The notes below the pieces were generated by a model. That model had not been told where the DNA came from and ran no database searches. It saw only the letters and a list, made by a program, of their open reading frames with translations. A DNA stretch of 64,000 nucleotides from Macrostomum lignano (taxonomy: Eukaryota): NCBI GenBank assembly GCA_002269645.1, contig NIVC01001822.1, positions 1 to 64,000 on the forward strand. Reading direction: 5' to 3'. Of this stretch, positions 1 to 64,000 are shown piece after piece. Each line of letters opens with the position of its first letter. The first letter of the stretch is position 1. Both the position numbers and the translations under genes were made by a program.

Positions 1-530
1 CATCTCCCTCCTTGGCTACCTCACTCCCACATCTCCCTCCTTGGCTACCTCACTCCCCATCTCCCTCTGGCTACCTCACTCCCCCATCTCCCTTCTGGCT
101 ACCTCACTCCCCATCTCCCTCCTTGGCTACCTCATCCTCCATCTCTCTCTCAGCTACCTCACTCCCCATCTCCCTCCTTGGCTACCTCACTCCCCATCTC
201 CCTCCTTGGCTACCTCACTCCCACATCTCCCTCCTTGGCTACCTCACTCCCCATCTCCCTCCTTGGCTACCTCACTCCTCCATCTCCCTCCTTGGCTACC
301 TTACTCCCACATCTCCCTCCTTGGCTACCTCACTCCCACATCTCCCTCCTTGGCTACCTCACTCCCACATCTCCCTCCTTGGCTACCTCACTCCCCCATC
401 TCCCTTCTGGGCTACCTCACTCCCCCATCTCCCTTCTTGGCTACCTCACTCCCCTATCTCCCTCCTTGGCTACCTCACTTCATTATCTCTCTCCTTAGCT
501 ACCTCACACCCTAACCTCCCTCTCTGGCTC
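1..530. repeat. 28-bp pyrimidine-rich minisatellite (CCCCATCTCCCTCCTTGGCTACCTCACT)n
   Basis: About 18 degenerate tandem units are visible. The three overlapping low-complexity ORFs here are by-products of the repeat. Confidence 0.95.
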
Positions 531-1426
531 TTAATCTCACTCATGATCTCACCTGAAAACTCATTCCTTAATTGAATCATGAGCTCGCAAACTAATTAAG
601 TCACTACATCCTGAAATATCTGCATCACTCCTTGTTTATTTATACCCCAGACTGCACCGACAAGAGAAGAAACAGTATTGTCCGTGTGGATGAACCATCT
701 TCTTTTTCTGCCGCTATAAGCGAGGACAGAAAGGGCAGCCAAAGGGCTAACCCGGTGTACCTCCTTGCCCCAGAGAAACCCCAAGACCTCCAATTCCTGT
801 CCTCGACAAACGTCTTGCCTGGGTCGCCTTCTCCGCTTCAGCCAAGGGAAAGCAAGATGGCATTGATTTCAAGATGCGTTTCCCAGCTGTGCCTGTCTCC
901 CTCGCGATAGTGCGCGTGGTTTCCAGTACGTACGAGCTACTAGTGCATATGCGTTGATCCAAGATAGCGGGGGAGAGAGCATTCTGGAAAGCAAAAAGAC
1001 AGACAGAGACAGACAGAAAGTATATTAAAAACTGGAAAAGCCGAGCTCTTCTAAGTCGCATCAACATCTTTTACAATTATCGTGATTAATAACTAGCAAG
1101 TAAGGCCTCTCCAGCAAGGTAAGACTGCAGTTTCTATCGACGCAAATGTGTTTACATGAGAACTTGATTGTTCAGTAAGCGGCTGCATTTATAGTTACTT
1201 CTAGTTTTTTTGTTGGGAATTCTACGGATTCGGTAAACAAGTGGAACTGGTTTTCTGTTCAGTACAGCATACATCACCCGCTGTTTGCCTGCACTTTTTT
1301 TTAACTATTGCATACTTGGACTTTGGCTTGTACTTTTAAAAGAAATTGCGTTAACGAAGAACCACATATAAAATAATAGCTTGAACCCGTTGAAATTTAA
1401 TCACAATCTGATTTGATACACCTGTT

Positions 1427-1494
1427 TAGATAGTAATTACACCTGTTTAGACAGTAATTACACCTGTTTAGACAGTAATTACACCTGTTTAGAC
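1427..1494. repeat. 21-bp minisatellite (ACACCTGTTTAGACAGTAATT)n, left part, interrupted by a MULE
   Basis: About 3 units here; the same array resumes at 4091. Confidence 0.9.
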
Positions 1495-4090
1495 GGTTTA
1501 CCCTCGATTCGCCGATTCCCGATTCGCCGATTCCTGACTCGCCGAATTCCTGACTCGCCGAATTCCTGCTTCGCCGAAATTCCTGATTTGCCGAATTCCT
1601 GATTTGCCGAATTCCTGATTTGCCGATTACCCCATTGACCGTCCACTCACACACGCACACACACAGGCGCACCATCAGCTGAACAAGTGCTTCCGGGGAT
1701 CAGACTTGGAGACAATTATTATTGTAGTTATATTATTGTAATATTGTATTTTGGATTGTATTAAAATTGTATTATTTGTATTATTATTATTACTGTAGGT
1801 GACAACAGCTGCGGAAAGTTCAGATAAAAGGATAGAAAATATGTAATAAACTCTTGTGGCAAAAATCTTATTAGTACCCGGCCCGGAAGGAACCCAGAGA
1901 AACAGAGGAACACCGAGGTTGGCGAGAACACGGAGGCGAAGCAACAGCCTCCAACAAGACTCGAATGCTTGTATATTTGGTGACGAACACGGCATTTTAT
2001 TTTTAAAAGAAGAAGAATAAAAAAAATTTAGCGAGAGCGAGAACGCAGGAGCTCCTGAGAGAAAACGGGGCATTAAAAACCCTCAGCAGGCGGAGGGGGG
2101 AGGGCCGCTGCACAAAGGAGGGTAGAGACACACAACGCACAACCCCCCCCCCACGCCAACCCCGCGCACGCACAAAGGCCCAAAACCAACCCCCCGGGGG
2201 TACTAAAGCTGGTCTGCTCAAAGGCACGCCTCAGAGCAAACCAAGGCATTATGTTACGGCAAGAGAAATGTTCAAAGCTGCATGGTTATTATGTCACGGC
2301 AAGAGAAATGTTCAAAGCTGCATGGTTATTATGTCACGGCAAGAGAAATGTTCAAAGCTGCAGCTGGTAGCCACAAGCGTCAAGGAACTGCTCCAGTGTT
2401 CTCTGGCCTGCTTAAAACTCGTCCCGGAGTCTTGCAATTGTTGTTGCCAGCCTCTTCGCGCGAGAGCTTTGCCGACTGGTGACATTGCCAGCGGCTCGTT
2501 GCTGAATGCGTGTCTGGCAGTTCCGGAGCTCCTTCACAACCTCGCGCACAAAAGAATGAACGTTGAGACGATGGTTCCCCGCGACTTGGTTGAGGGCGTG
2601 ATGACGACCCTCGGCGGCGTTGATGGTCCTGTCGTCGTCTTCACCGTAGTGGCTCCACAGTGGCGGTTGAAACTGTGCGGCCCCGTCGATCCAAGTAGTA
2701 GTCACATAGTCCATCAATGCGACCACTTGAGCATGATTCGGATGGGCTTGGGCAGGCATGTCTCCGAGGATGAACTGGAAGGCATCTTTCACTCCAGCCA
2801 GTGGCATCAACGGCAGCGCCATCAGACGCCGAACGGTTGCCCTCACCTCGGGGTCACCTTCGTACGCTGCCTTCAATCCAGCGGAGGCAACGCGGCGTAG
2901 GATGCACTGGCAGAAGTGGAAAAAGCAGCCTCGCAAAGCAGGTTGCGGATAGTGTGGCCACCTACCAGTCGCTGCGTTCATGCTTCCGGCTTCGAAGTCC
3001 GTCAGAATGGTCGTTGCCATGCAGTCATGACCTGTTACTCGACGAACCTCAGCATGTCTCATACGTTCTCTGATCCTTTGCGGGAAGCAGAAAGAAGACA
3101 AGAGGCTCCCACGCACCGAGGACCTTGCCGTGAATGATGAACAGCTGGTAGAAGATCTCAGGGCAGCAGCTGAAAGTACCATCAATCTGCAACCGTTCGC
3201 ACTCGCCAAGTCTTGCCAGCAGAGCGTCCGTCGTGAATCCAACGACCCGTGGTCCCACCAGATTCAATGCGCGCGAGTCCAAAACGGTGGCAGTGTTGAA
3301 CACCTCCGCCTCGACCTCGTAGTGCTGAGCTGTCGGAGGCAACGGTGGAACGACCGCAAGTCGAGCGTGGTATGCGGCCGTCTTGACGCTGGAGAACGTG
3401 GGCACCGTGGCGAGATCTGCACCCTCGGCAGCATTTGTCGCCACCTGGTCTCGGTAGATCCGTGCAATTGGAAGGGCAGATTCTTGTGCCTGCGCCTTCA
3501 CTGTCTCGGCAAAAGCTTTGCGCTTGAGAGCGGCGGCCGATGGCGGCGGGTGTTCGTGACTTCCAGACGTCGACGTCACAAACCCGTCTTCAACATTGAC
3601 CCGAGAATTGCAGCGTTCCTCTCGGCACTTGTAGTAGGAAGCCACCAGACTCTTTTTGTCCACGCGATACAGGTAGCCATCGCGGAGCAGAAGCTGGCCT
3701 CCCGTTCGCTCACTACGAATTCGGCCCTTTCGGGTGCGGGTCCGGCCTGAGCCATAACTTATGTTGTCTTGAGGTCACTGGCTCACGTGTTGAGTTGTAT
3801 TTACAAAAGTGTGACTGCCTCAACTGGAAATCTGGCCCTTATATACGAGCGTGCGGACAGGGCTAGGCAGGAGAGCCTCCAGAGCTGGCCAATCACAACC
3901 CGGCCCACCTGGCATGCATCCACTTCCACCTGTGGCGTCGCACAATTAGAAACTGGAAGGTTCGGCGAGTCAGGAATTCGGCAAATCAGGAATTCGCGAG
4001 TCAGGAATTCGGCGAATCGGGAATTCGGCGAATCGGGAATCGGCGAATCGGGAATCGGAGAATCGGGATTCGGCGAATCGGGGGTAAACC
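1495..4090 (-). mobile_element. Mutator-like (FLYWCH-MULE, Phantom-like) DNA transposon, 2596 bp
   Basis: Termini are GGTTTACCC...GGGTAAACC. The ~130-bp inverted ends are built from GCCGAATTCCTGA-type subrepeats. 8-bp TSD GTTTAGAC at 1487-1494 and 4091-4098. Contains a transposase remnant. Confidence 0.92.
2352..3755 (-). pseudogene. FLYWCH + MULE DDE transposase, disrupted
   Basis: ATG at 3755. FLYWCH (DGYLYRVDKK..YYKC....C..R..H.H), IDGTF, TDFE, GCFFH and RTINAAEG motifs. Frameshifts near 3700 and 3055, and an in-frame TAA at 2412 followed by the expected tail AGQRTLEQFLDACGYQLQL* ending at 2352. Confidence 0.88.
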
Positions 4091-4290
4091 GTTTAGACAG
4101 TAATTACACCTTTTTAGACAGTACTTACACCTGTTTAGACAGTAATCACACCTGTTTAGACAGTAATTACACCTGTTTAGACAGTAATTACACCTGTTTA
4201 GACAGTAATTACACCTGTTGAGACAGTAATTACACCTGTTTGGACAGTAATAACACCTGTTTAGACAGTAACTACACCTATTTACACCTA
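4091..4290. repeat. 21-bp minisatellite, right part
   Basis: About 9 units of GTTTAGACAGTAATTACACCT. Confidence 0.93.
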
Positions 4291-4304
4291 TAAGTGAATT
4301 TATA

Positions 4305-4535
4305 CCTCACTTCCCCATCTCCCTCCTTGGCTACCTCACTCCATCATCTCTTTCATTGGCTACCTCACTCCATCATCTCCCTCCTTAGCTACCTCACTCC
4401 CCCATCTCCCTTCTTGGCTACCTCACTCCATCATCTCCCTCCTGGGCTACCTCACTTCCCCATCTCCCTTCTTGGCTACCTCACTCCACCATCTCCCTTC
4501 TTGGCTACCTCACTCCATCATCTCCCTCCTTGGCT
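4305..4535. repeat. 28-bp minisatellite, second block, same family as 1-530
   Basis: GGCTACCTCACTCC..ATCTCCCT units. Confidence 0.92.
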
Positions 4536-4612
4536 AAATTAATCACAGCTGCTTCTATAGAAAGTGAACTACATCAGCGCGTCGTCTTGCACTTCTCACA
4601 GACTTCGTCAGC

Positions 4613-5107
4613 ATGTCGTCGTCCACGTCCCAGAAGCAACCTCGCAAGGTGCTCATCGCAGTTGACGGCAGTGCTCACAGCAATCGCGCTCTGAACTGGT
4701 ACGCCGCCAATCTGGCCAGCCCGGATGACCAGCTGGTGTTTGCCTACGTCGCCGAGCCGCCCCCAGTCAGCCTGGGAGCCGGGTACGCCAGCGCCGTGTC
4801 CGCGGAGCTGTACACCAACAGCGTCAAGGAGGCGGTGCACGCCGGGCACCGACTGGCAGCGGAACTCCGCGACCGCTGCGACCAGCTCGGCCTGCCAACC
4901 GATTGCAACGTTCGATTTGTTGAACGATTGTCCGCCAATCCCGGACAGGCTCTGGTTGCCATAGCAACCGAAGAAGACGCTTCGCTGATTGTGGTTGGCA
5001 ATCGCGGCATCGGGGCTCTTCGACGCACCTTTCTTGGCAGCGTGTCTGACTACGTACTGCATCATGCTCACCGGCCTGTGGCCATAGTTCCGCCGCCGCA
5101 CCCGTAG
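4613..5107 (+). CDS. Universal stress protein (UspA domain), 164 aa, intronless
   Basis: N-terminal KVLIAVDGSAHS..AL.W motif and C-terminal IVVGNRGIGALRRTFLGSVSDYVLHHAHRPVAIVPP, which carries the G-2X-G-9X-G(S/T) ATP-binding motif. Confidence 0.95.
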   Translation: MSSSTSQKQPRKVLIAVDGSAHSNRALNWYAANLASPDDQLVFAYVAEPPPVSLGAGYASAVSAELYTNSVKEAVHAGHRLAAELRDRCDQLGLPTDCNVRFVERLSANPGQALVAIATEEDASLIVVGNRGIGALRRTFLGSVSDYVLHHAHRPVAIVPPPHP

Positions 5108-6680
5108 CAGCAGCAAGGAGCTCGAGACCACGTCTTAGAAACTATGTCCTTGTTTATTCTGCCGAATTATGGCTTCGAAAAAAAATTAATATTGTGTTTT
5201 CTGTTTGTCCTCTCTGACAGCCTCTTCTGTTTGTCATCTCTTGACAGCCTCTTCTGTTTGGTATCATTGTGTGCACTATATAAGTTATCTAGCCTAAGAG
5301 ACATATTCAGTCAACTTTTAATTGAGGTCGTTTCATAATTTTAATAAATTTCACCATTCATTATTCCTAACTTTCTTCTTCGAAATAGTTTATAAGCAAT
5401 ATTAATAGATACATTATCGAGTATTGATTTTTTAGATTTTTTGTGTTAATCAAAGTAAGTGCTATTCCATGACATTATGCCAGAATATAATTCATTCATT
5501 CATATTCGCTACTTTCAGTTGAGTAGTAAGTTAAACAGTAGCATTTTAGTGTATTTTTAATTAAAGCCAAGGCTCATTTATTGGCTCTTACCCCAAACTT
5601 AAACCTCCAACCGCGCCTTTCCCCACAATCCCCCCGCCACCCCGCCCCGTTCCTATTTTTATTGCCTTTCTCAGAATTCCAGCCTAAAGCGGCCATGTAC
5701 ATTTCAGTGGACTGGCCAATGTACATTATTGCTGAACAAATTAGCAAGTTGTTTACGCCTGCAAGCTTGGGCTTCTAAATCTTAACTTATCAAAGTCATT
5801 TCAGCTGCCTTGTTTTTGTAAAATAGCTTATGTATTCTTCTTTGCTACTGAACTGAAAGTAGAAAGCTGCTTTACTAAGTATATATGCCTGAGTGGGCGA
5901 GTGACCCATCTACGAGCGTAGAAAATTACAGTTAATTAAGCATATTTACGAGTGCAATATTTACTTCAAGTTCAGTTCAACAGTATCGGGTTTTGAAATT
6001 GTTTTAAGATAAAATGAAACAACAGCCAAAAGTTGTATATGCAATCAAATCCAGTAAATTTATATACGACCCGAAAGTGCTAGTAACGGAAGATCAATGC
6101 TAAGATCAATGCTATTTTAGTTTTCGGAGTTGTGATATTTCTGGTTTGCAATTCCCTCCGTTCCGTGCACGAACCTCTAATTCAGGTTTACCAGCTTTAA
6201 CTCTCTTTTCGAATGCGCATCGATTCTTTCACAGCCCAAATGAGCTTACAAGGTGTTAAAACTTGTAATTAACGATACACCAGATCCCTCGTACACCCAA
6301 ACATTCTGTACGAGCTCGTAGTTTATCTTAGGACCGTTAAAAATTAAAAAAGAGACGACATGTGTTTGAAACTACATTTATTAGTAACTATAACTACTCT
6401 GTCGTAAAAAAACCATTCTCAAAGTTAAGAAACATACACTTCCCGTTCTCGTTTGATTTTTTATTTGACAAAGATTTTTTATACAACTGAACTCCTACGA
6501 GTCGATTAATCAGTAAGTTTTTTGTAGACAGTCCAATTGATTCGAAGCTAGAATCACTCGCCAGAATTAACCATAGAAATATCAATCTAAAGCGGAACTT
6601 CCAAGTCCCTTGGTCTAACAGTAGTCTTTCTACTACCCTCCGCTACTCTTCAGTAGTCCATGGTATAAGTAGTCTTTGTA

Positions 6681-9600
6681 CTAAACAGCCTCAGCTGTAA
6701 CGGACAATGAGTCGGGATTTTCTTTGCTGTTCGGTTCGGCCGGGTTCCTTTCATAGGGCGGAGGCTTTACATCCGTCGACGCCGTGAAGGCGGTCGGCGT
6801 AGGCGACGAACTTGAAGTTCCGGCGACAGGTTGCTGCGAGTCACCAGCGGCAGGCATCGGGGCCACTTTGTTGCCAGCAGAGGACGGTCTTTCGGTGAGC
6901 TCGACGTCAACCTGAGCGAGGCAATTCAGAAGTGGTTTTATTTTATATATGATGTTCATAACTTGATTCCTTTGATAGAAAAAGACCAGAAGAAATGGTG
7001 AAAGATGTCTGCCCATCCCGTGGATATCCCACAGAGTGCATTAGATCTCTTAATACGGTATTAGGTTTCTATAGGTGAAGAGAGGTTGTAGCCTAGTGGA
7101 TAGAGCGTTGGACCCACGAATGAAAGGTCGGGGGTTCGGTTCTCGACCCACTCAAAACAATATGTGTCCTTGAGCAAGACGCTAAACTCTGCATTGCTTA
7201 AAGGTGTGTTTGGCGACCCCCCAGTCCCTGGACTGAACAGCAGTACTCAACCTTCAGATGCGCCGCGCAATAGCTTATTACGCGCCCATTAGGGCAAGCG
7301 TTATCAATATTCTTAATTATTATAATAAAGGTGAAGGTTTTAGGCATGGTGGGGCCTTGAGGAGTTAGATTTACAGTTGAAGGCGATACATTTCTAGTGG
7401 TTGAATGCAAATTGTGTTACAGGTATTCTAATAACGGACAAAAAAGTAAAATATTGGTTGTTAAAACTTAAATAAACACCCATAATTGGGATCCCGTACA
7501 TTTTTGCCTGGTTTTAATTTGTTTGAGATCGAATTTCAGCACTGGCTATTTTTAGAGGCAGGGAGGTGTATGCACCATGGCGAACTTTAAGCGACATTGT
7601 CACACAACCGGGGAGAGGCATTACTGCCCATTCCACTGACTCCGCTGAGCAGGCACGCAAGATACGTACGCAGTCATACGTACAGGCACACACAAAGGAG
7701 TGTACAGCGGCCCTAACTTTATTTATCGTTAGGCATGTACACTTCACTGGGCCTCGGGGGTTGGCCCTCAAAGCCGTTAATTGCACGCGCAGACTCAAGC
7801 CGAGATTCCAATTCAGCCCCATATTAATGTGACAGCATTTGGAATCGAGCCTGGGCCGCTAGACCAGCAAGCCATGACCCCCTTTACACAGGCAAAGTGC
7901 TCTCACAATATTCGGTCGTTTATCCTCTTCTTCGGCCGCGTACTCGAACTCGTCCCTGGCCTGGATGTCGATGCCGCAGCTGGTGAACTCCTGACAGCCC
8001 ATTGGGAAGCAACAGCACAGCTTGTGCACTAGCGGGACGACGTACTTGTGGTCCGGGCGTTTGTAGCCTGCAAAATCGGGTGCGAGCACCCAGCTAAATT
8101 TGTTATACGAAGTGAAAAAGGCAAGAAATTTTGCTTTTTACTGTCTACAGAGTAATCAATTAGGTGCCTTATGTTTGAATCTCAAAATTTTTAACAGGCT
8201 GTGGATGATCAATCGAGCAATTCACTAGTTAAATCTATAGCTAGTCTAGGACTAAAAGTACATCGAATTAAGAAAAGTCCCGGGATTTCTAAGACCGTTC
8301 TTATTGCTAAGAGAGAATTTTATTTTCGGTAATTATTAAATGTTTTGTAAATAAAATGCCATTCTCAATAGCTTTGTTACACATGTAAATAACTTATAAT
8401 TCATAGCTACCAGGGGCTCAGGGTGCAAATCAACAAAACCGACTCACCCCAGATGAGGTTTGTAATCAGAGAGACCAGCACGCCCAAAATGACGGTGACC
8501 AAAAGTCCGAATAGAGTATACCACAGGTAGGATAGCTGGTAAAACTTCTGTAGACCGCTTGCTTCTCTGCAATTTATGCGCGCAATCGCACGTGAAAAAT
8601 GTTTAGTTTGGCTGACGTCTACTAGAGTTATGTTACGATTTTGAAATACCACTTACAGTGGCGACGCAACGTTCGTAGAGAACGTGCCCATGGTTGGCCG
8701 AGGCACATTGCACATGCTGGTGTTGCCGGGCAGGCTGATCTCCTGGTTGCCAGCAGAGTAAGAACCGATGCTCACCCACATGTTGATGGCCAAGCCGGCT
8801 ACAGCTCCGACGAAGGCCCCGTATTTGTTAACGATGGGGATGAACGCGCCCATGATGAACAGGCCTAGAGACGGGGCCCCCACGGCGCCAGTGAACGACA
8901 GGGACGCTTGCAGCACCGTGCCGCCAAGGTTGATGGCTATAAAGCCGAAGCCGGTGCCCAAGATGCCGAAGATCAGCGTGAGAATTCGGTTAATCCAGCC
9001 GGACTTTGTCTCGGATGCGTCCTTGAAGAATAGCGGCTCAAGGATGTCCTTCCAGGTAATGGCGGCGCAAGCGTTTAGGGAAGAAGACACGGAGCTGTAA
9101 CCAAGTGTTTTACCTTGTTAATTTGTAGAATGGCATTGTAATTTCATTAACAAATTGCGCTAACTTACCTGAGAGCTCCGGCAAAGAGTGAAGCAACGAA
9201 TAATCCAGGGATAGAGTAGTACTGGCCAAGCTGGTCCATCACGTAGTACGGAACGATCTAAAGGACGTGTTTTGTGATTATTTATTCATGAAAAAAACCA
9301 GGGCAAGAGAATTTATTACATGTACTTTTAAAGGTAAATCCTTTCACAGGTTAAAGTTACGACGTCGAGGAAAATGAGTATTCTAACATTACGCCGACGA
9401 ATGACGACGTCATACGTCCGGTTGAACGTCTGTGTAATGTAGAAGTACACATTTGCAGCGACGTCCATCGACGTAGGAACGTCGGCCAAGAAATCACCGA
9501 CGTCGGATTGCTAATAACCATGTCAGATTTCTAACAAAGAAGTCGGGTTGCAAATAACCACATCAGGTTGCTAATAAAGATGTCGGATTGCTAATAAAGA

Positions 9601-11660
9601 CGTCGAATTGCTAACAACAGCGTTGGATTGCTAATAGCAACGTCGGATTGCTAACAATAGCGTCGTATTGCTAATAACAACATTGGATTGCTAATAACAA
9701 CGTCGGATTGCTAATAACGACGTCGGATTGCTAATGGTAACATAGGCTTGCTGTACTGGAGATCAATAATGTTTTACATAATGTAGAACAAAGCTATGAA
9801 GTTGTACAGCAAAACGCTGCACCATGAGACCGATAGTTGACTCAATGCTTACATCATTCTTTCCTCTGGCCCAGCCGATTCCATTGATGTCGCAGCCGAT
9901 GTATTGGTAGTAGGCGAAAATGACCATTCCAGCAGCGCTGGCTGTCCACGTAAGAATCATCGCTCCAGGTATGTTGATCCACAGAGACCTGTTGGAATCG
10001 GGACCGGGATAAGAGACAGTGACACCCATATATAAGAGACAGTGGTGTGCACCTAAGAGACAGTGGCGCCAATATAAGACCCTGCCTTTGCCACTGCTTC
10101 GAGGTAAAGCAGATTCCTAATTATCGCGAAGAAAATAAATAAAAACCAGTCAAATTCGAAAAAAAATTCTTACTGTCTAGCCTTGGAGATGCTTGGCAAC
10201 GCGCAATACCGCTGCACTGCTGCCTGATTAACGCCGTAGGTGCCGAGCCAGCCAACCGCACTGCCAATCGTCAGGCCCCAGAATGTGTGTCGAACAGTGG
10301 GATCGAAGCTGAACCTGTACAGGAAACAAAATGCTTGTTGTTAACGTTTAGCAGCTGATGCTACACGAGCTAAAGAAGTAAAAATTAGAAGTTTTGAAAC
10401 AGGTTCAGTGGTGGCTAATTTACTGGCGATTCTACTATGAGTAGATATTTAAGTAAGTAAAGCAAAAAAATTATCAGCACGTGTCAGACGCATCAAGACG
10501 TGTGGTAAGCATTCGACGCCGACTCATCCGACCTTTCCGGCATTTTTCTTCTGACGTTGGTAGAGACGTCCGGTGGTTAATATGGATTAAACTTCATTTT
10601 TTAGAACTATTAAATTTAGGCAACGTGAAAGCGCGTTGAAAATTACGCATCGATAATGGGGTTGTTTGGTTGCATGAGTTGCATTAATCTGGAGGTACAC
10701 CCAGTGTGAGTGCGAACCTACGTACGCTTGTACGTATGCATGTGCCAAGGATAGATCAACAGCAACTCACTCGTCAAACTGAATCCGGCCGTATTTTTCA
10801 TTGATCGCCCAAACATTTGCCGGACCACCCACATCGATCGTGCCCTTGATGATGATGGCAAAGATGCCAATAAGCATGATGCCAGCTTGGAACACGTCGG
10901 TCCAAACCACAGCTTTGATTCCACCCAGCAACGTGTAAGCTGTCCCAATGACTCCCGAGGCTGCGATGGACATGTAAATATTGAAGGAGCCACCGGAGCA
11001 GAAATCCATGGCGGCCGAGGGAGCGTACATTGCGATACCCATGTACAGGATCTGATGGGAGGCGATAATTTACAAGCAAAAGTTAGCCACAAGTGTTATG
11101 TGAATCTCTTTCAAGGCACTCACCGAAGACAAAATGTAGAACAGGTTGCCCAAAATCCTGACAGCTTTCGATTCGAAACGAAGCTCGAGATACTGTAATA
11201 AAATGGCCATGCAGAAGATGTTTAATCCATAAATGGCTGTTTTAAATTAACTATCAGGTAACCTTTTTACCTCAAACGAGCTGGTCAGTTTCAGCGGATA
11301 GAACAGCGGCACAAAGATCAGTGACGCCAGAATGATGGCGATCACCTTTCCAATCGTGTAGAGCAGGTACATCGTTCCATTTAAGTAGAGCTCCGCCGGA
11401 GCGCCAAGTATCAGTATAGCTGAGGTGAAAGACACTAAAATGCTGACCGCTACAGGCACCAACGACAGGCTGCGGTTGCCCGTAAGGAACTCTTTAGCGG
11501 TTCGCTGGCGATCTCCAGCGAAGGCGAAGTAGATCCCGATGCCCAATGAGACGGACAAGAACAGAGAAAACACAACGTAGTCGACCCAGTGCATAGTCCG
11601 ATGTACCTGGTCTACCAGAGGCGACGCCGTGGTAGTTACTGTTACGATTGCTGAGTTCAT
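6681..11660 (-). CDS. SLC5 sodium:solute symporter (SMCT/SMVT/NIS-like), 10 exons, about 684 aa
   Basis: GT-AG exons 11660-11271, 11192-11124, 11051-10771, 10314-10174, 9988-9853, 9257-9169, 9094-8657, 8566-8448, 8067-7907 and 6911-6681 total 2055 nt in frame. Motifs: DYVVF..., [39 protein letters not shown]. Confidence 0.93.
7083..7326 (+). mobile_element. tRNA-derived SINE with CORE-like segment, in the last SLC5 intron
   Basis: A box TAGCCTAGTGG (7089) and B-box-like GGTTCGGTTCT (7133). These are followed by GTGTCCTTGAGCAAGACGCTAAACTCT, which resembles the CORE-SINE core, and an AT-rich tail ATTATTATAAT. Confidence 0.7.
7570..7735 (+). repeat. Dispersed repeat, diverged homolog of 25295-25460
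   Basis: Shared collinear blocks CGACAT.GTC.CACAACC, GCCCATTC..C.GACTCC, CGCA.TCATAC and AG.GTGTACA..GCCCT.AACTTT. Confidence 0.6.
9360..9745. repeat. GACGTC-rich transposon remnant running into a 20-bp minisatellite (CGTCGGATTGCTAATAACAA)n
   Basis: About 11 units at 9500-9745. The upstream GACGTC motifs resemble the subterminal repeats of the 12627-14295 element. Confidence 0.7.
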
Positions 11661-12626
11661 CGGCTCGGATTGGATTCTAGTACTGTGCTTTCACCTTAAC
11701 CGTAGTCTTTCACTGCAGTTATTGACAGAAAAAGTTTCTCTGGAGGCGCCTAATAGAGCCTTTAACTAGCTTTCTCTTGTTGCCTATCCGTTGTCAGTGG
11801 CAACAAAACGCCACGAATGCTTCACATGTTTAAATTTACATGAAGACTTTAAACTCGCAGTCAATGACAACGACAGACAACAAATTCCGAAGAACAGTAA
11901 CTATCACATGACTGGGCGAAAGTGTGTTTATCTTGATTGCTCTGAGATTGGGAGTGCAAAGGTTCAGTGCGGCATTTTTTAATTTTAAGAGCAAGGATTT
12001 TTACTTGGGTCCGCGTGCGCGTCAGGCAAATGCCAGTTCGCCTGCTTTCGGTGGAGCTTGTTAGAAAAGGCAAGAGATTTTTCAGATAAAACAAATTTAG
12101 CATACATTGATAGGAATTTTTCAAGTCACTCCTGAGTTTAGTGTATTTTACATTTAAGATACGAGCTATAAAATACTCATATCACTCGCTATTAGACCTT
12201 GTTTGTCAAGTATTTTTGCGGCTCACTTTGCTTAGCTTTAAATTTAAGCAGCTTCGCCATTGTGGCCCGAATTTACTTGGCTACGTAAAAGAACCTTGGC
12301 CAAAAAAGATTCATTTTTTATTTGCTGAACGATATTCAGCAAAGTTTATCACACAGACAGTATAAATACACAATTACAAAAATGAGCTGAGATATAGCAA
12401 AAATCGATTAAATCAACTAAAAAACAAGCTACCTTAGTGCGTCCAAAAAGTTCTTAGACACCCTCCTATCTCTGCATCTGTTCAATCGATCTTTATAAAA
12501 ATTTACACAAACCTGGGCTTATATCTAATGAATTCAGTGCTTAAGTTTCAGCTTAATCAGGTTGACAGAGCAAAAGCAATCGATCATTTACTGAGGAAGC
12601 AATACGATTTAAAACTTAACAAAATG

Positions 12627-14295
12627 CCCGGCGGTAAAAATCACGTCGAAATGACGTCGAAAAGCGACGTCGAAATTTCATGTCGATTTGAACCACGATT
12701 TCGACGTCGAAATTTTCGCCATCAGATGTCGAGTATGCGACGTCGTGTTTTCCACTATTGATGGCGAAAAATCGACGTCGTTTATACTCGTCGATCACAG
12801 AAAGTAAATGGCGATTTTCGACAAATTTTCGATTTTAATATTATGGCTATTAATACTAGTACTTAATATTATTAATATGCTAGAGCAATGTTTCATACAA
12901 TTAGCCATAAACTACATGTACGTAACTTACAGCTGACGGAACATAAGTTTTATAACTCATACGCTGAAATACTCTAAGCAGTAAAAGAAGTGTTAAGGCA
13001 TAAAAATGCTAAATAGGGCTGACGTTTCATTTGCTATCCGCGCAAATTGCAATAATCTTGCAACCATGAAAAAAGTATAGTACCGTGTATTCAATTCCAA
13101 TTCAGCAGCAATTGGAAACGATCATGGAAATCGGCATCCAGCAATTGCGAACAGAAAGCAACGATGAGAAAAAAACGATGAAAAACTGTGAGCAATGATA
13201 CACGGATACACGCAATGGCAACAGAGTATACATTTAATACAGTAGTTACACTTAATCAATAGCAACATCTAAATATAATAAATGCACCTATACTAAATCT
13301 CTAATCTCAAAATATATATACTAAAAATGGTCTGCTCTGATATACTAAACTACATACATCTAATAGCATCATACTAAAGAACGGTAGGGTTTATAAGCAA
13401 TTATAAAAACTACATACAAAATATATTTATTCTATCAGTCTTTATTTTAATTATTTCTTCTTTTGCTTAGAGCTCAGCAATTATTTGGCCATTGCAATTT
13501 AGTTTTTACTGTAACTATGAGCATATGCTACAAACACAAACTACAACTTCTTTACTTTCTGCAATTTTGACTTGATAAAGAACTAGCAAAAGCATGACAT
13601 AATGGACAAAAGATGATATTGAGTCTAACTAGAACTACACTCAAAAATGTAAAATGTGAAATAAAAAATGAGAAGTAACAATAACAGCAAAGCAAATAAA
13701 AGAGGAAAATGAACAATTATCTTTGTTGTTCCTCTTGACTGGAAAGATAATTAACAGCAATGACAGCAAAACAAACAATAAAAAATTTATGGCTACTTTA
13801 TTGATTCGCTTATACATATATAAACGATTAAAACTCTAGGCAGCAATATTATGTTAAACCAAATTATACACACAATTTATGACACACAATCACACATTAA
13901 TACAGCGACAAATATAAAAAATGCATTGAAAGGAAGAAGCTGCCATGCGTAATACAGAAGTATAAGTTAAACATTTATGTATATAAGTTAGGCATCAAAA
14001 ATAATAAATCGACATCGCATGGCGATATTTTAAAAAAATGCGCGTATCTAGCGCTGAGTTAAAACAAAAAATATAACCTCTGTTGTACTGAATTTTTAGG
14101 TCAATTTTGTAAACTCGCAATCACGTTGAAGAAAACATTGTAAAATATCATAAATGATATATTTGGCAAATGAGAAGATAAAATAATTCATATCGAAATT
14201 TCGACGTCGAATGAAGGTTCAACCGACAACTAATTCGGCGATAGTCTTTAAAAGGCGAATATCGACGTCATTTCGACGTGATTTTTACCGCCGGG
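12627..14295. mobile_element. Non-autonomous CMC/EnSpm-like DNA transposon, 1669 bp
   Basis: Perfect 34-bp TIR CCCGGCGGTAAAAATCACGTCGAAATGACGTCGA, 2-bp TSD TG, CGACGTCG subterminal repeats and an AT-rich non-coding interior. Confidence 0.85.
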
Positions 14296-14532
14296 TGTAA
14301 AAGTTAAGGAGCCAGCAGTTCAAACTGACAAGTTCGAGAACTTCAAAAAACAGATCACCAATCGTGAAAATCTTCAGAAGAATCTTCATTCCGTCGAATT
14401 GGCGATTCTTTTGCTGTTAAACCACCTGAGGCCGGTTCCGCGTCTCAGCATCTGAATCTGGCTATGCTGCTTATTGCTTTGTTCTTTTTTGCTCTTTAAT
14501 CTATGGCTAAACCTTCACTGCTTGCATTAGTA

Positions 14533-15452
14533 TAGGATTTTTCGTTTGATTTCATAAAATAGCCATTTGATTTCGTCCATAGAAGTTGGCAGCGCGGCCA
14601 TAGAGTCTATGGCAATAAAGTGCGCTGTTTTCCAATTGAATTCATAACTTTGCCACTTCATTTCGACATACCCAGTAGAAAGGCAACAGAAAAGTCGATG
14701 CGCTTGTCCAGTACAGAAAGAACTGTTAAAAACAGAAAGCTGTGTATTTAAGTCACATGAGGAAGTAGGCAGTTGCAACAGTGAAATCAGTTATGTCCGC
14801 CAAAGTTAATGCTCGTTCGCTGCAACAAGCTACAAATTTCACATTATCTGCTGCTCATTGATGCACAGGGGCAGAAACCGCATCACATGTCGTTCCCAGG
14901 CAAGGCACTTCGCGGCGGAAATTTCCTCTAGTGCAACGTAGCCGCAGCGGAAAAGCACCATGAGTCTCCACTGCGTTAGATTGATGCCATCAGGCGGATT
15001 GCTAAGTTCCTGTTGAAGCTCAGGTGTTGCTAGCTGGCGTTTAAGCGAAGCCTTGAGACAACTGTGTGCCTGCTCCGCGGCGTTAAGAAATGGAGAGTAC
15101 GGTGGCAGAGTTCGCAGTTGAATACGATTGGCCGCGTTTATACGTTTCCAATGGACGCGTATGCAGCCATTTTTAGGCACACAAGGAAGGTGACTGTTGC
15201 CCAAGAAGAGGACACGTTCATATAGGCTTTTCATTTCTATGAGAGGTTTGGCCATAGATATTCACCCACTGATATCCCAGCCCCCTCTGACAGTGTTTGA
15301 GTCACTCCGCGCGTCAAGTCGAAATGAAGTGGCAAAGCCATGAATTCAATCGGAAAACAGTGCACTTTATTGCCATAGACTCTATGGCCGCGCTGCCAAC
15401 TTCTATGGACGAAATCAAATGACCATTTCATGAAATCAAACGAAAAATCCTA
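14533..15452 (-). mobile_element. Internally deleted Tc1/IS630-family element, 920 bp
   Basis: About 140-bp TIRs starting TAGGATTTTTCGTTTGATTTCA, TA TSD. Carries a DDE C-terminal fragment (LRTLPPYSPFLNAAEQAHSCLK) at 14839-15150. Confidence 0.85.
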
Positions 15453-16004
15453 TATTAAATCAATTAAGGTATTAATCAACACTCAGCGAAAGCAGTAATA
15501 TTTTGATTAATTCTTTAAAAAAATGAGCTGCAATGTCACCACAGGAGTCCAGCTTTGATGCTGTTAAAAAATCGCATCGCTAATTTCGTAGGTTCCACAG
15601 TAAATGATCGATTGCTTTTGCTCTGTCAACCCGATTGAGCTGAAACTTTAGCACTGAACTCATTAGATATAAGCCCACGTTTGTGTAAATTTTTATAAAA
15701 ATCGATTGAACAGATGCAGAGATAGGAGGCTGTCTAAGAACTTTTTGGACGCACTAAGGTAGCTGTTCAGCAATAATACAGCAATTTGTTAAGCTAGCAG
15801 CAGAAACTTTGTTTTACATGAGAGAATTCTGTTAATTAATTAATGTCTATCGGGCGTGCACAGCTAAATGTCTAGCTAGCACTGAAAGACAACAGGGTAT
15901 TGGCTCAATAGAATCAGAATATTCTGGCAGCAGAACTATCAAGCAATCGGGAAAACACTGCATTTACGAGCTAGATATAGTTTTAGTAATTTCGTCAATA
16001 TGTA

Positions 16005-16259
16005 GGGTGGGTTTCACAAACGTGAAATTTCACTACCGCTAAAAGCACTTGCTTTCATAAACGCGAAACTTCACAACCGCTAAACTTCACAACCGCTAAA
16101 TCACCTACTTTCATAAGCGCAAAGTTTCATAAACGCGAAACTTCACAACCGCTAAATTTCTTGCAGTCACTTTCACAACCGCGAAACTTCACAAACGCGA
16201 AACTTCACAACCGCGAAACTTCACAAAACGCGAAACTTTCGCGTTTGTGAAAGCAACCC
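16005..16259. mobile_element. MITE with GGG...CCC ends and an internal AAACTTCACAACCGC array (MULE/Merlin-like)
   Basis: TIR GGGTKGNTTTCACAAACG and exact 8-bp TSD AATATGTA (15997-16004, 16260-16267). Confidence 0.88.
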
Positions 16260-16440
16260 AATATGTAAGCGTCCAAACGTGGCGTCCAAACGTGGTTTGG
16301 CATAGTAACGAGTATATGCCTTTCTCTGCTACCTGATGCAGACGGAAAATTATATTGCTTATTCATCCAGAATCGTGCTGATTCTGCAAAATCCTTAATT
16401 CACAAAAATCCCTCCTTGATCTACTCTCTCACGATCGTGA

Positions 16441-18279
16441 TCACAACGCTTGCAAAAGCTCGGCGGTTGCGCGCTTCGCACTCTGAACAGCACCCTCCAT
16501 GTAGCCGATCCATTCGTCAGCCATATCGCTGCCCGCAAAGTGCACCCTGTGAAACGGTTTGGACAGCTCTGGGGACAGTAGCAGGCTGCCGCAACCCACT
16601 GACACAGCCGACGCCATACAAGTGCTATGATACGGCTCCGAGCACCAACTGTGCTCAGCGTAGTCGATAAAGTTAAACACATCCTCTTTGGGGAAGAATC
16701 TGGCCAGATGGTTTAGCAGAGCTTCGCGACGCTCGTTGGGACTTGCAGTACGGTCAGCGCCGGACGAGGCCAGAACAACTAAAGCTGGGTGCGCTCCGTC
16801 CCTGCTGCAGGCGTCGTAGCACACGCTGATCGAGCCGCTGACGCTCTGCGGGTTCGTTGGCTGACCCTGGCACGACAGAATCTCTCCGGAGAAACCAGCT
16901 TGACGCCAGAACGCGTTCGCATAGGTGATGATCGTCTTCAGCGTGTGCGACACGGTCGGACAGCTGTTGGCCAATTGCTGCTTGGACGGGGGTAGAGTTG
17001 GGCGAAACTTCACCAAGTTGAGACTAGCGAGTGGCAGCGTGCAGAGTACTAGGCAGCTAGTTAACTGGTCGCCGGATTCAGACAGCAGGCATACTTCTCC
17101 TCGAAAATTCTCATCATCATTGTCGGTACTCTGACGAATCTCGGCGACGGGCCAGCCAAGACGCAATCTAGCCGGTCCAACCGATTCAGCCAGCCGCTCG
17201 GTGATGCGTTGCGCGCCGCCGTCAACGCGCAATTCCTGGGCGTCCTTGAAGAGCTTCTCGAATCCGCCGCTAGATTGAGCGACGTTTAGCGCATGAATCT
17301 GTGACATTCGCTCGTCAGAGCCTTGCAGCACTGGCGCTACAACGCCTCGGAGGAAGAGCTCGCTCTCTTCTCTGTTTGTGGCGGAATAAATAATAAATTT
17401 AACATGCTTGTGGGATACTCATTTTGCGGTACAAGACTTTTAATTAGTTTGTCCGTCTCTCACCTGGATGTGAGTCGCTGCACAGCACTCTTCACCGAGT
17501 CCTGATCCATACGTTCAACCTGATCCGGCTGGCTGGTCTTCAACCCAGTCGCTTGCCGTTCGAGCGCTTGCAGAGTGAGGTTCAAGTCTAGAAGGTTTAG
17601 CAGACCGATTGTTGGCACCCCGCCCTCATATTGAGTGACAGTGTTGTCCATCTCGACAAACTTGATACCCTGGCGGTACTGTTCGAACGTCTCAATCTTC
17701 ATCTCTTTTAGCAGCTCAAGAAGGTTACACTGGGTTTTAGAAGCCCAGGTGCCACCAAAACACCTGGTAAGAAAGAAGTAGTCAAATTAATTTCTTTCAG
17801 ATTATATAGTTTTCATTTTTTTCGTGACTACCTTCCAAAAAAGATTATTGTACGTTCGTACATCTGGACTAGTGCATGTATGCTCTGCTAATGATGATTG
17901 TTAATGATCTGGAACTGATCCCGTACCATTGAAAAATATAAACGAATATATAGGACTTATCAAACAACTAGCATTTGTTTACATGCGTTGACGATAGTAA
18001 TTTTTTTCAACACTAAGCCTATCAAATAATCTTGTTTTAAAGCAGGCCTCTCAAAAAACTTTGAAATCGTCGCCCGTCGTCTCACCACTGTCGAACCTCT
18101 CCATCAGCGCATCCGACCGGCTTCGACAACAGGCGTCCACCAATTCTGTCCTTCGCCTCCAGCACCAGCAGGTCCAGGTCTGGCCTAGCCTTCAGCAGGA
18201 GGTGGGCCGCCGTCAGTCCGGCTATTCCAGCTCCGATAATGACGACATCGTGCCGACGACAAGGATGCTCTCGATTCAT
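16441..18279 (-). CDS. Flavin-containing amine oxidase (monoamine oxidase family), 3 exons, about 474 aa
   Basis: Exons 18279-18086, 17763-17464 and 17371-16441 total 1425 nt in frame. FAD motif [15 protein letters not shown]......[19 protein letters not shown]..., GYMEGAVQS. Confidence 0.92.
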
Positions 18280-19637
18280 TTGTGCTCTGAATCGAACCAC
18301 TATTAATAGGTCAGTTAAAAGTCTGAAGTGTTTTTTTCAGCGCCGGCAACTCAAATGTACCGGTTTTTAGGAGGACGCTCGAGGTTGAGGGAGTGAGTCA
18401 GAGAATTCGCTTCTGACAGGAATATATACCAGAAGAGAAGAAGCTGGACCGATGCCAGAACGAATCTGGTTGCGAATTGCTTCTCAGACTGGCTTAGATG
18501 AGCAGGGTTGAGTCGTCAGCTAGGACTCAAGACCTGCGAGAGTTAGAACTCTTGAAATAGAGCGGAAATTGTTGTTCTGAGTTTGGCAGTGCTATGGCTA
18601 GGGGGTGTCTGATGGACTCGCACTCAGATGCTTCTGATTTAAGTCTAACCCACAGCCTAGAGCCATGCAGCTACTGAGATTTTTCTACTTTTCTGTCTAC
18701 ATAATGTAAAGAATAGAACTCCAATTTCCTACCCCCGTCCATCTCAAAACTAATAAGAAAACACAGTTTTTCTGTCACACGCACACAAGGTCCTGACCGT
18801 TTCATTCTCTACACTACTAGTACAAGCGAGGCTGACTGTGTTTACTGCTTGGCTGCTGCATGCGCACAGTTAATACATGTAATATGCGAATTTTATCACT
18901 CAGTAGAGAGAAGTATAACATGGTGCTAGAAATAATCGTTTAAAACGTAACTTTTCAAACATTTAACCGTATCTGCTTATCGATTCACTTTTCTCTGCTT
19001 CTCTCACTAACGCATGTGTACACCAGAATATCAGTATAGTTACTCCCCTTCTGTCCAGTGCGAGCTTAACAGGCAATGCAGGTTTCTCTCGAATGCCAAC
19101 TGTACACTCCTACAGACGTTTACGAGCGACACGCCAGCAGTGCACATTTGGGTAATAGAAGATACTGTCAGGCCCTTTAACAGTGAGAGAGGGAAAGTAC
19201 AGTGCCAATTCCTTTCGCGTACAGCAAAACCCAAGCAAGCTGTGCAGCGTTGAAAATTTCTTTCCCGTATGAAATCCTCGTTCCGCTGAATGTACTAACT
19301 TGCTGCCCTTATCTCTTCCCCTCCCTCCACTCTCCCCTCTGTTTTCTGGGGGGGGGATTGACTGTAAACTAACACATGAAGGCGTACTAGAGACAGAGAG
19401 TGCGTAGCTATGGAAAAAACGACCAAGCTGAATCAAAGAAAATTCCCCCAAGTCAGAACAGATCCGTCAGGCAGACTTCGCCCCACGAACAGTACTCAAA
19501 CTTTTTATAATTCCTAGGCGCGAGAGTAGCTATATCTTCATCAGGGACCACAGTGAACGATAAAATCCTCATTCTAGGACAGATTTTTCAATAGGCCTAA
19601 TAAGTTGACAAGACTTCGACGCAAATCACGATCTAGC

Positions 19638-20399
19638 ATGCACCCTAATTATCCGCCTTACACCGGCTCTGGGCCCCAGCAGCCGCCGCCCATTGGCTTG
19701 GAAGGCATGCAGCAGCCTCAGCAGCAGCCTGGCTATGGCTACGGAGCCCCGCCTCAACAAGGCTATGGCGCCACTCAACCAGGCTACGGTGCCTCGCCTC
19801 AGACTGGCTATGGCGCCACTCAACCAGGCTACGGCCCGCCTCAGACTGGCTATGGCGCCCCTCAACCAGGCTATGGCCCGCCTCAAACTGGCTACGGCGC
19901 TCCTCAACCAGGCTACGGCCCGCCTCAGACTGGCTACGGCGCTCCTCAACCAGGCTACGGAACCCCGCCTCAGACTGGCTATGGTGCCCCTCAACCAGGT
20001 TACGGCGCTCCACCACAGCCTGGCTATGGCGCCCCGCCTCAGCAGTCTGGCTACGGCGCCCCATCTCAGCAGCCTGGTTATGGCGCCCCACAACATCAAC
20101 AAACTGGTTATGGCGCCTCACACCATCAACAAACTGGTTATGGCGCCTCACACCATCAACAAACTGGTTATGGCGCCCCACAACATCAAAAAACTGGTTA
20201 TGGCGCCCCACCGCATCAACAGACGGGCTACGGCGCCCCACAATCAGGCTATGGCGCCTCGGCTCAGCGTGGCGTGTCAACCCAGCCGCAGCGCATGACC
20301 GGCCCATTCGACTTTCGCACCTGGGGCTCGACTGGATTTAACCAAGCCGGACATCGCATGTCCAACTACAATCCGGGCTATCCGTTGACGTCGCGCTGA
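19638..20399 (+). CDS. Low-complexity Pro/Gln/Gly/Tyr protein with PQ(P/T)GYG(A/P) repeats, 253 aa
   Basis: Open frame from ATG 19638 (preceded by a TAG acceptor-like site) to TGA. Third codon positions vary among the repeats while the peptide is kept, which suggests real coding. Confidence 0.7.
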
Positions 20400-21536
20400 T
20401 CGTGAGATCAACGAAGACCATGAGTGAGAAAAACTAGAGTACAACCTTCTTAGGAGCACGGAGAACGAGCGAAGGTTAAACTGCTGAAGCTAACTTGGAA
20501 TACGAGCAAGAAGAGTGTTAAGTTAGACTGTTATTCTTTCTTCATTATGTGAAGATGGGCATTAAAACATTTTAATTTTAGCGGGGCACGGAGGGTAAGG
20601 CTAAGGCAGCGGCTCGGTGGGGGTGGGGGGGGGCAAGGGGAACGATGTGAATTTAGGGCTAGACTGACTGGATTGGAATGGACAGACAATTTCGTCTCTT
20701 TGCATGTACATTTTTAGACCGATGACTAGCCAGTGTACTCTGTCTGCGCGGATCAATGTACATGCGCGGTCTCGTCTAGTTTAAAACAGAAATATAAAAG
20801 TCCTCTTAAACACGTCGGGCACGCCTGGGATTCGTTTTATAGGGACAAAACTTCCAAAGTAAGCTGTTAATTAACTGCTAGGCCGGGTAGTAAGGGGTAA
20901 AAGCAAGGGTGTTAGCGCCTCCAGAAGTGTGAATTTAAAGCTCGAATTGAGATAGGCCGTGATTTTTGCCTCTGCCGTGTACATTTAGACGGTTGGCTAG
21001 CCGGTTCTGCGCGGATGAACGTACATACACAGTGACGATTAGTTTCAAGCAGCACTAGTCCAAAAACTGTTCAAATACTCGTAACAAACTTCGTCGTCCT
21101 CTCTCTTGCAATAAGAATCTTTACCACAGTCAGCGACACAGCAGGTTTAATCGGTGTTATTTATTAGCTGGTTAAAAAACCAAATATCCTAATCTATTGA
21201 GGCTTGTTACTTGTACTATGTTTATTTTTAGTACGAGCTACTATATTTGTTAATCTGCGAAAATTTACGAAAACTTTTTGTTGCGATTACGCAATAAGTT
21301 TTGCCGCTTCGATTTTGCTTTTATTATTCTAGCTATATCTATCAGGTTATAAAATGAACATCTCCGAAGATAACAACCAATCACCGCGTAAGAAGTTACT
21401 TTACTTTATTCAAATTGCTTTTGAGCAAGACTTAATTAATTTATTTAAGTAAGGGTTAATATTTTTATAAGGAGAAAATACAAACTCTATATGAAAGCTA
21501 GGATACGAGAGAAAGTTCTTGATTTAGTGTGACTAA

Positions 21537-23244
21537 TCAGTCAGAGCTTAGTAGATGCTGCAAGATCGCTATAGTTTCCATCTCCGCGGCCATCTGTCGT
21601 CTAGTAGCCCACGGACTCAGCTGGGCAGCAGCCGATGAGACCCTCAAACTGGTCTCGAATTTCCAACTGCTCCGCTGTGACCGACGCTGCATAGCTAAAC
21701 CCGCCTCGGTCGGTCGGTAAACCGAATACAAATTGCTTGAGATGCGGCTGGCTCGTGACGTCACCGGCTGAGACCCAGAAATTGGCGGAGGTGGAGGCAG
21801 CCTTGGCAACGCCAGCATTGGCGGTGGCGGCTCTTGTTGATGCTTGATTGCGGCAGCCGCGGCGGTAGCAGCAGCAGCAGCACCTGGCGTCGAATGTCTG
21901 GTTGGAGAAGGCCGCCAGAAACCGCCGGGACCTGCAGGAGCCGACTTGCTGTTATCCGCTTTTGCTGGTAACAGAAGCAGCAGAGATGGCAGAGGATATT
22001 GCCTAGGCGAGCTGTGACCCTGCTGCTGCTGTTTCCGTTCTAAAGAGATTTGACCTGTAAATCTAAGAGAATGAGAAATTACGGGTTAAAAGACGTTCAA
22101 TAAGTCGTCAGTACTTGATTTTAATACAGAAGTATCTTTCTAAAGTTAGCTAGGAGCCCCTCTTCACTTGTAGGGCGATATAACTGGCATAAGACGCATG
22201 TACGGAGCGATAAACACACAGAGAATACGCAACAGCGAGTCCAGGAGATGCTGAAAGTCTTCAGGCAGCCAAGAGGCACCAAGAGCCTCACAACAAGCCC
22301 GAAAGATACCAAAAGCCTCCAGAGCACGGTCAAGAGGCATTGCATGAGAGTCTCAAAAACAAGCCTGAAAGAAACCAGAAGCGTCAAGAGCACGGTCAAG
22401 AAACACCGAGAGCCTCAAAAACAAGCCCGAAAGATACCAGAAGCCTCAAGAGCACGGTCAAGAAACACTGAGAGCCTCAAAAACAAGCCCGAAAGATACC
22501 AAAAACTTCAACAGCACGGTCAAGATGCGTCGAGAGCCTCATAAAACAAAGCTGAAATATACCTAAAGCCTCAATAGCACGGTCAAGACACTGAGAGGCT
22601 CAAAACAAGCCTGAAAGATACTAAAAGCCTCACGAGCTCGGTCAAGAGACACTGAGAGCCTCAAAAACAATCCTGAAGATACCAGAAGCCTCAAGAGCAC
22701 GGTCAATAGGCACTGAGAGCCTCAAAAACAAGCCTGAAAGATATCAAAAGCCTCAAGAGCACTGTCAAAAGGCACTGAGAGCCTCAAAAACAAGCCTGAA
22801 AGATACCAAAATTGCCTCAAGAGCACGGTCAGGAGACACTGCATGAGAGCCTCAAAAACAAGCCTGAAAGATACCATGACCTTCAAACAAAATAATAAAA
22901 GTACACAGGAAACCAGCCTAAAAAACAAGTGTCACACCGAAGCCTCAGAGAAAAGTTTACAATCAACATCGACAGTCGAGCCTGAAACCTGCAGCGCTCT
23001 TAAATTACTGCAAGAATCCAAACAAGTTTGTGAGTACTGCACCTTGCGCTCGGCTGAGGTTGCCGCTGCTGTCTCCTCCGCTCCAGCCGCCGCCGCTGCT
23101 GCTGCTGCTGCTGCTGCTGCTGCACAACGGCAGTAGTAGACGGAGAAGTCGCGGCAGTTCTAGTTTGGCCAAGCTGTCGAAAGTAGATATCGCGTCGACG
23201 TCTGGTGGCTGCTGCCAAAGAGACGGACGATGGCGCTTTGGCAT
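21537..23244 (-). CDS. Hypothetical two-exon low-complexity protein (exons about 23244-23043 and 22054-21537)
   Basis: Phase-1 donor CAAG|GTGCAG and acceptor TTACAG|G join MPKRHRP...RAQ to GQISLERKQQQG...TIAILQHLLSSD* in frame. GC-rich, no recognised domain, weak donor. Confidence 0.45.
22250..22880. repeat. 62-bp minisatellite built from two related 31-bp halves
   Basis: AGCCTCAAAAACAAGCC.GAAAGATACCAG / AAGCCTCAAGAGCACGGTCAAGA.ACACTG repeated about 10 times. Confidence 0.9.
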
Positions 23245-23949
23245 TAGCGTCTGACGGCATCTCTGAGCCCTAGCTATACCATTTGATTTATGAAATGAGC
23301 AGAGCTATATAGCGCCAGAATGCCAAACTAGAGGGCGTATTTTATTCCCACAGTTGATGTGGGATCCCATTTTCATGAGTTACCAGCTCTCTCTTTCCCC
23401 CATCATGCAAAAATAATTTACTGAGACACTTACTGAGACACAGAACTGCTCACTCATTGTGCGTGCTCATTGCTCAAACAAATGGCAATTCAGGCAATGA
23501 AAGAGAGGAGAATGTCCTGCAATATAACCATCGCAGGATTGAGTCCAGTCAATGCATGCTTTTGATGCAGATAATGCATCATAAAATGTTTAGTATTAGC
23601 CTCAGCCCAAACTGGCAATAAATGAAATAGTGAATGCGGGATATTTGCTATAGGTGATACTCTCCTTGTCCGTAGCCAATTTCTAAGTTAATTTCTATAA
23701 GCATAAGGCTACTCAATCTAACGAATCCATCTATTAAACTTCCGTAATCCGTATGGCTTTTAGGATAATTTAATCTGTTGAAGTTGTCGAGCTGTTTAAA
23801 AATTTCGAGAATTCACTATTTATATAGCATCCAGGGGCCTCGCCATGGATTTTATGGTGGAGGGGACAAGGCCAAGAATTGTACATGTGCATGTACATGA
23901 CTAAATTCCTACATGTACATTCTTTTCCGAATCGGTGTTGTCAGCGATC

Positions 23950-24686
23950 ATTTTAGCGCCGCAGGCACTCATTTTAGCGCCGCAAGCACTCATTTTGGCG
24001 CCGCAAGCACTCATTTTAGCGCCACAGGCACTCATTTTAGCGCTGCAGGCACTCATTTTAGCGCCACAGGCACTCATTTTAGCGCCGCAGGCACTCATTT
24101 TAGCGCCGCAGACACTCATTTTAGCGCTACAGGCACTCATTTTAGCGCCGCAGGCACTCATTTTAGCGCCGCAGGCACTCATTTTAGCGCCGCAGGCACT
24201 CATTTTAGCGCCGCAGGCACTCATTTTAGCGCCGCAGGCACTCATTTTAGCGCCGCAGGCACTCATTTTAGCGCCGCAGGCACTCATTTTAGCGCCGCAG
24301 GCACTCATTTTAGCGCCGCAGGCACTCATTTTAGCGCCGCAGGCACTCATTTTAGCGCCGCAGGCACTCATTTTAGCGCCGCAGGCACTCATTTTAGCGC
24401 TACAGGCACTCATTTTAGCGCCGCAGGCACTCATTTTAGCGCCGCAGGCACTCATTTTAGCGCCGCAGGCACTCATTTTAGCGCCGCAGGCACTCATTTT
24501 AGCGCCGCAGGCACTCATTTTAGCGCCGCAGGCACTCATTTTAGCGCCGCAGGCACTCATTTTAGCGCCGCAGGCACTCATTTTAGCGCCGCAGGCACTC
24601 ATTTTAGCGCCGCAGGCACTCATTTTAGCGCCGCAGGCACTCATTTTAGCGCCGCAGGCACTCATTTTAGCGCCGCAGGCACTCAT
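23950..24686. repeat. Homogeneous 21-bp minisatellite (ATTTTAGCGCCGCAGGCACTC)n, about 35 copies, possibly within a decayed hAT-like element (about 23832-24810)
   Basis: Near-perfect units. The flanks have CAGGGG, GGGGACAA and TGTCCCCCC motifs, but no clean TIR/TSD was found. Confidence 0.9.
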
Positions 24687-25659
24687 GTTTTGTCACCCTG
24701 AAGCAAAATTATTGATTCCCATGCATAACAGGACAACAAAGGTGGGGTGGGGGGACAAAGCATTGGCATGTCCCCCCATAAATTTTACTGGGGGATGTGT
24801 CCCCCCTGGTATTTGCAGGGTAGGTCAAGTTGCGATCAGTATTACAAGTCTCAGAGTCTCAACATTAATTATCTCGTCAAAATTAGCTTGAGCATTGATA
24901 TTGTTCGAAGCAATACAATAATTTATATATTTATTTTGTCATATAAGCCAAATATGAAAGAAAGACGATTGAATTTGCAACAGATAATGATGATTAATAA
25001 AGTGATTTGATCATACAGTCATCATGCATACTATGCATTTATATATAATTTCAGGTTCTGTGCTAAGCTTACAGAAAAACGCGCTCAAAGCTTCATTCGC
25101 TGAGTACCAGAGGCCAGGCACTCGAGACAATTAGGGTGACCTCCTTGTAATAGGGGCAAATAAAAGTATACATGTAAAACTTAAAACATGGGAGTTACCT
25201 AATTATTAGAAGGCCAAATTTCATTTCAACATGCATTTGCGAGCAATGGATTTCTTGGCCCTGGTGTACATGTATAGCCGAAGTTTGACAACTCTGGGCA
25301 ATCCGCTTTCGGCGACATCGTCTCACAACCAGCGCTGGCGGCAATTCGGCCCATTCGGCCGACTCCTGGGCACATACAAGCGCGCGAAAATTGTACACAG
25401 GCACGCAATCATACACACGCGCTCACACGCAGGGTGTACAATAGCCCTTTAACTTTCTAATCGTCTTTCTAATTGACTTTCTAATGTACTGGCCCGATCG
25501 TGTGAATCGCATGACGACCCCCTGGGCAATTTTTTGTGCACACAAGTCCCAAATAGCCGCGTACGGAAGCGAACCAGGGTCGTAGCTGGAGACTCGACAG
25601 TCAGACAGCAGATCATTGAGCTGCTCTGCCCCTCCACATAAGTTAAGTCGATTCAATAC

Positions 25660-26025
25660 TTATGGATGACTGTTCGTGCCGCTATTGTTGCCAGCAGGCA
25701 TCATTAGAGCAGCTAAATTCGCTTCCAGCCGCTGAATTCGCTGCTCGTGTCCGTCCACTTTCTCCGACAGTGTCTTGACTCGGTCGCTCAGTCGACTGTT
25801 CTCCTGCTTGAGTTCGGCGATGAGACAGACAGTGTACTGGGCATGGCTTTCGCTCTCGTCGGCGTAGTGCCGACTCATCTGCTGCCGGTCGCCGGTGACA
25901 AACGGACAGCCGATGGGATTGAAAGCGCAGTGTGTCTCGCTGGCTGGCAGGCTGGGATGCTCCATATTGCTGACTCCTTGTTGCTGCTGCAGTTGTTGTT
26001 GGTTCGGCTCCGAAACTGTCGGCAT
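25660..26025 (-). CDS. TRAF-type zinc finger plus coiled-coil protein, 121 aa, no MATH domain seen
   Basis: ATG start. CAFNPIGCPF......MSRH......HAQY matches the TRAF zinc-finger spacing and is followed by heptads (IAELKQENSRLSDRVKTLSEKVDGHEQRIQRLE). Confidence 0.6.
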   Translation of the reverse strand: MPTVSEPNQQQLQQQQGVSNMEHPSLPASETHCAFNPIGCPFVTGDRQQMSRHYADESESHAQYTVCLIAELKQENSRLSDRVKTLSEKVDGHEQRIQRLEANLAALMMPAGNNSGTNSHP

Positions 26026-26860
26026 TTTCTATGAATACTTTGCCTGCTGCACGTAGGAGAAGCTATAGTTTCTTTAGCAAAGTGCTTATAGTAGACCAAT
26101 TTATATAGAAGATGAGTTGAATAATAAAGACCAAATTATATTATTGCGCGCAGTATTTATGCAAGGGTGCAGCGCTTGATAAGTGAGGAGACCTAGACAG
26201 GTAGACCTTGCAAAAGATTTTTAAAGTGCTACCCCCCCCTCATTTTCTTGCCCGACAAGACGTATTGTAGATTTTGCAGTTATATTTCAGTTGGTAATTT
26301 ATGCAGATTGCGACGACATTTTTTATCAAGGTATAATCACGCACGTCCGTCTTATCACCACAGTACGATTCTATCTCGAAGCTCAATGCAGTTCAAACTC
26401 GACTTCAGTTTTAAATCGTCATAGCTCATAGCCCGCAGACTGGTTTCGAATAAACTTTTTTTAGTAAGCGAGCGAGAGATGATACAGATTTTCAACTTGG
26501 GAGGGGCTATCTGGTGCGAAATTAGTGGACAAAACATGCAGTTGCAACATTCAAGGTCGCACGGTATTGGATGATGCGTTTGTAGGTACTCGATCCGCAA
26601 AACTACCGAACAAAACGGCCTTTTTGTCTCGCATGAGAGACAGAAAGAGGAGCTTTTGTTCCGGCGTGGGTCACATGGTTGTGCACTTTTAAAATCTTTT
26701 CAGTTTTGACTTCTAAGCTAGCGAGACTAGAGCCTTATATACTACCCGCTCCTTCTCTTTCTCTTTCTCCAACTCTCAGCTTCTTCTGCTGCAGAACGCA
26801 TGTCTATGGCACGAATTCTATGCTAGGGAGAATAGCAGTACTGATATTTACCAGCAGATA

Positions 26861-27512
26861 CACTCAGCAACATTTAAAACGCAACACTCTAACTAGAAGA
26901 AAAATCAACTCACTCAGAAGAGTCAAAGCGCATAGTCTATGGTTCAAATCGAGCTTCAGAAACGCGTGTAGCTTCCTCTCGCAAGTAACAGGGCGATGAC
27001 TATGGACTGTTTTCAGATAGAGTGATCCAGCTGAGAGAATGGTTCAACAGATGACAGACGCGGAAAGATGGCGAGCAGTCGGAATGTTGGAAGCAGGTTG
27101 TACTCTTCGAACAGTTGCGAACCACTTCGGGAGGTCGCCTTCAACAAAGAGTCAGCGAACTCAAGGACCAGCTGCACCTGCGTACTCTTCGGTGGCCTTC
27201 AAGATCCCCTGATATGAACCCAATTGAACATGTCTGGGACTTTATCAAGCGGAGTGTTCAACGGCAGAATCCGCCGCAGACAGTCGCTGAACTGCGAAAC
27301 GCTGTTGCTAACGCGTGGCAGGAAATTCCCCAGGACTTTTTTCGACGCCTTGTTCTGGGAATGCCACGTCGAGTCAACGCCCTGTTACTTGCGAGAGGAG
27401 GCTACACGCGTTTCTGAAGCTCGATTTGAACCATAGACTATGCGCTTTGACTCTTCTGAGTGAGTTGATTTTTCTTCTAGTTAGAGTGTTGCGTTTTAAA
27501 TGTTGCTGAGTG
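26861..27512 (+). mobile_element. Internally deleted Tc1 element, 652 bp
   Basis: TA|CACTCAGCAACATTTAAAACGCAACAC TIRs of about 136 bp. The HTH start MTDAERWRAVGMLEAG...VANHFG is fused to the DDE end WPSRSPDMNPIEHVW...GGYTRF*. Confidence 0.9.
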
Positions 27513-27645
27513 TATTTACCAGTTTCTTCATGAAATCAGATTTTAGCAGACTGCTGAATATCCGCGGTTATTGTAGCTGCTGCTAACTGGTAATTTACCA
27601 GTTGCTCATGAAATCGGTCCCAGGAGTCAGCGGAATGGGCAGAAC

Positions 27646-28086
27646 CATGGAGGAAAGAATAGAATGGAGTGCTAATCTGAGCCAGTTATTTTTATCTCGC
27701 TCGATCTTAACTTTTAACATCCCTTTCCCCCCGTTCTTTCCTATTGGCTCGTGACTGCCATAGACAAAGTATTTTTCGTCTCGTTTTCGTTTTCGTTCCC
27801 CTCTGAAAGGTCTGTCTCAACATAGTATTGGTTTTGTCAGCCTAACTGAGAATAAAGCCATCCAAAGTGAGAATCCTGCCTACGCTGACTGCGAAGGGCC
27901 TGGCTGCATGCAGCCTTAGTCTATGGGCCATAGACTATAAAGGATAAGCAAAGTGATAAAAAGCCATCCAATGTGAGAATCATGCCAATAGGAAGGAACG
28001 GGGGGAAAGGGATGTTAAAAGCGAAAATCGAGCGAGATAAAAATAACTGGCTCAGATTAGCACTCCATTCTATTCTTTCCTCCATG
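27646..28086. mobile_element. hAT-type MITE, 441 bp
   Basis: CATGGAGGAAAGAATAGAATGGAGTGC... TIRs of about 110 bp and exact 8-bp TSD GGCAGAAC. Confidence 0.9.
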
Positions 28087-29312
28087 GGCAGAACTGCCTC
28101 AGCGATGGTGTGAAAAGTGAAGAATGCTAAAAGTGAAGATCAAGCGAAACAAAAATAAGTAAGATTTGTCAAAATGGAGTTTTTGTCTGTGGTAGCAAAG
28201 TTGGTTCAGCGGCATTTAATTTGGTGCAACAAGCATTCACCTTTTGGTCCATAGCTTCATTTGCAGCTTTCTACGCCGAGTTCGGTGATATAAGTTGTTT
28301 GCTTTAAATATGAAAACAGAAAGCACATCATTCAAAATACACTTTTCATAGTTTTAACTTTTTGAAAAGATTGTACTCATTTTTGCGAGACGTAATAGAT
28401 AAATTTGGGAAGGGGTTCAACTTCTAAACTGGCTCTGTGTATTGGAAGGGGGTCGGTGTGTATTGGAGGGTTAAGTTGATTTAGATTGCGCAACCATTTT
28501 GGTAACTTTAACTGAGAATGATACTGACTGGCGGAAATCGATTACGCCATCAATTGGTTCAATTTTTTATTATCGGCGCCTTTTAACAGGCTGCTCTGCG
28601 TATCCCTAACCCTAACCTTATAACCCTAACCAGTGATTTCAATTTCAATTTATTAGTATTGGTTGACGGAGATGATATTGTTAGATGTCGTTTAACAGAG
28701 GGGATTTTGATAGAGTTCAGTTTCATGAAGAGATGATGAAGTTCTGTTTCACGGATGGGAGTTGATAAAACTCTGTTTCACGGATATGATTTTGATAAAA
28801 CTCTGTTTCACGGAGGGGATTTCTGTTTCGCGGAGGCCATTTGGAAGATAGGATTCCGGTCATGGGATTCAGCTGATGGATTTCAAGGAATGGAATTCTG
28901 GCGATGGGAGTTCTATTCCCTTTTTCCTCCAACGGAGGAGTTGGCCTCGTATTCTATAAGATTGGAGTATTGAAGAGTATCTAGAGATGAATAAACTTTT
29001 TGGTTTGCATTTCTAAATTATGCAGTTTTAGTTGTACTTGTACGAGTGTAATTTTACAGCTATTGCGAATACACAAAATGCTTCGCCTTACTGTTCTTTT
29101 TTCTTTTCATTTAGCATTTTCTAAGACAATAATAACTACGTAATGAGTTAAATTAGCTACAGCAATATTTTCAAGTGCGTAAGCTTATTTATGGCGTTCG
29201 TGAGAAACTAGGCTCGCATCTTATCTTCGACAGGAACCGCCAAAAGCAGAATATTTTGCCGCAAAATGTAGCTCGTAATAAAAATGCCGAGGCTTACTGG
29301 GTGAATTGCGTA

Positions 29313-29712
29313 GATGTCAAGGCCTACTGGGGGAATCGCTAAGATGTCAAGGCTTACTTGTGGAATCGCTAAGATGTCAAGGCTTGTTTGGGGAATCGCT
29401 AAGATGTCAAGGCTTACTTGTGGAACCGCTAAGATGTCAAGGCTTGTTTGGGGAATCGCTAAGATGTCAAGGCTTACTTGTGGAATCGCTAAGATGTCAA
29501 GGCTTACTTGTGGAATCGGTAAGATGTCAAGGCTTACTTGTGGAATCGCTAAGATGTCAAGGCTTACTTGTGGAATTGCTAAGATGTCAAGGCTTACTTG
29601 TGGAATTGCTAAGATGTCAAGGCTTACTTGGGGAATTGCTAAGATGTCAAGGCTTACTTGGGGAATTGCTAAGATGTCGAGGCTTACTGGGGGAATTGCT
29701 TAGGTGTCAAGG
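29313..29712. repeat. 30-bp minisatellite (AAGATGTCAAGGCTTACTTGTGGAATCGCT)n, about 13 copies
   Basis: Directly visible units. Confidence 0.95.
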
Positions 29713-30496
29713 CAAATAGGATAGTTTTCCTAATTTAAAATAATTTGTCCCTTGCCTATTGGGCACCCCGAGGGGGGGGCACTAGATTGGTAGCCACAAC
29801 TGACTTATTTTTAAAAAGCATGTTCTTGAGTTTATGAAGCATTCATAAGTCAGTAGAATCCAGCTTACAGACTGCACCCAGCAAAATAACACAAAATAGT
29901 TTAACAAATCCTGTTAAATTTTTCTACTGCCATTATAAAGTAAAAAACATTGCCTTGCAACCAGAAATCAGGGCAAGACTAATAAATGTATTTGATTGTA
30001 TTTTAACAAAAAGTTGAAATTAAATTTGCGATTCGTGCTACTATTGACAAGCGCTGAGATAGCACGTGCACATATTGAAATATACAAGCAACAAAAATTA
30101 CACAAAGTAGTCTTCTTGATAAAAATAGTTCATAGCTAACTATTGTTGACATCATTAACATGATGAATAAGACAATACATACACCAGCTACAAATTAATT
30201 TATTTGAGAAATACAACAGATACTATTCCCCGAAAGTAATAAGCGATTGCACAACAAACAAGACTATTTTTATTAATTTAATACTTGGAATACTAGCATA
30301 ATAATGAAGATTAGCGTACAAGTTCAAGCTGCTAATCTAGCTTTAGCTTGCACTAAACTGTACAGAATGTTTATAGGGTTACATGAGAGCACAAATACAA
30401 ATCAAGCAGACGTGCAAAGGTAATATTTAAAGTCGCAGTTATGCACAATTTCAGATGTACTAAAAACAAAACAGCTGCAAAAATGCCGGCTACTAA

Positions 30497-32318
30497 ATCA
30501 GCTGAGTCACTCAATCCTACTCAACCGAAATACCCAGTCAGCTCAAAAGCTACTCACTCAGCTGAGTCACTCAATCCTACTCAACCAAAACACCCCAGTC
30601 AGCTCAAAAGCTACTCACTCAGCTGAGTCACTCAATCCTACTCAACCGAAACACCCCAGTCAGCTCAAAAGCTACTCACTCAGCTGAGTCACTCAATCCT
30701 ACTCAACCGAAATACCCAGTCAGCTCAAAAGCTACTCACTCAGCTGAGTCACTCAATCCTACTCAACCAAAACACCCCAGTCAGCTCAAAAGCTACTCAC
30801 TCAGCTGAGTCACTCAATCCTACTCAACCAAAACACTCTAGTCAGCTCAAAAGCTACTCACTCAGCTGAGTCACTCAATCCTACTCAACCGAAACACCCC
30901 AGTCAGCTCAAAAGCTACTCACTCAGCTGAGTCACTCAATCCTACTCAACCGAAACACCCCAGTCAGCTCAAAAGCTACTCACTCAGCTGAGTCACTCAA
31001 TCCTACTCAACCGAAACACCCCAGTCAGCTCAAAAGCTACTCACTCAGCTGAGTCACTCAATCCTACTCAACCGAAACACCCAGTCAGCTCAAAAGCTAC
31101 TCACTCAGCTGAGTCACTCAATCCTACTCAACCAAAACACCCCAGTCAGCTCAAAAGCTACTCACTCAGCTGAGTCACTCAATCCTACTCAACCGAAACA
31201 CCCCAGTCAGCTCAAAAGCTACTCACTCAGCTGAGTCACTCAATCCTACTCAACCGAAACACCCCAGTCAGCTCAAAAGCTACTCACTCAGCTGAGTCAC
31301 TCAATCCTACTCAACCAAAACACCCAGTCAGCTCAAAAGCTACTCACTCAGCTGAGTCACTCAATCCTACTCAACCGAAATACCCAGTCAGCTCAAAAGC
31401 TACTCACTCAGCTGAGTCACTCAATCCTACTCAACCAAAACACCCCAGTCAGCTCAAAAGCTACTCACTCAGCTGAGTCACTCAATCCTACTCAACCAAA
31501 ACACTCTAGTCAGCTCAAAAGCTACTCACTCAGCTGAGTCACTCAATCCTACTCAACCGAAACACCCCAGTCAGCTCAAAAGCTACTCACTCAGCTGAGT
31601 CACTCAATCCTACTCAACCGAAACACCCCAGTCAGCTCAAAAGCTACTCACTCAGCTGAGTCACTCAATCCTACTCAACCGAAACACCCCAGTCAGCTCA
31701 AAAGCTACTCACTCAGCTGAGTCACTCAATCCTACTCAACCGAAACACCCAGTCAGCTCAAAAGCTACTCACTCAGCTGAGTCACTCAATCCTACTCAAC
31801 CAAAACACCCCAGTCAGCTCAAAAGCTACTCACTCAGCTGAGTCACTCAATCCTACTCAACCAAAAACACCCCAGTCAGCTCAAAAGCTACTCACTCAGC
31901 TGAGTCACTCAATCCTACTCAACCAAAACACCCAGTCAGCTCAAAAGCTACTCACTCAGCTGAGTCACTCAATCCTACTCAACCAAAACACCCAGTCAGC
32001 TCAAAAGCTACTCACTCAGCTGAGTCACTCAATCCTACTCAACCGAAACACCCAGTCAGCTCAAAAGCTACTCACTCAGCTGAGTCACTCAATCCTACTC
32101 AACCAAAACACCCCAGTCAGCTCAAAAGCTACTCACTCAGCTGAGTCACTCAATCCTACTCAACCAAAAACACCCCAGTCAGCTCAAAAGCTACTCACTC
32201 AGCTGAGTCACTCAATCCTACTCAACCAAAACACCCAGTCAGCTCAAAAGCTACTCACTCAGCTGAGTCACTCAATCCTACTCAACCAAAACACCCAGTC
32301 AGCTCAAAAGCTACTCAA
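30497..32318. repeat. 61-bp tandem array, about 30 copies, immediately 3' of trx copy 1
   Basis: Unit CAGCTGAGTCACTCAATCCTACTCAACCGAAACACCCCAGTCAGCTCAAAAGCTACTCACT. Confidence 0.97.
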
Positions 32319-35300
32319 TCAGTTGAGGAACTTCCTGCAGCTCACGGACCCGCAGTGACAGGCCACCTTGTCCTCCTCCTTATCAAACCGGTAATCGTAC
32401 GTCAGCTCCTCTCCAGCCGCGATGTCCCGCCCAGCAACTATCAGAATTCGCTGGTCCATGACTCGAGTCACGCAGTTTGGTGAGCAGCTGTGGTTGATGA
32501 AGCGCGCTGGGCCACCCTTCATGCTGGCGTCAATCACCCACTGCCAGTTCACCTTGAACAGGTAGCAGTCAATGTTGCGGCTCTGGTAGAATTTCTCCTT
32601 GGCCTCAGACAGGCTGGCTCTGATGAGCTCTCCAGTGTACTCAACTATGAACTCGGCCTTCGCAAACGGCCGCACAGCGAACAGGCCCAGGCCATGGATA
32701 CTGGATGGTAGCACCTGGACTCTGCACTGCCAATGCTCACTGCGGGCCACACGAATCTGGTTGCGCACTGTGGCCACCGCAGCCTCCTCGCTGCACTGCT
32801 GCTCAACTGTCGTCACGGGCCTGCGGGCTGAGCTTAGCAGGAAGCTGAAGGTGCGCTTCAACTGCGAGTTGCCCGCTGCAGCCTCCGGCCTGCTGGCTGC
32901 CTTGAACGGCTCTGAGCGGGCGCAGCCGCTGGCGTTTGGCGAAGACTCCTGCTTGCGCAGCTGCGCCCAGCGGTGGATTAAATACTTAGGAGAATAGCCG
33001 CGGCAGAATCCCAGCTGCTCCACGCACCACACCACTCTGGGATGGACAATTCCTACTGAGCTCCAGCCGTTGCCTGTGAAATTGAGGGAGAAATACTAGG
33101 TGATAGATACTAGGGAATGAAGAAATATCATTTAGTAAGCACTGCATTGCGAATCTAAATGTATAGGATTTGGGATTTGGAATGCAGGAGATTAGAGATG
33201 TGAATACTACAGGATTTGGGATTTGGGATGCAGGGGATTAGAGATGTGAATACTACAGGATTTGGGATTTGGAATGCAGGAGATTAGAGATGTGAATACT
33301 ACAGGATTTAGGATTGGGGATGCAGGGGATTAGAGATGTGAATATTACAGGATTTGGGATTTGGGATGCAGGGGATTAGAGATGTGAATATTACAGGATT
33401 TGGGATTTGGGATGCAGGGGATTAGAGATGTGAATATTACAGGATTTAGGATCTGGGATGTCCCGTTGGATTTTGATTTTCTAAAGTAGGCATGAAAGGT
33501 GAAGAGTTTTACACCTTCTGCCTCACTTTCGCCTCTCTTATGCCTATTTTGTGCCACTTGTGCACCGCGTGTTCACCTGAGTGCCTCTGCAGGGTCAAAA
33601 GGTGAGTTTAAGGCATGAAATATGCGGTAGGGGCACAGGTGTCATAGGGGAGTTGGGTGCATTAAAGGTGCAGTGTGTGCATTGGAGGCACAAAAGGTTA
33701 ACAAAAGGAGGTGCACAGTGGGCACTTTAGGTGTAGAAGCAATGCAAGGGGCATTCCAACTTTTCTTTGCTACTTTTCCTCACTATTCTTTGGAAAGATT
33801 CGAAACCTATTCGCACCTATTTACTCAGGCAAACTGAAAGAAGTAGTTTAATTAGAATCATGTACACCCACCTCGAATTCACCTCAAAATCATGCACTTT
33901 CTGTGCCCCTTCTGCACCTCCCGTGCACCTGCTGTGCCTCACTTATGAGCCTACTGTTCACCTTTTGCGCACCTCTGGTGCCCCTTACACACCTTTACTG
34001 CTCCTACCGCCGCAACCAATCAAAATTGAGAATTCACCTACTGCCTGACCACTTCATCGATTGTACACCTTTCATGCCTCTTTTCAAAAATATTGGTGAT
34101 ACTTAGGCATAAAAGGTGCACTCATGTGCCTTTCCAAAACATGCACGAAATAGGCCACCAAAGTGCCTCTTTTGTGCACCTCGCGCACCTTTTAAGCCTA
34201 TATACACAGGTGCATCACTTTTCCAACAGGTGTAGGGGATTAGAGATTTGAATATTACAGGATTTCGGATGTAGGGGATCAGAAATGTGAATATTACAGG
34301 ATTTGGGATGTAGGATTATAAATGTGAATATTACAGGATTTGGGATTTAGGATGCATTGAATTGGAGATGTGATACATTAGATTTGAATCGAGCATGAGT
34401 TGTGTTTATTAGTTACGGAGGACTAACTGGCTACACTGTCAAGTCCATTTGAAATAGGAATGCTTCCAACATTCAATAAGTTCAGATCAAGGCTACAGCA
34501 GGACAAATCTCTCACCTGCCAGTAGCAGCGGCTTCCGCCCGTTGACCTGCGCTGTCCAGCACTCGCCCACCATCTGGCACAGCCGCCTCATCACCGTGAC
34601 TGGATGGGAGGCGCACAGTCGCAAGGACTCTTCGCGAGACGCCAGCACAAAGCGCACCTTGCCAGCCTCAGCCTGCAGTCTCCAGTCGTAGATGCTGATC
34701 TTGCCAGCCTCCCGGATGCTCCAGAACTGGCGCTGGGCCCTAAAGCCCACAGGCAGCAGCACGGTGCCCATGGAGCCGGACTCTGCACGCAGGCAGCCAA
34801 GCCGGGTGATCAACAGGCCGCCAATCCTGACGGTCACCTCATCAGGCGGCAGGGACACCTCGCAGAGGCTCTGGTCCGCTGCACCCACCACCAGCCGCTG
34901 GCACAACAGGCGGCCAAAGTCGCTGGGCGGAAGGTCGCAGCCTGCAAACTCTGCAATGTCGGCGCAGTCGCTGCAGCGGCACTCGCAGAGGTCGCTGAAC
35001 TGCCAGCCAGACGTCAGGGCGCAGCCAAGGTGACAAACCCGAGGACACGACAGGCTCAGACAATCGATGCTCGCTCCCACCTTGCCGCACTCTGAGCACC
35101 TGTTGCCCCGAGCTCTGCGCACAGCAGCCCGAACTCCCTGAATGCAGTCGCTCTCGTCAACTCGAATCTCCGGCGAGAACAGCGCGCAGCCCGCGTGAAT
35201 CCAGGAGGTCCGCGCGCTTGGCAGCAGCCGCCCGAGCACCGAGTCCTGCTTCCTCTGACCGCACAGCTCGCATTCGCCAGCTCCATCAACTGCAGTCGCC

Positions 35301-37970
35301 TCTCTCAGCTTCCTCACTGACAGCTCCCGGCACTCCTTCATCATCGAGCAGCTCAACGCGTCAGCGTCCACCGGCTCCGGGCATCTTGGCGCTGCATCCA
35401 GGACCTCCGCGCGGAGATCAGCAAGGCGAAGCCACGAGAACAGCGCAGCAACTCCTTTGTCTAGGGCCGTTGACAGCAGCGCACAGTCCGGCAGCTTGTC
35501 AGGGATCTGTGGATGGAGAGGAGGTTGCTTCTGGAATTGCAATGGTTTGCTGAGGATCTGCTACTAGGAGCAGAAAAGGAAGGCTTCTGCCTAGGGTCTG
35601 CTTCTAGAAGTAACAAAGAATGGTTCCCCCGTCTCAGCTTACCTTGCAGGCCTCGATGAGCTCAATGATGATGGCTTTGACCAGGTCGTGTCCCGAGCTG
35701 AACTCCTGGTACGGAGGCATCCTGCAGAAGATCTTCTCAGCCGCAGCCTCATGCCTGGCCTCATCAATGTCGTCCAGGACGCCGTCCAGCTGCTGAGGCC
35801 GAGACGGCAGTCCGAGGCTCTCGCTCAGGGCGCGGATCCTGGCTCGGAGGTCCTTCACGCAGGCGGCCTTCAGAGCGTGGAAGCCCCGAGAGTCGCAGTC
35901 CCGACAGAAAAAGTCCAGCTGCTCGTTCACCAGGTACACGTGGTACAGCTCGTCATTGATGCCAGCGCAGGTGGCGTGCACCACATTCTTGCAGTCTGGG
36001 GTGGAGCACGCCAATGAATTGCCAATCAGAGAGGTGACCCGATGGCACTCGTGGCAAGTCACCTCCGTGCTCTCGCAGTGCTGGCACAAGTTGTCCCAGT
36101 CTGACCAGTCATCGCTGAATACTTTGCCGCAGTGCTTACAGGCTGCACAGTCGCAGCACAGCTGCCAGTCCTTCACGCTGTACCCTCGACTCTCTTCAAG
36201 ACAGTCTGGATGGTAGGCAGCCCCGCACTTGATGCAGCTGCGACACGCTGTCCCAGACCGCTTGCACACTCGGCACACAAGGCAACGGGCGCATCGCCAA
36301 GGTGTCAGGCCGGACCACAGAGGCCGCTCGCATACAGACAGGCAGTACAGGTGAAACTGCTCAGTACAGCAGCTGCATCTCAGCATCAGATCCTGCTCTG
36401 CACCACCGCTACCGCACAATAAGCACTGCGGCTGGCTTATATCGGGCACAGATCCCTTCCGACCGAATACGGCTACTCCATCACGCCAAGCCTCTTCTCT
36501 GTTCGACATCTCCTGCGGCACATCCACTGCCACGGATCCCGTGTCTCCAGTCACTGCCTGCACGCACTGCCGCAGTTGGCCCCGACTCACCGAGTCATAC
36601 AGAGAGCCCATTCGCTGAGCTGCTTCAACTGATGGCCTCTTTATCTTTACAGCTTTCTTGCCACCTGATTCAGCAGAATCAGCCTGAGGCTTTGGTCGCT
36701 CTCCGTAGCGACTCACCCAGCTGGGAAAGCCCTTAGCAACTGAGTAGACAGACAGATCGATGCCCGATTTGAGCACAGCAACAGCCCTGCACTTGGCACA
36801 GCCTCCGCAGTCGCACTCCAAATCGCTCTGCTGACTGGCTGAGCGAAGACTAGCAGTGAAGGCCGTGTAGCAGGTCTTGCAGATGTCAATCTTGCCCTGC
36901 AGCGAGATCAGCAGAGCTGCGCATCCACACACGCTGCAGTAAATCGATCCGCCCTCTGCCTCCTCAACACTCGAGTCCGCAATCTTCATCTTTGCCTTTC
37001 GCTTCGGCTCTGCCACCGCTGCAGTCTCCAGCTTCCCTGCCGCCTCATCACCCGCCAGCTGCTCTTCCTTCACTGCCGCCGCCTCAGGCAGAGCGTCGCT
37101 CTTCCGCTTTCGCCGTCGCTGCTTTTTCTCTGCTGATGAGGCGCCGCCACTGCCGGCTGCTCCCTCGCTGGTCGATCGGCGCTTCTGTTTGCCCGCCTTC
37201 TTCTTTTGCTGCCGTGACGCCTCCTCCGCCATCACCGGCTGCTGCTGCTGCTGCGGCTGCTTTCGACGCTCCCCGCCGCTCTCCTCTTCGTCGATGAATC
37301 GGCGCGGCTTCTTCGACCTCCGCCTGCCGTCATCAGCTGGTGCCGTCTCGTCCGCTGCTTCAGAGGCCGCCGCTGCTGGTTCCGCCTTCACAGCCGCTGC
37401 CTCATCGCCTGCTGACTCTGCCACCGAATCTTCGGCTGCTGACTCTGCCGCCTCGGCCTTCTCTGGCTTGACGACCTCCGCGCTCTCCTGGCCGCTCCGC
37501 TTCGCTGCGCTGTACACAACCACGCCGCACAGGGCTGCCATGTGCTTCTCTTCCAGGCGCTTCAGTCGCTCCGCCTTTGTGCCTCGCTTGTAAGTCGCAT
37601 AGCGCTGGCCAGACTTCACAGACTCCTGCAGCACCCGCAGGCTCATGCTCTGGTGCAGGCGGGTCGTCTTCTTTTCGTTAACTTCGGCTTTGAATTCTAG
37701 CAGCTTTTGAAGTCGTTTTTCAGCACTGAAAACCTTCTGCTTGGCGGGTGTACCGGCAGTTTTACGGGGCCTACCGCGACCTCGGCTGGGTGCAGTGGCA
37801 GCCACGGTGTTTTCAGCGGCAGCGTCGCCAGCAACTGGCGAGGGATCTCTTGAGGCTGGTTCAGATTTGGCTTCGACTTCGTCTTGACCGCTGATGAAAG
37901 CGTGCCAGTCAATTTCCAAGCCTCTTTTTGTAGAGCCTGATAACTCTGGCGATGCTGGTAGTTCAGACAT
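32319..37970 (-). CDS. trx: Compact trithorax/KMT2-type histone H3K4 methyltransferase, copy 1 (3 exons, about 1374 aa)
   Basis: Exons 37970-35643, 35557-34516 and 33073-32319 total 4125 nt in frame. Domains in order: AT-hook (GRGRPRK), NR-type C4 zinc finger, three PHD fingers, ePHD, FYRN, FYRC, WIN motif (GCARSE), SET (IHGLGLF, EYTGE, ARFINHSCSPNC, EELTYDY) and post-SET (CHCGSVSCRKFLN). Confidence 0.9.
33165..33461. repeat. 46-bp minisatellite in trx copy 1 intron 2 (resumes at 34231-34365)
   Basis: GATGTGAATATTACAGGATTTGGGATTTGGGATGCAGGGGATTAGA units. Confidence 0.9.
33462..34230. mobile_element. Non-autonomous CMC/EnSpm-like insertion splitting the 46-bp array
   Basis: Ends CCCGTTGGA / TCCAACAGG, with TGT duplicated on both sides (empty site GGGATGTAGGGG). 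Interior is rich in AGGTG/GTGCAC motifs. Confidence 0.65.
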
Positions 37971-39930
37971 TGGACATGAATTAGGAGGCAGTGAGGCACG
38001 GGGGTAGTTTCAAATGAAAAAATACATTCTCACTTTTTTGATTGTTTGATATTTATAGTTCTAATATACATTCACATGCAGTGCTTATGGAAAATCAAAC
38101 TGTTTTGGCTAGATCTTTTTACACATTACTTGATAAATATTTAATACTTTTAATAAAAACACAAATAGTGAAACTATAAGTTTTGTACTTTGTCTAAACT
38201 TTGTCCTTTATATGTGTGGAGGGCCTTTTTCTTGTACCAAAAATAGAAGTCTTTCTTTTAAAATGAAATGTTTTACTATAGGAGCCTGATTGAAATTATT
38301 TTTGTGAAAGGCATCATATTATTAAAAAAGCACAAAATGCCCACTTACTGATGATATCAGTGAGTGGACAAAGAACATTAATAAATGAATTAATTAGTTT
38401 TTGTGAGTGAATAAATTCACTTATAATGTAAACTTCAAAAATTTAAAATGTATTTTAAAGAATTTTAACTCATTTAAATATATTCTATTCTTTTTGAAAA
38501 TACATGAGGGCTTTCAATTTTAAAGACCTGAAAATCAAAGGACTTTTAATGACTTACAAGTCTTATCTAATGTAGGGCCTATGGTCAATTGCAAACTCAA
38601 AGAAATCCAAATAGGCCTAGATAATTTTCACAATTTCTTTAACTTTATATTTGAATATAGATAACAATGCCAACAAAGATGCAAGTCTAATTTTCAAAAA
38701 TGCCTCTTTTTCATAGGTTCATTTGGCAAAGTAAAAAGGATCTACATTAGATCATAGCTTTAACTAGTCTACCAGTTTGCAGAGTGCCACCAAAATAATT
38801 CTAAGGTTATTAATATCAATGATAAAAACATTTTATTTCAACAATTTTTATCTTGTTGCCTTTGGTTTATGTATATATAAAATTCAAACTTTGAAAATAC
38901 ATTTTATTCACTCTATGTTCTATTTATCAAATATTAACATCTTTTATCTTATCTACTCATTGACACTTGTTCATTTATCAGCATTTTTAAAATAAAAAAT
39001 TATATTTTTTCTAGTATTGCAATTATCTTATATTAAACTACATGTTGCTTTCCTAGTACTACTAGGAATAGTAGCCTAGTAGGATTGCTACTTAAAAAAC
39101 TAAAAAGAATATGGTGCATTAAAAAATATGGTTTCATACTCCTATATCTTTTTAGATGCAACCTTTTATTGTGCCTTTATATAATTAGCTAGGCCTATTA
39201 GCTAGGCCTAACCCTATATAGGCCATAATAGCCCTAGGCATATATAGTAGCCTATACATATATAATGTCAATTGAAACTTAATATGCCTAATTAATACTT
39301 ATATGTTATATTATAAATTTGTAATATTGTAGACCTATCAAATATCAATCTACTCAGAGCAGCCATCTCAGTTAAGGCTTTGTAGTTGTAGTTGCAGTCT
39401 TAGTCTCAACACTCACTTAGACCTACTCATTAGTACTGCCATTTACAACAAAATCATTTTTTGCGCAAGGCAAAAAAATGGTGCAGGTAGAAATGTAAGC
39501 TAATTATTGTTAGTAAAATGAAAGAAACAAATGAAGAAATTCAGTCTAATTTTTTTTGTCATAAATTTTTCTTAGTCACAACTTTCAAAACTTTCAAATC
39601 CCAAAAAATTCTTTTCTAGGCTAAATGAATAAAATGATAAATCAAATGCTTAATGCTTAAAAATAAAAAAATAGTATAAAAATAGTGTGTTTAATTTTAA
39701 GTGCAAACAAAGAGTAGCCATAACTAACAAGTGAAATATCAATGTATCATTATTTGAAGTGGAAATTGAACATTTTGCTACTGTTAGATTGTCAACAATC
39801 CAAAAAAGTCTAATTTGCATAGAAATTTAGGGTCTTTGGGTCTTGCACATTAGGTCCTATTTGCACACTTGTGCAGAAAATTCAAATTTTGAGCATTTAG
39901 CTGTAGCAACACTGCTCTTACCTTTATTAT

Positions 39931-40335
39931 TAGAGGTTGGACGGGATTGAAATCTTAGGGCAGGATCAGGATGGGGAAATATTTTTTCTCGGGATTGGGA
40001 TCGGGATTTGAGAATCGGGATTAGGTCTTTTAGTGTAGTGTAGTGTATTGATATAAAGTTAAAAAAAATTGAGAAAAGATTGTCAAGATCAAGAAGTAAA
40101 ACACAATGAAATTGATATGAAGTTTTGTAACCAACAAATTAAATAATATAACAAGTATAAGTTAAAGCAAAATACCCTCAAGTAATCACTAGGCCTAATT
40201 CTATGAATTTTTAATCAAAAGACCTGCTCCTGAATCTCAAGTTTTTTAGGGTCGGGATTCTGGTCCCGCAGGAATTAAATTTTCCTCGGGATCCCGAGAT
40301 TTCGGCAACAGGATTTGGATCCCATCCGACCTTTA
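39931..40335. mobile_element. hAT-type MITE, 405 bp
   Basis: Ends TAGAGGTTGGACGGGAT / ATCCCATCCGACCTTTA, 8-bp TSD TTTATTAT and GGGAT(T/C) subterminal repeats. Confidence 0.8.
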
Positions 40336-41639
40336 TTTATTATATACATTAGCCTAATGATTAGGCCTAGTCATTATACTACAAAGTCTTGAAAGTCATA
40401 TACGACTATTTTAACGAAGCATATATTGTTTTTGAGCCTTTAGTCTAGACCTTACCACTTAGAAAATTTATCTTCTACAGTGGAGGGTGGAGCCAATTAT
40501 TTAAATATGTCAATTTAGTTAAATTAGTCTATGTCTTGTCTTTATTTCAGTTAAACACAGGACAATTAATTTGGAATATGATAATTTTTGTCTGAGCCAC
40601 ATTATTGACATAGCGCCATGTGCATATTTTTGTTATTGGCAGAGGACCATGGGACAAGCACTGCCTATTTATAGCACTAGGCCCTCTATTTATAATGGCA
40701 GACCTTAAGAAAAAGACTGTCGCGCGCAAGTAGCTAAAATTTAAATAAAAAAAAATCTTTTTGAACAGGTACACAAATACAAAATGTTTTAAACAAAAGT
40801 TAACTGTTAGAAGCTTAGTTAGCTAGGCATAGTCTAAACAGTAAAAGCTGTTAAATTTTAAGCAAAAATATATAAAAGACGTTAGTTAATATTCTGTATT
40901 TTTGCTAATTTATTTATTCGATCATAAGAATTTCATTCACGGTTGCCACCAAAAGCTTGAGTCGACCCGCATAGAAAATAAAAGCCATATTCATGGTTTA
41001 AAATCACTCTATTCTTCCATGTTAGCCAGCCAATCAGGTAAGTCGGAAGAAATTCCTAGTAAAAGTAGGAAGACGGAAGAATTGTTTAATTTAATGAGCG
41101 TCGCGGAAATTTAGGAGTTATGTCCGAATTTATCTACTGCGGTTAGTAGTGCGCAAAGTTTTTTGCAGTAGTAGTAAATGTGGAATTTCATATTTAGAAG
41201 CCCTGACGCCAAATCTCAGCCGTTTTTTGCTCGCCGTAGCAACGCTAGCTCTCACACTATTAAATTTAACAAAAGTACATAACTCTTATCACGGATACGA
41301 GTCTGTTTAATGACAAAAACGTATAATTTTTTCTTAATTTTTACACGGTCTCCAATCTCGATTATTTCTTTATTTAATTTTAACCATAATGCAAGAAAAA
41401 TGAACAGTGATCAGTTGGAGATGCGCGTGGGAAAGAGCGAATGCGTGAATGTATTCACAATATGTCTATAAGTAGAAACTGAAGAAAATAAGAAACAGAA
41501 AAGCAGTGTGTTTTTGGGAATCGCATTTATATCCAAATTTTTTTATGTTATAAGATTTTTTTGCAAATGAATGCAGTTAGCTGACACACTTAGCTTCTAG
41601 GGGGCGAGCAGCTCGTCGAGTAAGTCGCCGCGGACAGCT

Positions 41640-42775
41640 AGCGTCTTCGCCATTTCAAGCTGGGCCTCAGTAGTACTGGCGGAGGATTGTCGATCAATAG
41701 CGTACACAGGAGATACATTGAAAAATCGGCCTCCAATGAAATTTTCACCAATTCTGAGTCTTCCGTCCTTCTACTTAAGTAGTCCTTGCATATAGGAGCC
41801 GGAGTCGCATGTAAGAGCATCACGACCTGAAATATGATAATGAACAGCAAATATAAATGTGCCGTTGAAGTTTAACTTTTATAAATGGCAAACCTTTAGT
41901 GCGCTTTTATTATTATACAATTGCAAAACCTAAAACTTCAAATTATGATAATCATTTCTTTATATTTGCAAGGAAGTGACAGACATTGTTAATTAAGTTT
42001 GAAAAGCCTCCATACCTATTAGTTCGATTAGCAGCTCCTTAGTAACAAAGCTTGGTGGCTGCCGTAGCATCGATCGCAGCATTATAGCCTGAATGGCGAT
42101 GTTAAGTCGCTGTTTGTTTATTGTTACAGCCGGGAGCTCATCATCCAGATTACATGTACATGCCGCCTCATCGCCGTCCTGTCCAGTCGCGATGCCATTT
42201 TGCTCCTCCATCAACCTATCCTGTGGTTCAGGCGTGTTTTCTTGTGTAGCCTGTCCAACCGTCCTACCACCGTGACTCTGGCCGCTGCACAATTCGATCA
42301 ACTTATCGAGCTTTTTGTCCATCTGCTTCAGTCGGACGGTTGCCGATTGTCGGCGCCCCTAAAAAGTTAGGGAAATTCATAAAGCAAAACATAACACAAA
42401 TACTGTACAGCTAATACCACATTTTCTAATCTATAGTTTTGCAAGCTAGCCGCCTACTGTAACAAATAAGTGCCAGGCGCTGTCCAGCATATCATAATTC
42501 TCACCGTCTCTATTCCCATGATTGGGAGGCAGTTCCTGATCAGCGCAAAGGTAGGCAAAGCAGGGACCATCAGAATTCCGGGTTGTAAACTGCTCGAGGA
42601 GCGTCCGTCTACATGTACCATACTTTCCTCCCGTAGCATAGACGTAGAGGAGCCTCTAATTCTTTGCTCGCTGCAGTAATGACGCACAAGTCCTGTTCAT
42701 TGACGGCTTGCATCGCATTCTGAGCAAAGCGAACTACAAACCATTTGTTTAATTGGTGCTCCATGTGCAACCTGA
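41640..42775 (-). pseudogene. Degraded multi-exon coding remnant of unknown type (possible transposon accessory or BEN-like protein)
   Basis: Three GC-richer blocks (about 42775-42500, 42360-41993 and 41830-41640) in AT-rich DNA, two with TTTCAG/TTTTAG acceptors. Internal stops are present and there is no confident domain match. Confidence 0.3.
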
Positions 42776-45394
42776 AATAACTGCAAGGACAGTGAAAATA
42801 AAATTAGTCATATTTTTCGATGGTACTGCACTATTTTTGTGAAGCACATTTTTTATTAACTTTTGTGTTTCTTCTACCAACTTTGGCAGTTTTACAACTT
42901 TACAGTTAGTACTTCTTAAACTTTCTACTTATTCCAGGCAAATATACCTATTTTATTCAAGAAAATTATGCTCGCTTTTGACGGCTTCTACATGCCCAAC
43001 AGCTTATACATTGCTTTTTATCTGACATGATAAAGCTAGAAGTCAATAATCACAATTAAAAAAAATTATGAAAAAATAACAAGGACAAAATACTACTGAT
43101 GATAAAAATCAAATGATGGGAGCTCAAACTGCAAATGCAAGTACATGCAAACAGGTTAATTTTGTGATTTAATGATTTAAAGTTATTTATTGATTTATAA
43201 TGATTTAATACTGAATTCTAGATGCCTTAAAAAGAATTTTCATTGATAAGCAGGATTTTGAGTGACTATAAAACTGTGAACCATTTTAGTTGTTTATTTC
43301 AAATATGTACAAAAAGTATCGCTTTAAAATGAAGCTACCTAAAAGCTGAGATAGTTCTTACATTTAAAAACTACATGTTTTGGCTGCTAAAATTGAGGAT
43401 AGAGAAACAAAAAGTAATGCTTCTTTACAGATTTTTCTAACTTTATTTTTTATTAGAATAATGCAATTAAAATTTTGCTAATATATATATTAGTATAACT
43501 ATCAAACATAATTCGTGTTCAATGTGTCTTTTACTATGAAAGTTTCAAGATAGAATTTAAAAGATGTATTAAATAAAAATATCTATTCTTTATAAATAGC
43601 AAGACACACAAGCCAAGGACTAAACAGTAATTAGTAGTATAGTTGCACACCTATCGCTTAGATCTTTAATTTTTTTGGTTATTAATACCCTTTAAATAGT
43701 AGAAATGAAAAGAAAGCTAATTTCGAGATTGAGGCAAAAACTGAGAATGCGCACTTCCATGTTGCTAGCCGCGTCTCAGTCGCATCAAAATTTTAAACTC
43801 ATGCCCCAGATGCGGCTGTAGTAAAATCTTATAGATTATGGTCTGAAAGTTATGTCCCAAAAGATTTCGCGCGATAATTCGATAGTTCATTTATGTACAA
43901 GTGAATGCTCGCGCTTGTAAAATAAAAATTATAGACTGAGCATGCAGCGCGCGATAACATACGTATGAAACATTCGCCGACACTTATTCAGACACTTCTA
44001 CAGACACTTTAGTTTCTGTCGTACGGTTAGGAACAAGCATTAAATTTGTCTAGGACACTTCCTAATTCATATTTAATGAAATAAAGCAGTCCATGCATAG
44101 TTTTAATTTTGAAATTTTGTTTTTGTGCACTCGTTCCAGACTTTCAAATTATGGCTTTTATCGCGTAGCGTGCACATGCATCGTGTACAACGATTAGCTG
44201 CAGTGTGCTAAATAGTTCACTGAGGTATTAAAAGCGTACAAGGAGACGAACCTCAAGTATTTGTACATTTTAGTTGAAGTTAAAAGTTCAAGCTTTTAGT
44301 GAATCATTGGAAAATAAAACTATCCGTTTTAAATCGTGCAACATATTGTTTTGTCTCGGACATTTGTGACACTGTCACTTAGGGTTGCAAGGTTTTTAAA
44401 AAGAGAAACTGTTGCTTTTCCAATGCTGAAGTATTTGTGTTGTATGGATCAGGGTTTTTCGTCAAAATTTGGATGCATGTATACATCTAAACATGTATAT
44501 GCAGATGGAAATATAATAATCAAGATGCCATATGTACATTTGCCAACATTTTCAGATTTTGTATAAAAATGATCAAGGTTGAGGATTACCCTATGGTATA
44601 ACTGTTTTCTCCATTTTACTATTTCAAAGTGCCCACGTGAAGTTAGATTTAGCATGCCAGCCTTAAAAAATAAAAAAATCTACATAGTGTATAATTGTAT
44701 ACTCTTTTATTTAAGGCTATATTATATTCCCAATATATTTGCTTAGATAAATCAAAAAGTATTTACTTTACTTGAAAAAAATAATGTTCACTACAAATAT
44801 TTCAATATAGAAACCAGGAAACATAAACCTATTAAGTCTTATATAGAAATGAAGGATAAAGATATGGATAGAATATAATAAAACCATTGTGGGCATTAAA
44901 TATAAAACAAAAGAATCACTTAAGGCAAAATTTGAAAAAAGTGAATTTTTGGCATGCTCCAAGAAAAGAGGCTTATAATTTGAAATATTTTTGCTTTTGT
45001 TTGACAAAAAATATGTGTAGATTTATACTTTTGGGCAAGGTTTATTTTCTCTTAAAATTCTAATTGTAAATTTGCCAGTAAGCTTAAAAATTGTTGTAAG
45101 TTGAAGCTCAAATAAAATTAGTCTTAACTCCAATCTGACTTTCCAAAGTAAATCCCTAAATTATTTGTTACAATTGCTTTTAAAAACTTGCCATTTCATT
45201 CATTCATTAATCAAAATTTTGTTCTAGAAACTGATACCTATAGAAGGTTTATAGTTTTTAAGAAATCTAGTAACTAGTGTCAGAGAAATATGTTTATATA
45301 GGTTTTATATATATCAACCTTATATATAAAAAAGGTTTCACACTGAGATTTAAATACAGCTTCTAACATGTGTGTCCAGAGGTGAGATTATGGC

Positions 45395-46680
45395 CAACTG
45401 CACACCAATAGCATACCAACTCCATACTGACATGCCAACTGTATACCAACTGTATACCAACTGTATACAAACACCATATCAACTCCATACCAATATGCCA
45501 ACTGCATACCAACTCCATACCAACTGCATACCAACTCCATACCAACATGCCAACTGCATACCAACTCCATACCAACTGTATGCCAACTGCATACCAACTG
45601 CATACCAACTCTATACCAACTATATACCAACATGCCAACTGCATACCAACTGCATACCAACTCCATACCAACTACATACCAACATGCCAACTGCATACCA
45701 ACTGCATACCAACTATATTCCAACATGCCAACTGCATACCAACTACATACCAACATATCAACTCCATACCAACTGCATACCAACTCCATACCAATATGCC
45801 AACTGCATACCAACTCCATACCAATATGCCAATTGCATACCAACTCCATACCAATATGCCAATTGCATACCAACTCCATACCAACTGCATACCAACTCCA
45901 TACCAACACCATACCAACTGTATGCCAACTGCATACCAACTCCATACCAACATGCCAACTGTATACCAACTGCATACCAACTCCATACCAACATGCCAAC
46001 TGCATACCAACTGTATGCCAACTGCATACCAACTGTATGCCAACTGTATGCCAACTCCATACCAACTGTATGCCAACTGCATACCAACTCCATACCAACA
46101 TGCCAACTGCATACCAACTGCATACCAACTGCATGCCAACTGCATACCAACTACATACCAACTATATACCAACATGCCAACTGCATACCAACTGCATACC
46201 AACTCCATACCAACTATATTCCAACATGCCAACTGCATACCAACTGCATACCAACTCCATACGACCATACCAACTATATTCCAACATGCCAACTGTATAC
46301 CAACACCATACCAACTGTATGCCAACTGCATACCAACTCCATACCAACATGCCAACTGCATACAAACTACATACCAACTGCATGCCAACTGCATACCAAC
46401 TCTATACCAACTATATACCAACATGCCAACTGCATACCAACTGCATACCAACTCCATACCAACATGCCAACTGCATACCAACTGTATGCCAACTGCATAC
46501 CAACTGTATGCCAACTGTATGCCAACTCCATACCAACTGTATACCAACTCCATACCAACATGCCAACACCATACCAACTCCATACCAACATGCCAACTGC
46601 ATACCAACTCCATACCAACTGCATGCCAACTGCATACCAACTCCATACCAACATACCAACTACATACCAACATGCCAACT
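45395..46680. repeat. Inner tandem domain of the left foldback arm (11-bp CCAACTSYATR and 8-bp CCAACATG modules)
   Basis: About 1.3 kb of mixed modules; the inverted counterpart is at 53425-53712. Confidence 0.95.
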
Positions 46681-46749
46681 TATATTATGCCACACTAAAC
46701 GAAAACATGGCAAATTCATACCATTGTTTCATGTTTCAGGCTTCTTTGC

Positions 46750-49086
46750 ATGGCAGCGAAGAAAAGTGTGTACGACACTTCTGAAGCCATTAGCGGTGAC
46801 CAGTCAGGTGCTGCTGGTGCACAAGTTTTTTCTGCTGGAGGTGTTTTTTTGGAATCATGCATATCAACTAATCTCTTCGTGAATCACTTTGATACAAGAA
46901 CTTGTAAACTTAAGCCTTCTTGGTTTGATGAAGTCATTTATCTACTGTTAAGACAGCATGGTGAGTATTGTCAGTTCTCAGTTAATAAGGTTAGACTGCG
47001 TGCATTTAAGCGCCATCGGAAGGACTGCAGTTTTCTTTGGATGCGCCTAGTCTGTGCCGAAGGCTCTGGTTGCAGTATGGCATTCGTCGTCACCTTAAAC
47101 AAGGCGCCGACTGATGGGCAGTCCTCTACACTGACGCTACGAAGAATCTCAGAGCACTCGAGGAATGATGTTCCATCAAGTTGTTCCTCTTATCGCTATC
47201 TGTGGCAACGAGGTTCACAAGAGTGCCGTAACTTTGTTTTATCTCAGGCCAACAACGCTGCTGCCAAGCCAACGCAGATCTATGTGAAAGCAATCGAGCT
47301 GTTTGGTAGCGAAGCATGCTCTCTATCTGCTGTCCGTACAACTGTTAGTCGGACAAAAGCTGCCGACGACAAGTCTCCAGACGACATAAGAGATTTAAGA
47401 CTCCAAATGAAAGACTGGAAGTTGACTATAAACGAGGATGGAGTCATTAGCGGCTATATCCAAAAGATTGACGTTGCACCAGTTGGTGTGATTCTCCATA
47501 CCTCCATGCAGTTGGATTTGCTTCGCGACGTGCTGAAAGGCAATCAGCTTGCTCCTCTCCACTTAGACGCCACCGGCGGAATTGTGCGACAGACCCAGAA
47601 CGTGCCGAGCACTGTACTTCTGTGCAGTGCTGTTGTTGCAACCCCGGATATAAAGAGAACAGCTGTATCAGAAAGCATCATGGAGGTCACGCGCTCGGAA
47701 AATGTGTCCAGTTGGCTAATGCATTTTTTAGCAGATTTCGCTCGTCACTGCAACATAGGACTGTGGGAACTACCCAAGAAAGGTCCGCAAATCTACGTGT
47801 CTGACTTTAGCTGGGTTTTCATTCATGTTATTCTCCGAGCCGCATGTACGACCTGTGTTACAGACTACCTGCGTGTACAGTACAATCGACTTCGGAGTGC
47901 TGATCTGAAGCCACCTGAATCTCCTGTTGTGTTTATCTGTAGCTCGCATTTGCTGCGCGCTGTTGCCAGGACTTTGAAGTCACCAGATAAAATCGATAAG
48001 GTTACTTATCGCGAGTTCATGCTCTCTTTTGCACTATTAGTGACGTCGAAAACTTTGCGTTGCGCCCAAGCTGTTTGGAAGGCAATGGTCGAGGTGTTTA
48101 CCTCCAGGCGAGTAGGTCCTGCCACTTTGAAGGCTTTACAAATTCTACATGGTAGGTTCGACTTCAGTTCGTTGGAGATTCCTGATGAAAACCAAGTGGC
48201 TGAAGATTCTGCTAATGTCTCAAATGCAGTGCAAGAAGACGTCGCATTGGCTGAATTGGAGACTGGACTACGAGCCTCATCACCTTTTGCGAAGTACTTC
48301 AACGATTTGACAAGCGAAGTGACAGCAAGCGATGGCAATGGCGTGCTGAACAATCTTTTCTACCCTCAGGCTGTTCAGGTTGTATTGCGAAAGTGGATGT
48401 CACTGTTTCCTCTTTGGAGTGTGGCAGTGTTTGGAGGAAATCGTAGCGCACACGTGACCAACGCCGCTGTTGAATCATGGTTCAGCTGGGGCAAAAGCGA
48501 AGCACTGCCTTCTCCAAGTTCTCGGCTCAGGTTACCAAGATTTGTCCGTGCGCAACTAACAACCGTAAAACTGCAACTGAAGCGGTTGCAGCACGAGCAA
48601 CATCCAATTCGCCCCCCGAAGCGTGCTAGAGGACGCAAATGTGGCTTTGATGCTCCGTTAAACCCACCTGGAGATCCCTGGAAAAGGTCCAGAGCCTCAA
48701 AAAGACAAAGAACCAGCTTCATTCAATCGGCATTATCAATTCCGCCAGCCGTTGCACCCACGACCTGTACTCTAGCTGCGCCTGCTGCAAGTGGGTCTCG
48801 CTCGGGCAGCCAGCCCGTCATTGTCCAGGTTCGGCCTGCTATTGCACGCACGACCTGTACTCTAGCTGCGCCTGCTGCAAGTGGGTCTCGCTCGGGCATT
48901 TCACCTGCACCAACAGCACAGAATACCACCTGTCACAGCCTACCAGATGAGCAAATTGTGAGTGATGAAATTGCATTTTTTCAGTTTAGAAATACCTTCA
49001 GTCAACCCTTGTATTGGTTTACGTATTGTGTATGCGCCGTACACTCACTCCGCCACAATTTGCGTCTCCCACTAGATCTGTCGTAG
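46750..49086 (+). CDS. NOF/MULE-type DDE transposase, 778-aa uninterrupted ORF (probably the first exon of a longer gene)
   Basis: LHLDATGG (D at 47566), VSDFSW (D at 47803), ICSSH (CxxH, 47938) and TNAAVESWF (E at 48472). N-terminal C..GC...H zinc-finger-like segment. Located inside the TIRs. Confidence 0.85.
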   Translation: MAAKKSVYDTSEAISGDQSGAAGAQVFSAGGVFLESCISTNLFVNHFDTRTCKLKPSWFDEVIYLLLRQHGEYCQFSVNKVRLRAFKRHRKDCSFLWMRLVCAEGSGCSMAFVVTLNKAPTDGQSSTLTLRRISEHSRNDVPSSCSSYRYLWQRGSQECRNFVLSQANNAAAKPTQIYVKAIELFGSEACSLSAVRTTVSRTKAADDKSPDDIRDLRLQMKDWKLTINEDGVISGYIQKIDVAPVGVILHTSMQLDLLRDVLKGNQLAPLHLDATGGIVRQTQNVPSTVLLCSAVVATPDIKRTAVSESIMEVTRSENVSSWLMHFLADFARHCNIGLWELPKKGPQIYVSDFSWVFIHVILRAACTTCVTDYLRVQYNRLRSADLKPPESPVVFICSSHLLRAVARTLKSPDKIDKVTYREFMLSFALLVTSKTLRCAQAVWKAMVEVFTSRRVGPATLKALQILHGRFDFSSLEIPDENQVAEDSANVSNAVQEDVALAELETGLRASSPFAKYFNDLTSEVTASDGNGVLNNLFYPQAVQVVLRKWMSLFPLWSVAVFGGNRSAHVTNAAVESWFSWGKSEALPSPSSRLRLPRFVRAQLTTVKLQLKRLQHEQHPIRPPKRARGRKCGFDAPLNPPGDPWKRSRASKRQRTSFIQSALSIPPAVAPTTCTLAAPAASGSRSGSQPVIVQVRPAIARTTCTLAAPAASGSRSGISPAPTAQNTTCHSLPDEQIVSDEIAFFQFRNTFSQPLYWFTYCVCAVHSLRHNLRLPLDLS

Positions 49087-49493
49087 TAATGTATGTGCCA
49101 TGTCTCAGCAACTTGTGGGTAAGGTGCAACCTTATCAATCAACTCTCTTTGTAGGCCTCCTCCGTCTCGACTGGCACAGGTATTTATATTGCACAATCCA
49201 ACATGTTCCGTATGATGCACGTTTCTGTTACGTGATTGTTCTCTGATTAGAGATCTAAAGTTTATGATTCTATCATTTTTTTGCTTTTCGTGTCACCGAT
49301 TATGCCCTTTTAAGTTTTACTAATTTCCATGAATTAGCATTCAACATGTTGCTTTCCATAAGTATTTGTACTTTTAAGTTTCGTTTCTTTTGCTTACGTC
49401 GAGGCGCCATTTTTTGTTGTTAAATGGATGTGACTGGGCTGTTCACTGGGACATTTTGATGGTAAATTCGTTCCTAACCGCCAATTTTATTAG

Positions 49494-50581
49494 GACGCGC
49501 CGACACTGCAGTGTCATTTCCTGCACTATCGCCACGGTCGCCAGAGGGGCCACCGAATCCGACGGGCACGTATTGTGCTTTCAATGCCGCCAGTCAATGC
49601 TTGGTTGCAACATTAACGAGCGCACTATCGTGTGATGCAGATTCACCACTTGCGCTGTTCCTTAACTGCCTAATGACAGGCAAAGACGTTCTGTTGCTGC
49701 ATTCAGCCGCGTTTCAGTGGTGCAGTAAAGCATTTCATATGGATCCTATGGCACAAAACTGTGCCTTAGAGTTTCTGACCGGAATGCTGTTTCTTTCTGA
49801 GCTCAAACCGCGATTTAGCTGCGAGGTAAGGGTGAACGGTTTATTAAGTTTATGACTATTTAAATGCGTTTTAGTAAAGTGATTTAAGCCTGCATCCTGA
49901 ATCTAAATTTATTTGTAAGTTACCTTCGAAGACAGTATATACTTTGCTGACTTATGGGAAGGCAAAGAATACCTTTCAATCGCGCTTCCACTGTGTGTTG
50001 GTCTTCACAGTTGCACCATGAGTACTGTTCCTATCCATATTTTTTATTTCGTAGATTTCTACAACTTTGAGTTGTTCCGCCTGTTTCAAAGTGACACGAC
50101 TGCTACCTAGAGACACGGCAACTATTCTACGTTTATCAATCCTGATCACGACGACTCGCTTGATTTCCCGGCACTCATTAGACAGTCACTGTTTTCTACT
50201 CAAGACCACACCGACATCTGTTGTCCGACTTGCGACGTCGGGGGGTGCAGCTATGCACAAACACTTGCAACAACGTCGGAGCACATATGCATGGGAATTA
50301 GCCGAGTCTCTGTCAAGCGCAGAAAGGGACAAACTGTACTATTCGAGAAGAACACTAAAGTTGTACCCATCGAGATGAAGCTTACTTTGAGTGGCAGAAG
50401 CTACAAGCTTCGTGCATTCATCGTTCACATTGGTAGTCGCGTGAATAGTGGTCACTATATTGCATACGTATTCTGTGGCCGCACTAGCTACTGTGTCAGT
50501 GATTTGACTGTACAAAAAGTATCTTTGTCAGCGGCATTCAATGACGTGAAGCGAAACTGCTGCGCTCATTTTTACGGCTAA
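49494..50581 (+). CDS. Ubiquitin-specific protease (peptidase C19/USP) domain in two exons (49494-49825, 50055-50581), with one 1-nt frameshift near 50141
   Basis: Cys box GPPNPTGTYCAFNAASQCL, QNCALEFL, zinc-ribbon CSAC...CPTC, His box YKLRAFIVHIGSRVNSGHYIAY, then CVSD. GT-AG intron in phase 0. Confidence 0.8.
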
Positions 50582-51950
50582 CGTGTTGGTGATCTCCGTG
50601 TTATTAACATAATGTGGACGGTTTACTTATTTTCTTGAGTTTATTCGTGTTTGTAATGGTCTCATGCCGTTGAAAGTATAAATTCATAACTGATGATCGT
50701 GCTGTGTAATGTATTGATAACAAAAACTTTTAACTGTGTTGAAAAGGTCTACATATATACATGTACGGATTTGCATTTTATAGTTTACCGCCATTTTATA
50801 ATTCTCTATTTTTCTGTATGCGCTAAAAGCTGGGACTAAACGCCGTTAGTAAACCGTTTGGACAACGTGAGTTCTAAAACTTGTAGTGTCTACTATATAC
50901 TCTTTTCTGGCAGCTAAATACTCTCCATTTGAGTATAATCGTAATTGTTTTTGGCCTGTGAAACCTGTACACCTGTCACTTATCACTTAGGCCAATAAAT
51001 GTCACAAAAAAAATTGTTCCAATCAACGAAATACGTGCCATGAAACATTCCTTTGCTTTATTTATCCGAAAGAATTTATTTTAACACAAGGACTGACAAC
51101 TAATACGAGTAAAGGAAATAAAACTGTTCAAATATAAGTATAAACTACAATTAATCGTTCAAGGAAGCATAGATTAAAAACCACATAAGGTACTTGTCTC
51201 ATAGTTACTACTACGCTGAAGTCATTCAACTACATACTTTGTTGCAATGAAAATTGTTGCATGGTACAATAGATAAGCCAATAAGCTATACGAACGGTAT
51301 GACTTTGTTTAATGCTCGAATACCAGCGTTCTTATTTTCGTGCAAAAGAAGCTGGACAAACTGTTATTCAACACGCATCCGATATTCCGTCACGCATCAT
51401 CCTAGTATGTTACTCATGTGTGATAAATAAAGGCAATTAGATAAATAGCATGCACGGTGAGCAATTATTTAGGCCCTAGACAAACCTACTTGGAGCGTTC
51501 GGAGATTTTAAAGCTATTGGCCCTAATTGCCTATCGCCGGTCGGCGAGTCCTACCAGTCTTTCTCCAATAGCCGCAGGTACAGTACAAGAAAAGAAAGAA
51601 CACGAGGGAACACGAACCGAAAGATTTAGGGAGTGATAATCCTATAAGAATAGCTAATAAGCAATTGACTTGACGGTTTAATTTGACACATTCAATAGTT
51701 ACAAGATTCAAATTCAAAGCGGCGCAGATAACTAGAGTTGACAAAACGACGATAACGGTTAACAATAATAATTAGATTACGCAACTGGCAAGCAGATCTC
51801 AGCTGAGAAGAAGAGGAAGAGGAACCGAACACGACCACGGAGAAGACTCCTAACCCCTGGCCTAAACCAGAACCTACTCTCAAACAAGAGCACTGCCGAA
51901 TCGACTGTTCAACGGAGCACTGACTAAATTCTATAAGCGCTGCCCTTCAG

Positions 51951-52432
51951 TGTGACACTGAGGCCCTCGGGTCGAGGCCGCGTACTTGATCAGATCCGAC
52001 AGTCTCTATCTAAACCGCGCTTGATAGCGACGACGTCAGACAAGGATGCCGAATCGTTACGCTACAAGACTAAAGCGGTTGGGCGGGGAACAAAGGTATG
52101 GACCGGGGGTGACGAATTCAAAACGCCTCAAAGCGCGAACCAAAGGGAAACAGGCCACCGGCCGGGAAGCTGGACAAAACCAAGAACCGGGAAAAGAAGG
52201 CGAGATCCGATTGCCAAATACACTTTCATATATAGTCAGAGTCAAACCCTCACACCCCCCCTCAAGCCGGGTGGTGGTCGTCTGGCCGGCCGCTTGCTTA
52301 AGCCGATTTGCACTGTGCCCGCGGCGCCGGGTAGAACTGGAACTTGCCGCGTGCCAGGGTCCAGGCCGGTTCTGATTGGCTGACCGCGCAAAGCTGGGGT
52401 TCGCAGAAAACTCAACCCTCCGCTGAGTCACA
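51951..52432 (-). mobile_element. LTR-like segment (solo LTR candidate), 482 bp, inside the foldback element
   Basis: TG...CA ends with a 6-bp inverted repeat TGTGAC/GTCACA and a TATA-like TATATATGAAAG on the minus strand. No TSD, PBS or PPT was recognised. Confidence 0.45.
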
Positions 52433-52596
52433 AATTTGGCGTCTAACTCTAACCTGTTTACAATTTTAGATTCTAACTAACAAGAGAAAAGTACATCAAA
52501 AACGCATGACTAACTAAAGCAAAATAATAATTCAATAACAATATAGAAACTAATACAATCAATTAACTAACAAAATACACGCAAAAGATGCTCACA

Positions 52597-53355
52597 CTAC
52601 ACATGCCTCGTTCGCGAGCGCAATGACATCGCTGGTTGGACCGACCTTGAAGATCTCTGGGGCTTCTGCGATCTCCGACGCATTGGTTTTAGTGGTCCAA
52701 GAGCGGGACACTCGTACTGTTGGGACTGCCGCTGTTCATCCAGCTCGAGCTGCCGCGGCTCCTCCTGCAGTGCGAGTTGCCGTTGGCCGTCCTGTATCTG
52801 CGGATGCCGCTGTTCATCCAGCTCGAGATGCCGCTGCTCGTCTTGCAGCGCGTGCTGCCGCTGCTCCTCATCAGTTGGGCGTGATCGCCGCTGCATGAAA
52901 CGCCGACGGTGCACAGTCGATTGTAGCTGACTGAAGCCGCGCGAGACAACGAGCAGAGAACGAAGAACAGACACATCACATGAAGAAATAAGGAGCCGAA
53001 AGCTCTGCAAAACTTGCTTCCGCAGTCGCTTTGAACTTTGAAAATGGTGACCCGGAATCTCTCGACGTAGGACAACTGACTGCGTCAGATGTGGCTTAGT
53101 TACACGCTGCAGCCAAGCAATGCCATTACCACGGTGGCCTTTGTTTCCACAACCATACACACCGTGCAAAAATGCAACCTTGCTAGGATCGGCTATTAAT
53201 TGGACAACAGACACTCGATCACGTCCGCACCTACGAAATCCGTCTCCGCACCTACACAAGGCAGAACAGCATCCGGTGGGCCTTGTAATAACTGGTCCTA
53301 GAATATGGAAGAGTGCGATTTTAGTCATCAAAAGAGTCAGGAAAGATGGCAACAT
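52597..53355 (-). CDS. Second, convergent ORF of the foldback element (unknown function, about 250 aa)
   Basis: Starts just inside the right arm. Hydrophobic N-terminus, CCSALCRC..C cluster, Q/E/R-rich 11-aa repeats (QRQ.ALQDE) and a basic C-terminus. Confidence 0.35.
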   Translation of the reverse strand: MLPSFLTLLMTKIALFHILGPVITRPTGCCSALCRCGDGFRRCGRDRVSVVQLIADPSKVAFLHGVYGCGNKGHRGNGIAWLQRVTKPHLTQSVVLRREIPGHHFQSSKRLRKQVLQSFRLLISSCDVSVLRSLLVVSRGFSQLQSTVHRRRFMQRRSRPTDEEQRQHALQDEQRHLELDEQRHPQIQDGQRQLALQEEPRQLELDEQRQSQQYECPALGPLKPMRRRSQKPQRSSRSVQPAMSLRSRTRHV

Positions 53356-53424
53356 GGCAGAAGTATCCCAAGAGTTGTACAAAAAGAGAACCTAAAAGTT
53401 CCTACGAGTCTCGCAATTTAACAT

Positions 53425-53712
53425 TCTTGGTATGGAGTTGGTATGGTGTTGGTATACAGTTGGTATAGTTGGTATGTAGTTGGTATGCAGTTGGTATGCA
53501 GTTGGTATGCAGTTGGCATACAGTTGGTATGGAGTTGGTATGCAGTTGGCATGTTGGTATGGAGTTGGTATGGTGTTGGCATGTTGGTATGGAGTTGGTA
53601 TGCAGTTGGCATATTGGTATGGAGTTGATATGGTGTTTGTATACAGTTGGTATACAGTTGGTATACAGTTGGCATGTCAGTATGGAGTTGGTATGCTATT
53701 GGTGTGCAGTTG
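53425..53712. repeat. Inner tandem domain of the right foldback arm
   Basis: Reverse complement of the 45395-46680 modules, but only about 290 bp long. Confidence 0.93.
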
Positions 53713-56700
53713 GCCATAATCTCACCTCTGGACACACATGTTAGAAGCTGTATTTAAATCTCAGTGTGAAACCTTTTTTATATATAAGGTTGATATATAT
53801 AAAACCTATATAAACATATTTCTCTGACACTAGTTACTAGATTTCTTAAAAACTATAAACCTTCTATAGGTATCAGTTTCTAGAACAAAATTTTGATTAA
53901 TGAATGAATGAAATGGCAAGTTTTTAAAAGCAATTGTAACAAATAATTTAGGGATTTACTTTGGAAAGTCAGATTGGAGTTAAGACTAATTTTATTTGAG
54001 CTTCAACTTACAACAATTTTTAAGCTTACTGGCAAATTTACAATTAGAATTTTAAGAGAAAATAAACCTTGCCCAAAAGTATAAATCTACACATATTTTT
54101 TGTCAAACAAAAGCAAAAATATTTCAAATTATAAGCCTCTTTTCTTGGAGCATGCCAAAAATTCACTTTTTTCAAATTTTGCCTTAAGTGATTCTTTTGT
54201 TTTATATTTAATGCCCACAATGGTTTTATTATATTCTATCCATATCTTTATCCTTCATTTCTATATAAGACTTAATAGGTTTATGTTTCCTGGTTTCTAC
54301 ATTGAAATATTTGTAGTGAACATTATTTTTTTCAAGTAAAGTAAATACTTTTTGATTTATCTAAGCAAATATATTGGGAATATAATATAGCCTTAAATAA
54401 AAGAGTATACAATTATACACTATGTAGATTTTTTTTATTTTTTAAGGCTGGCATGCTAAATCTAACTTCACGTGGGCACTTTGAAATAGTAAAATGGAGA
54501 AAACAGTTATACCATAGGGTAATCCTCAACCTTGATCATTTTTATACAAAATCTGAAAATGTTGGCAAATGTACATATGGCATCTTGATTATTATATTTC
54601 CATCTGCATATACATGTTTAGATGTATACATGCATCCAAATTTTGACGAAAAACCCTGATCCATACAACACAAATACTTCAGCATTGGAAAAGCAACAGT
54701 TTCTCTTTTTAAAAACCTTGCAACCCTAAGTGACAGTGTCACAAATGTCCGAGACAAAACAATATGTTGCACGATTTAAAACGGATAGTTTTATTTTCCA
54801 ATGATTCACTAAAAGCTTGAACTTTTAACTTCAACTAAAATGTACAAATACTTGAGGTTCGTCTCCTTGTACGCTTTTAATACCTCAGTGAACTATTTAG
54901 CACACTGCAGCTAATCGTTGTACACGATGCATGTGCACGCTACGCGATAAAAGCCATAATTTGAAAGTCTGGAACGAGTGCACAAAAACAAAATTTCAAA
55001 ATTAAAACTATGCATGGACTGCTTTATTTCATTAAATATGAATTAGGAAGTGTCCTAGACAAATTTAATGCTTGTTCCTAACCGTACGACAGAAACTAAA
55101 GTGTCTGTAGAAGTGTCTGAATAAGTGTCGGCGAATGTTTCATACGTGATAACATTCAAATCTATTACTTTTTTATGCTGCGTTTCATTTATGTGTGTAC
55201 AGAAGTTCAGCCTAATATTTTAACTTCAAACTTTGAAATTAATTTACAGTTAGCTAAGTTTAACAGCCATTTTTTCAACTTTTTTGATCGTGCTTTGTTA
55301 AAGTGCAATGAATTCAAACGCCAGTTTAACTTGGAAGCGATCTTTACTCTCATTCCTAGATAAACCTTGAATATTCACAGTTTAACTTGGAATTTAACCA
55401 GGAATCGGCTTCAATTTTTTAAGCGGGGAGTGGTGTGCAAATCATTAGACTTAGACCGATTTTGTGATCAACATTTACATCAAATTTTGTCCTTTTGTGT
55501 TACATTGGTCGTGTGATTTGATGGCTCGTTTGATGACAGGGTGATTGGGCCTTGCCTTTAGGCTTAAGCGTGGCAAAACATTAAATTATCATGCAGTAGC
55601 AGATTCGAGATAGGGAGGTGCAACAGGCCCCAGGGCAGCTGGCAGCATAGGATGTGTGCCCTCTGATTTCTATCTATTTCTGCTCTTAGTTTTAAATCAT
55701 TTCCATGCTCAAAATGGCCTTCTTTACAAATTTTGTTTAACCAATTAAGCTGTTCTAATTTAGATTTTGCCTCTGAGTCTGATTATGAATTGATGATTTA
55801 TTTTTCTATTGTCTTTTGTTTGTAGCCTTGCTCTTAAGAATTCTTTTTCTTTTGATAGCTAACTGCTTCAGCAGTTGTAGCATTTTCCTAGTTATCTCTA
55901 TAATTGTTTCCTTCATTGAATTTGGTTGATTGTAAAGAATAAAAAGTATAGGCCTATCTTTTATGAGTAATTTGAACTTTTTCAGCTTCTCATGTAAACA
56001 AATATATGAATTTGGCAATATAATGATTTTGCTTCTATACAAGCATGCATATAAAAGTTTTAAAAGTGCTATTTGAGGTTTTCAATTTTAGAAAAATGCT
56101 AAAATAATTGAAGAAAAAAATTTGATACATTCAAAATTCATAAAAAAGTTGAGTATAAGGAAAAAAAAACTTTCATTTCTTTTGCATTCTTATTATTCAG
56201 ATACAGGGTTATATATACCATTACCATGAAGTGTATGATAGAAGTAGATAGTGCCCATGATAGATCTTACAGGCCTTTAGGCTATTAATGATATTCACTT
56301 TACACAGAATAAGCCAGCTTGCAAAATTATCTACTTCTTAGTAAAAGAAGTAACTAAAATAATCATAGTAACACAATTGAATAGTCATTATATTTACCTA
56401 TTGCAAATTGAGCTTCAATAGAAATACAATAAGTTGAAACATTTTTTTATTTGCATGAGTACCCCAAATGCAATATCAACTGTCTTTTCATCAATAAGGG
56501 GCATAAATGTGCAACCCACCTGATTTACACTGGCTATCCAACTTCCTTTTTGACCAAAAATGCAGCTTACGTGTGAAAGAAATCCTAAAGCAAATTTTAT
56601 GCACTTTTGGGTTAATAACAGGAGTAACTATGACTGTCTTATTAAGGATAAATGCTTCGTCATCTAATTAGTACTATGTCTTCTTCGGGTAGGCACTTTT

Positions 56701-56918
56701 GCAACTGATCTTGGCTGGGTCAGCCAGGTGTTGCGCGTGTATAATCAGGGAATGCTTTTAGTTTTCAAAACTGCTATTTTTATAAAGACTGTATGCCAAT
56801 AAACTCTTTAAAGACATGGAATTTATGTTTGAACTTGTATCAGTATAACCGTCTTGTAAGTCAAACCTTTAATTAATGCTTCTGAATAATATTCGAGGAC
56901 TTAATATTACCTGCAGCC

Positions 56919-59900
56919 ATGCCATGGCTACAAGAGGAGATTAACGAGAAGAGAACTGCCCGCCTGCACCAGAGCATGAGCCTGCGGGTGCTGCAGGAGT
57001 CGGTGAAGTCTGGCCAGCGCTATGCGACTTACAAGCGAGGCACAAAGGCGGAGCGACTGAAGCGCCTGGAAGAGAAGCACATGGCAGCCCTGTGCGGCGT
57101 GGTTGTGTACAGCGCAGCGAAGCGGAGCGGCCAGGAGTGCGCGGAGGTCGTCAAGCCGGAGAAGGCCGAGGCGGCAGAGTCAGCAGCCGAAGATTCGGTG
57201 GCAGAGTCAGCAGGCGATGAGGCAGCGGCTGTGAAGGCGGAACCAGCAGCGGCGGCCTCTGAAGCAGCGGACGAGACGGCACCAGCTGATGACGGCAGGC
57301 GGAGGTCGAAGAAGCCGCGCCGATTCATCGACGAAGAGGAGAGCGGCGGGGAGCGTCGAAAGCAGCCGCAGCAGCAGCAGCAGCCGGTGATGGCGGAGGA
57401 GGCGTCACGGCAGCAAAAGAAGAAGGCGGGCAAACAGAAGCGCCGATCGACCAGCGAGGGAGCAGCCGGCAGTGGCGGCGCCTCATCAGCAGAGAAAAAG
57501 CAGCGACGGCGAAAGCGGAAGAGCGACGCTCTGCCTGAGGCGGCGGCAGTGAAGGAAGAGCAGCTGGCGGGTGATGAGGCGGCAGGGAAGCTGGAGACTG
57601 CAGCGGTGGCAGAGCCGAAGCGAAAGGCAAAGATGAAGATTGCGGACTCGAGTGTTGAGGAGGCAGAGGGCGGATCGATTTACTGCAGCGTGTGTGGATG
57701 CGCAGCTCTGCTGATCTCGCTGCAGGGCAAGATTGACATCTGCAAGACCTGCTACACGGCCTTCACTGCTAGTCTTCGCTCAGCCAGTCAGCAGAGCGAT
57801 TTGGAGTGCGACTGCGGAGGCTGTGCCAAGTGCAGGGCTGTTGCTGTGCTCAAATCGGGCATCGATCTGTCTGTCTACTCAGTTGCTAAGGGCTTTCCCA
57901 GCTGGGTGAGTCGCTACGGAGAGCGACCAAAGCCTCAGGCTGATTCTGCTGAATCAGGTGGCAAGAAAGCTGTAAAGATAAAGAGGCCATCAGTTGAAGC
58001 AGCTCAGCGAATGGGCTCTCTGTATGACTCGGTGAGTCGGGGCCAACTGCGGCAGTGCGTGCAGGCAGTGACTGGAGACACGGGATCCGTGGCAGTGGAT
58101 GTGCCGCAGGAGATGTCGAACAGAGAAGAGGCTTGGCGTGATGGAGTAGCCGTATTCGGTCGGAAGGGATCTGTGCCCGATATAAGCCAGCCGCAGTGCT
58201 TATTGTGCGGTAGCGGTGGTGCAGAGCAGGATCTGATGCTGAGATGCAGCTGCTGTACTGAGCAGTTTCACCTGTACTGCCTGTCTGTATGCGAGCGGCC
58301 TCTGTGGTCCGGCCTGACACCTTGGCGATGCGCCCGTTGCCTTGTGTGCCGAGTGTGCAAGCGGTCTGGGACAGCGTGTCGCAGCTGCATCAAGTGCGGG
58401 GCTGCCTACCATCCAGACTGTCTTGAAGAGAGTCGAGGGTACAGCGTGAAGGACTGGCAGCTGTGCTGCGACTGTGCAGCCTGTAAGCACTGCGGCAAAG
58501 TATTCAGCGATGACTGGTCAGACTGGGACAACTTGTGCCAGCACTGCGAGAGCACGGAGGTGACTTGCCACGAGTGCCATCGGGTCACCTCTCTGATTGG
58601 CAATTCATTGGCGTGCTCCACCCCAGACTGCAAGAATGTGGTGCACGCCACCTGCGCTGGCATCAATGACGAGCTGTACCACGTGTACCTGGTGAACGAG
58701 CAGCTGGACTTTTTCTGTCGGGACTGCGACTCTCGGGGCTTCCACGCTCTGAAGGCCGCCTGCGTGAAGGACCTCCGAGCCAGGATCCGCGCCCTGAGCG
58801 AGAGCCTCGGACTGCCGTCTCGGCCTCAGCAGCTGGACGGCGTCCTGGACGACATTGATGAGGCCAGGCATGAGGCTGCGGCTGAGAAGATCTTCTGCAG
58901 GATGCCTCCGTACCAGGAGTTCAGCTCGGGACACGACCTGGTCAAAGCCATCATCATTGAGCTCATCGAGGCCTGCAAGGTAAGCTGAGAAGGGGAACCA
59001 TTCTTTGTTACTGCCAGACGCAGACCCTAGGCAGAAGCCTTCCTTTTCTGCTCCTAGTAGTAGATCCTCAGCAAACCATTGCACTTCCAAAAGCAAGGCA
59101 GTCTTCTTCCCCTAGCTGAGCGAATCGCTCTTCAGGTTCAGGGGCAGATTCAGAGTAATCCTGGGCTACCAGAAGCATTCTGTAGTACTGCTAGAAGCAG
59201 ACCGTGACCAGAAGCCCTCCTTTTCTGCTTCTAGCAGTAGATCCTCATCAGACCATTGCACTCCCAAAAGCACCCCCGCCTATTAATAAGTGAAGTAGAG
59301 AGCTTTAGCTTCCCGATTTAGGCACTGAAGCTTTACGAGTGGCAATTCTAAGTCTCGAGCCTCTTCCTGCGGAAGCCTTCTTAGTAACTCTTTAGTAGCG
59401 TCGGTAGTGCTGCCACCAGTCCGTCTGGTCTCGTCTCCGCCTTAGGTGAGGTGAGCTTCTGTCGGGACGAAAGAAACAAGTCGAGCGAACACAGCACAAT
59501 GTGCAGATTTGCAGCTTACGAACAATGCGTCTCGTCAGTAGATCGTGCTTTTGGGGTTGGCATCAGATGGGTCTCAGACCAATAGCAGTGAATTGAACGT
59601 ACACTCAAACAGAGAATCATAGAGAACGATGAACAACTGGAATGATGAATCAATCCCTGACAGAAACAAGGGTGAAGGGGGGGTCCAATATTCATAGCGC
59701 TGGATTCTCCACTGCCCCAACGCACAAGACCTCGTGACTTTGTTCTATTTTTAGAACTGACGTCACTCTGGGTCTCCGGGCAGAGTGCACTATACTGTGA
59801 CGCAGTGTCTATTTTTAGAAACATGAGTCACTCCTTTCCTTAGAGAAGGGAAGAGCCTTAGGCACGTGACTCTCACATAAACAGGGACCAACAGTAAACA

Positions 59901-62823
59901 TGTTTACTGCACTTTGAAGACTACGAGGAGGCAAGACTTGTCATGTGACTGCTCGCATGATGACAAGGGAAACAGGCCACCAGCGACCACAGGACAGGAG
60001 CAAACGAGAGCGCAGAAAACGGAAAGAGGGAGGCAGAAAAAAGAAAAAAAGGGAACAGCAAACAGGCAGACCAGAGGGAGCGGGAAGCTGACCAGCGGCA
60101 GACTGACTAAGTGCGACGCCTAACACCAACTAGCGGATCACTACATAAGCAATCCTTTTCTGCTACTAGCAGCAGACCGCAGCAGACACCAGCAACCTCT
60201 CCATCCACAGATTCCGAAGAAGTTGCCGGACTGTGCGCTGCTGTCAACGGCCCTGGAAGAAGGAGTTGCTGCGCTGTTCTCGTGGCTTCGCCTTGCTGAT
60301 CTCCGCGCGGAGGTCCTGGATGCAGCGCCGAAGCGCCCGGAGCCGGTTGACGCTGACACGTTGAGCTGCTCGATGGTGAAGGAGTGCCGGGAGCTGTCAG
60401 TGAGGAAGCTGAGAGAGGCGACTGCAGTTGATGGAGCTGGCGAATGCGAGCTGTGCGGTCAGAGGAAGCAGGACTCGGTGCTGGGGCGGCTGCTGCCAAG
60501 CGCGCGGACCTCCTGGATTCACGCGGGCTGCGCGCTGTTCTCGCCGGAGATTCGAGTTGACGAGAGCGACTGCATTCAGGGAGTTCGGGCTGCTGTGCGC
60601 AGAGCTCGGGGCAACAGGTGCTCAGAGTGCGGCAAGGTGGGAGCGAGCATCGATTGTCTGAGCCTGTCGTGTCCTCGGGTTTGTCACCTTGGCTGCGCCC
60701 TGACGTCTGGCTGGCAGTTCAGCGACCTCTGCGAGTGCCGCTGCAGCGACTGCGCCGACATTGCAGAGTTTGCAGGCTGCGACCTTCCGCCCAGCGACTT
60801 TGGCCGCCTGTTGTGCCAGCGGCTGGTGGTGGGTGCAGCGGACCAGAGCCTCTGCGAGGTGTCCCTGCCGCCTGATGAGGTGACCGTCAGGATTGGCGGC
60901 CTGTTGATCACCCGGCTTGGCTGCCTGCGTGCAGAGTCCGGCTCCATGGGCACCGTGCTGCTGCCTGTGGGCTTTAGGGCCCAGCGCCAGTTCTGGAGCA
61001 TCCGGGAGGCTGGCAAGATCAGCATCTACGACTGGAGACTGCAGGCTGAGTCTGGCAAGGTGCGCTTTGTGCTGGCGTCTCGCGAAGAGTCCTTGCGACT
61101 GTGCGCCTCCCATCCAGTCATGGTGATGAGGCGGCTGTGCCAGATGGTGGGCGAGTGCTGGAGTGAGCAGGCTCCCGCTGAGTGTTTGACTTTGCGTGTT
61201 GGTGAGTTTTGATTTTGTTTATTTTTTTCAGGCTCTTTTGCACTGTATGAAATCAATAAAATAGCCAAGATTTTCGCTAGTAATCAGATCTACATTCCAA
61301 ATCCCATGCATCCCAAATCCCATTCATCTCAAATCCCAACATCTCAAATCCCATGCATCCCAAATCCCATGCATCCCAAATCCCATTCATCTCAAATCCC
61401 ATGCATCTCAAATCCCATGCATCCCAAATCCCATTCATCTCAAATCCCATGCATCTCAAATCCCATGCATCTCAAATCCCATGCATCTCAAATCCCATTC
61501 ATCTCAAATCCCATGCATCTCAAATCCCATGCATCTCAAATCCCATGCATCTCAAATCCCATGCATCTCAAATCCCATGCATCTCAAATCCCATGCATCT
61601 CAAATCCCATGCATCTCAAATCCCATGCATCTCAAATCCCATTCATCTCAAATCCCATGCATCTCAAATCCCATGCATCTCAAATCCCATGCATCTCAAA
61701 TCCCATGCATCTCAAATCCCATGCATCTCAAATCCCATGCATTCTAAATCCCATGCATCTCAAATCCCATGCATCTCAAATCCCATGCATTCTAAATCCC
61801 ATGCATCTCAAATCCCATGCATCTCAAATCCCATGCATCTCAAATCCCATGCACCCCCCTCTGAAAGCCAAAGTCACCTATTTATAAAAAAGTCCACACT
61901 CCCCAAAATTGAAGCATGCCGGTTATTTACTTTAACAACATTTATATTTCCTTATTTTATAGTCTACGAGTACATCACACAGATCTTATGCGTTCATGAT
62001 CTGTGCACTTTTAACGAATCAATTAATTGTAAATTTCTCACCCCTCCATTAATTCCTAACTCCCGCAGGCAACGGCTGGAGTTCAGTAGGAATTGTCCAT
62101 CCCAGAGTTGTGTGGTGCCTGGAACAGCTGGGATTCTGCAGCGGCTACTCCCCCATCTACCTGATCCACCGCTGGGCGCAGCTGCGCAAGCAGGAGTCTT
62201 CGCCAAACGCCAGCGGCTGCGCCCGCTCAGAGCCGTTCAAGGCAGCCAGTAGGCCGGAGGCCTCAGCGGGCAACTCGCAGTTGAAGCGCACCTTCAGCTT
62301 CCTGCTGAGCTCAGCCCGCAGGCCCGTGACGACAGTTGAGCAGCAGTGCAGCGAGGAGGCTGCGGTGGCCACAGTTCGCAACCAGATTCGTGTGGCCCGC
62401 AGTGAGCATTGGCAGTGCAGAGTCCAGGTGCTACCATCCAGTATCCATGGCCTGGGCCTGTTCGCTGTGCGGCCGTTTGCGAAGGCCGAGTTCATAGTTG
62501 AGTACACTGGAGAGCTCATCAGAGCCAGCCTGTCTGAGGCCAAGGAGAAATTCTACCAGAGCCGCAACATTGACTGCTACCTGTTCAAGGTGAACTGGCA
62601 GTGGGTGATTGACGCCAGCATGAAGGGTGGCCCAGCGCGCTTCATCAACCACAGCTGCTCACCAAACTGCGTGACTCGAGTCATGGACCAGCGAATTCTG
62701 ATAGTTGCTGGGCGGGACATCGCGGCTGGAGAGGAGCTGACGTACGATTACCGGTTTGATAAGGAGGAGGACAAGGTGGCCTGTCACTGCGGGTCCGTGA
62801 GCTGCAGGAAGTTCCTCAACTGA
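56919..62823 (+). CDS. trx: Compact trithorax/KMT2-type methyltransferase, copy 2 (exons 56919-58979, 59064-59154, 60176-61201, 62069-62823)
   Basis: Inverted paralog of 32319-37970 with the same domains, except that no AT-hook N-terminus is seen. The small exon 59064-59154 is inferred from splice phase. Confidence 0.87.
61285..61855. repeat. 16-bp minisatellite (ATCTCAAATCCCATGC)n in the last intron of trx copy 2
   Basis: About 35 units. Confidence 0.95.
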
Positions 62824-63960
62824 TTGAGTAGCTTTTGAGCTGACTGGGGTATTTTGGTTGAGTAGGATGGAGTGACTCAGCTGAGTGAGTAGCTTTTGAG
62901 TAGACTGGGGTGTTTTGGTTGAGTAGGATTGAGTGACTCAGCTGAGTGAGTAGCTTTTGAGCTGACTAGAGTGTTTTGGTTGAGTGACTCAGCTGAGTGA
63001 GTAGCTTTTGAGCTGACTGGGGTGTTTTGGTTGAGTAGGATTGAGTGACTCAGCTGAGTGAGTAGCTTTTGAGCTGACTGGGGTGTTTTGGTTGAGTAGG
63101 ATTGAGTGACTCAGCTGAGTGAGTAGCTTTTGAGCTGACTGGGGTGTTTCGGTTGAGTAGGATTGAGTGACTCAGCTGAGTGAGTAGCTTTTGAGCTGAC
63201 TGGGGTGTTTCGGTTGAGTAGGATTGAGTGACTCAGCTGAGTGAGTAGCTTTTGAGCTGACTGGGGTGTTTCGGTTGAGTAGGATTGAGTGACTCAGCTG
63301 AGTGAGTAGCTTTTGAGCTGACTGGGGTGTTTCGGTTGAGTAGGATTGAGTGACTCAGCTGAGTGAGTAGCTTTTGAGCTGACTGGGGTGTTTCGGTTGA
63401 GTAGGATTGAGTGACTCAGCTGAGTGAGTAGCTTTTGAGCTGACTGGGGTGTTTCGGTTGAGTAGGATTGAGTGACTCAGCTGAGTGAGTAGCTTTTGAG
63501 CTGACTGGGGTGTTTCGGTTGAGTAGAACTGAGTGACTCAGCTGAGTGAGTAGCTTTTGAGCTGACTGGGTATTTCGGTTGAGTAGGATTGAGTGACTCA
63601 GCTGATTGAGTAGCTTTTGAGCTGACTGGGGTGTTTTGGTTGAGTAGGATTGAGTGACTCAGCTGATTGAGTAGCTTTTGAGCTGACTGGGTGTTTCGGT
63701 TGAGTAGGATTGAGTGACTCAGCTGAGTGAGTAGCTTTTGAGCTGACTGGGGTGTTTTGGTTGAGTAGGATTGAGTGACTCAGCTGAGTGAGTAGCTTTT
63801 GAGCTGACTGGGTATTTCGGTTGAGTAGGATTGAGTGACTCAGCTGAGTGAGTAGCTTTTGAGCTGACTGGGTATTTCGGTTGAGTAGGATTGAGTGGCT
63901 CAGCTGAGTGAGTAGTAGTTTTGGTTGTTTTTGGTTGAGTAGGGCTTAATGACTCAGCTG
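62820..63960. repeat. 61-bp tandem array, about 18 copies, inverted counterpart of 30497-32318
   Basis: Reverse-complement units start at the trx copy 2 stop codon. Confidence 0.96.
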
Positions 63961-64000
63961 GATGGTGTGTTTTGAACTAATAATTTATTTACGCAATTCA

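Follow-up and report, generated by a model that had tools for sequence, protein, structure and literature searches.

Head-to-head methyltransferase genes of the flatworm Macrostomum lignano form a mosaic of near-identity and old divergence that probably reflects gene conversion

Paralog pairs shaped by gene conversion include the human γ-globin genes HBG1 and HBG2 and, at Drosophila 87A7, an inverted pair of hsp70 genes, and the human and ape Y chromosomes carry large palindromes with arm-to-arm conversion. We examined positions 1–64000 of Macrostomum lignano contig NIVC01001822.1 (assembly GCA_002269645.1; this 64,000-nucleotide stretch is referred to as the window), where two inverted gene copies resemble the globin and hsp70 pairs: they are linked paralogs with near-identical tracts amid much older divergence, tract ends fall in heterologous or simple-sequence DNA, homogenization extends to synonymous sites, and paralogs within a genome are more alike than orthologs between genomes. 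In contrast to those pairs, the gene is a three-exon chromatin modifier of a neopolyploid flatworm, its near-identity falls into three separate tracts with heterologous introns as their bounds, one copy is 5′-truncated with a private start codon, and the comparison is among subgenome or haplotype contigs within one assembly and not among species. With the Y-chromosome palindromes the locus has in common inverted copies on one chromosome and, putatively, non-reciprocal exchange; unlike them it has short arms (∼7 kb) of uneven identity, unalignable introns and flanks, an ancestral spacer of ∼7.8 kb between the copies, and seeming inner arms supplied by the inverted repeats of a transposon insertion. 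The locus is very probably an old head-to-head duplicate pair whose exon interiors have been repeatedly homogenized by gene conversion between the copies.

The two copies, A and B (Table 1), are histone methyltransferase genes in the head-to-head inverted arrangement described by an earlier, sequence-only reading of this DNA. Reading frames are intact in both, the introns of both models are GT-AG with phases equal between the copies, and both genes are annotated in Mlig_3_7 and UniRef. The copy B model equals UniRef A0A1I8I4K7 exactly, and A0A1I8HP29 and PAA63692 are both contained exactly within the copy A model; the UniRef entries apparently derive from the earlier ML2 assembly. Copy B lacks the first 89 codons of A and uses its own ATG instead.

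Table 1. Features of the duplicated locus in the window (paired entries give copy A, then copy B)
Feature	Position	Strand	Remarks
Copy A	37970-32319	minus	Intact three-exon gene, 1357 aa
Copy A exon 1	37970-35643	minus	PHD fingers
A-only N-terminus	37704-37970	minus	AT-hook-like GRGRPRK; within copy A exon 1
Copy A intron 1	35507-35642	minus	136 nt, homologous to ends of B intron 1
Copy A exon 2	35506-34516	minus	ePHD, FYRN
Copy A intron 2	33074-34515	minus	46-bp and 37-39-bp minisatellite interrupted by ∼740 bp insert
Copy A exon 3	33073-32319	minus	FYRC-like region, Win-like GCARSEP, SET, post-SET ending CRKFLN
61-bp tandem array after copy A stop codon	30489-32327	minus	∼30 units, TRF
Copy B	56919-62823	plus	Intact three-exon gene, 1268 aa
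Copy B exon 1	56919-58979	plus	Begins at private ATG
Copy B intron 1	58980-60210	plus	Homologous to A intron 1
Copy B exon 2	60211-61201	plus	
Copy B intron 2	61202-62068	plus	16-bp minisatellite at 61298-61853
Copy B exon 3	62069-62823	plus	
61-bp tandem array after copy B stop codon	62815-63960	plus	∼18 units, ends within window
Inverted block 1	35525-37681 / 59096-56941		99.3% identity
Inverted block 2	34555-35521 / 61162-60196		98.2% identity
Inverted block 3	31219-33076 / 63915-62066		96.5% identity, array included
Exon 1 diverged edge	37662-37703 / 56919-56960	minus / plus	
Core 1	35643-37661 / 56961-58979	minus / plus	3 A-B differences in 2019 nt
Exon 2 5′ edge	35341-35506 / 60211-60376	minus / plus	15 A-B differences
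Exon 2 core	34555-35340 / 60377-61162	minus / plus	3 A-B differences
Exon 2 3′ edge	34516-34554 / 61163-61201	minus / plus	25 A-B differences in 39 nt
Exon 3 5′ diverged edge	32979-33073 / 62069-62163	minus / plus	
Exon 3 shoulder	B up to 62376	plus	
Core 3 (exon 3 identical core)	32319-32765 / 62377-62823	minus / plus	
A-side intergenic DNA	37971-43960		Without counterpart on B side
TIR DNA transposon	43961-55147		Terminal inverted repeats, target duplication, empty site
778-aa ORF inside transposon	46750-49086		
B-side upstream DNA	55148-56918		Unrelated to A upstream or N-terminal coding sequence

The sequence-only reading had called the gene trithorax (Trx). A PDB sequence search instead gave 1.7e-49 for KMT2D and 6e-41 for KMT2C versus 7e-38 for KMT2A and 1.6e-34 for SET1, and by these search scores points to a KMT2C/D (Trr)-type H3K4 methyltransferase of the SET1/MLL group, not Trx proper. 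The SET domain matches PF00856 (E = 2e-24 to 2e-25), the ePHD (PF13832) scores above the Pfam cut-off, and FYRN (PF05964) lies at its cut-off of 24, with 26 bits for the exon 2 product and 23.8 for the full protein; no FYRC match was reported by Pfam at E ≤ 0.1. From FYRN to SET the alignment to KMT2D (residues 898–1256) is continuous, and the C terminus, comprising SET and post-SET and ending in CHCGSVSCRKFLN, is alignable to that of KMT2D. In KMT2A/B the FYRN and FYRC are separated, whereas in KMT2C/D they are adjacent. The copies are like KMT2C/KMT2D (MLL3/4) and Drosophila Trr in possessing an ePHD, a probable FYRN, a candidate adjacent FYRC-like region, GCARSEP, SET, post-SET and a CRKFLN end, but have neither the HMG box nor the N-terminal PHD cluster; the products (1268–1357 aa) are short compared with the 4000–5900 aa of most relatives found, to which they show only 31–39% identity.

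Across 3807 nt of common coding sequence the copies differ at 81 positions, which are strongly clustered: nearly all fall in five blocks adjoining introns or the duplication breakpoint. The two sequences agree without interruption for up to 1823 nt, versus a maximum of 615 among 20000 permutations (analytic P ∼1e-21), and the maximum chi-square for clustering is 316, versus ≤32 in permutations. Exon interiors, the cores, have a dS of 0–0.005 over ∼765 synonymous sites, a near-zero divergence known from one PacBio data set (Canu assembly, Pilon polishing with Illumina and RNA-seq reads). The peptide contrasts between the copies that the sequence-only reading had listed (EFKAEVNEKKTTR versus LQEEINEKRTAR, IPDKL..LDKG versus IPKKL..LEEG and WTAQVNGRKPLLLAG versus WSEQAPAECLTLRVG) are present, as are the synonymous changes that it placed at the start of the SET exon, where 9 of the 13 differences in the first 95 nt are synonymous. 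It had also described sharp switches from diverged to identical sequence; graded shoulders occur at four of the five limits, so not all switches are sharp, and in exon 3 the differences taper from 13 in 95 nt through 5 in 213 nt to none in 447 nt.

The PHD, ePHD, FYRN and SET domains sit in the cores, as would be expected if purifying selection alone had preserved catalytic and zinc-finger regions in two old copies. Protein-level selection cannot, however, account for the core identity, because the near-zero core dS stands against edge values of 0.18 (exon 2 5′ edge) and 0.58 (exon 3 edge, with dN 0.056 and dN/dS ∼0.1) up to saturation (exon 2 3′ edge). Core 1 moreover includes a low-complexity acidic/basic region that is variable in the copy on another contig, NIVC01001821.1, and selection alone is in effect already refuted. 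The edges carry the record of a long, constrained divergence. Divergence in the 13-codon block closing exon 2 is higher than the other edges would lead one to expect, and this block may have a separate history. Core GC3 (0.70–0.78) is not above that of neighboring genes; hence no sign of GC-biased conversion is seen.

Homology between the arms is confined to the gene body: it begins at codon 90 of A and finishes where the 61-bp array ends; the 5′ regions of A and B, and the sequences beyond the arrays, proved unrelated when compared. The arrays follow both stop codons, with unit variants common to the two sides, as the sequence-only reading had noted of the common 3′ array. Its claim that the last introns do not align holds for their unique parts, for which no alignable match was found between A and B, but both introns contain related minisatellites, of 46-bp units in A and 16-bp units in B, with the common motif CCCAAATCC. 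Intron 1 of B carries an extra 1.1 kb (59097–60195), with a local 100-nt duplicate inside.

Since the near-identity is mostly exonic and intron 2 is not common to the copies, RNA-mediated homogenization was considered, in which a spliced transcript or cDNA of one copy templates repair of the other and spares introns. A cDNA template would be expected to convert exon ends across junctions, yet precisely these stay diverged; the first tract runs unchanged ∼30 nt into intron 1, which is still alignable, and the downstream 61-bp arrays are common to both copies too. We regard this route as extremely unlikely.

The likeness to palindromic gene pairs drawn by the sequence-only reading was not borne out, as the arms cease to be homologous at the arrays and within A exon 1. 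A Y-chromosome-type palindrome was rejected because alignment fails in intron 2, over 1.1 kb of intron 1, in the 5′ regions and in the flanks past the arrays. A palindrome with arms abutting a short unique spacer was rejected as well, since 6.3 kb (A side) and 1.8 kb (B side) of private DNA and an 11.2-kb transposon lie between the genes. The A-side intergenic DNA matches the sister contig NIVC01003729.1 at 99.7% identity. The inner inverted repeat is a separate transposon insertion outside the gene duplication: its 1.7-kb terminal inverted repeats, containing 11-bp satellites, are 99% identical, the 8-bp target duplication GATAACAT flanks it at 43953–43960 and 55148–55155, and in NIVC01003729.1 the corresponding site holds one GATAACAT and no transposon. 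The 778-aa transposon ORF gave neither a Pfam nor a PDB sequence match.

When copies from elsewhere in the assembly, both copies of NIVC01003729.1 and the A copy of NIVC01001821.1, were compared with those of the window, cores and edges grouped incongruently. Within a locus, A–B divergence in the cores is 0.18% and 0.34%, versus 0.92% between the A copies of NIVC01001822.1 and NIVC01001821.1; at the edges A and B differ by ∼20%, versus 0.9–3.8% between A copies, and all A copies cluster together. At 21 exon 1 sites A and B of the window and A and B of NIVC01003729.1 agree and A of NIVC01001821.1 differs, and the hypothesis that A–B is no younger than the A–A split has a binomial P of 4e-5. The A–B core divergence also lies below the 1.1% coding divergence that PMC10733133 reports between subgenomes of this assembly. 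With cores younger than the subgenome split and edges older, the edges pre-date the cores. An outgroup fragment (L009) is equally distant from A and B.

Tract limits are lineage-specific, varying between contigs as judged from the aligned copies. Intron 1 of the NIVC01001821.1 A copy is B-like, with 70 nt common to it and B but absent from A of the window. Its exon 2 edge carries 9 extra differences in 107 nt where A of the window equals B (P = 2e-5 versus background), all protein-silent, judging by PAA63700 versus the A model. At several sites the A copies of NIVC01003729.1 and NIVC01001821.1 agree while A of the window equals B. Some of the shared-site patterns could come from exchange among subgenome copies and not of A with B. 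The core/edge incongruence and the contig-specific tract limits support gene conversion, ongoing after the subgenomes diverged.

The order of events bears on a different scenario, a recent duplication in which introns and exon ends were replaced later by conversion from a third paralog, or by hypermutation near minisatellites or indels. Every diverged block does adjoin indels or minisatellites, and in number of tracts two intron-centered replacements plus one at an end equal three core conversions. However, the edges are older than the subgenome split and the cores younger, exon 3 divergence declines gradually, and the edge differences, largely synonymous, fit long constrained divergence and not recent mutational noise. 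Nor is there a third paralog type among the 13 M. lignano proteins in the cluster, which are all A-type or B-type; among 1.84 billion representatives the sole closer relative is a fragment, 75% identical and of neither edge type. We hold this scenario to be highly improbable.

The mosaic might also be an assembly or polishing artifact, with real divergence of about a percent throughout that was masked in exon interiors by Canu correction or Pilon multi-mapping. Mlig_3_7 is a Canu assembly of PacBio CLR reads that was polished by Pilon with DNA and RNA-seq reads (PMC5730564), RNA-seq reads cover exons only, and paralog collapse is a known problem in this neopolyploid genome (PMC10733133). The same pipeline nonetheless preserved 0.9% divergence in these exons on NIVC01001821.1, and therefore does not erase differences that large; single A–B and A–A differences were preserved too. 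The mosaic recurs on a second, structurally distinct contig without the transposon, and UniRef, apparently from ML2 and hence from a different assembler, holds identical A and B proteins. Polishing is unable to produce either unalignable introns beside identical exons or the incongruent grouping of edges and cores. An artifact is, on this evidence, very unlikely.

The old inverted duplication homogenized by conversion that the sequence-only reading had proposed, from near-identical exon cores among other features, is supported by the core and edge dS, the incongruent grouping and the contig-specific tract limits. Its history very probably ran as follows. An old head-to-head duplication would have produced two KMT2C/D (Trr)-type copies, with B 5′-truncated by 89 codons and provided with a private start codon and upstream region. 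Introns, adjoining exon ends and flanks would afterwards have diverged, partly beyond alignment, while exon interiors were presumably overwritten again and again by DNA-templated, non-reciprocal recombination (gene conversion) between the inverted copies within one chromosome. The heterologous introns and the duplication breakpoint would block conversion tracts, such that the last 40–300 nt of each homology block were converted less often; this rarer conversion at block ends would leave graded shoulders, in which divergence is old and for the most part synonymous, around cores with a dS of ∼0. Conversion would have persisted after the three subgenomes of the neopolyploid parted, giving tracts that differ between subgenome copies. 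The mosaic, the incongruence of cores and edges and the lineage-specific tract limits are observed directly; we infer both the direction of transfer between A and B and the molecular mechanism, in which inverted repeats may pair intrachromosomally, with heteroduplex repair.

It is conceivable, though rather unlikely, that the two Trr-type genes have different functions and are both maintained, with edges kept by selection, cores by conversion, and repeats seeding breaks. Were this so, A would be a long form with an AT-hook N terminus and B a short form in which the FYRC region begins differently; selection would shield the edge differences while conversion kept the zinc-finger and catalytic cores identical, and the intron minisatellites and 3′ arrays would be the break sites that seed conversion. 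If, as we consider very probable, the pair is simply an old duplicate homogenized by conversion, it is a clear yet ordinary case of a well-known process.

The two head-to-head copies, A on the minus strand and B on the plus strand, both have intact three-exon reading frames with GT-AG introns of equal phases. UniRef entry A0A1I8I4K7 matches the B model exactly, and A0A1I8HP29 and PAA63692 are both contained exactly within the A model; exact look-ups of the A exon 1 ORF product and of the product of the transposon ORF described below gave no match. The first 89 codons of A are missing from B, which uses its own ATG, and no counterpart of them was found on the B side. This A-only N-terminus (37704-37970), annotated as coding on three contigs, includes an AT-hook-like GRGRPRK and has a GC3 of 0.43, compared with 0.73 for the remaining gene. 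The deposited B-type models PAA50043 and PAA63693 begin upstream of the ATG (and are marked partial), omit IPKKL at the exon 2 start, and have a C-terminal FLS, not the FLN of the B model here. Intron 1 is homologous between A and B, with B carrying 1.1 kb more. The sequence-only reading held that the last introns do not align; this is so for the unique parts of intron 2, but both copies contain related minisatellites there. The minisatellite of A is interrupted by an insert of ~740 bp (33480-34215) with GGTGCAC-like motifs on both strands, which may be a small mobile element. The peptide contrasts quoted in that reading are all present, as is the common 3′ 61-bp array, which lies downstream of each stop codon and has unit variants shared by both copies.

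Pfam searches identified PHD (weak, below cut-off), ePHD, FYRN (at cut-off), and SET domains. KMT2D can be aligned without interruption to the whole region between FYRN and the protein's C-terminal end (E = 1.7e-49), which takes in the terminal CRKFLN and a GCARSEP motif, which we take to be the WDR5-interaction (Win) motif, as in MLL proteins. KMT2C/D outscore KMT2A/B and SET1 as matches to the A/B protein, and in a HMMER scan of 1.84 billion representatives the relatives are mainly 2000-5900 aa long with 31-39% identity, the sole closer one being a 251-aa fragment (75% identity). Because of this alignment, score ranking, and set of relatives, the gene is predicted to be a short trithorax-related gene (Trr, KMT2C/D-type) and not Trx proper, the identity first proposed.

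In the shared CDS, A and B differ at 81 of 3807 nt, distributed as in the table. The longest identical run, 1823 nt, compares with a maximum of 615 in 20000 permutations (analytic P ~1e-21, or 2e-10 without the two most extreme blocks), confirming the mosaic identity proposed for the inverted copies; the exact zero core divergence is as read in the Mlig_3_7 assembly consensus. By the Nei-Gojobori method, dS in the cores, i.e. the near-identical exon interiors, is 0-0.005, and identity therefore extends to silent sites. At the edges, i.e. the diverged exon ends, dS is 0.58 and dN 0.056 at the exon 3 start (with dS falling to 0.08 over the following 71 codons), dS is 0.18 at the exon 2 start, and the exon 2 end is saturated; the edges carry old divergence, accumulated with constraint on both copies. 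No signature of GC-biased conversion was found, core GC3 being 0.70-0.78 compared with 0.63-0.76 in neighboring genes. At the 3′ end of exon 2, where an FYRC-like region starts, a stretch of 13 codons (34516-34554 / 61163-61201) is more diverged than expected from the other edges (25 of 39 nt), with length, phase, and GTGAG donor unchanged.

Features of the window and A-B differences along the shared CDS
Feature	Position	Remarks
Inverted block 1	35525-37681 vs 59096-56941	99.3% identity
Inverted block 2	34555-35521 vs 61162-60196	98.2% identity
Inverted block 3	31219-33076 vs 63915-62066	96.5% identity, array included
Copy A exons	37970-35643, 35506-34516, 33073-32319	minus; 1357 aa
Copy B exons	56919-58979, 60211-61201, 62069-62823	plus; 1268 aa
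TIR DNA transposon	43953-55155, including target duplications	11.2 kb; 1.7-kb inverted ends
11-bp satellites	45394-46671, 53427-53713	in transposon inverted ends
29-, 21-, 16-bp tandem arrays, left	1-529, 1417-1494, 1506-1626	mirrored at right of MULE-like ORFs
MULE-like ORFs	2412-3663	weak PF10551 match
Mirrored tandem arrays, right	3961-4079, 4091-4284, 4303-4536	
Usp ORF	4613-5107	
ORF rich in QPGYGAP repeats	19605-20399	within 10 kb before gene pair
Long minisatellites	22270-22876, 23948-24686, 29290-29713	62-bp x 9.7, 21-bp x 35, 30-bp x 14; same 10 kb
Exon 1 5′ edge	CDS 0-39	17 differences
Exon 1 shoulder	CDS 40-239	3 differences
Exon 1 interior	CDS 240-2062	0 differences
Exon 2, first 164 nt	CDS 2063-2226	15 differences
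Exon 2 interior	CDS 2227-3012	3 differences
Exon 2, last 39 nt	CDS 3013-3050	25 differences
Exon 3 start	CDS 3065-3146	13 differences
Exon 3 shoulder	CDS 3147-3359	5 differences
Exon 3 interior	CDS 3360-3806	0 differences

The neopolyploid M. lignano has three subgenomes, whose SNP divergence is ~2.2% genome-wide and 1.1% in CDS (PMC10733133). Sister contigs of the window's left part show 99.7%, 98.9%, and 97.6% identity, and the 13 M. lignano proteins in the cluster all fall into one of two types, A or B. Both genes, again head to head, are present on NIVC01003729.1, which matches the window at 99.5-99.7% identity, including the introns and upstream sequence peculiar to each copy. On NIVC01001821.1 there is an A copy (~98-99% identity), for which no B partner was found on that contig, homology to the window ending 2 kb upstream of A beside a 412-N run. 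Between A and B, divergence is 0.18% in cores and 20.5% in edges on the window contig (NIVC01001822.1), and 0.34% and 20.2%, respectively, on NIVC01003729.1; between the window's A and the A of NIVC01001821.1 it is 0.92% and 3.8%, and between the window's A and that of NIVC01003729.1, 0.15% and 0.9%. Hence in the cores A is nearer to the neighboring B than to its homeologue, whereas in the edges the A copies all cluster apart from B. This incongruence across contigs supports the earlier proposal of an old inverted duplication homogenized by conversion. In exon 1, 21 sites are identical in A and B of both the window and NIVC01003729.1 and differ from the A of NIVC01001821.1 (binomial P = 4e-5 if ages are equal).

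The tract limits vary between contigs. Intron 1 of the NIVC01001821.1 A copy (12425-12490 of the extracted locus) is B-like, with 70 nt common with B and absent from the window's A, and the exon 2 edge of the same copy has 9 differences in 107 nt, at sites with the same base in the window's A and in B (P = 2e-5 versus background), all silent as judged by PAA63700 against the A model; its extra silent differences at the exon 2 start number about ten. At several sites the A copies of NIVC01003729.1 and NIVC01001821.1 agree and the window's A equals B, which fits very recent B-to-A transfer, although sequence passed from one subgenome copy to another could also account for it. The only closer relative found, an outgroup fragment (Logan SRR31628403 contig, 1024 bp), contains a homologue of exon 3 only, with 76% nucleotide and 75% amino acid identity, and its acceptor context, CAG|GCAACGGCTGGAGC, matches that of A/B. 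The fragment is no nearer to A than to B, and polarization with it was uninformative (at the 18 diagnostic sites it matches A at eight, B at five, and neither at five).

The combined observations support interlocus conversion as the reading of the A/B mosaic, in which DNA-templated conversion would act between inverted repeats on the same chromosome. The tracts sit inside homology blocks, and divergence climbs toward each heterology, i.e. the exon 1 breakpoint, the intron 1 insertion, and intron 2; such a graded rise would be expected if heteroduplex is blocked from extending into non-homologous DNA and the end points of events are variable. Homogenization of the exons from a cDNA template is unlikely, since divergence persists precisely at the exon ends adjoining the splice junctions, and the first tract continues into intron 1. 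Because Mlig_3_7 was polished by Pilon with RNA-seq as well as DNA reads (PMC5730564), we also considered exon-specific homogenization as an assembly or polishing artifact. Against this, the same pipeline left these exons 0.9% divergent in the NIVC01001821.1 A copy and retained single differences among other copies, the mosaic is also present on the structurally different NIVC01003729.1, identical A and B proteins occur in UniRef entries taken to derive from the earlier ML2 assembly, and incongruence between edges and cores cannot arise from polishing.

The likeness to palindromic gene pairs suggested by the sequence-only reading did not hold. Beyond the 61-bp arrays the A-side and B-side DNA is unrelated, and a large palindrome was rejected, there being no homology past the arrays (in 9 kb of additional sequence, reaching contig position 73118) or upstream of the genes. 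The two halves of the inner inverted repeat, 43961-45671 and 55147-53427, represent transposon ends, not duplication arms. An 8-bp direct repeat, GATAACAT, borders the 11.2-kb element as a target duplication, and in NIVC01003729.1 the element's flanks are contiguous with one GATAACAT, i.e. an empty site; the insertion is therefore private to the window contig. Without the transposon, the A-B spacing is ~7.8 kb, made up of 6.3 kb of DNA private to the A side and 1.8 kb private to the B side. The element's 778-aa ORF (46750-49086) matched no Pfam family (E ≤ 10) and no PDB sequence; another, short ORF of the transposon (50291-50581) has GHYIAYV, which by eye may resemble a ubiquitin-specific protease His-box. 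Window positions 1-4536 probably represent a further DNA transposon, whose ends are built of arrays.

The A/B pair belongs to a long-known class, concerted evolution of linked paralogues, and points to no new mechanism; its closest analogues are the gene pairs of gamma-globin and hsp70, which likewise evolve in concert. Among the papers searched, none treats gene conversion at this locus in M. lignano. The pair is a clean, textbook-style case in which heterologous introns act as barriers, splitting conversion into tracts that lie within exons and have graded shoulders, and a well-resolved example of linked paralogues in M. lignano exchanging sequence on the timescale of subgenome divergence. 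Only the exon edges, introns, and A-only N-terminus discriminate A from B. The finding bears on Ks dating of duplicates, on telling paralogues from homeologues in a difficult neopolyploid assembly, and on the design of copy-specific knock-down or knock-out for a chromatin regulator that matters in stem-cell biology.

What the first reader, a model, noticed from the sequence alone, without database searches (positions are those of the whole stretch)
43961..55147. Young foldback (NOF-like) Mutator transposon carrying a USP-family deubiquitinase domain
Seen in the sequence: 8-bp TSD, ~1.43-kb arms in which I spotted only one substitution and one homopolymer indel, and an uninterrupted D/D/CxxH/E transposase ORF. 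Downstream on the same strand is a complete USP catalytic core: Cys 49574, QxxxxEF, two CxxC, GHY His 50453 and a following SD. Established knowledge: Mutator, Ginger, Zisupton and Helitron elements are known to carry Ulp1 (C48) or OTU proteases; I do not recall a C19/USP cargo being a recognised feature of NOF-type elements. Inference: the element supplies its own deubiquitinase, either to stabilise the transposase or to remove repressive ubiquitin marks such as H2Aub. That would be an anti-silencing module.
Basis: partly seen in the sequence, partly recalled or inferred. Interest (0 to 1): 0.9.

Follow-up and report, generated by a model that had tools for sequence, protein, structure and literature searches.

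The report
Foldback Mutator-type transposon carrying a deubiquitinase
This is a real, recently inserted 11.2-kb flatworm DNA transposon of the Mutator kind whose transposase gene is followed by, and probably spliced onto, a ubiquitin-specific protease domain; relatives in other animals carry USP, Ulp1 or OTU proteases in the same place, although in this particular copy the protease reading frame is broken by one missing base.

Summary
The element (43961-55147) has an 8-bp TSD (GATAACAT). Its arms are 1,564 bp (not 1.43 kb), differing by one A/G substitution and one A7/A8 indel, and continue into asymmetric 11-bp arrays (~118 vs ~27 copies). The 778-aa ORF has family-conserved D273/D352/C397-H400/E575. 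Its AlphaFold model matches the IS256-family ISCth4 transposase best, plus a WRKY DNA-binding domain, which supports Mutator-superfamily placement. "NOF-like" could not be tested.

The USP motifs sit at the stated coordinates and pass Pfam UCH. In this copy, however, a 1-bp deletion at 50139/50140 breaks the frame. Paralog L001 in Macrostomum lignano is intact (285 aa, 38.3 bits). Three independent insertions (TSDs of 8, 9 and 8 bp) all carry the USP, and no close host USP exists, so a recent one-off capture is excluded.

The USP exon has no ATG before its Cys box. Phase-1 donors in the transposase 3' repeats join it in frame, as one database gene model does. Related transposases carry USP (three pass the Pfam threshold), Ulp1 or OTU tails.

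UCH domains were already reported in Helentrons, so this is a new variant of a known theme. Deubiquitinase activity and the anti-silencing role remain untested.

The parts
43953..43960 (.). Left target-site duplication, GATAACAT
   Evidence: Read directly from the sequence.
43961..45524 (+). Left terminal inverted repeat arm (unique part, 1,564 bp). The terminus reads ACGTATGAAACATTCGCC...
   Evidence: the repeat finder I1/I2 and the global alignment show one substitution and one A7/A8 indel against the right arm.
45394..46680 (+). Left sub-terminal array of about 118-122 copies of an 11-bp unit (CCAACTGCATA). It ends about 70 bp before the transposase ATG and may hold multiple transposase-binding sites (inference).
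   Evidence: TRF and the repeat finder D1.
46750..49086 (+). Transposase ORF, 778 aa if unspliced. It has a WRKY-like N-terminal domain (about aa 33-134, with C102 and C108). Catalytic residues are D273 (47566), D352 (47803), C397/H400 (47938/47947) and E575 (48472). The C-terminus is basic and disordered.
   Evidence: It is 96% identical to M. lignano PAA protein P0001 and has 558 relatives at E<=1e-3.
48740..48898 (+). Two 90-bp coding repeats in the transposase 3' end. Each holds a phase-1 splice donor CAA|GTGGGT (exon ends at 48790 and 48880) that joins in frame to the USP exon. L001 has three more repeat units.
   Evidence: the repeat finder D5; donor positions and in-frame fusion translation; database model P0003 shows exactly this junction, '...LAAPAA|RRADTAVSF...'.
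48958..49493 (+). Intron of the annotated model. The donor is ATT|GTGAGT (phase 0, exon end 48957) and the acceptor is ttttattag|GAC (exon start 49494). With this donor the product ends in a 40-aa out-of-frame tail (stop at 49614) and has no USP.
   Evidence: Sequence and the P0001 C-terminus.
49494..49825 (+). USP exon A. It holds the Cys box GPPNPTGTYCAFNAASQCL (Cys codon 49574) and the QNCALEF box, and ends at the donor GAG|GTAAGG. There is no ATG upstream of the Cys box within the exon.
50055..50581 (+). USP exon B, after the acceptor cgtag|ATT. It holds CSAC (50073), CPTC (50222), the His box YKLRAFIVHIGSRVNSGHY (His 50453), Asp 50501 and stop TAA 50579. This copy lacks one T at 50139/50140 relative to L001/L002, which shifts frame 0 to frame 2. 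As it stands, the read-through stops at 50376.
   Evidence: Pfam UCH scores E 3e-7 for the ORF piece, 2.3e-8 for the joined product and 1.5e-9 (38.3 bits) for the intact L001 version.
51419..52597 (.). About 1.18 kb present only in this copy and absent from L001 and L002. It is unidentified: no RNA family, no Pfam hit, no other copy in the window.
52727..52890 (.). A 27-bp (78-bp higher-order) minisatellite just before the right arm. Its copy number differs between copies. The open minus-strand frame 52597-53382 is probably a by-product of this repeat.
   Evidence: the repeat finder D4 and the tblastn comparison with L001/L002.
53427..53713 (-). Right sub-terminal array of about 27 copies of the same 11-bp unit, in reverse complement.
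   Evidence: TRF.
53583..55147 (-). Right terminal inverted repeat arm.
55148..55155 (.). Right target-site duplication, GATAACAT

Best explanation
This is an autonomous-type cut-and-paste DNA transposon of the Mutator/IS256 superfamily, in a flatworm (Macrostomum lignano or a very close relative). It has foldback architecture: 1.56-kb near-identical arms that run into arrays of an 11-bp repeat.

It encodes a DDE transposase with a WRKY-type DNA-binding domain. Downstream on the same strand is a two-exon, highly diverged USP (peptidase C19) domain. The USP exon has no start codon of its own before the catalytic Cys. I therefore infer that it is made only as a C-terminal fusion to the transposase, through phase-1 splice donors in the transposase 3' repeats. 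The stronger phase-0 donor would give transposase alone.

The fusion would tether a ubiquitin-removing enzyme to the element's own ends through the transposase's DNA-binding domain. The inferred benefit is one of two things: protecting the transposase from ubiquitin-dependent degradation, or removing ubiquitin marks from chromatin at the element.

Shown here: element structure, mobility, superfamily-level fold, USP profile membership, linkage of the USP to the element in three insertions, and recurrence of protease tails in the family.

Inferred: the splicing pattern, catalytic activity and biological role.

This particular copy inserted recently, but its USP frame is broken by a 1-bp deletion. 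If that deletion is real, the protease is not needed in cis.
For: Structure and mobility:
- TIRs and TSD.
- Two further insertions of the same family at unrelated M. lignano loci, with 9-bp and 8-bp TSDs.

Superfamily:
- Conserved D/D/CxxH/E across 46 relatives.
- AlphaFold model with core pLDDT above 90.
- The top five Foldseek PDB hits are all the ISCth4 (IS256 family) transposase (best E 9.5e-5, prob 1.00), plus the AtWRKY18 DNA-binding domain (prob 0.99). No hAT, P, piggyBac or RAG structures appear.
- Foldback Mutator elements with 8-10 bp TSDs are documented (PMC3169594, PMC4079207).

USP:
- Pfam UCH is above the gathering score.
- All 18 weak PDB sequence hits are USPs.
- The His box of the window copy fits the PROSITE USP_2 pattern as I recall it (checked by eye).
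- L001 has an intact two-exon ORF with canonical GT-AG sites.
- The USP region is 97-99% identical in all three copies.
- The only database relative at E<=1e-3 is another copy of the element.

Fusion:
- No ATG precedes the Cys box.
- Phase-1 donors give an in-frame junction, identical to UniProt model P0003.

Family context:
- Relatives carry USP Cys boxes directly after the transposase.
- The clam protein P0037 passes Pfam UCH at 25.9 bits, and its USP exons begin about 660 bp after the transposase ORF.
- The L006 locus has a full-length UCH match at 46.2 bits.
- Other relatives carry Ulp1, OTU, PHD and YqaJ domains.
Against: - No transcript data. Both gene models (P0001 without USP, P0003 with it) are predictions, and P0003 itself reads through the exon A donor.
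- The Cys box is atypical: one extra residue before the Cys, and Ala where USPs have an aromatic residue. The Pfam alignment starts only after it, so the enzyme could be inactive.
- The USP in this copy (1-bp deletion at 50139) and in L002 (1-bp deletion in a G-run at 50240) is frameshifted. Only one of three copies is intact.
- dN/dS between the window and L001 is about 1 for the transposase and 0.7 for the USP, on 28 and 10 changes. No purifying selection is demonstrated.
- The sister family in M. lignano (40% identical transposase) has no detectable USP downstream.
- The flatworm USP shows no detectable similarity to the USPs of related transposases, so a shared origin is not shown.
- The link to IS256 rests on structure only, with low TM-scores (0.35). 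There is no sequence-level match to any Pfam transposase family or PDB transposase.
Confidence: 0.7

Rival explanations
1. The USP is decaying passenger DNA. An ancestor of this flatworm family picked up a host USP fragment (Pack-MULE style), and it has been carried along without function. The motifs persist only because the family is young.
For: - Two of three copies have 1-bp frameshifts in the USP.
- dN/dS is not distinguishable from 1.
- The Cys box is atypical.
- The sister family lacks a USP.
- Mutator-type elements are known gene capturers (PMC8277862, listed).
Against: - No M. lignano or other protein is close to it. It has diverged beyond phmmer reach of any solved USP, yet L001 keeps a 285-aa open frame across two exons. 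That frame has intact splice sites, both zinc-ribbon CxxC pairs and the Cys, His and Asp positions. This is unlikely for neutral sequence.
- Both frameshifts are homopolymer-length changes, which could be assembly errors or post-insertion mutations.
- The same position in related transposases holds USP, Ulp1 or OTU domains, which argues for selection on this kind of activity.
Confidence: 0.2
2. The USP is a separate gene of the element and is not fused to the transposase. It would be expressed from its own transcript, for example by spliced-leader trans-splicing onto the 49494 acceptor, and would act in trans like the second ORFs of other Mutator elements.
For: - Many MULEs carry a second ORF (PMC6446971).
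- The best-consensus donor (48957 GTGAGT) puts the acceptor out of frame with the USP, as in model P0001.
- From my own knowledge, not tested here: M. lignano uses trans-splicing.
Against: - In the USP frame there is no ATG between the acceptor and the catalytic Cys. The first Met lies after the Cys box.
- No in-frame ATG-bearing exon was seen in 49087-49493.
- In relatives the USP Cys box lies in the same ORF as the transposase.
Confidence: 0.08
3. The element is not Mutator-type. It would belong to another 8-bp-TSD superfamily such as hAT, P or Zisupton/KDZ, the last of which is known for protease cargo.
For: - The window copy has an 8-bp TSD, typical of hAT, P and Zisupton (PMC12730594).
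- The CxxH motif is shared by several superfamilies.
- No Pfam MULE domain is hit.
- Zisupton carries Ulp1 (my own knowledge).
Against: - The TSD is 9 bp in L001, so the length varies as in Mutator.
- No KDZ, CxC, hAT-dimerisation or THAP Pfam domains appear in any of 46 relatives.
- Foldseek returns IS256-family and WRKY structures and no Hermes, P-element or RAG/Transib structures.
Confidence: 0.07

Closest known systems
Foldback-type Mutator elements (Drosophila FB, Phantom subclass, Meloidogyne Tm1)
   Same: Long composite inverted arms built partly of short tandem repeats, with unequal repeat numbers in the two arms. TSDs are 8-10 bp. The transposase is of the Mutator/IS256 kind with a WRKY-GCM1-fold DNA-binding domain (PMC3169594).
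   Different: The N-terminal domain is not recognised as FLYWCH by Pfam, and no Pfam MULE domain is hit. The unique part of the arms is unusually long (1.56 kb). A USP domain is attached. Relatedness to NOF or Phantom proteins was not tested.
Rehavkus (basal or outgroup branch of the Mutator superfamily, described only in Repbase)
   Same: Long TIRs, a minisatellite before the 3' TIR, PHD fingers in the transposase of many relatives (11 of 46), and animal hosts (PMC6446971).
   Different: Rehavkus is reported with 9-bp TSDs and TIRs of 26-400 bp, from arthropods and annelids. Here the TSDs are 8-9 bp and the arms 1.56 kb or more, in a flatworm, and this protein has no PHD finger. No Rehavkus sequence was available for comparison.
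Protease-carrying DNA transposons: Ulp1 (C48) in MULEs, Zisupton and Ginger; OTU in Ginger and Helitrons; VTD deubiquitinases and Pfam UCH in Helentrons
   Same: A ubiquitin or ubiquitin-like deconjugating cysteine protease is encoded inside the element, often in the transposase reading frame (PMC2836005, PMC9741609, PMC11417382). Relatives of this transposase themselves carry Ulp1 and OTU.
   Different: Here the protease is a USP/C19 domain on a cut-and-paste Mutator-type transposase. The only USP/UCH report I found is for rolling-circle Helentrons. Only the VTD class has measured enzymatic activity.
IS256-family bacterial transposases (ISCth4, PDB 6xgx)
   Same: Best structural match of the catalytic region. 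IS256 is the accepted prokaryotic relative of Mutator transposases (cited in PMC3169594).
   Different: About 10% sequence identity and low TM-score. ISCth4 works by copy-out/paste-in and has no WRKY domain or protease.

Membership tests
Mutator (MULE/IS256) superfamily | Target-site duplication of 8-11 bp, usually 9 | tested here: met
   8 bp (window), 9 bp (L001) and 8 bp (L002). The range is as given in PMC6446971.
Mutator (MULE/IS256) superfamily | DDE catalytic triad with a C/DxxH motif between the second D and E | tested here: met
   D273, D352, C397-x2-H400 and E575 are invariant or at least 90% conserved in 46 relatives. The motif is shared with some other superfamilies, so it is not exclusive.
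Mutator (MULE/IS256) superfamily | Transposase homologous to MuDR/IS256 transposases | tested here: inconclusive
   Structure: the top five Foldseek hits are the IS256-family ISCth4 transposase (E 9.5e-5, prob 1.0, TM 0.35). Sequence: no Pfam MULE or Transposase_mut hit and no PDB sequence hit. No MULE reference sequences were at hand for a profile comparison.
Mutator (MULE/IS256) superfamily | WRKY-GCM1-fold (FLYWCH or WRKY-like) N-terminal DNA-binding domain | tested here: met
   The model's N-terminal beta-sheet domain matches the AtWRKY18 DNA-binding domain (prob 0.99, TM 0.63 normalised by target). No Pfam FLYWCH hit.
Foldback elements (structural class) | Long inverted arms made in part of short tandem repeats, with variable repeat number | tested here: met
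   Arms of 1,564 bp plus 11-bp arrays of about 118 and about 27 copies. Arm and array lengths differ in L001 and L002.
FB-NOF / Phantom | Protein similarity to NOF or Phantom transposases, FLYWCH domain | not testable with these tools
   No NOF or Phantom sequence could be obtained, and the Phantom paper is not held.
Rehavkus | PHD finger in the transposase | tested here: not met
   No PHD hit in the window protein, although 11 of 46 relatives have one.
Rehavkus | Minisatellite before the 3' TIR | tested here: met
   27/78-bp array at 52727-52890 and an 11-bp array at 53427-53713. Criterion from PMC6446971.
Rehavkus | Sequence clustering with Repbase Rehavkus transposases | not testable with these tools
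   Repbase is not available.
USP / peptidase C19 (Pfam UCH PF00443) | Profile match above the curated threshold | tested here: met
   34.4 bits for the frame-corrected window product and 38.3 bits for intact L001, against a cut-off of 23.9.
USP / peptidase C19 (Pfam UCH PF00443) | Catalytic Cys box, His box and Asp/Asn | tested here: inconclusive
   The His box (GHY) and the following Asp are canonical. The Cys is present in a recognisable but atypical box that the Pfam alignment does not cover. In this copy the frame is broken between the Cys and the His.
USP / peptidase C19 (Pfam UCH PF00443) | Deubiquitinating activity | not testable with these tools
   Needs an enzyme assay.
Zisupton / KDZ | KDZ transposase and CxC zinc-cluster domains | tested here: not met
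   No such Pfam hits in the window protein or in any of 46 relatives.

The most novel reading that the evidence does not exclude
A widespread, so far unnamed clade of animal Mutator-type transposases nearly always ends in a ubiquitin or ubiquitin-like deconjugating protease, and has acquired three unrelated folds (USP, Ulp1, OTU) for this job. Removing ubiquitin or SUMO at the transposon's own chromatin, or from the transposase, would then be a core part of how these elements evade host silencing. In the flatworm family, alternative 5' splice-site choice would switch between plain transposase and a DNA-tethered transposase-USP fusion.
Probability: 0.25. Interest if true: 0.8.

Novelty: new variant of a known kind. 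Interest (0 to 1): 0.6.

Why it matters
Transposon-encoded Ulp1, OTU and VTD proteases are known, but their role in transposition is still unexplained. Here one transposase family carries USP, Ulp1 or OTU domains interchangeably at the same C-terminal position. That pattern argues that the shared activity is what selection favours, not any particular fold.

Macrostomum lignano is a transgenic-capable laboratory flatworm with recently active copies of this element. That makes it a tractable system for asking what such a protease does. Candidate roles are transposase stabilisation, removal of H2A/H2B ubiquitin or SUMO-dependent silencing marks, or something else.

It also shows that a large animal branch of Mutator-like transposases is invisible to current Pfam models.

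Tried and rejected
- Pfam on the transposase and 46 relatives gave no transposase family at all.
- phmmer of the transposase against PDB sequences gave noise only. A family profile against PDB hit only SENP/Ulp1 through the relatives' tails.
- The word-indexed protein search found only 2 relatives for the transposase, both as a single sequence and as a profile. The third search was therefore wasted. The exhaustive HMMER search was what revealed the family.
- Foldseek against viral structures found nothing.
- Testing common origin of the USP modules failed. phmmer and jackhmmer of the flatworm USP against all fetched relatives, and BLASTP against the L006 USP, gave no similarity.
- dN/dS between copies had too few substitutions to say anything.
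- The TIR search in the related loci L005 and L006 found no bracketing repeats, and the scaffolds are short.
- Rfam on the whole window found nothing.
- Cluster look-ups gave no organism names for most USP-bearing relatives, which come from metagenome or SRA assemblies.
- The minus-strand 261-aa ORF (52597-53382) was considered as a second gene. I set it aside as a minisatellite by-product with no Pfam hit.
- Zisupton/KDZ was considered because of the 8-bp TSD and protease cargo. I rejected it for lack of KDZ/CxC domains and because of the IS256-like fold.
- I considered whether the near-perfect arms could be an assembly artefact. I rejected this because of the exact TSD and because the same architecture appears at two other loci of an independent assembly.

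Full report
**What is in the sequence**

Positions 43961-55147 are bounded by an exact 8-bp direct repeat, GATAACAT, at 43953-43960 and 55148-55155. The two ends are inverted copies of each other over 1,564 bp (43961-45524 and 53583-55147). They differ by a single A/G substitution (44807 vs 54300) and one A7/A8 length difference.

Inside the unique arms the repeat continues as arrays of an 11-bp unit (CCAACTGCATA). There are about 118-122 copies on the left (45394-46680) and only about 27 on the right (53427-53713). This is the composite, asymmetric arm structure that defines foldback elements.

**Host and other copies**

The 778-aa ORF (46750-49086) is 96% identical to a Macrostomum lignano protein. 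I fetched the two contigs of assembly GCA_002269645.1 that encode that protein (L001, L002). Each holds a full copy of the same family, 12.3-12.9 kb long and 93-99% identical along its length. They sit in different flanking DNA, with a 9-bp TSD (GTACACTGT) and an 8-bp TSD (TTATTAAT) respectively.

There are therefore at least three independent insertions, and TSD length varies between 8 and 9 bp. The arms of the two database copies are 96.3-96.6% alike, against 99.9% in the unique part here. The window copy is therefore probably the youngest. No other fragment of the element occurs elsewhere in the window.

**The transposase**

No Pfam family matches it or any of 46 relatives in their core. 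An exhaustive HMMER search found 558 relatives at E<=1e-3.

In an alignment of 46 of them, D352, C397, H400 and E575 are invariant and D273 is at least 90% conserved.

An AlphaFold model built on that alignment is confident over residues ~30-620. Its five best matches among solved structures are all chains of the ISCth4 transposase, best E 9.5e-5 and probability 1.00. A separate match of the N-terminal sheet domain is to the AtWRKY18 DNA-binding domain, probability 0.99. ISCth4 is an IS256-family enzyme, the accepted bacterial kin of Mutator transposases. A WRKY-GCM1-fold DNA-binding domain is the Mutator hallmark (PMC1702500, listed; PMC3169594). No hAT, P, piggyBac or RAG/Transib structure appeared.

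Together with the 8-9 bp TSDs, this supports Mutator-superfamily placement. The TM-scores are low, however, and there is no sequence-level confirmation, so I rate homology as likely, not proven.

The label "NOF-like" could not be tested. Some features fit the description of Rehavkus, the basal Mutator branch known only from Repbase (PMC6446971). These are PHD fingers in 11 of 46 relatives and a minisatellite (52727-52890) just before the 3' arm. This protein has no PHD finger, though, and no Rehavkus sequence was available.

**The USP**

- Cys codon 49574, in GPPNPTGTYCAFNAASQCL
- QNCALEF
- CSAC (50073) and CPTC (50222)
- the His box YKLRAFIVHIGSRVNSGHY (His 50453)
- Asp 50501

The exon structure is clear from canonical sites. 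Exon A runs 49494-49825 (acceptor ttttattag|GAC, donor GAG|GTAAGG). Exon B runs 50055-50581 (acceptor cgtag|ATT, stop TAA at 50579).

In this copy, exon B changes frame. Both L001 and L002 have an extra T at 50139/50140. With that base, L001 encodes an uninterrupted 285-aa domain. Pfam UCH scores are:
- L001 domain: 38.3 bits, E 1.5e-9, against a threshold of 23.9
- frame-corrected window product: 34.4 bits
- longest single ORF piece: 30.7 bits

As the window sequence stands, translation would stop at 50376, before the His box. L002 has its own 1-bp loss in a G-run. Both changes are homopolymer-length differences, so they could be sequencing errors or real mutations.

The domain is very diverged:
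- No solved structure is hit at E<0.01.
- All 18 weak hits up to E=10 are USPs.
- The Pfam alignment begins after the Cys box, which has one extra residue and lacks the usual aromatic after the Cys.

Activity is therefore plausible but not assured.

**Is it cargo or a one-off capture?**

The USP lies inside the arms in all three insertions, at 97-99% identity. A search of 5.8 billion proteins, which includes the M. lignano proteome, found only another copy of the element (P0003) at E<=1e-3. A recent capture of a host USP is therefore excluded.

dN/dS between the window and L001 is uninformative, at 1.1 for the transposase and 0.7 for the USP on 28 and 10 changes. The argument for long-term constraint is indirect. 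The sequence is far from every other USP, yet it keeps an open two-exon frame, its splice sites, both zinc-ribbon pairs and the catalytic positions.

**How it is probably expressed**

In the USP frame there is no ATG between the acceptor and the catalytic Cys. The annotated protein P0001 uses the donor ATT|GTGAGT (exon end 48957, phase 0). That donor lands in the wrong frame and ends after 40 residues.

The two 90-bp repeats at the transposase 3' end each contain a phase-1 donor, CAA|GTGGGT (exon ends 48790 and 48880). Joined to the same acceptor, each gives an in-frame junction ...LAAPAA|RRADTAVSF.... UniProt model A0A1I8HZW9 (P0003) has exactly this junction.

I therefore infer two products: transposase alone, and a transposase-USP fusion of roughly 970-1,000 aa. 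Both database models are predictions, and transcript evidence is needed.

**Family context**

Among the relatives, USP Cys boxes follow directly after the transposase in at least nine proteins.
- The clam Mercenaria mercenaria protein XP_053374366.1 passes Pfam UCH at 25.9 bits. Its USP exons start about 660 bp after the transposase ORF.
- A metagenome-derived locus (L006) has a complete multi-exon USP after the transposase that matches the whole UCH model at 46.2 bits.
- Other relatives carry Ulp1/C48 (8 of 46 by Pfam), OTU, YqaJ and PHD domains.
- A frequent WGG...NTCxxDN tail aligns with the SENP/Ulp1 N-terminal motif in a profile search.

The sister family in M. lignano (40% identity) has no detectable USP downstream. 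The flatworm USP shows no measurable similarity to the other transposon USPs. What is shown is recurrent association of this transposase family with ubiquitin/ubiquitin-like proteases. Whether it reflects inheritance or repeated capture is open.

**Comparison with the literature**

- Foldback Mutator elements with 8-10 bp TSDs are known (Tm1, PMC3169594; Tetris, PMC4079207).
- Ulp1 and OTU cargo are known in several superfamilies (PMC2836005).
- Active VTD deubiquitinases are carried by Helentrons (PMC9741609).
- The Pfam UCH domain was listed among domains stably carried by Helentron-type elements (PMC11417382).

Several full-text searches found no report of a USP domain in a Mutator-type element. 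That is absence from the held library, not proof of absence. I therefore class this as a new variant of a known kind.

**Mechanism**

The best-supported reading is a cut-and-paste Mutator-type element whose transposase can carry a C-terminal deubiquitinase.

Shown: mobility, architecture, fold-level classification, USP family membership and linkage.

Inferred:
- the fusion by alternative donor use;
- binding of the WRKY-like domain to the 11-bp arrays, by analogy with multiple transposase sites in Galileo's long arms (PMC3688188, listed);
- a role in protecting the transposase or clearing ubiquitin marks at the element.

If the frameshift in this young copy is real, the protease is dispensable in cis.

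Noticed in passing
window 30489-37681 and 56941-63915: A large inverted duplication brackets the locus. 35525-37681 matches 59096-56941 at 99.3% over 2,157 bp, and 31219-33076 matches 63915-62066 at 96.5%. It includes 61-bp minisatellite arrays (30 and 18 copies) in opposite orientation. The transposon lies in the ~19-kb spacer. This could be a second, giant foldback-type element, a palindromic duplication or an assembly artefact.
   Followed up: partly
window 12427-12598 and 15593-15764: A 172-nt inverted repeat pair, 95% complementary and 3 kb apart. This is a candidate 3.3-kb TIR element.
   Followed up: no
window 51419-52597: About 1.18 kb inside the element that the two M. lignano paralogs lack. 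It has no other copy in the window, no RNA-family hit and no recognisable protein. It could be a nested insertion or captured DNA.
   Followed up: partly
window 1-529, 4303-4536, 22270-22876, 23948-24686, 29290-29713, 61298-61853: The window is unusually rich in well-preserved minisatellites with periods of 16-62 bp. One example is 35 copies of a 21-bp unit at 97% identity.
   Followed up: no
relatives P0030, P0032, P0034, P0046, P0048, P0050, P0051, P0064, P0065, P0069, P0079, P0109 and others (C-termini): A recurrent C-terminal module, 'WGG...NTCxxDN...', followed by Cys-rich motifs has no Pfam hit. In a family-profile search it aligns with the N-terminal WLNDxxIN motif of SENP1/Ulp1. It is possibly an unrecognised, divergent C48-like protease domain.
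   Followed up: partly
relatives P0042, P0067, P0126, P0144: Some transposases of this family carry, in one protein, a PHD finger, a YqaJ-type exonuclease and a Ulp1 protease after the transposase core.
   Followed up: no
window 47149-47160 (transposase aa 134-137): The window copy reads EHSRND where P0001 and the sister family P0004 read EHSGH. A conserved His at the end of the WRKY-like zinc-binding region is replaced, which might weaken DNA binding of this copy's transposase.
   Followed up: no
L003 (Mercenaria mercenaria CM038769.1) 44050-54008: Directly downstream of the clam transposase-USP gene model lies a gene with a Ulp1 (Peptidase_C48) hit, so two protease types occur side by side in that region.
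   Followed up: no
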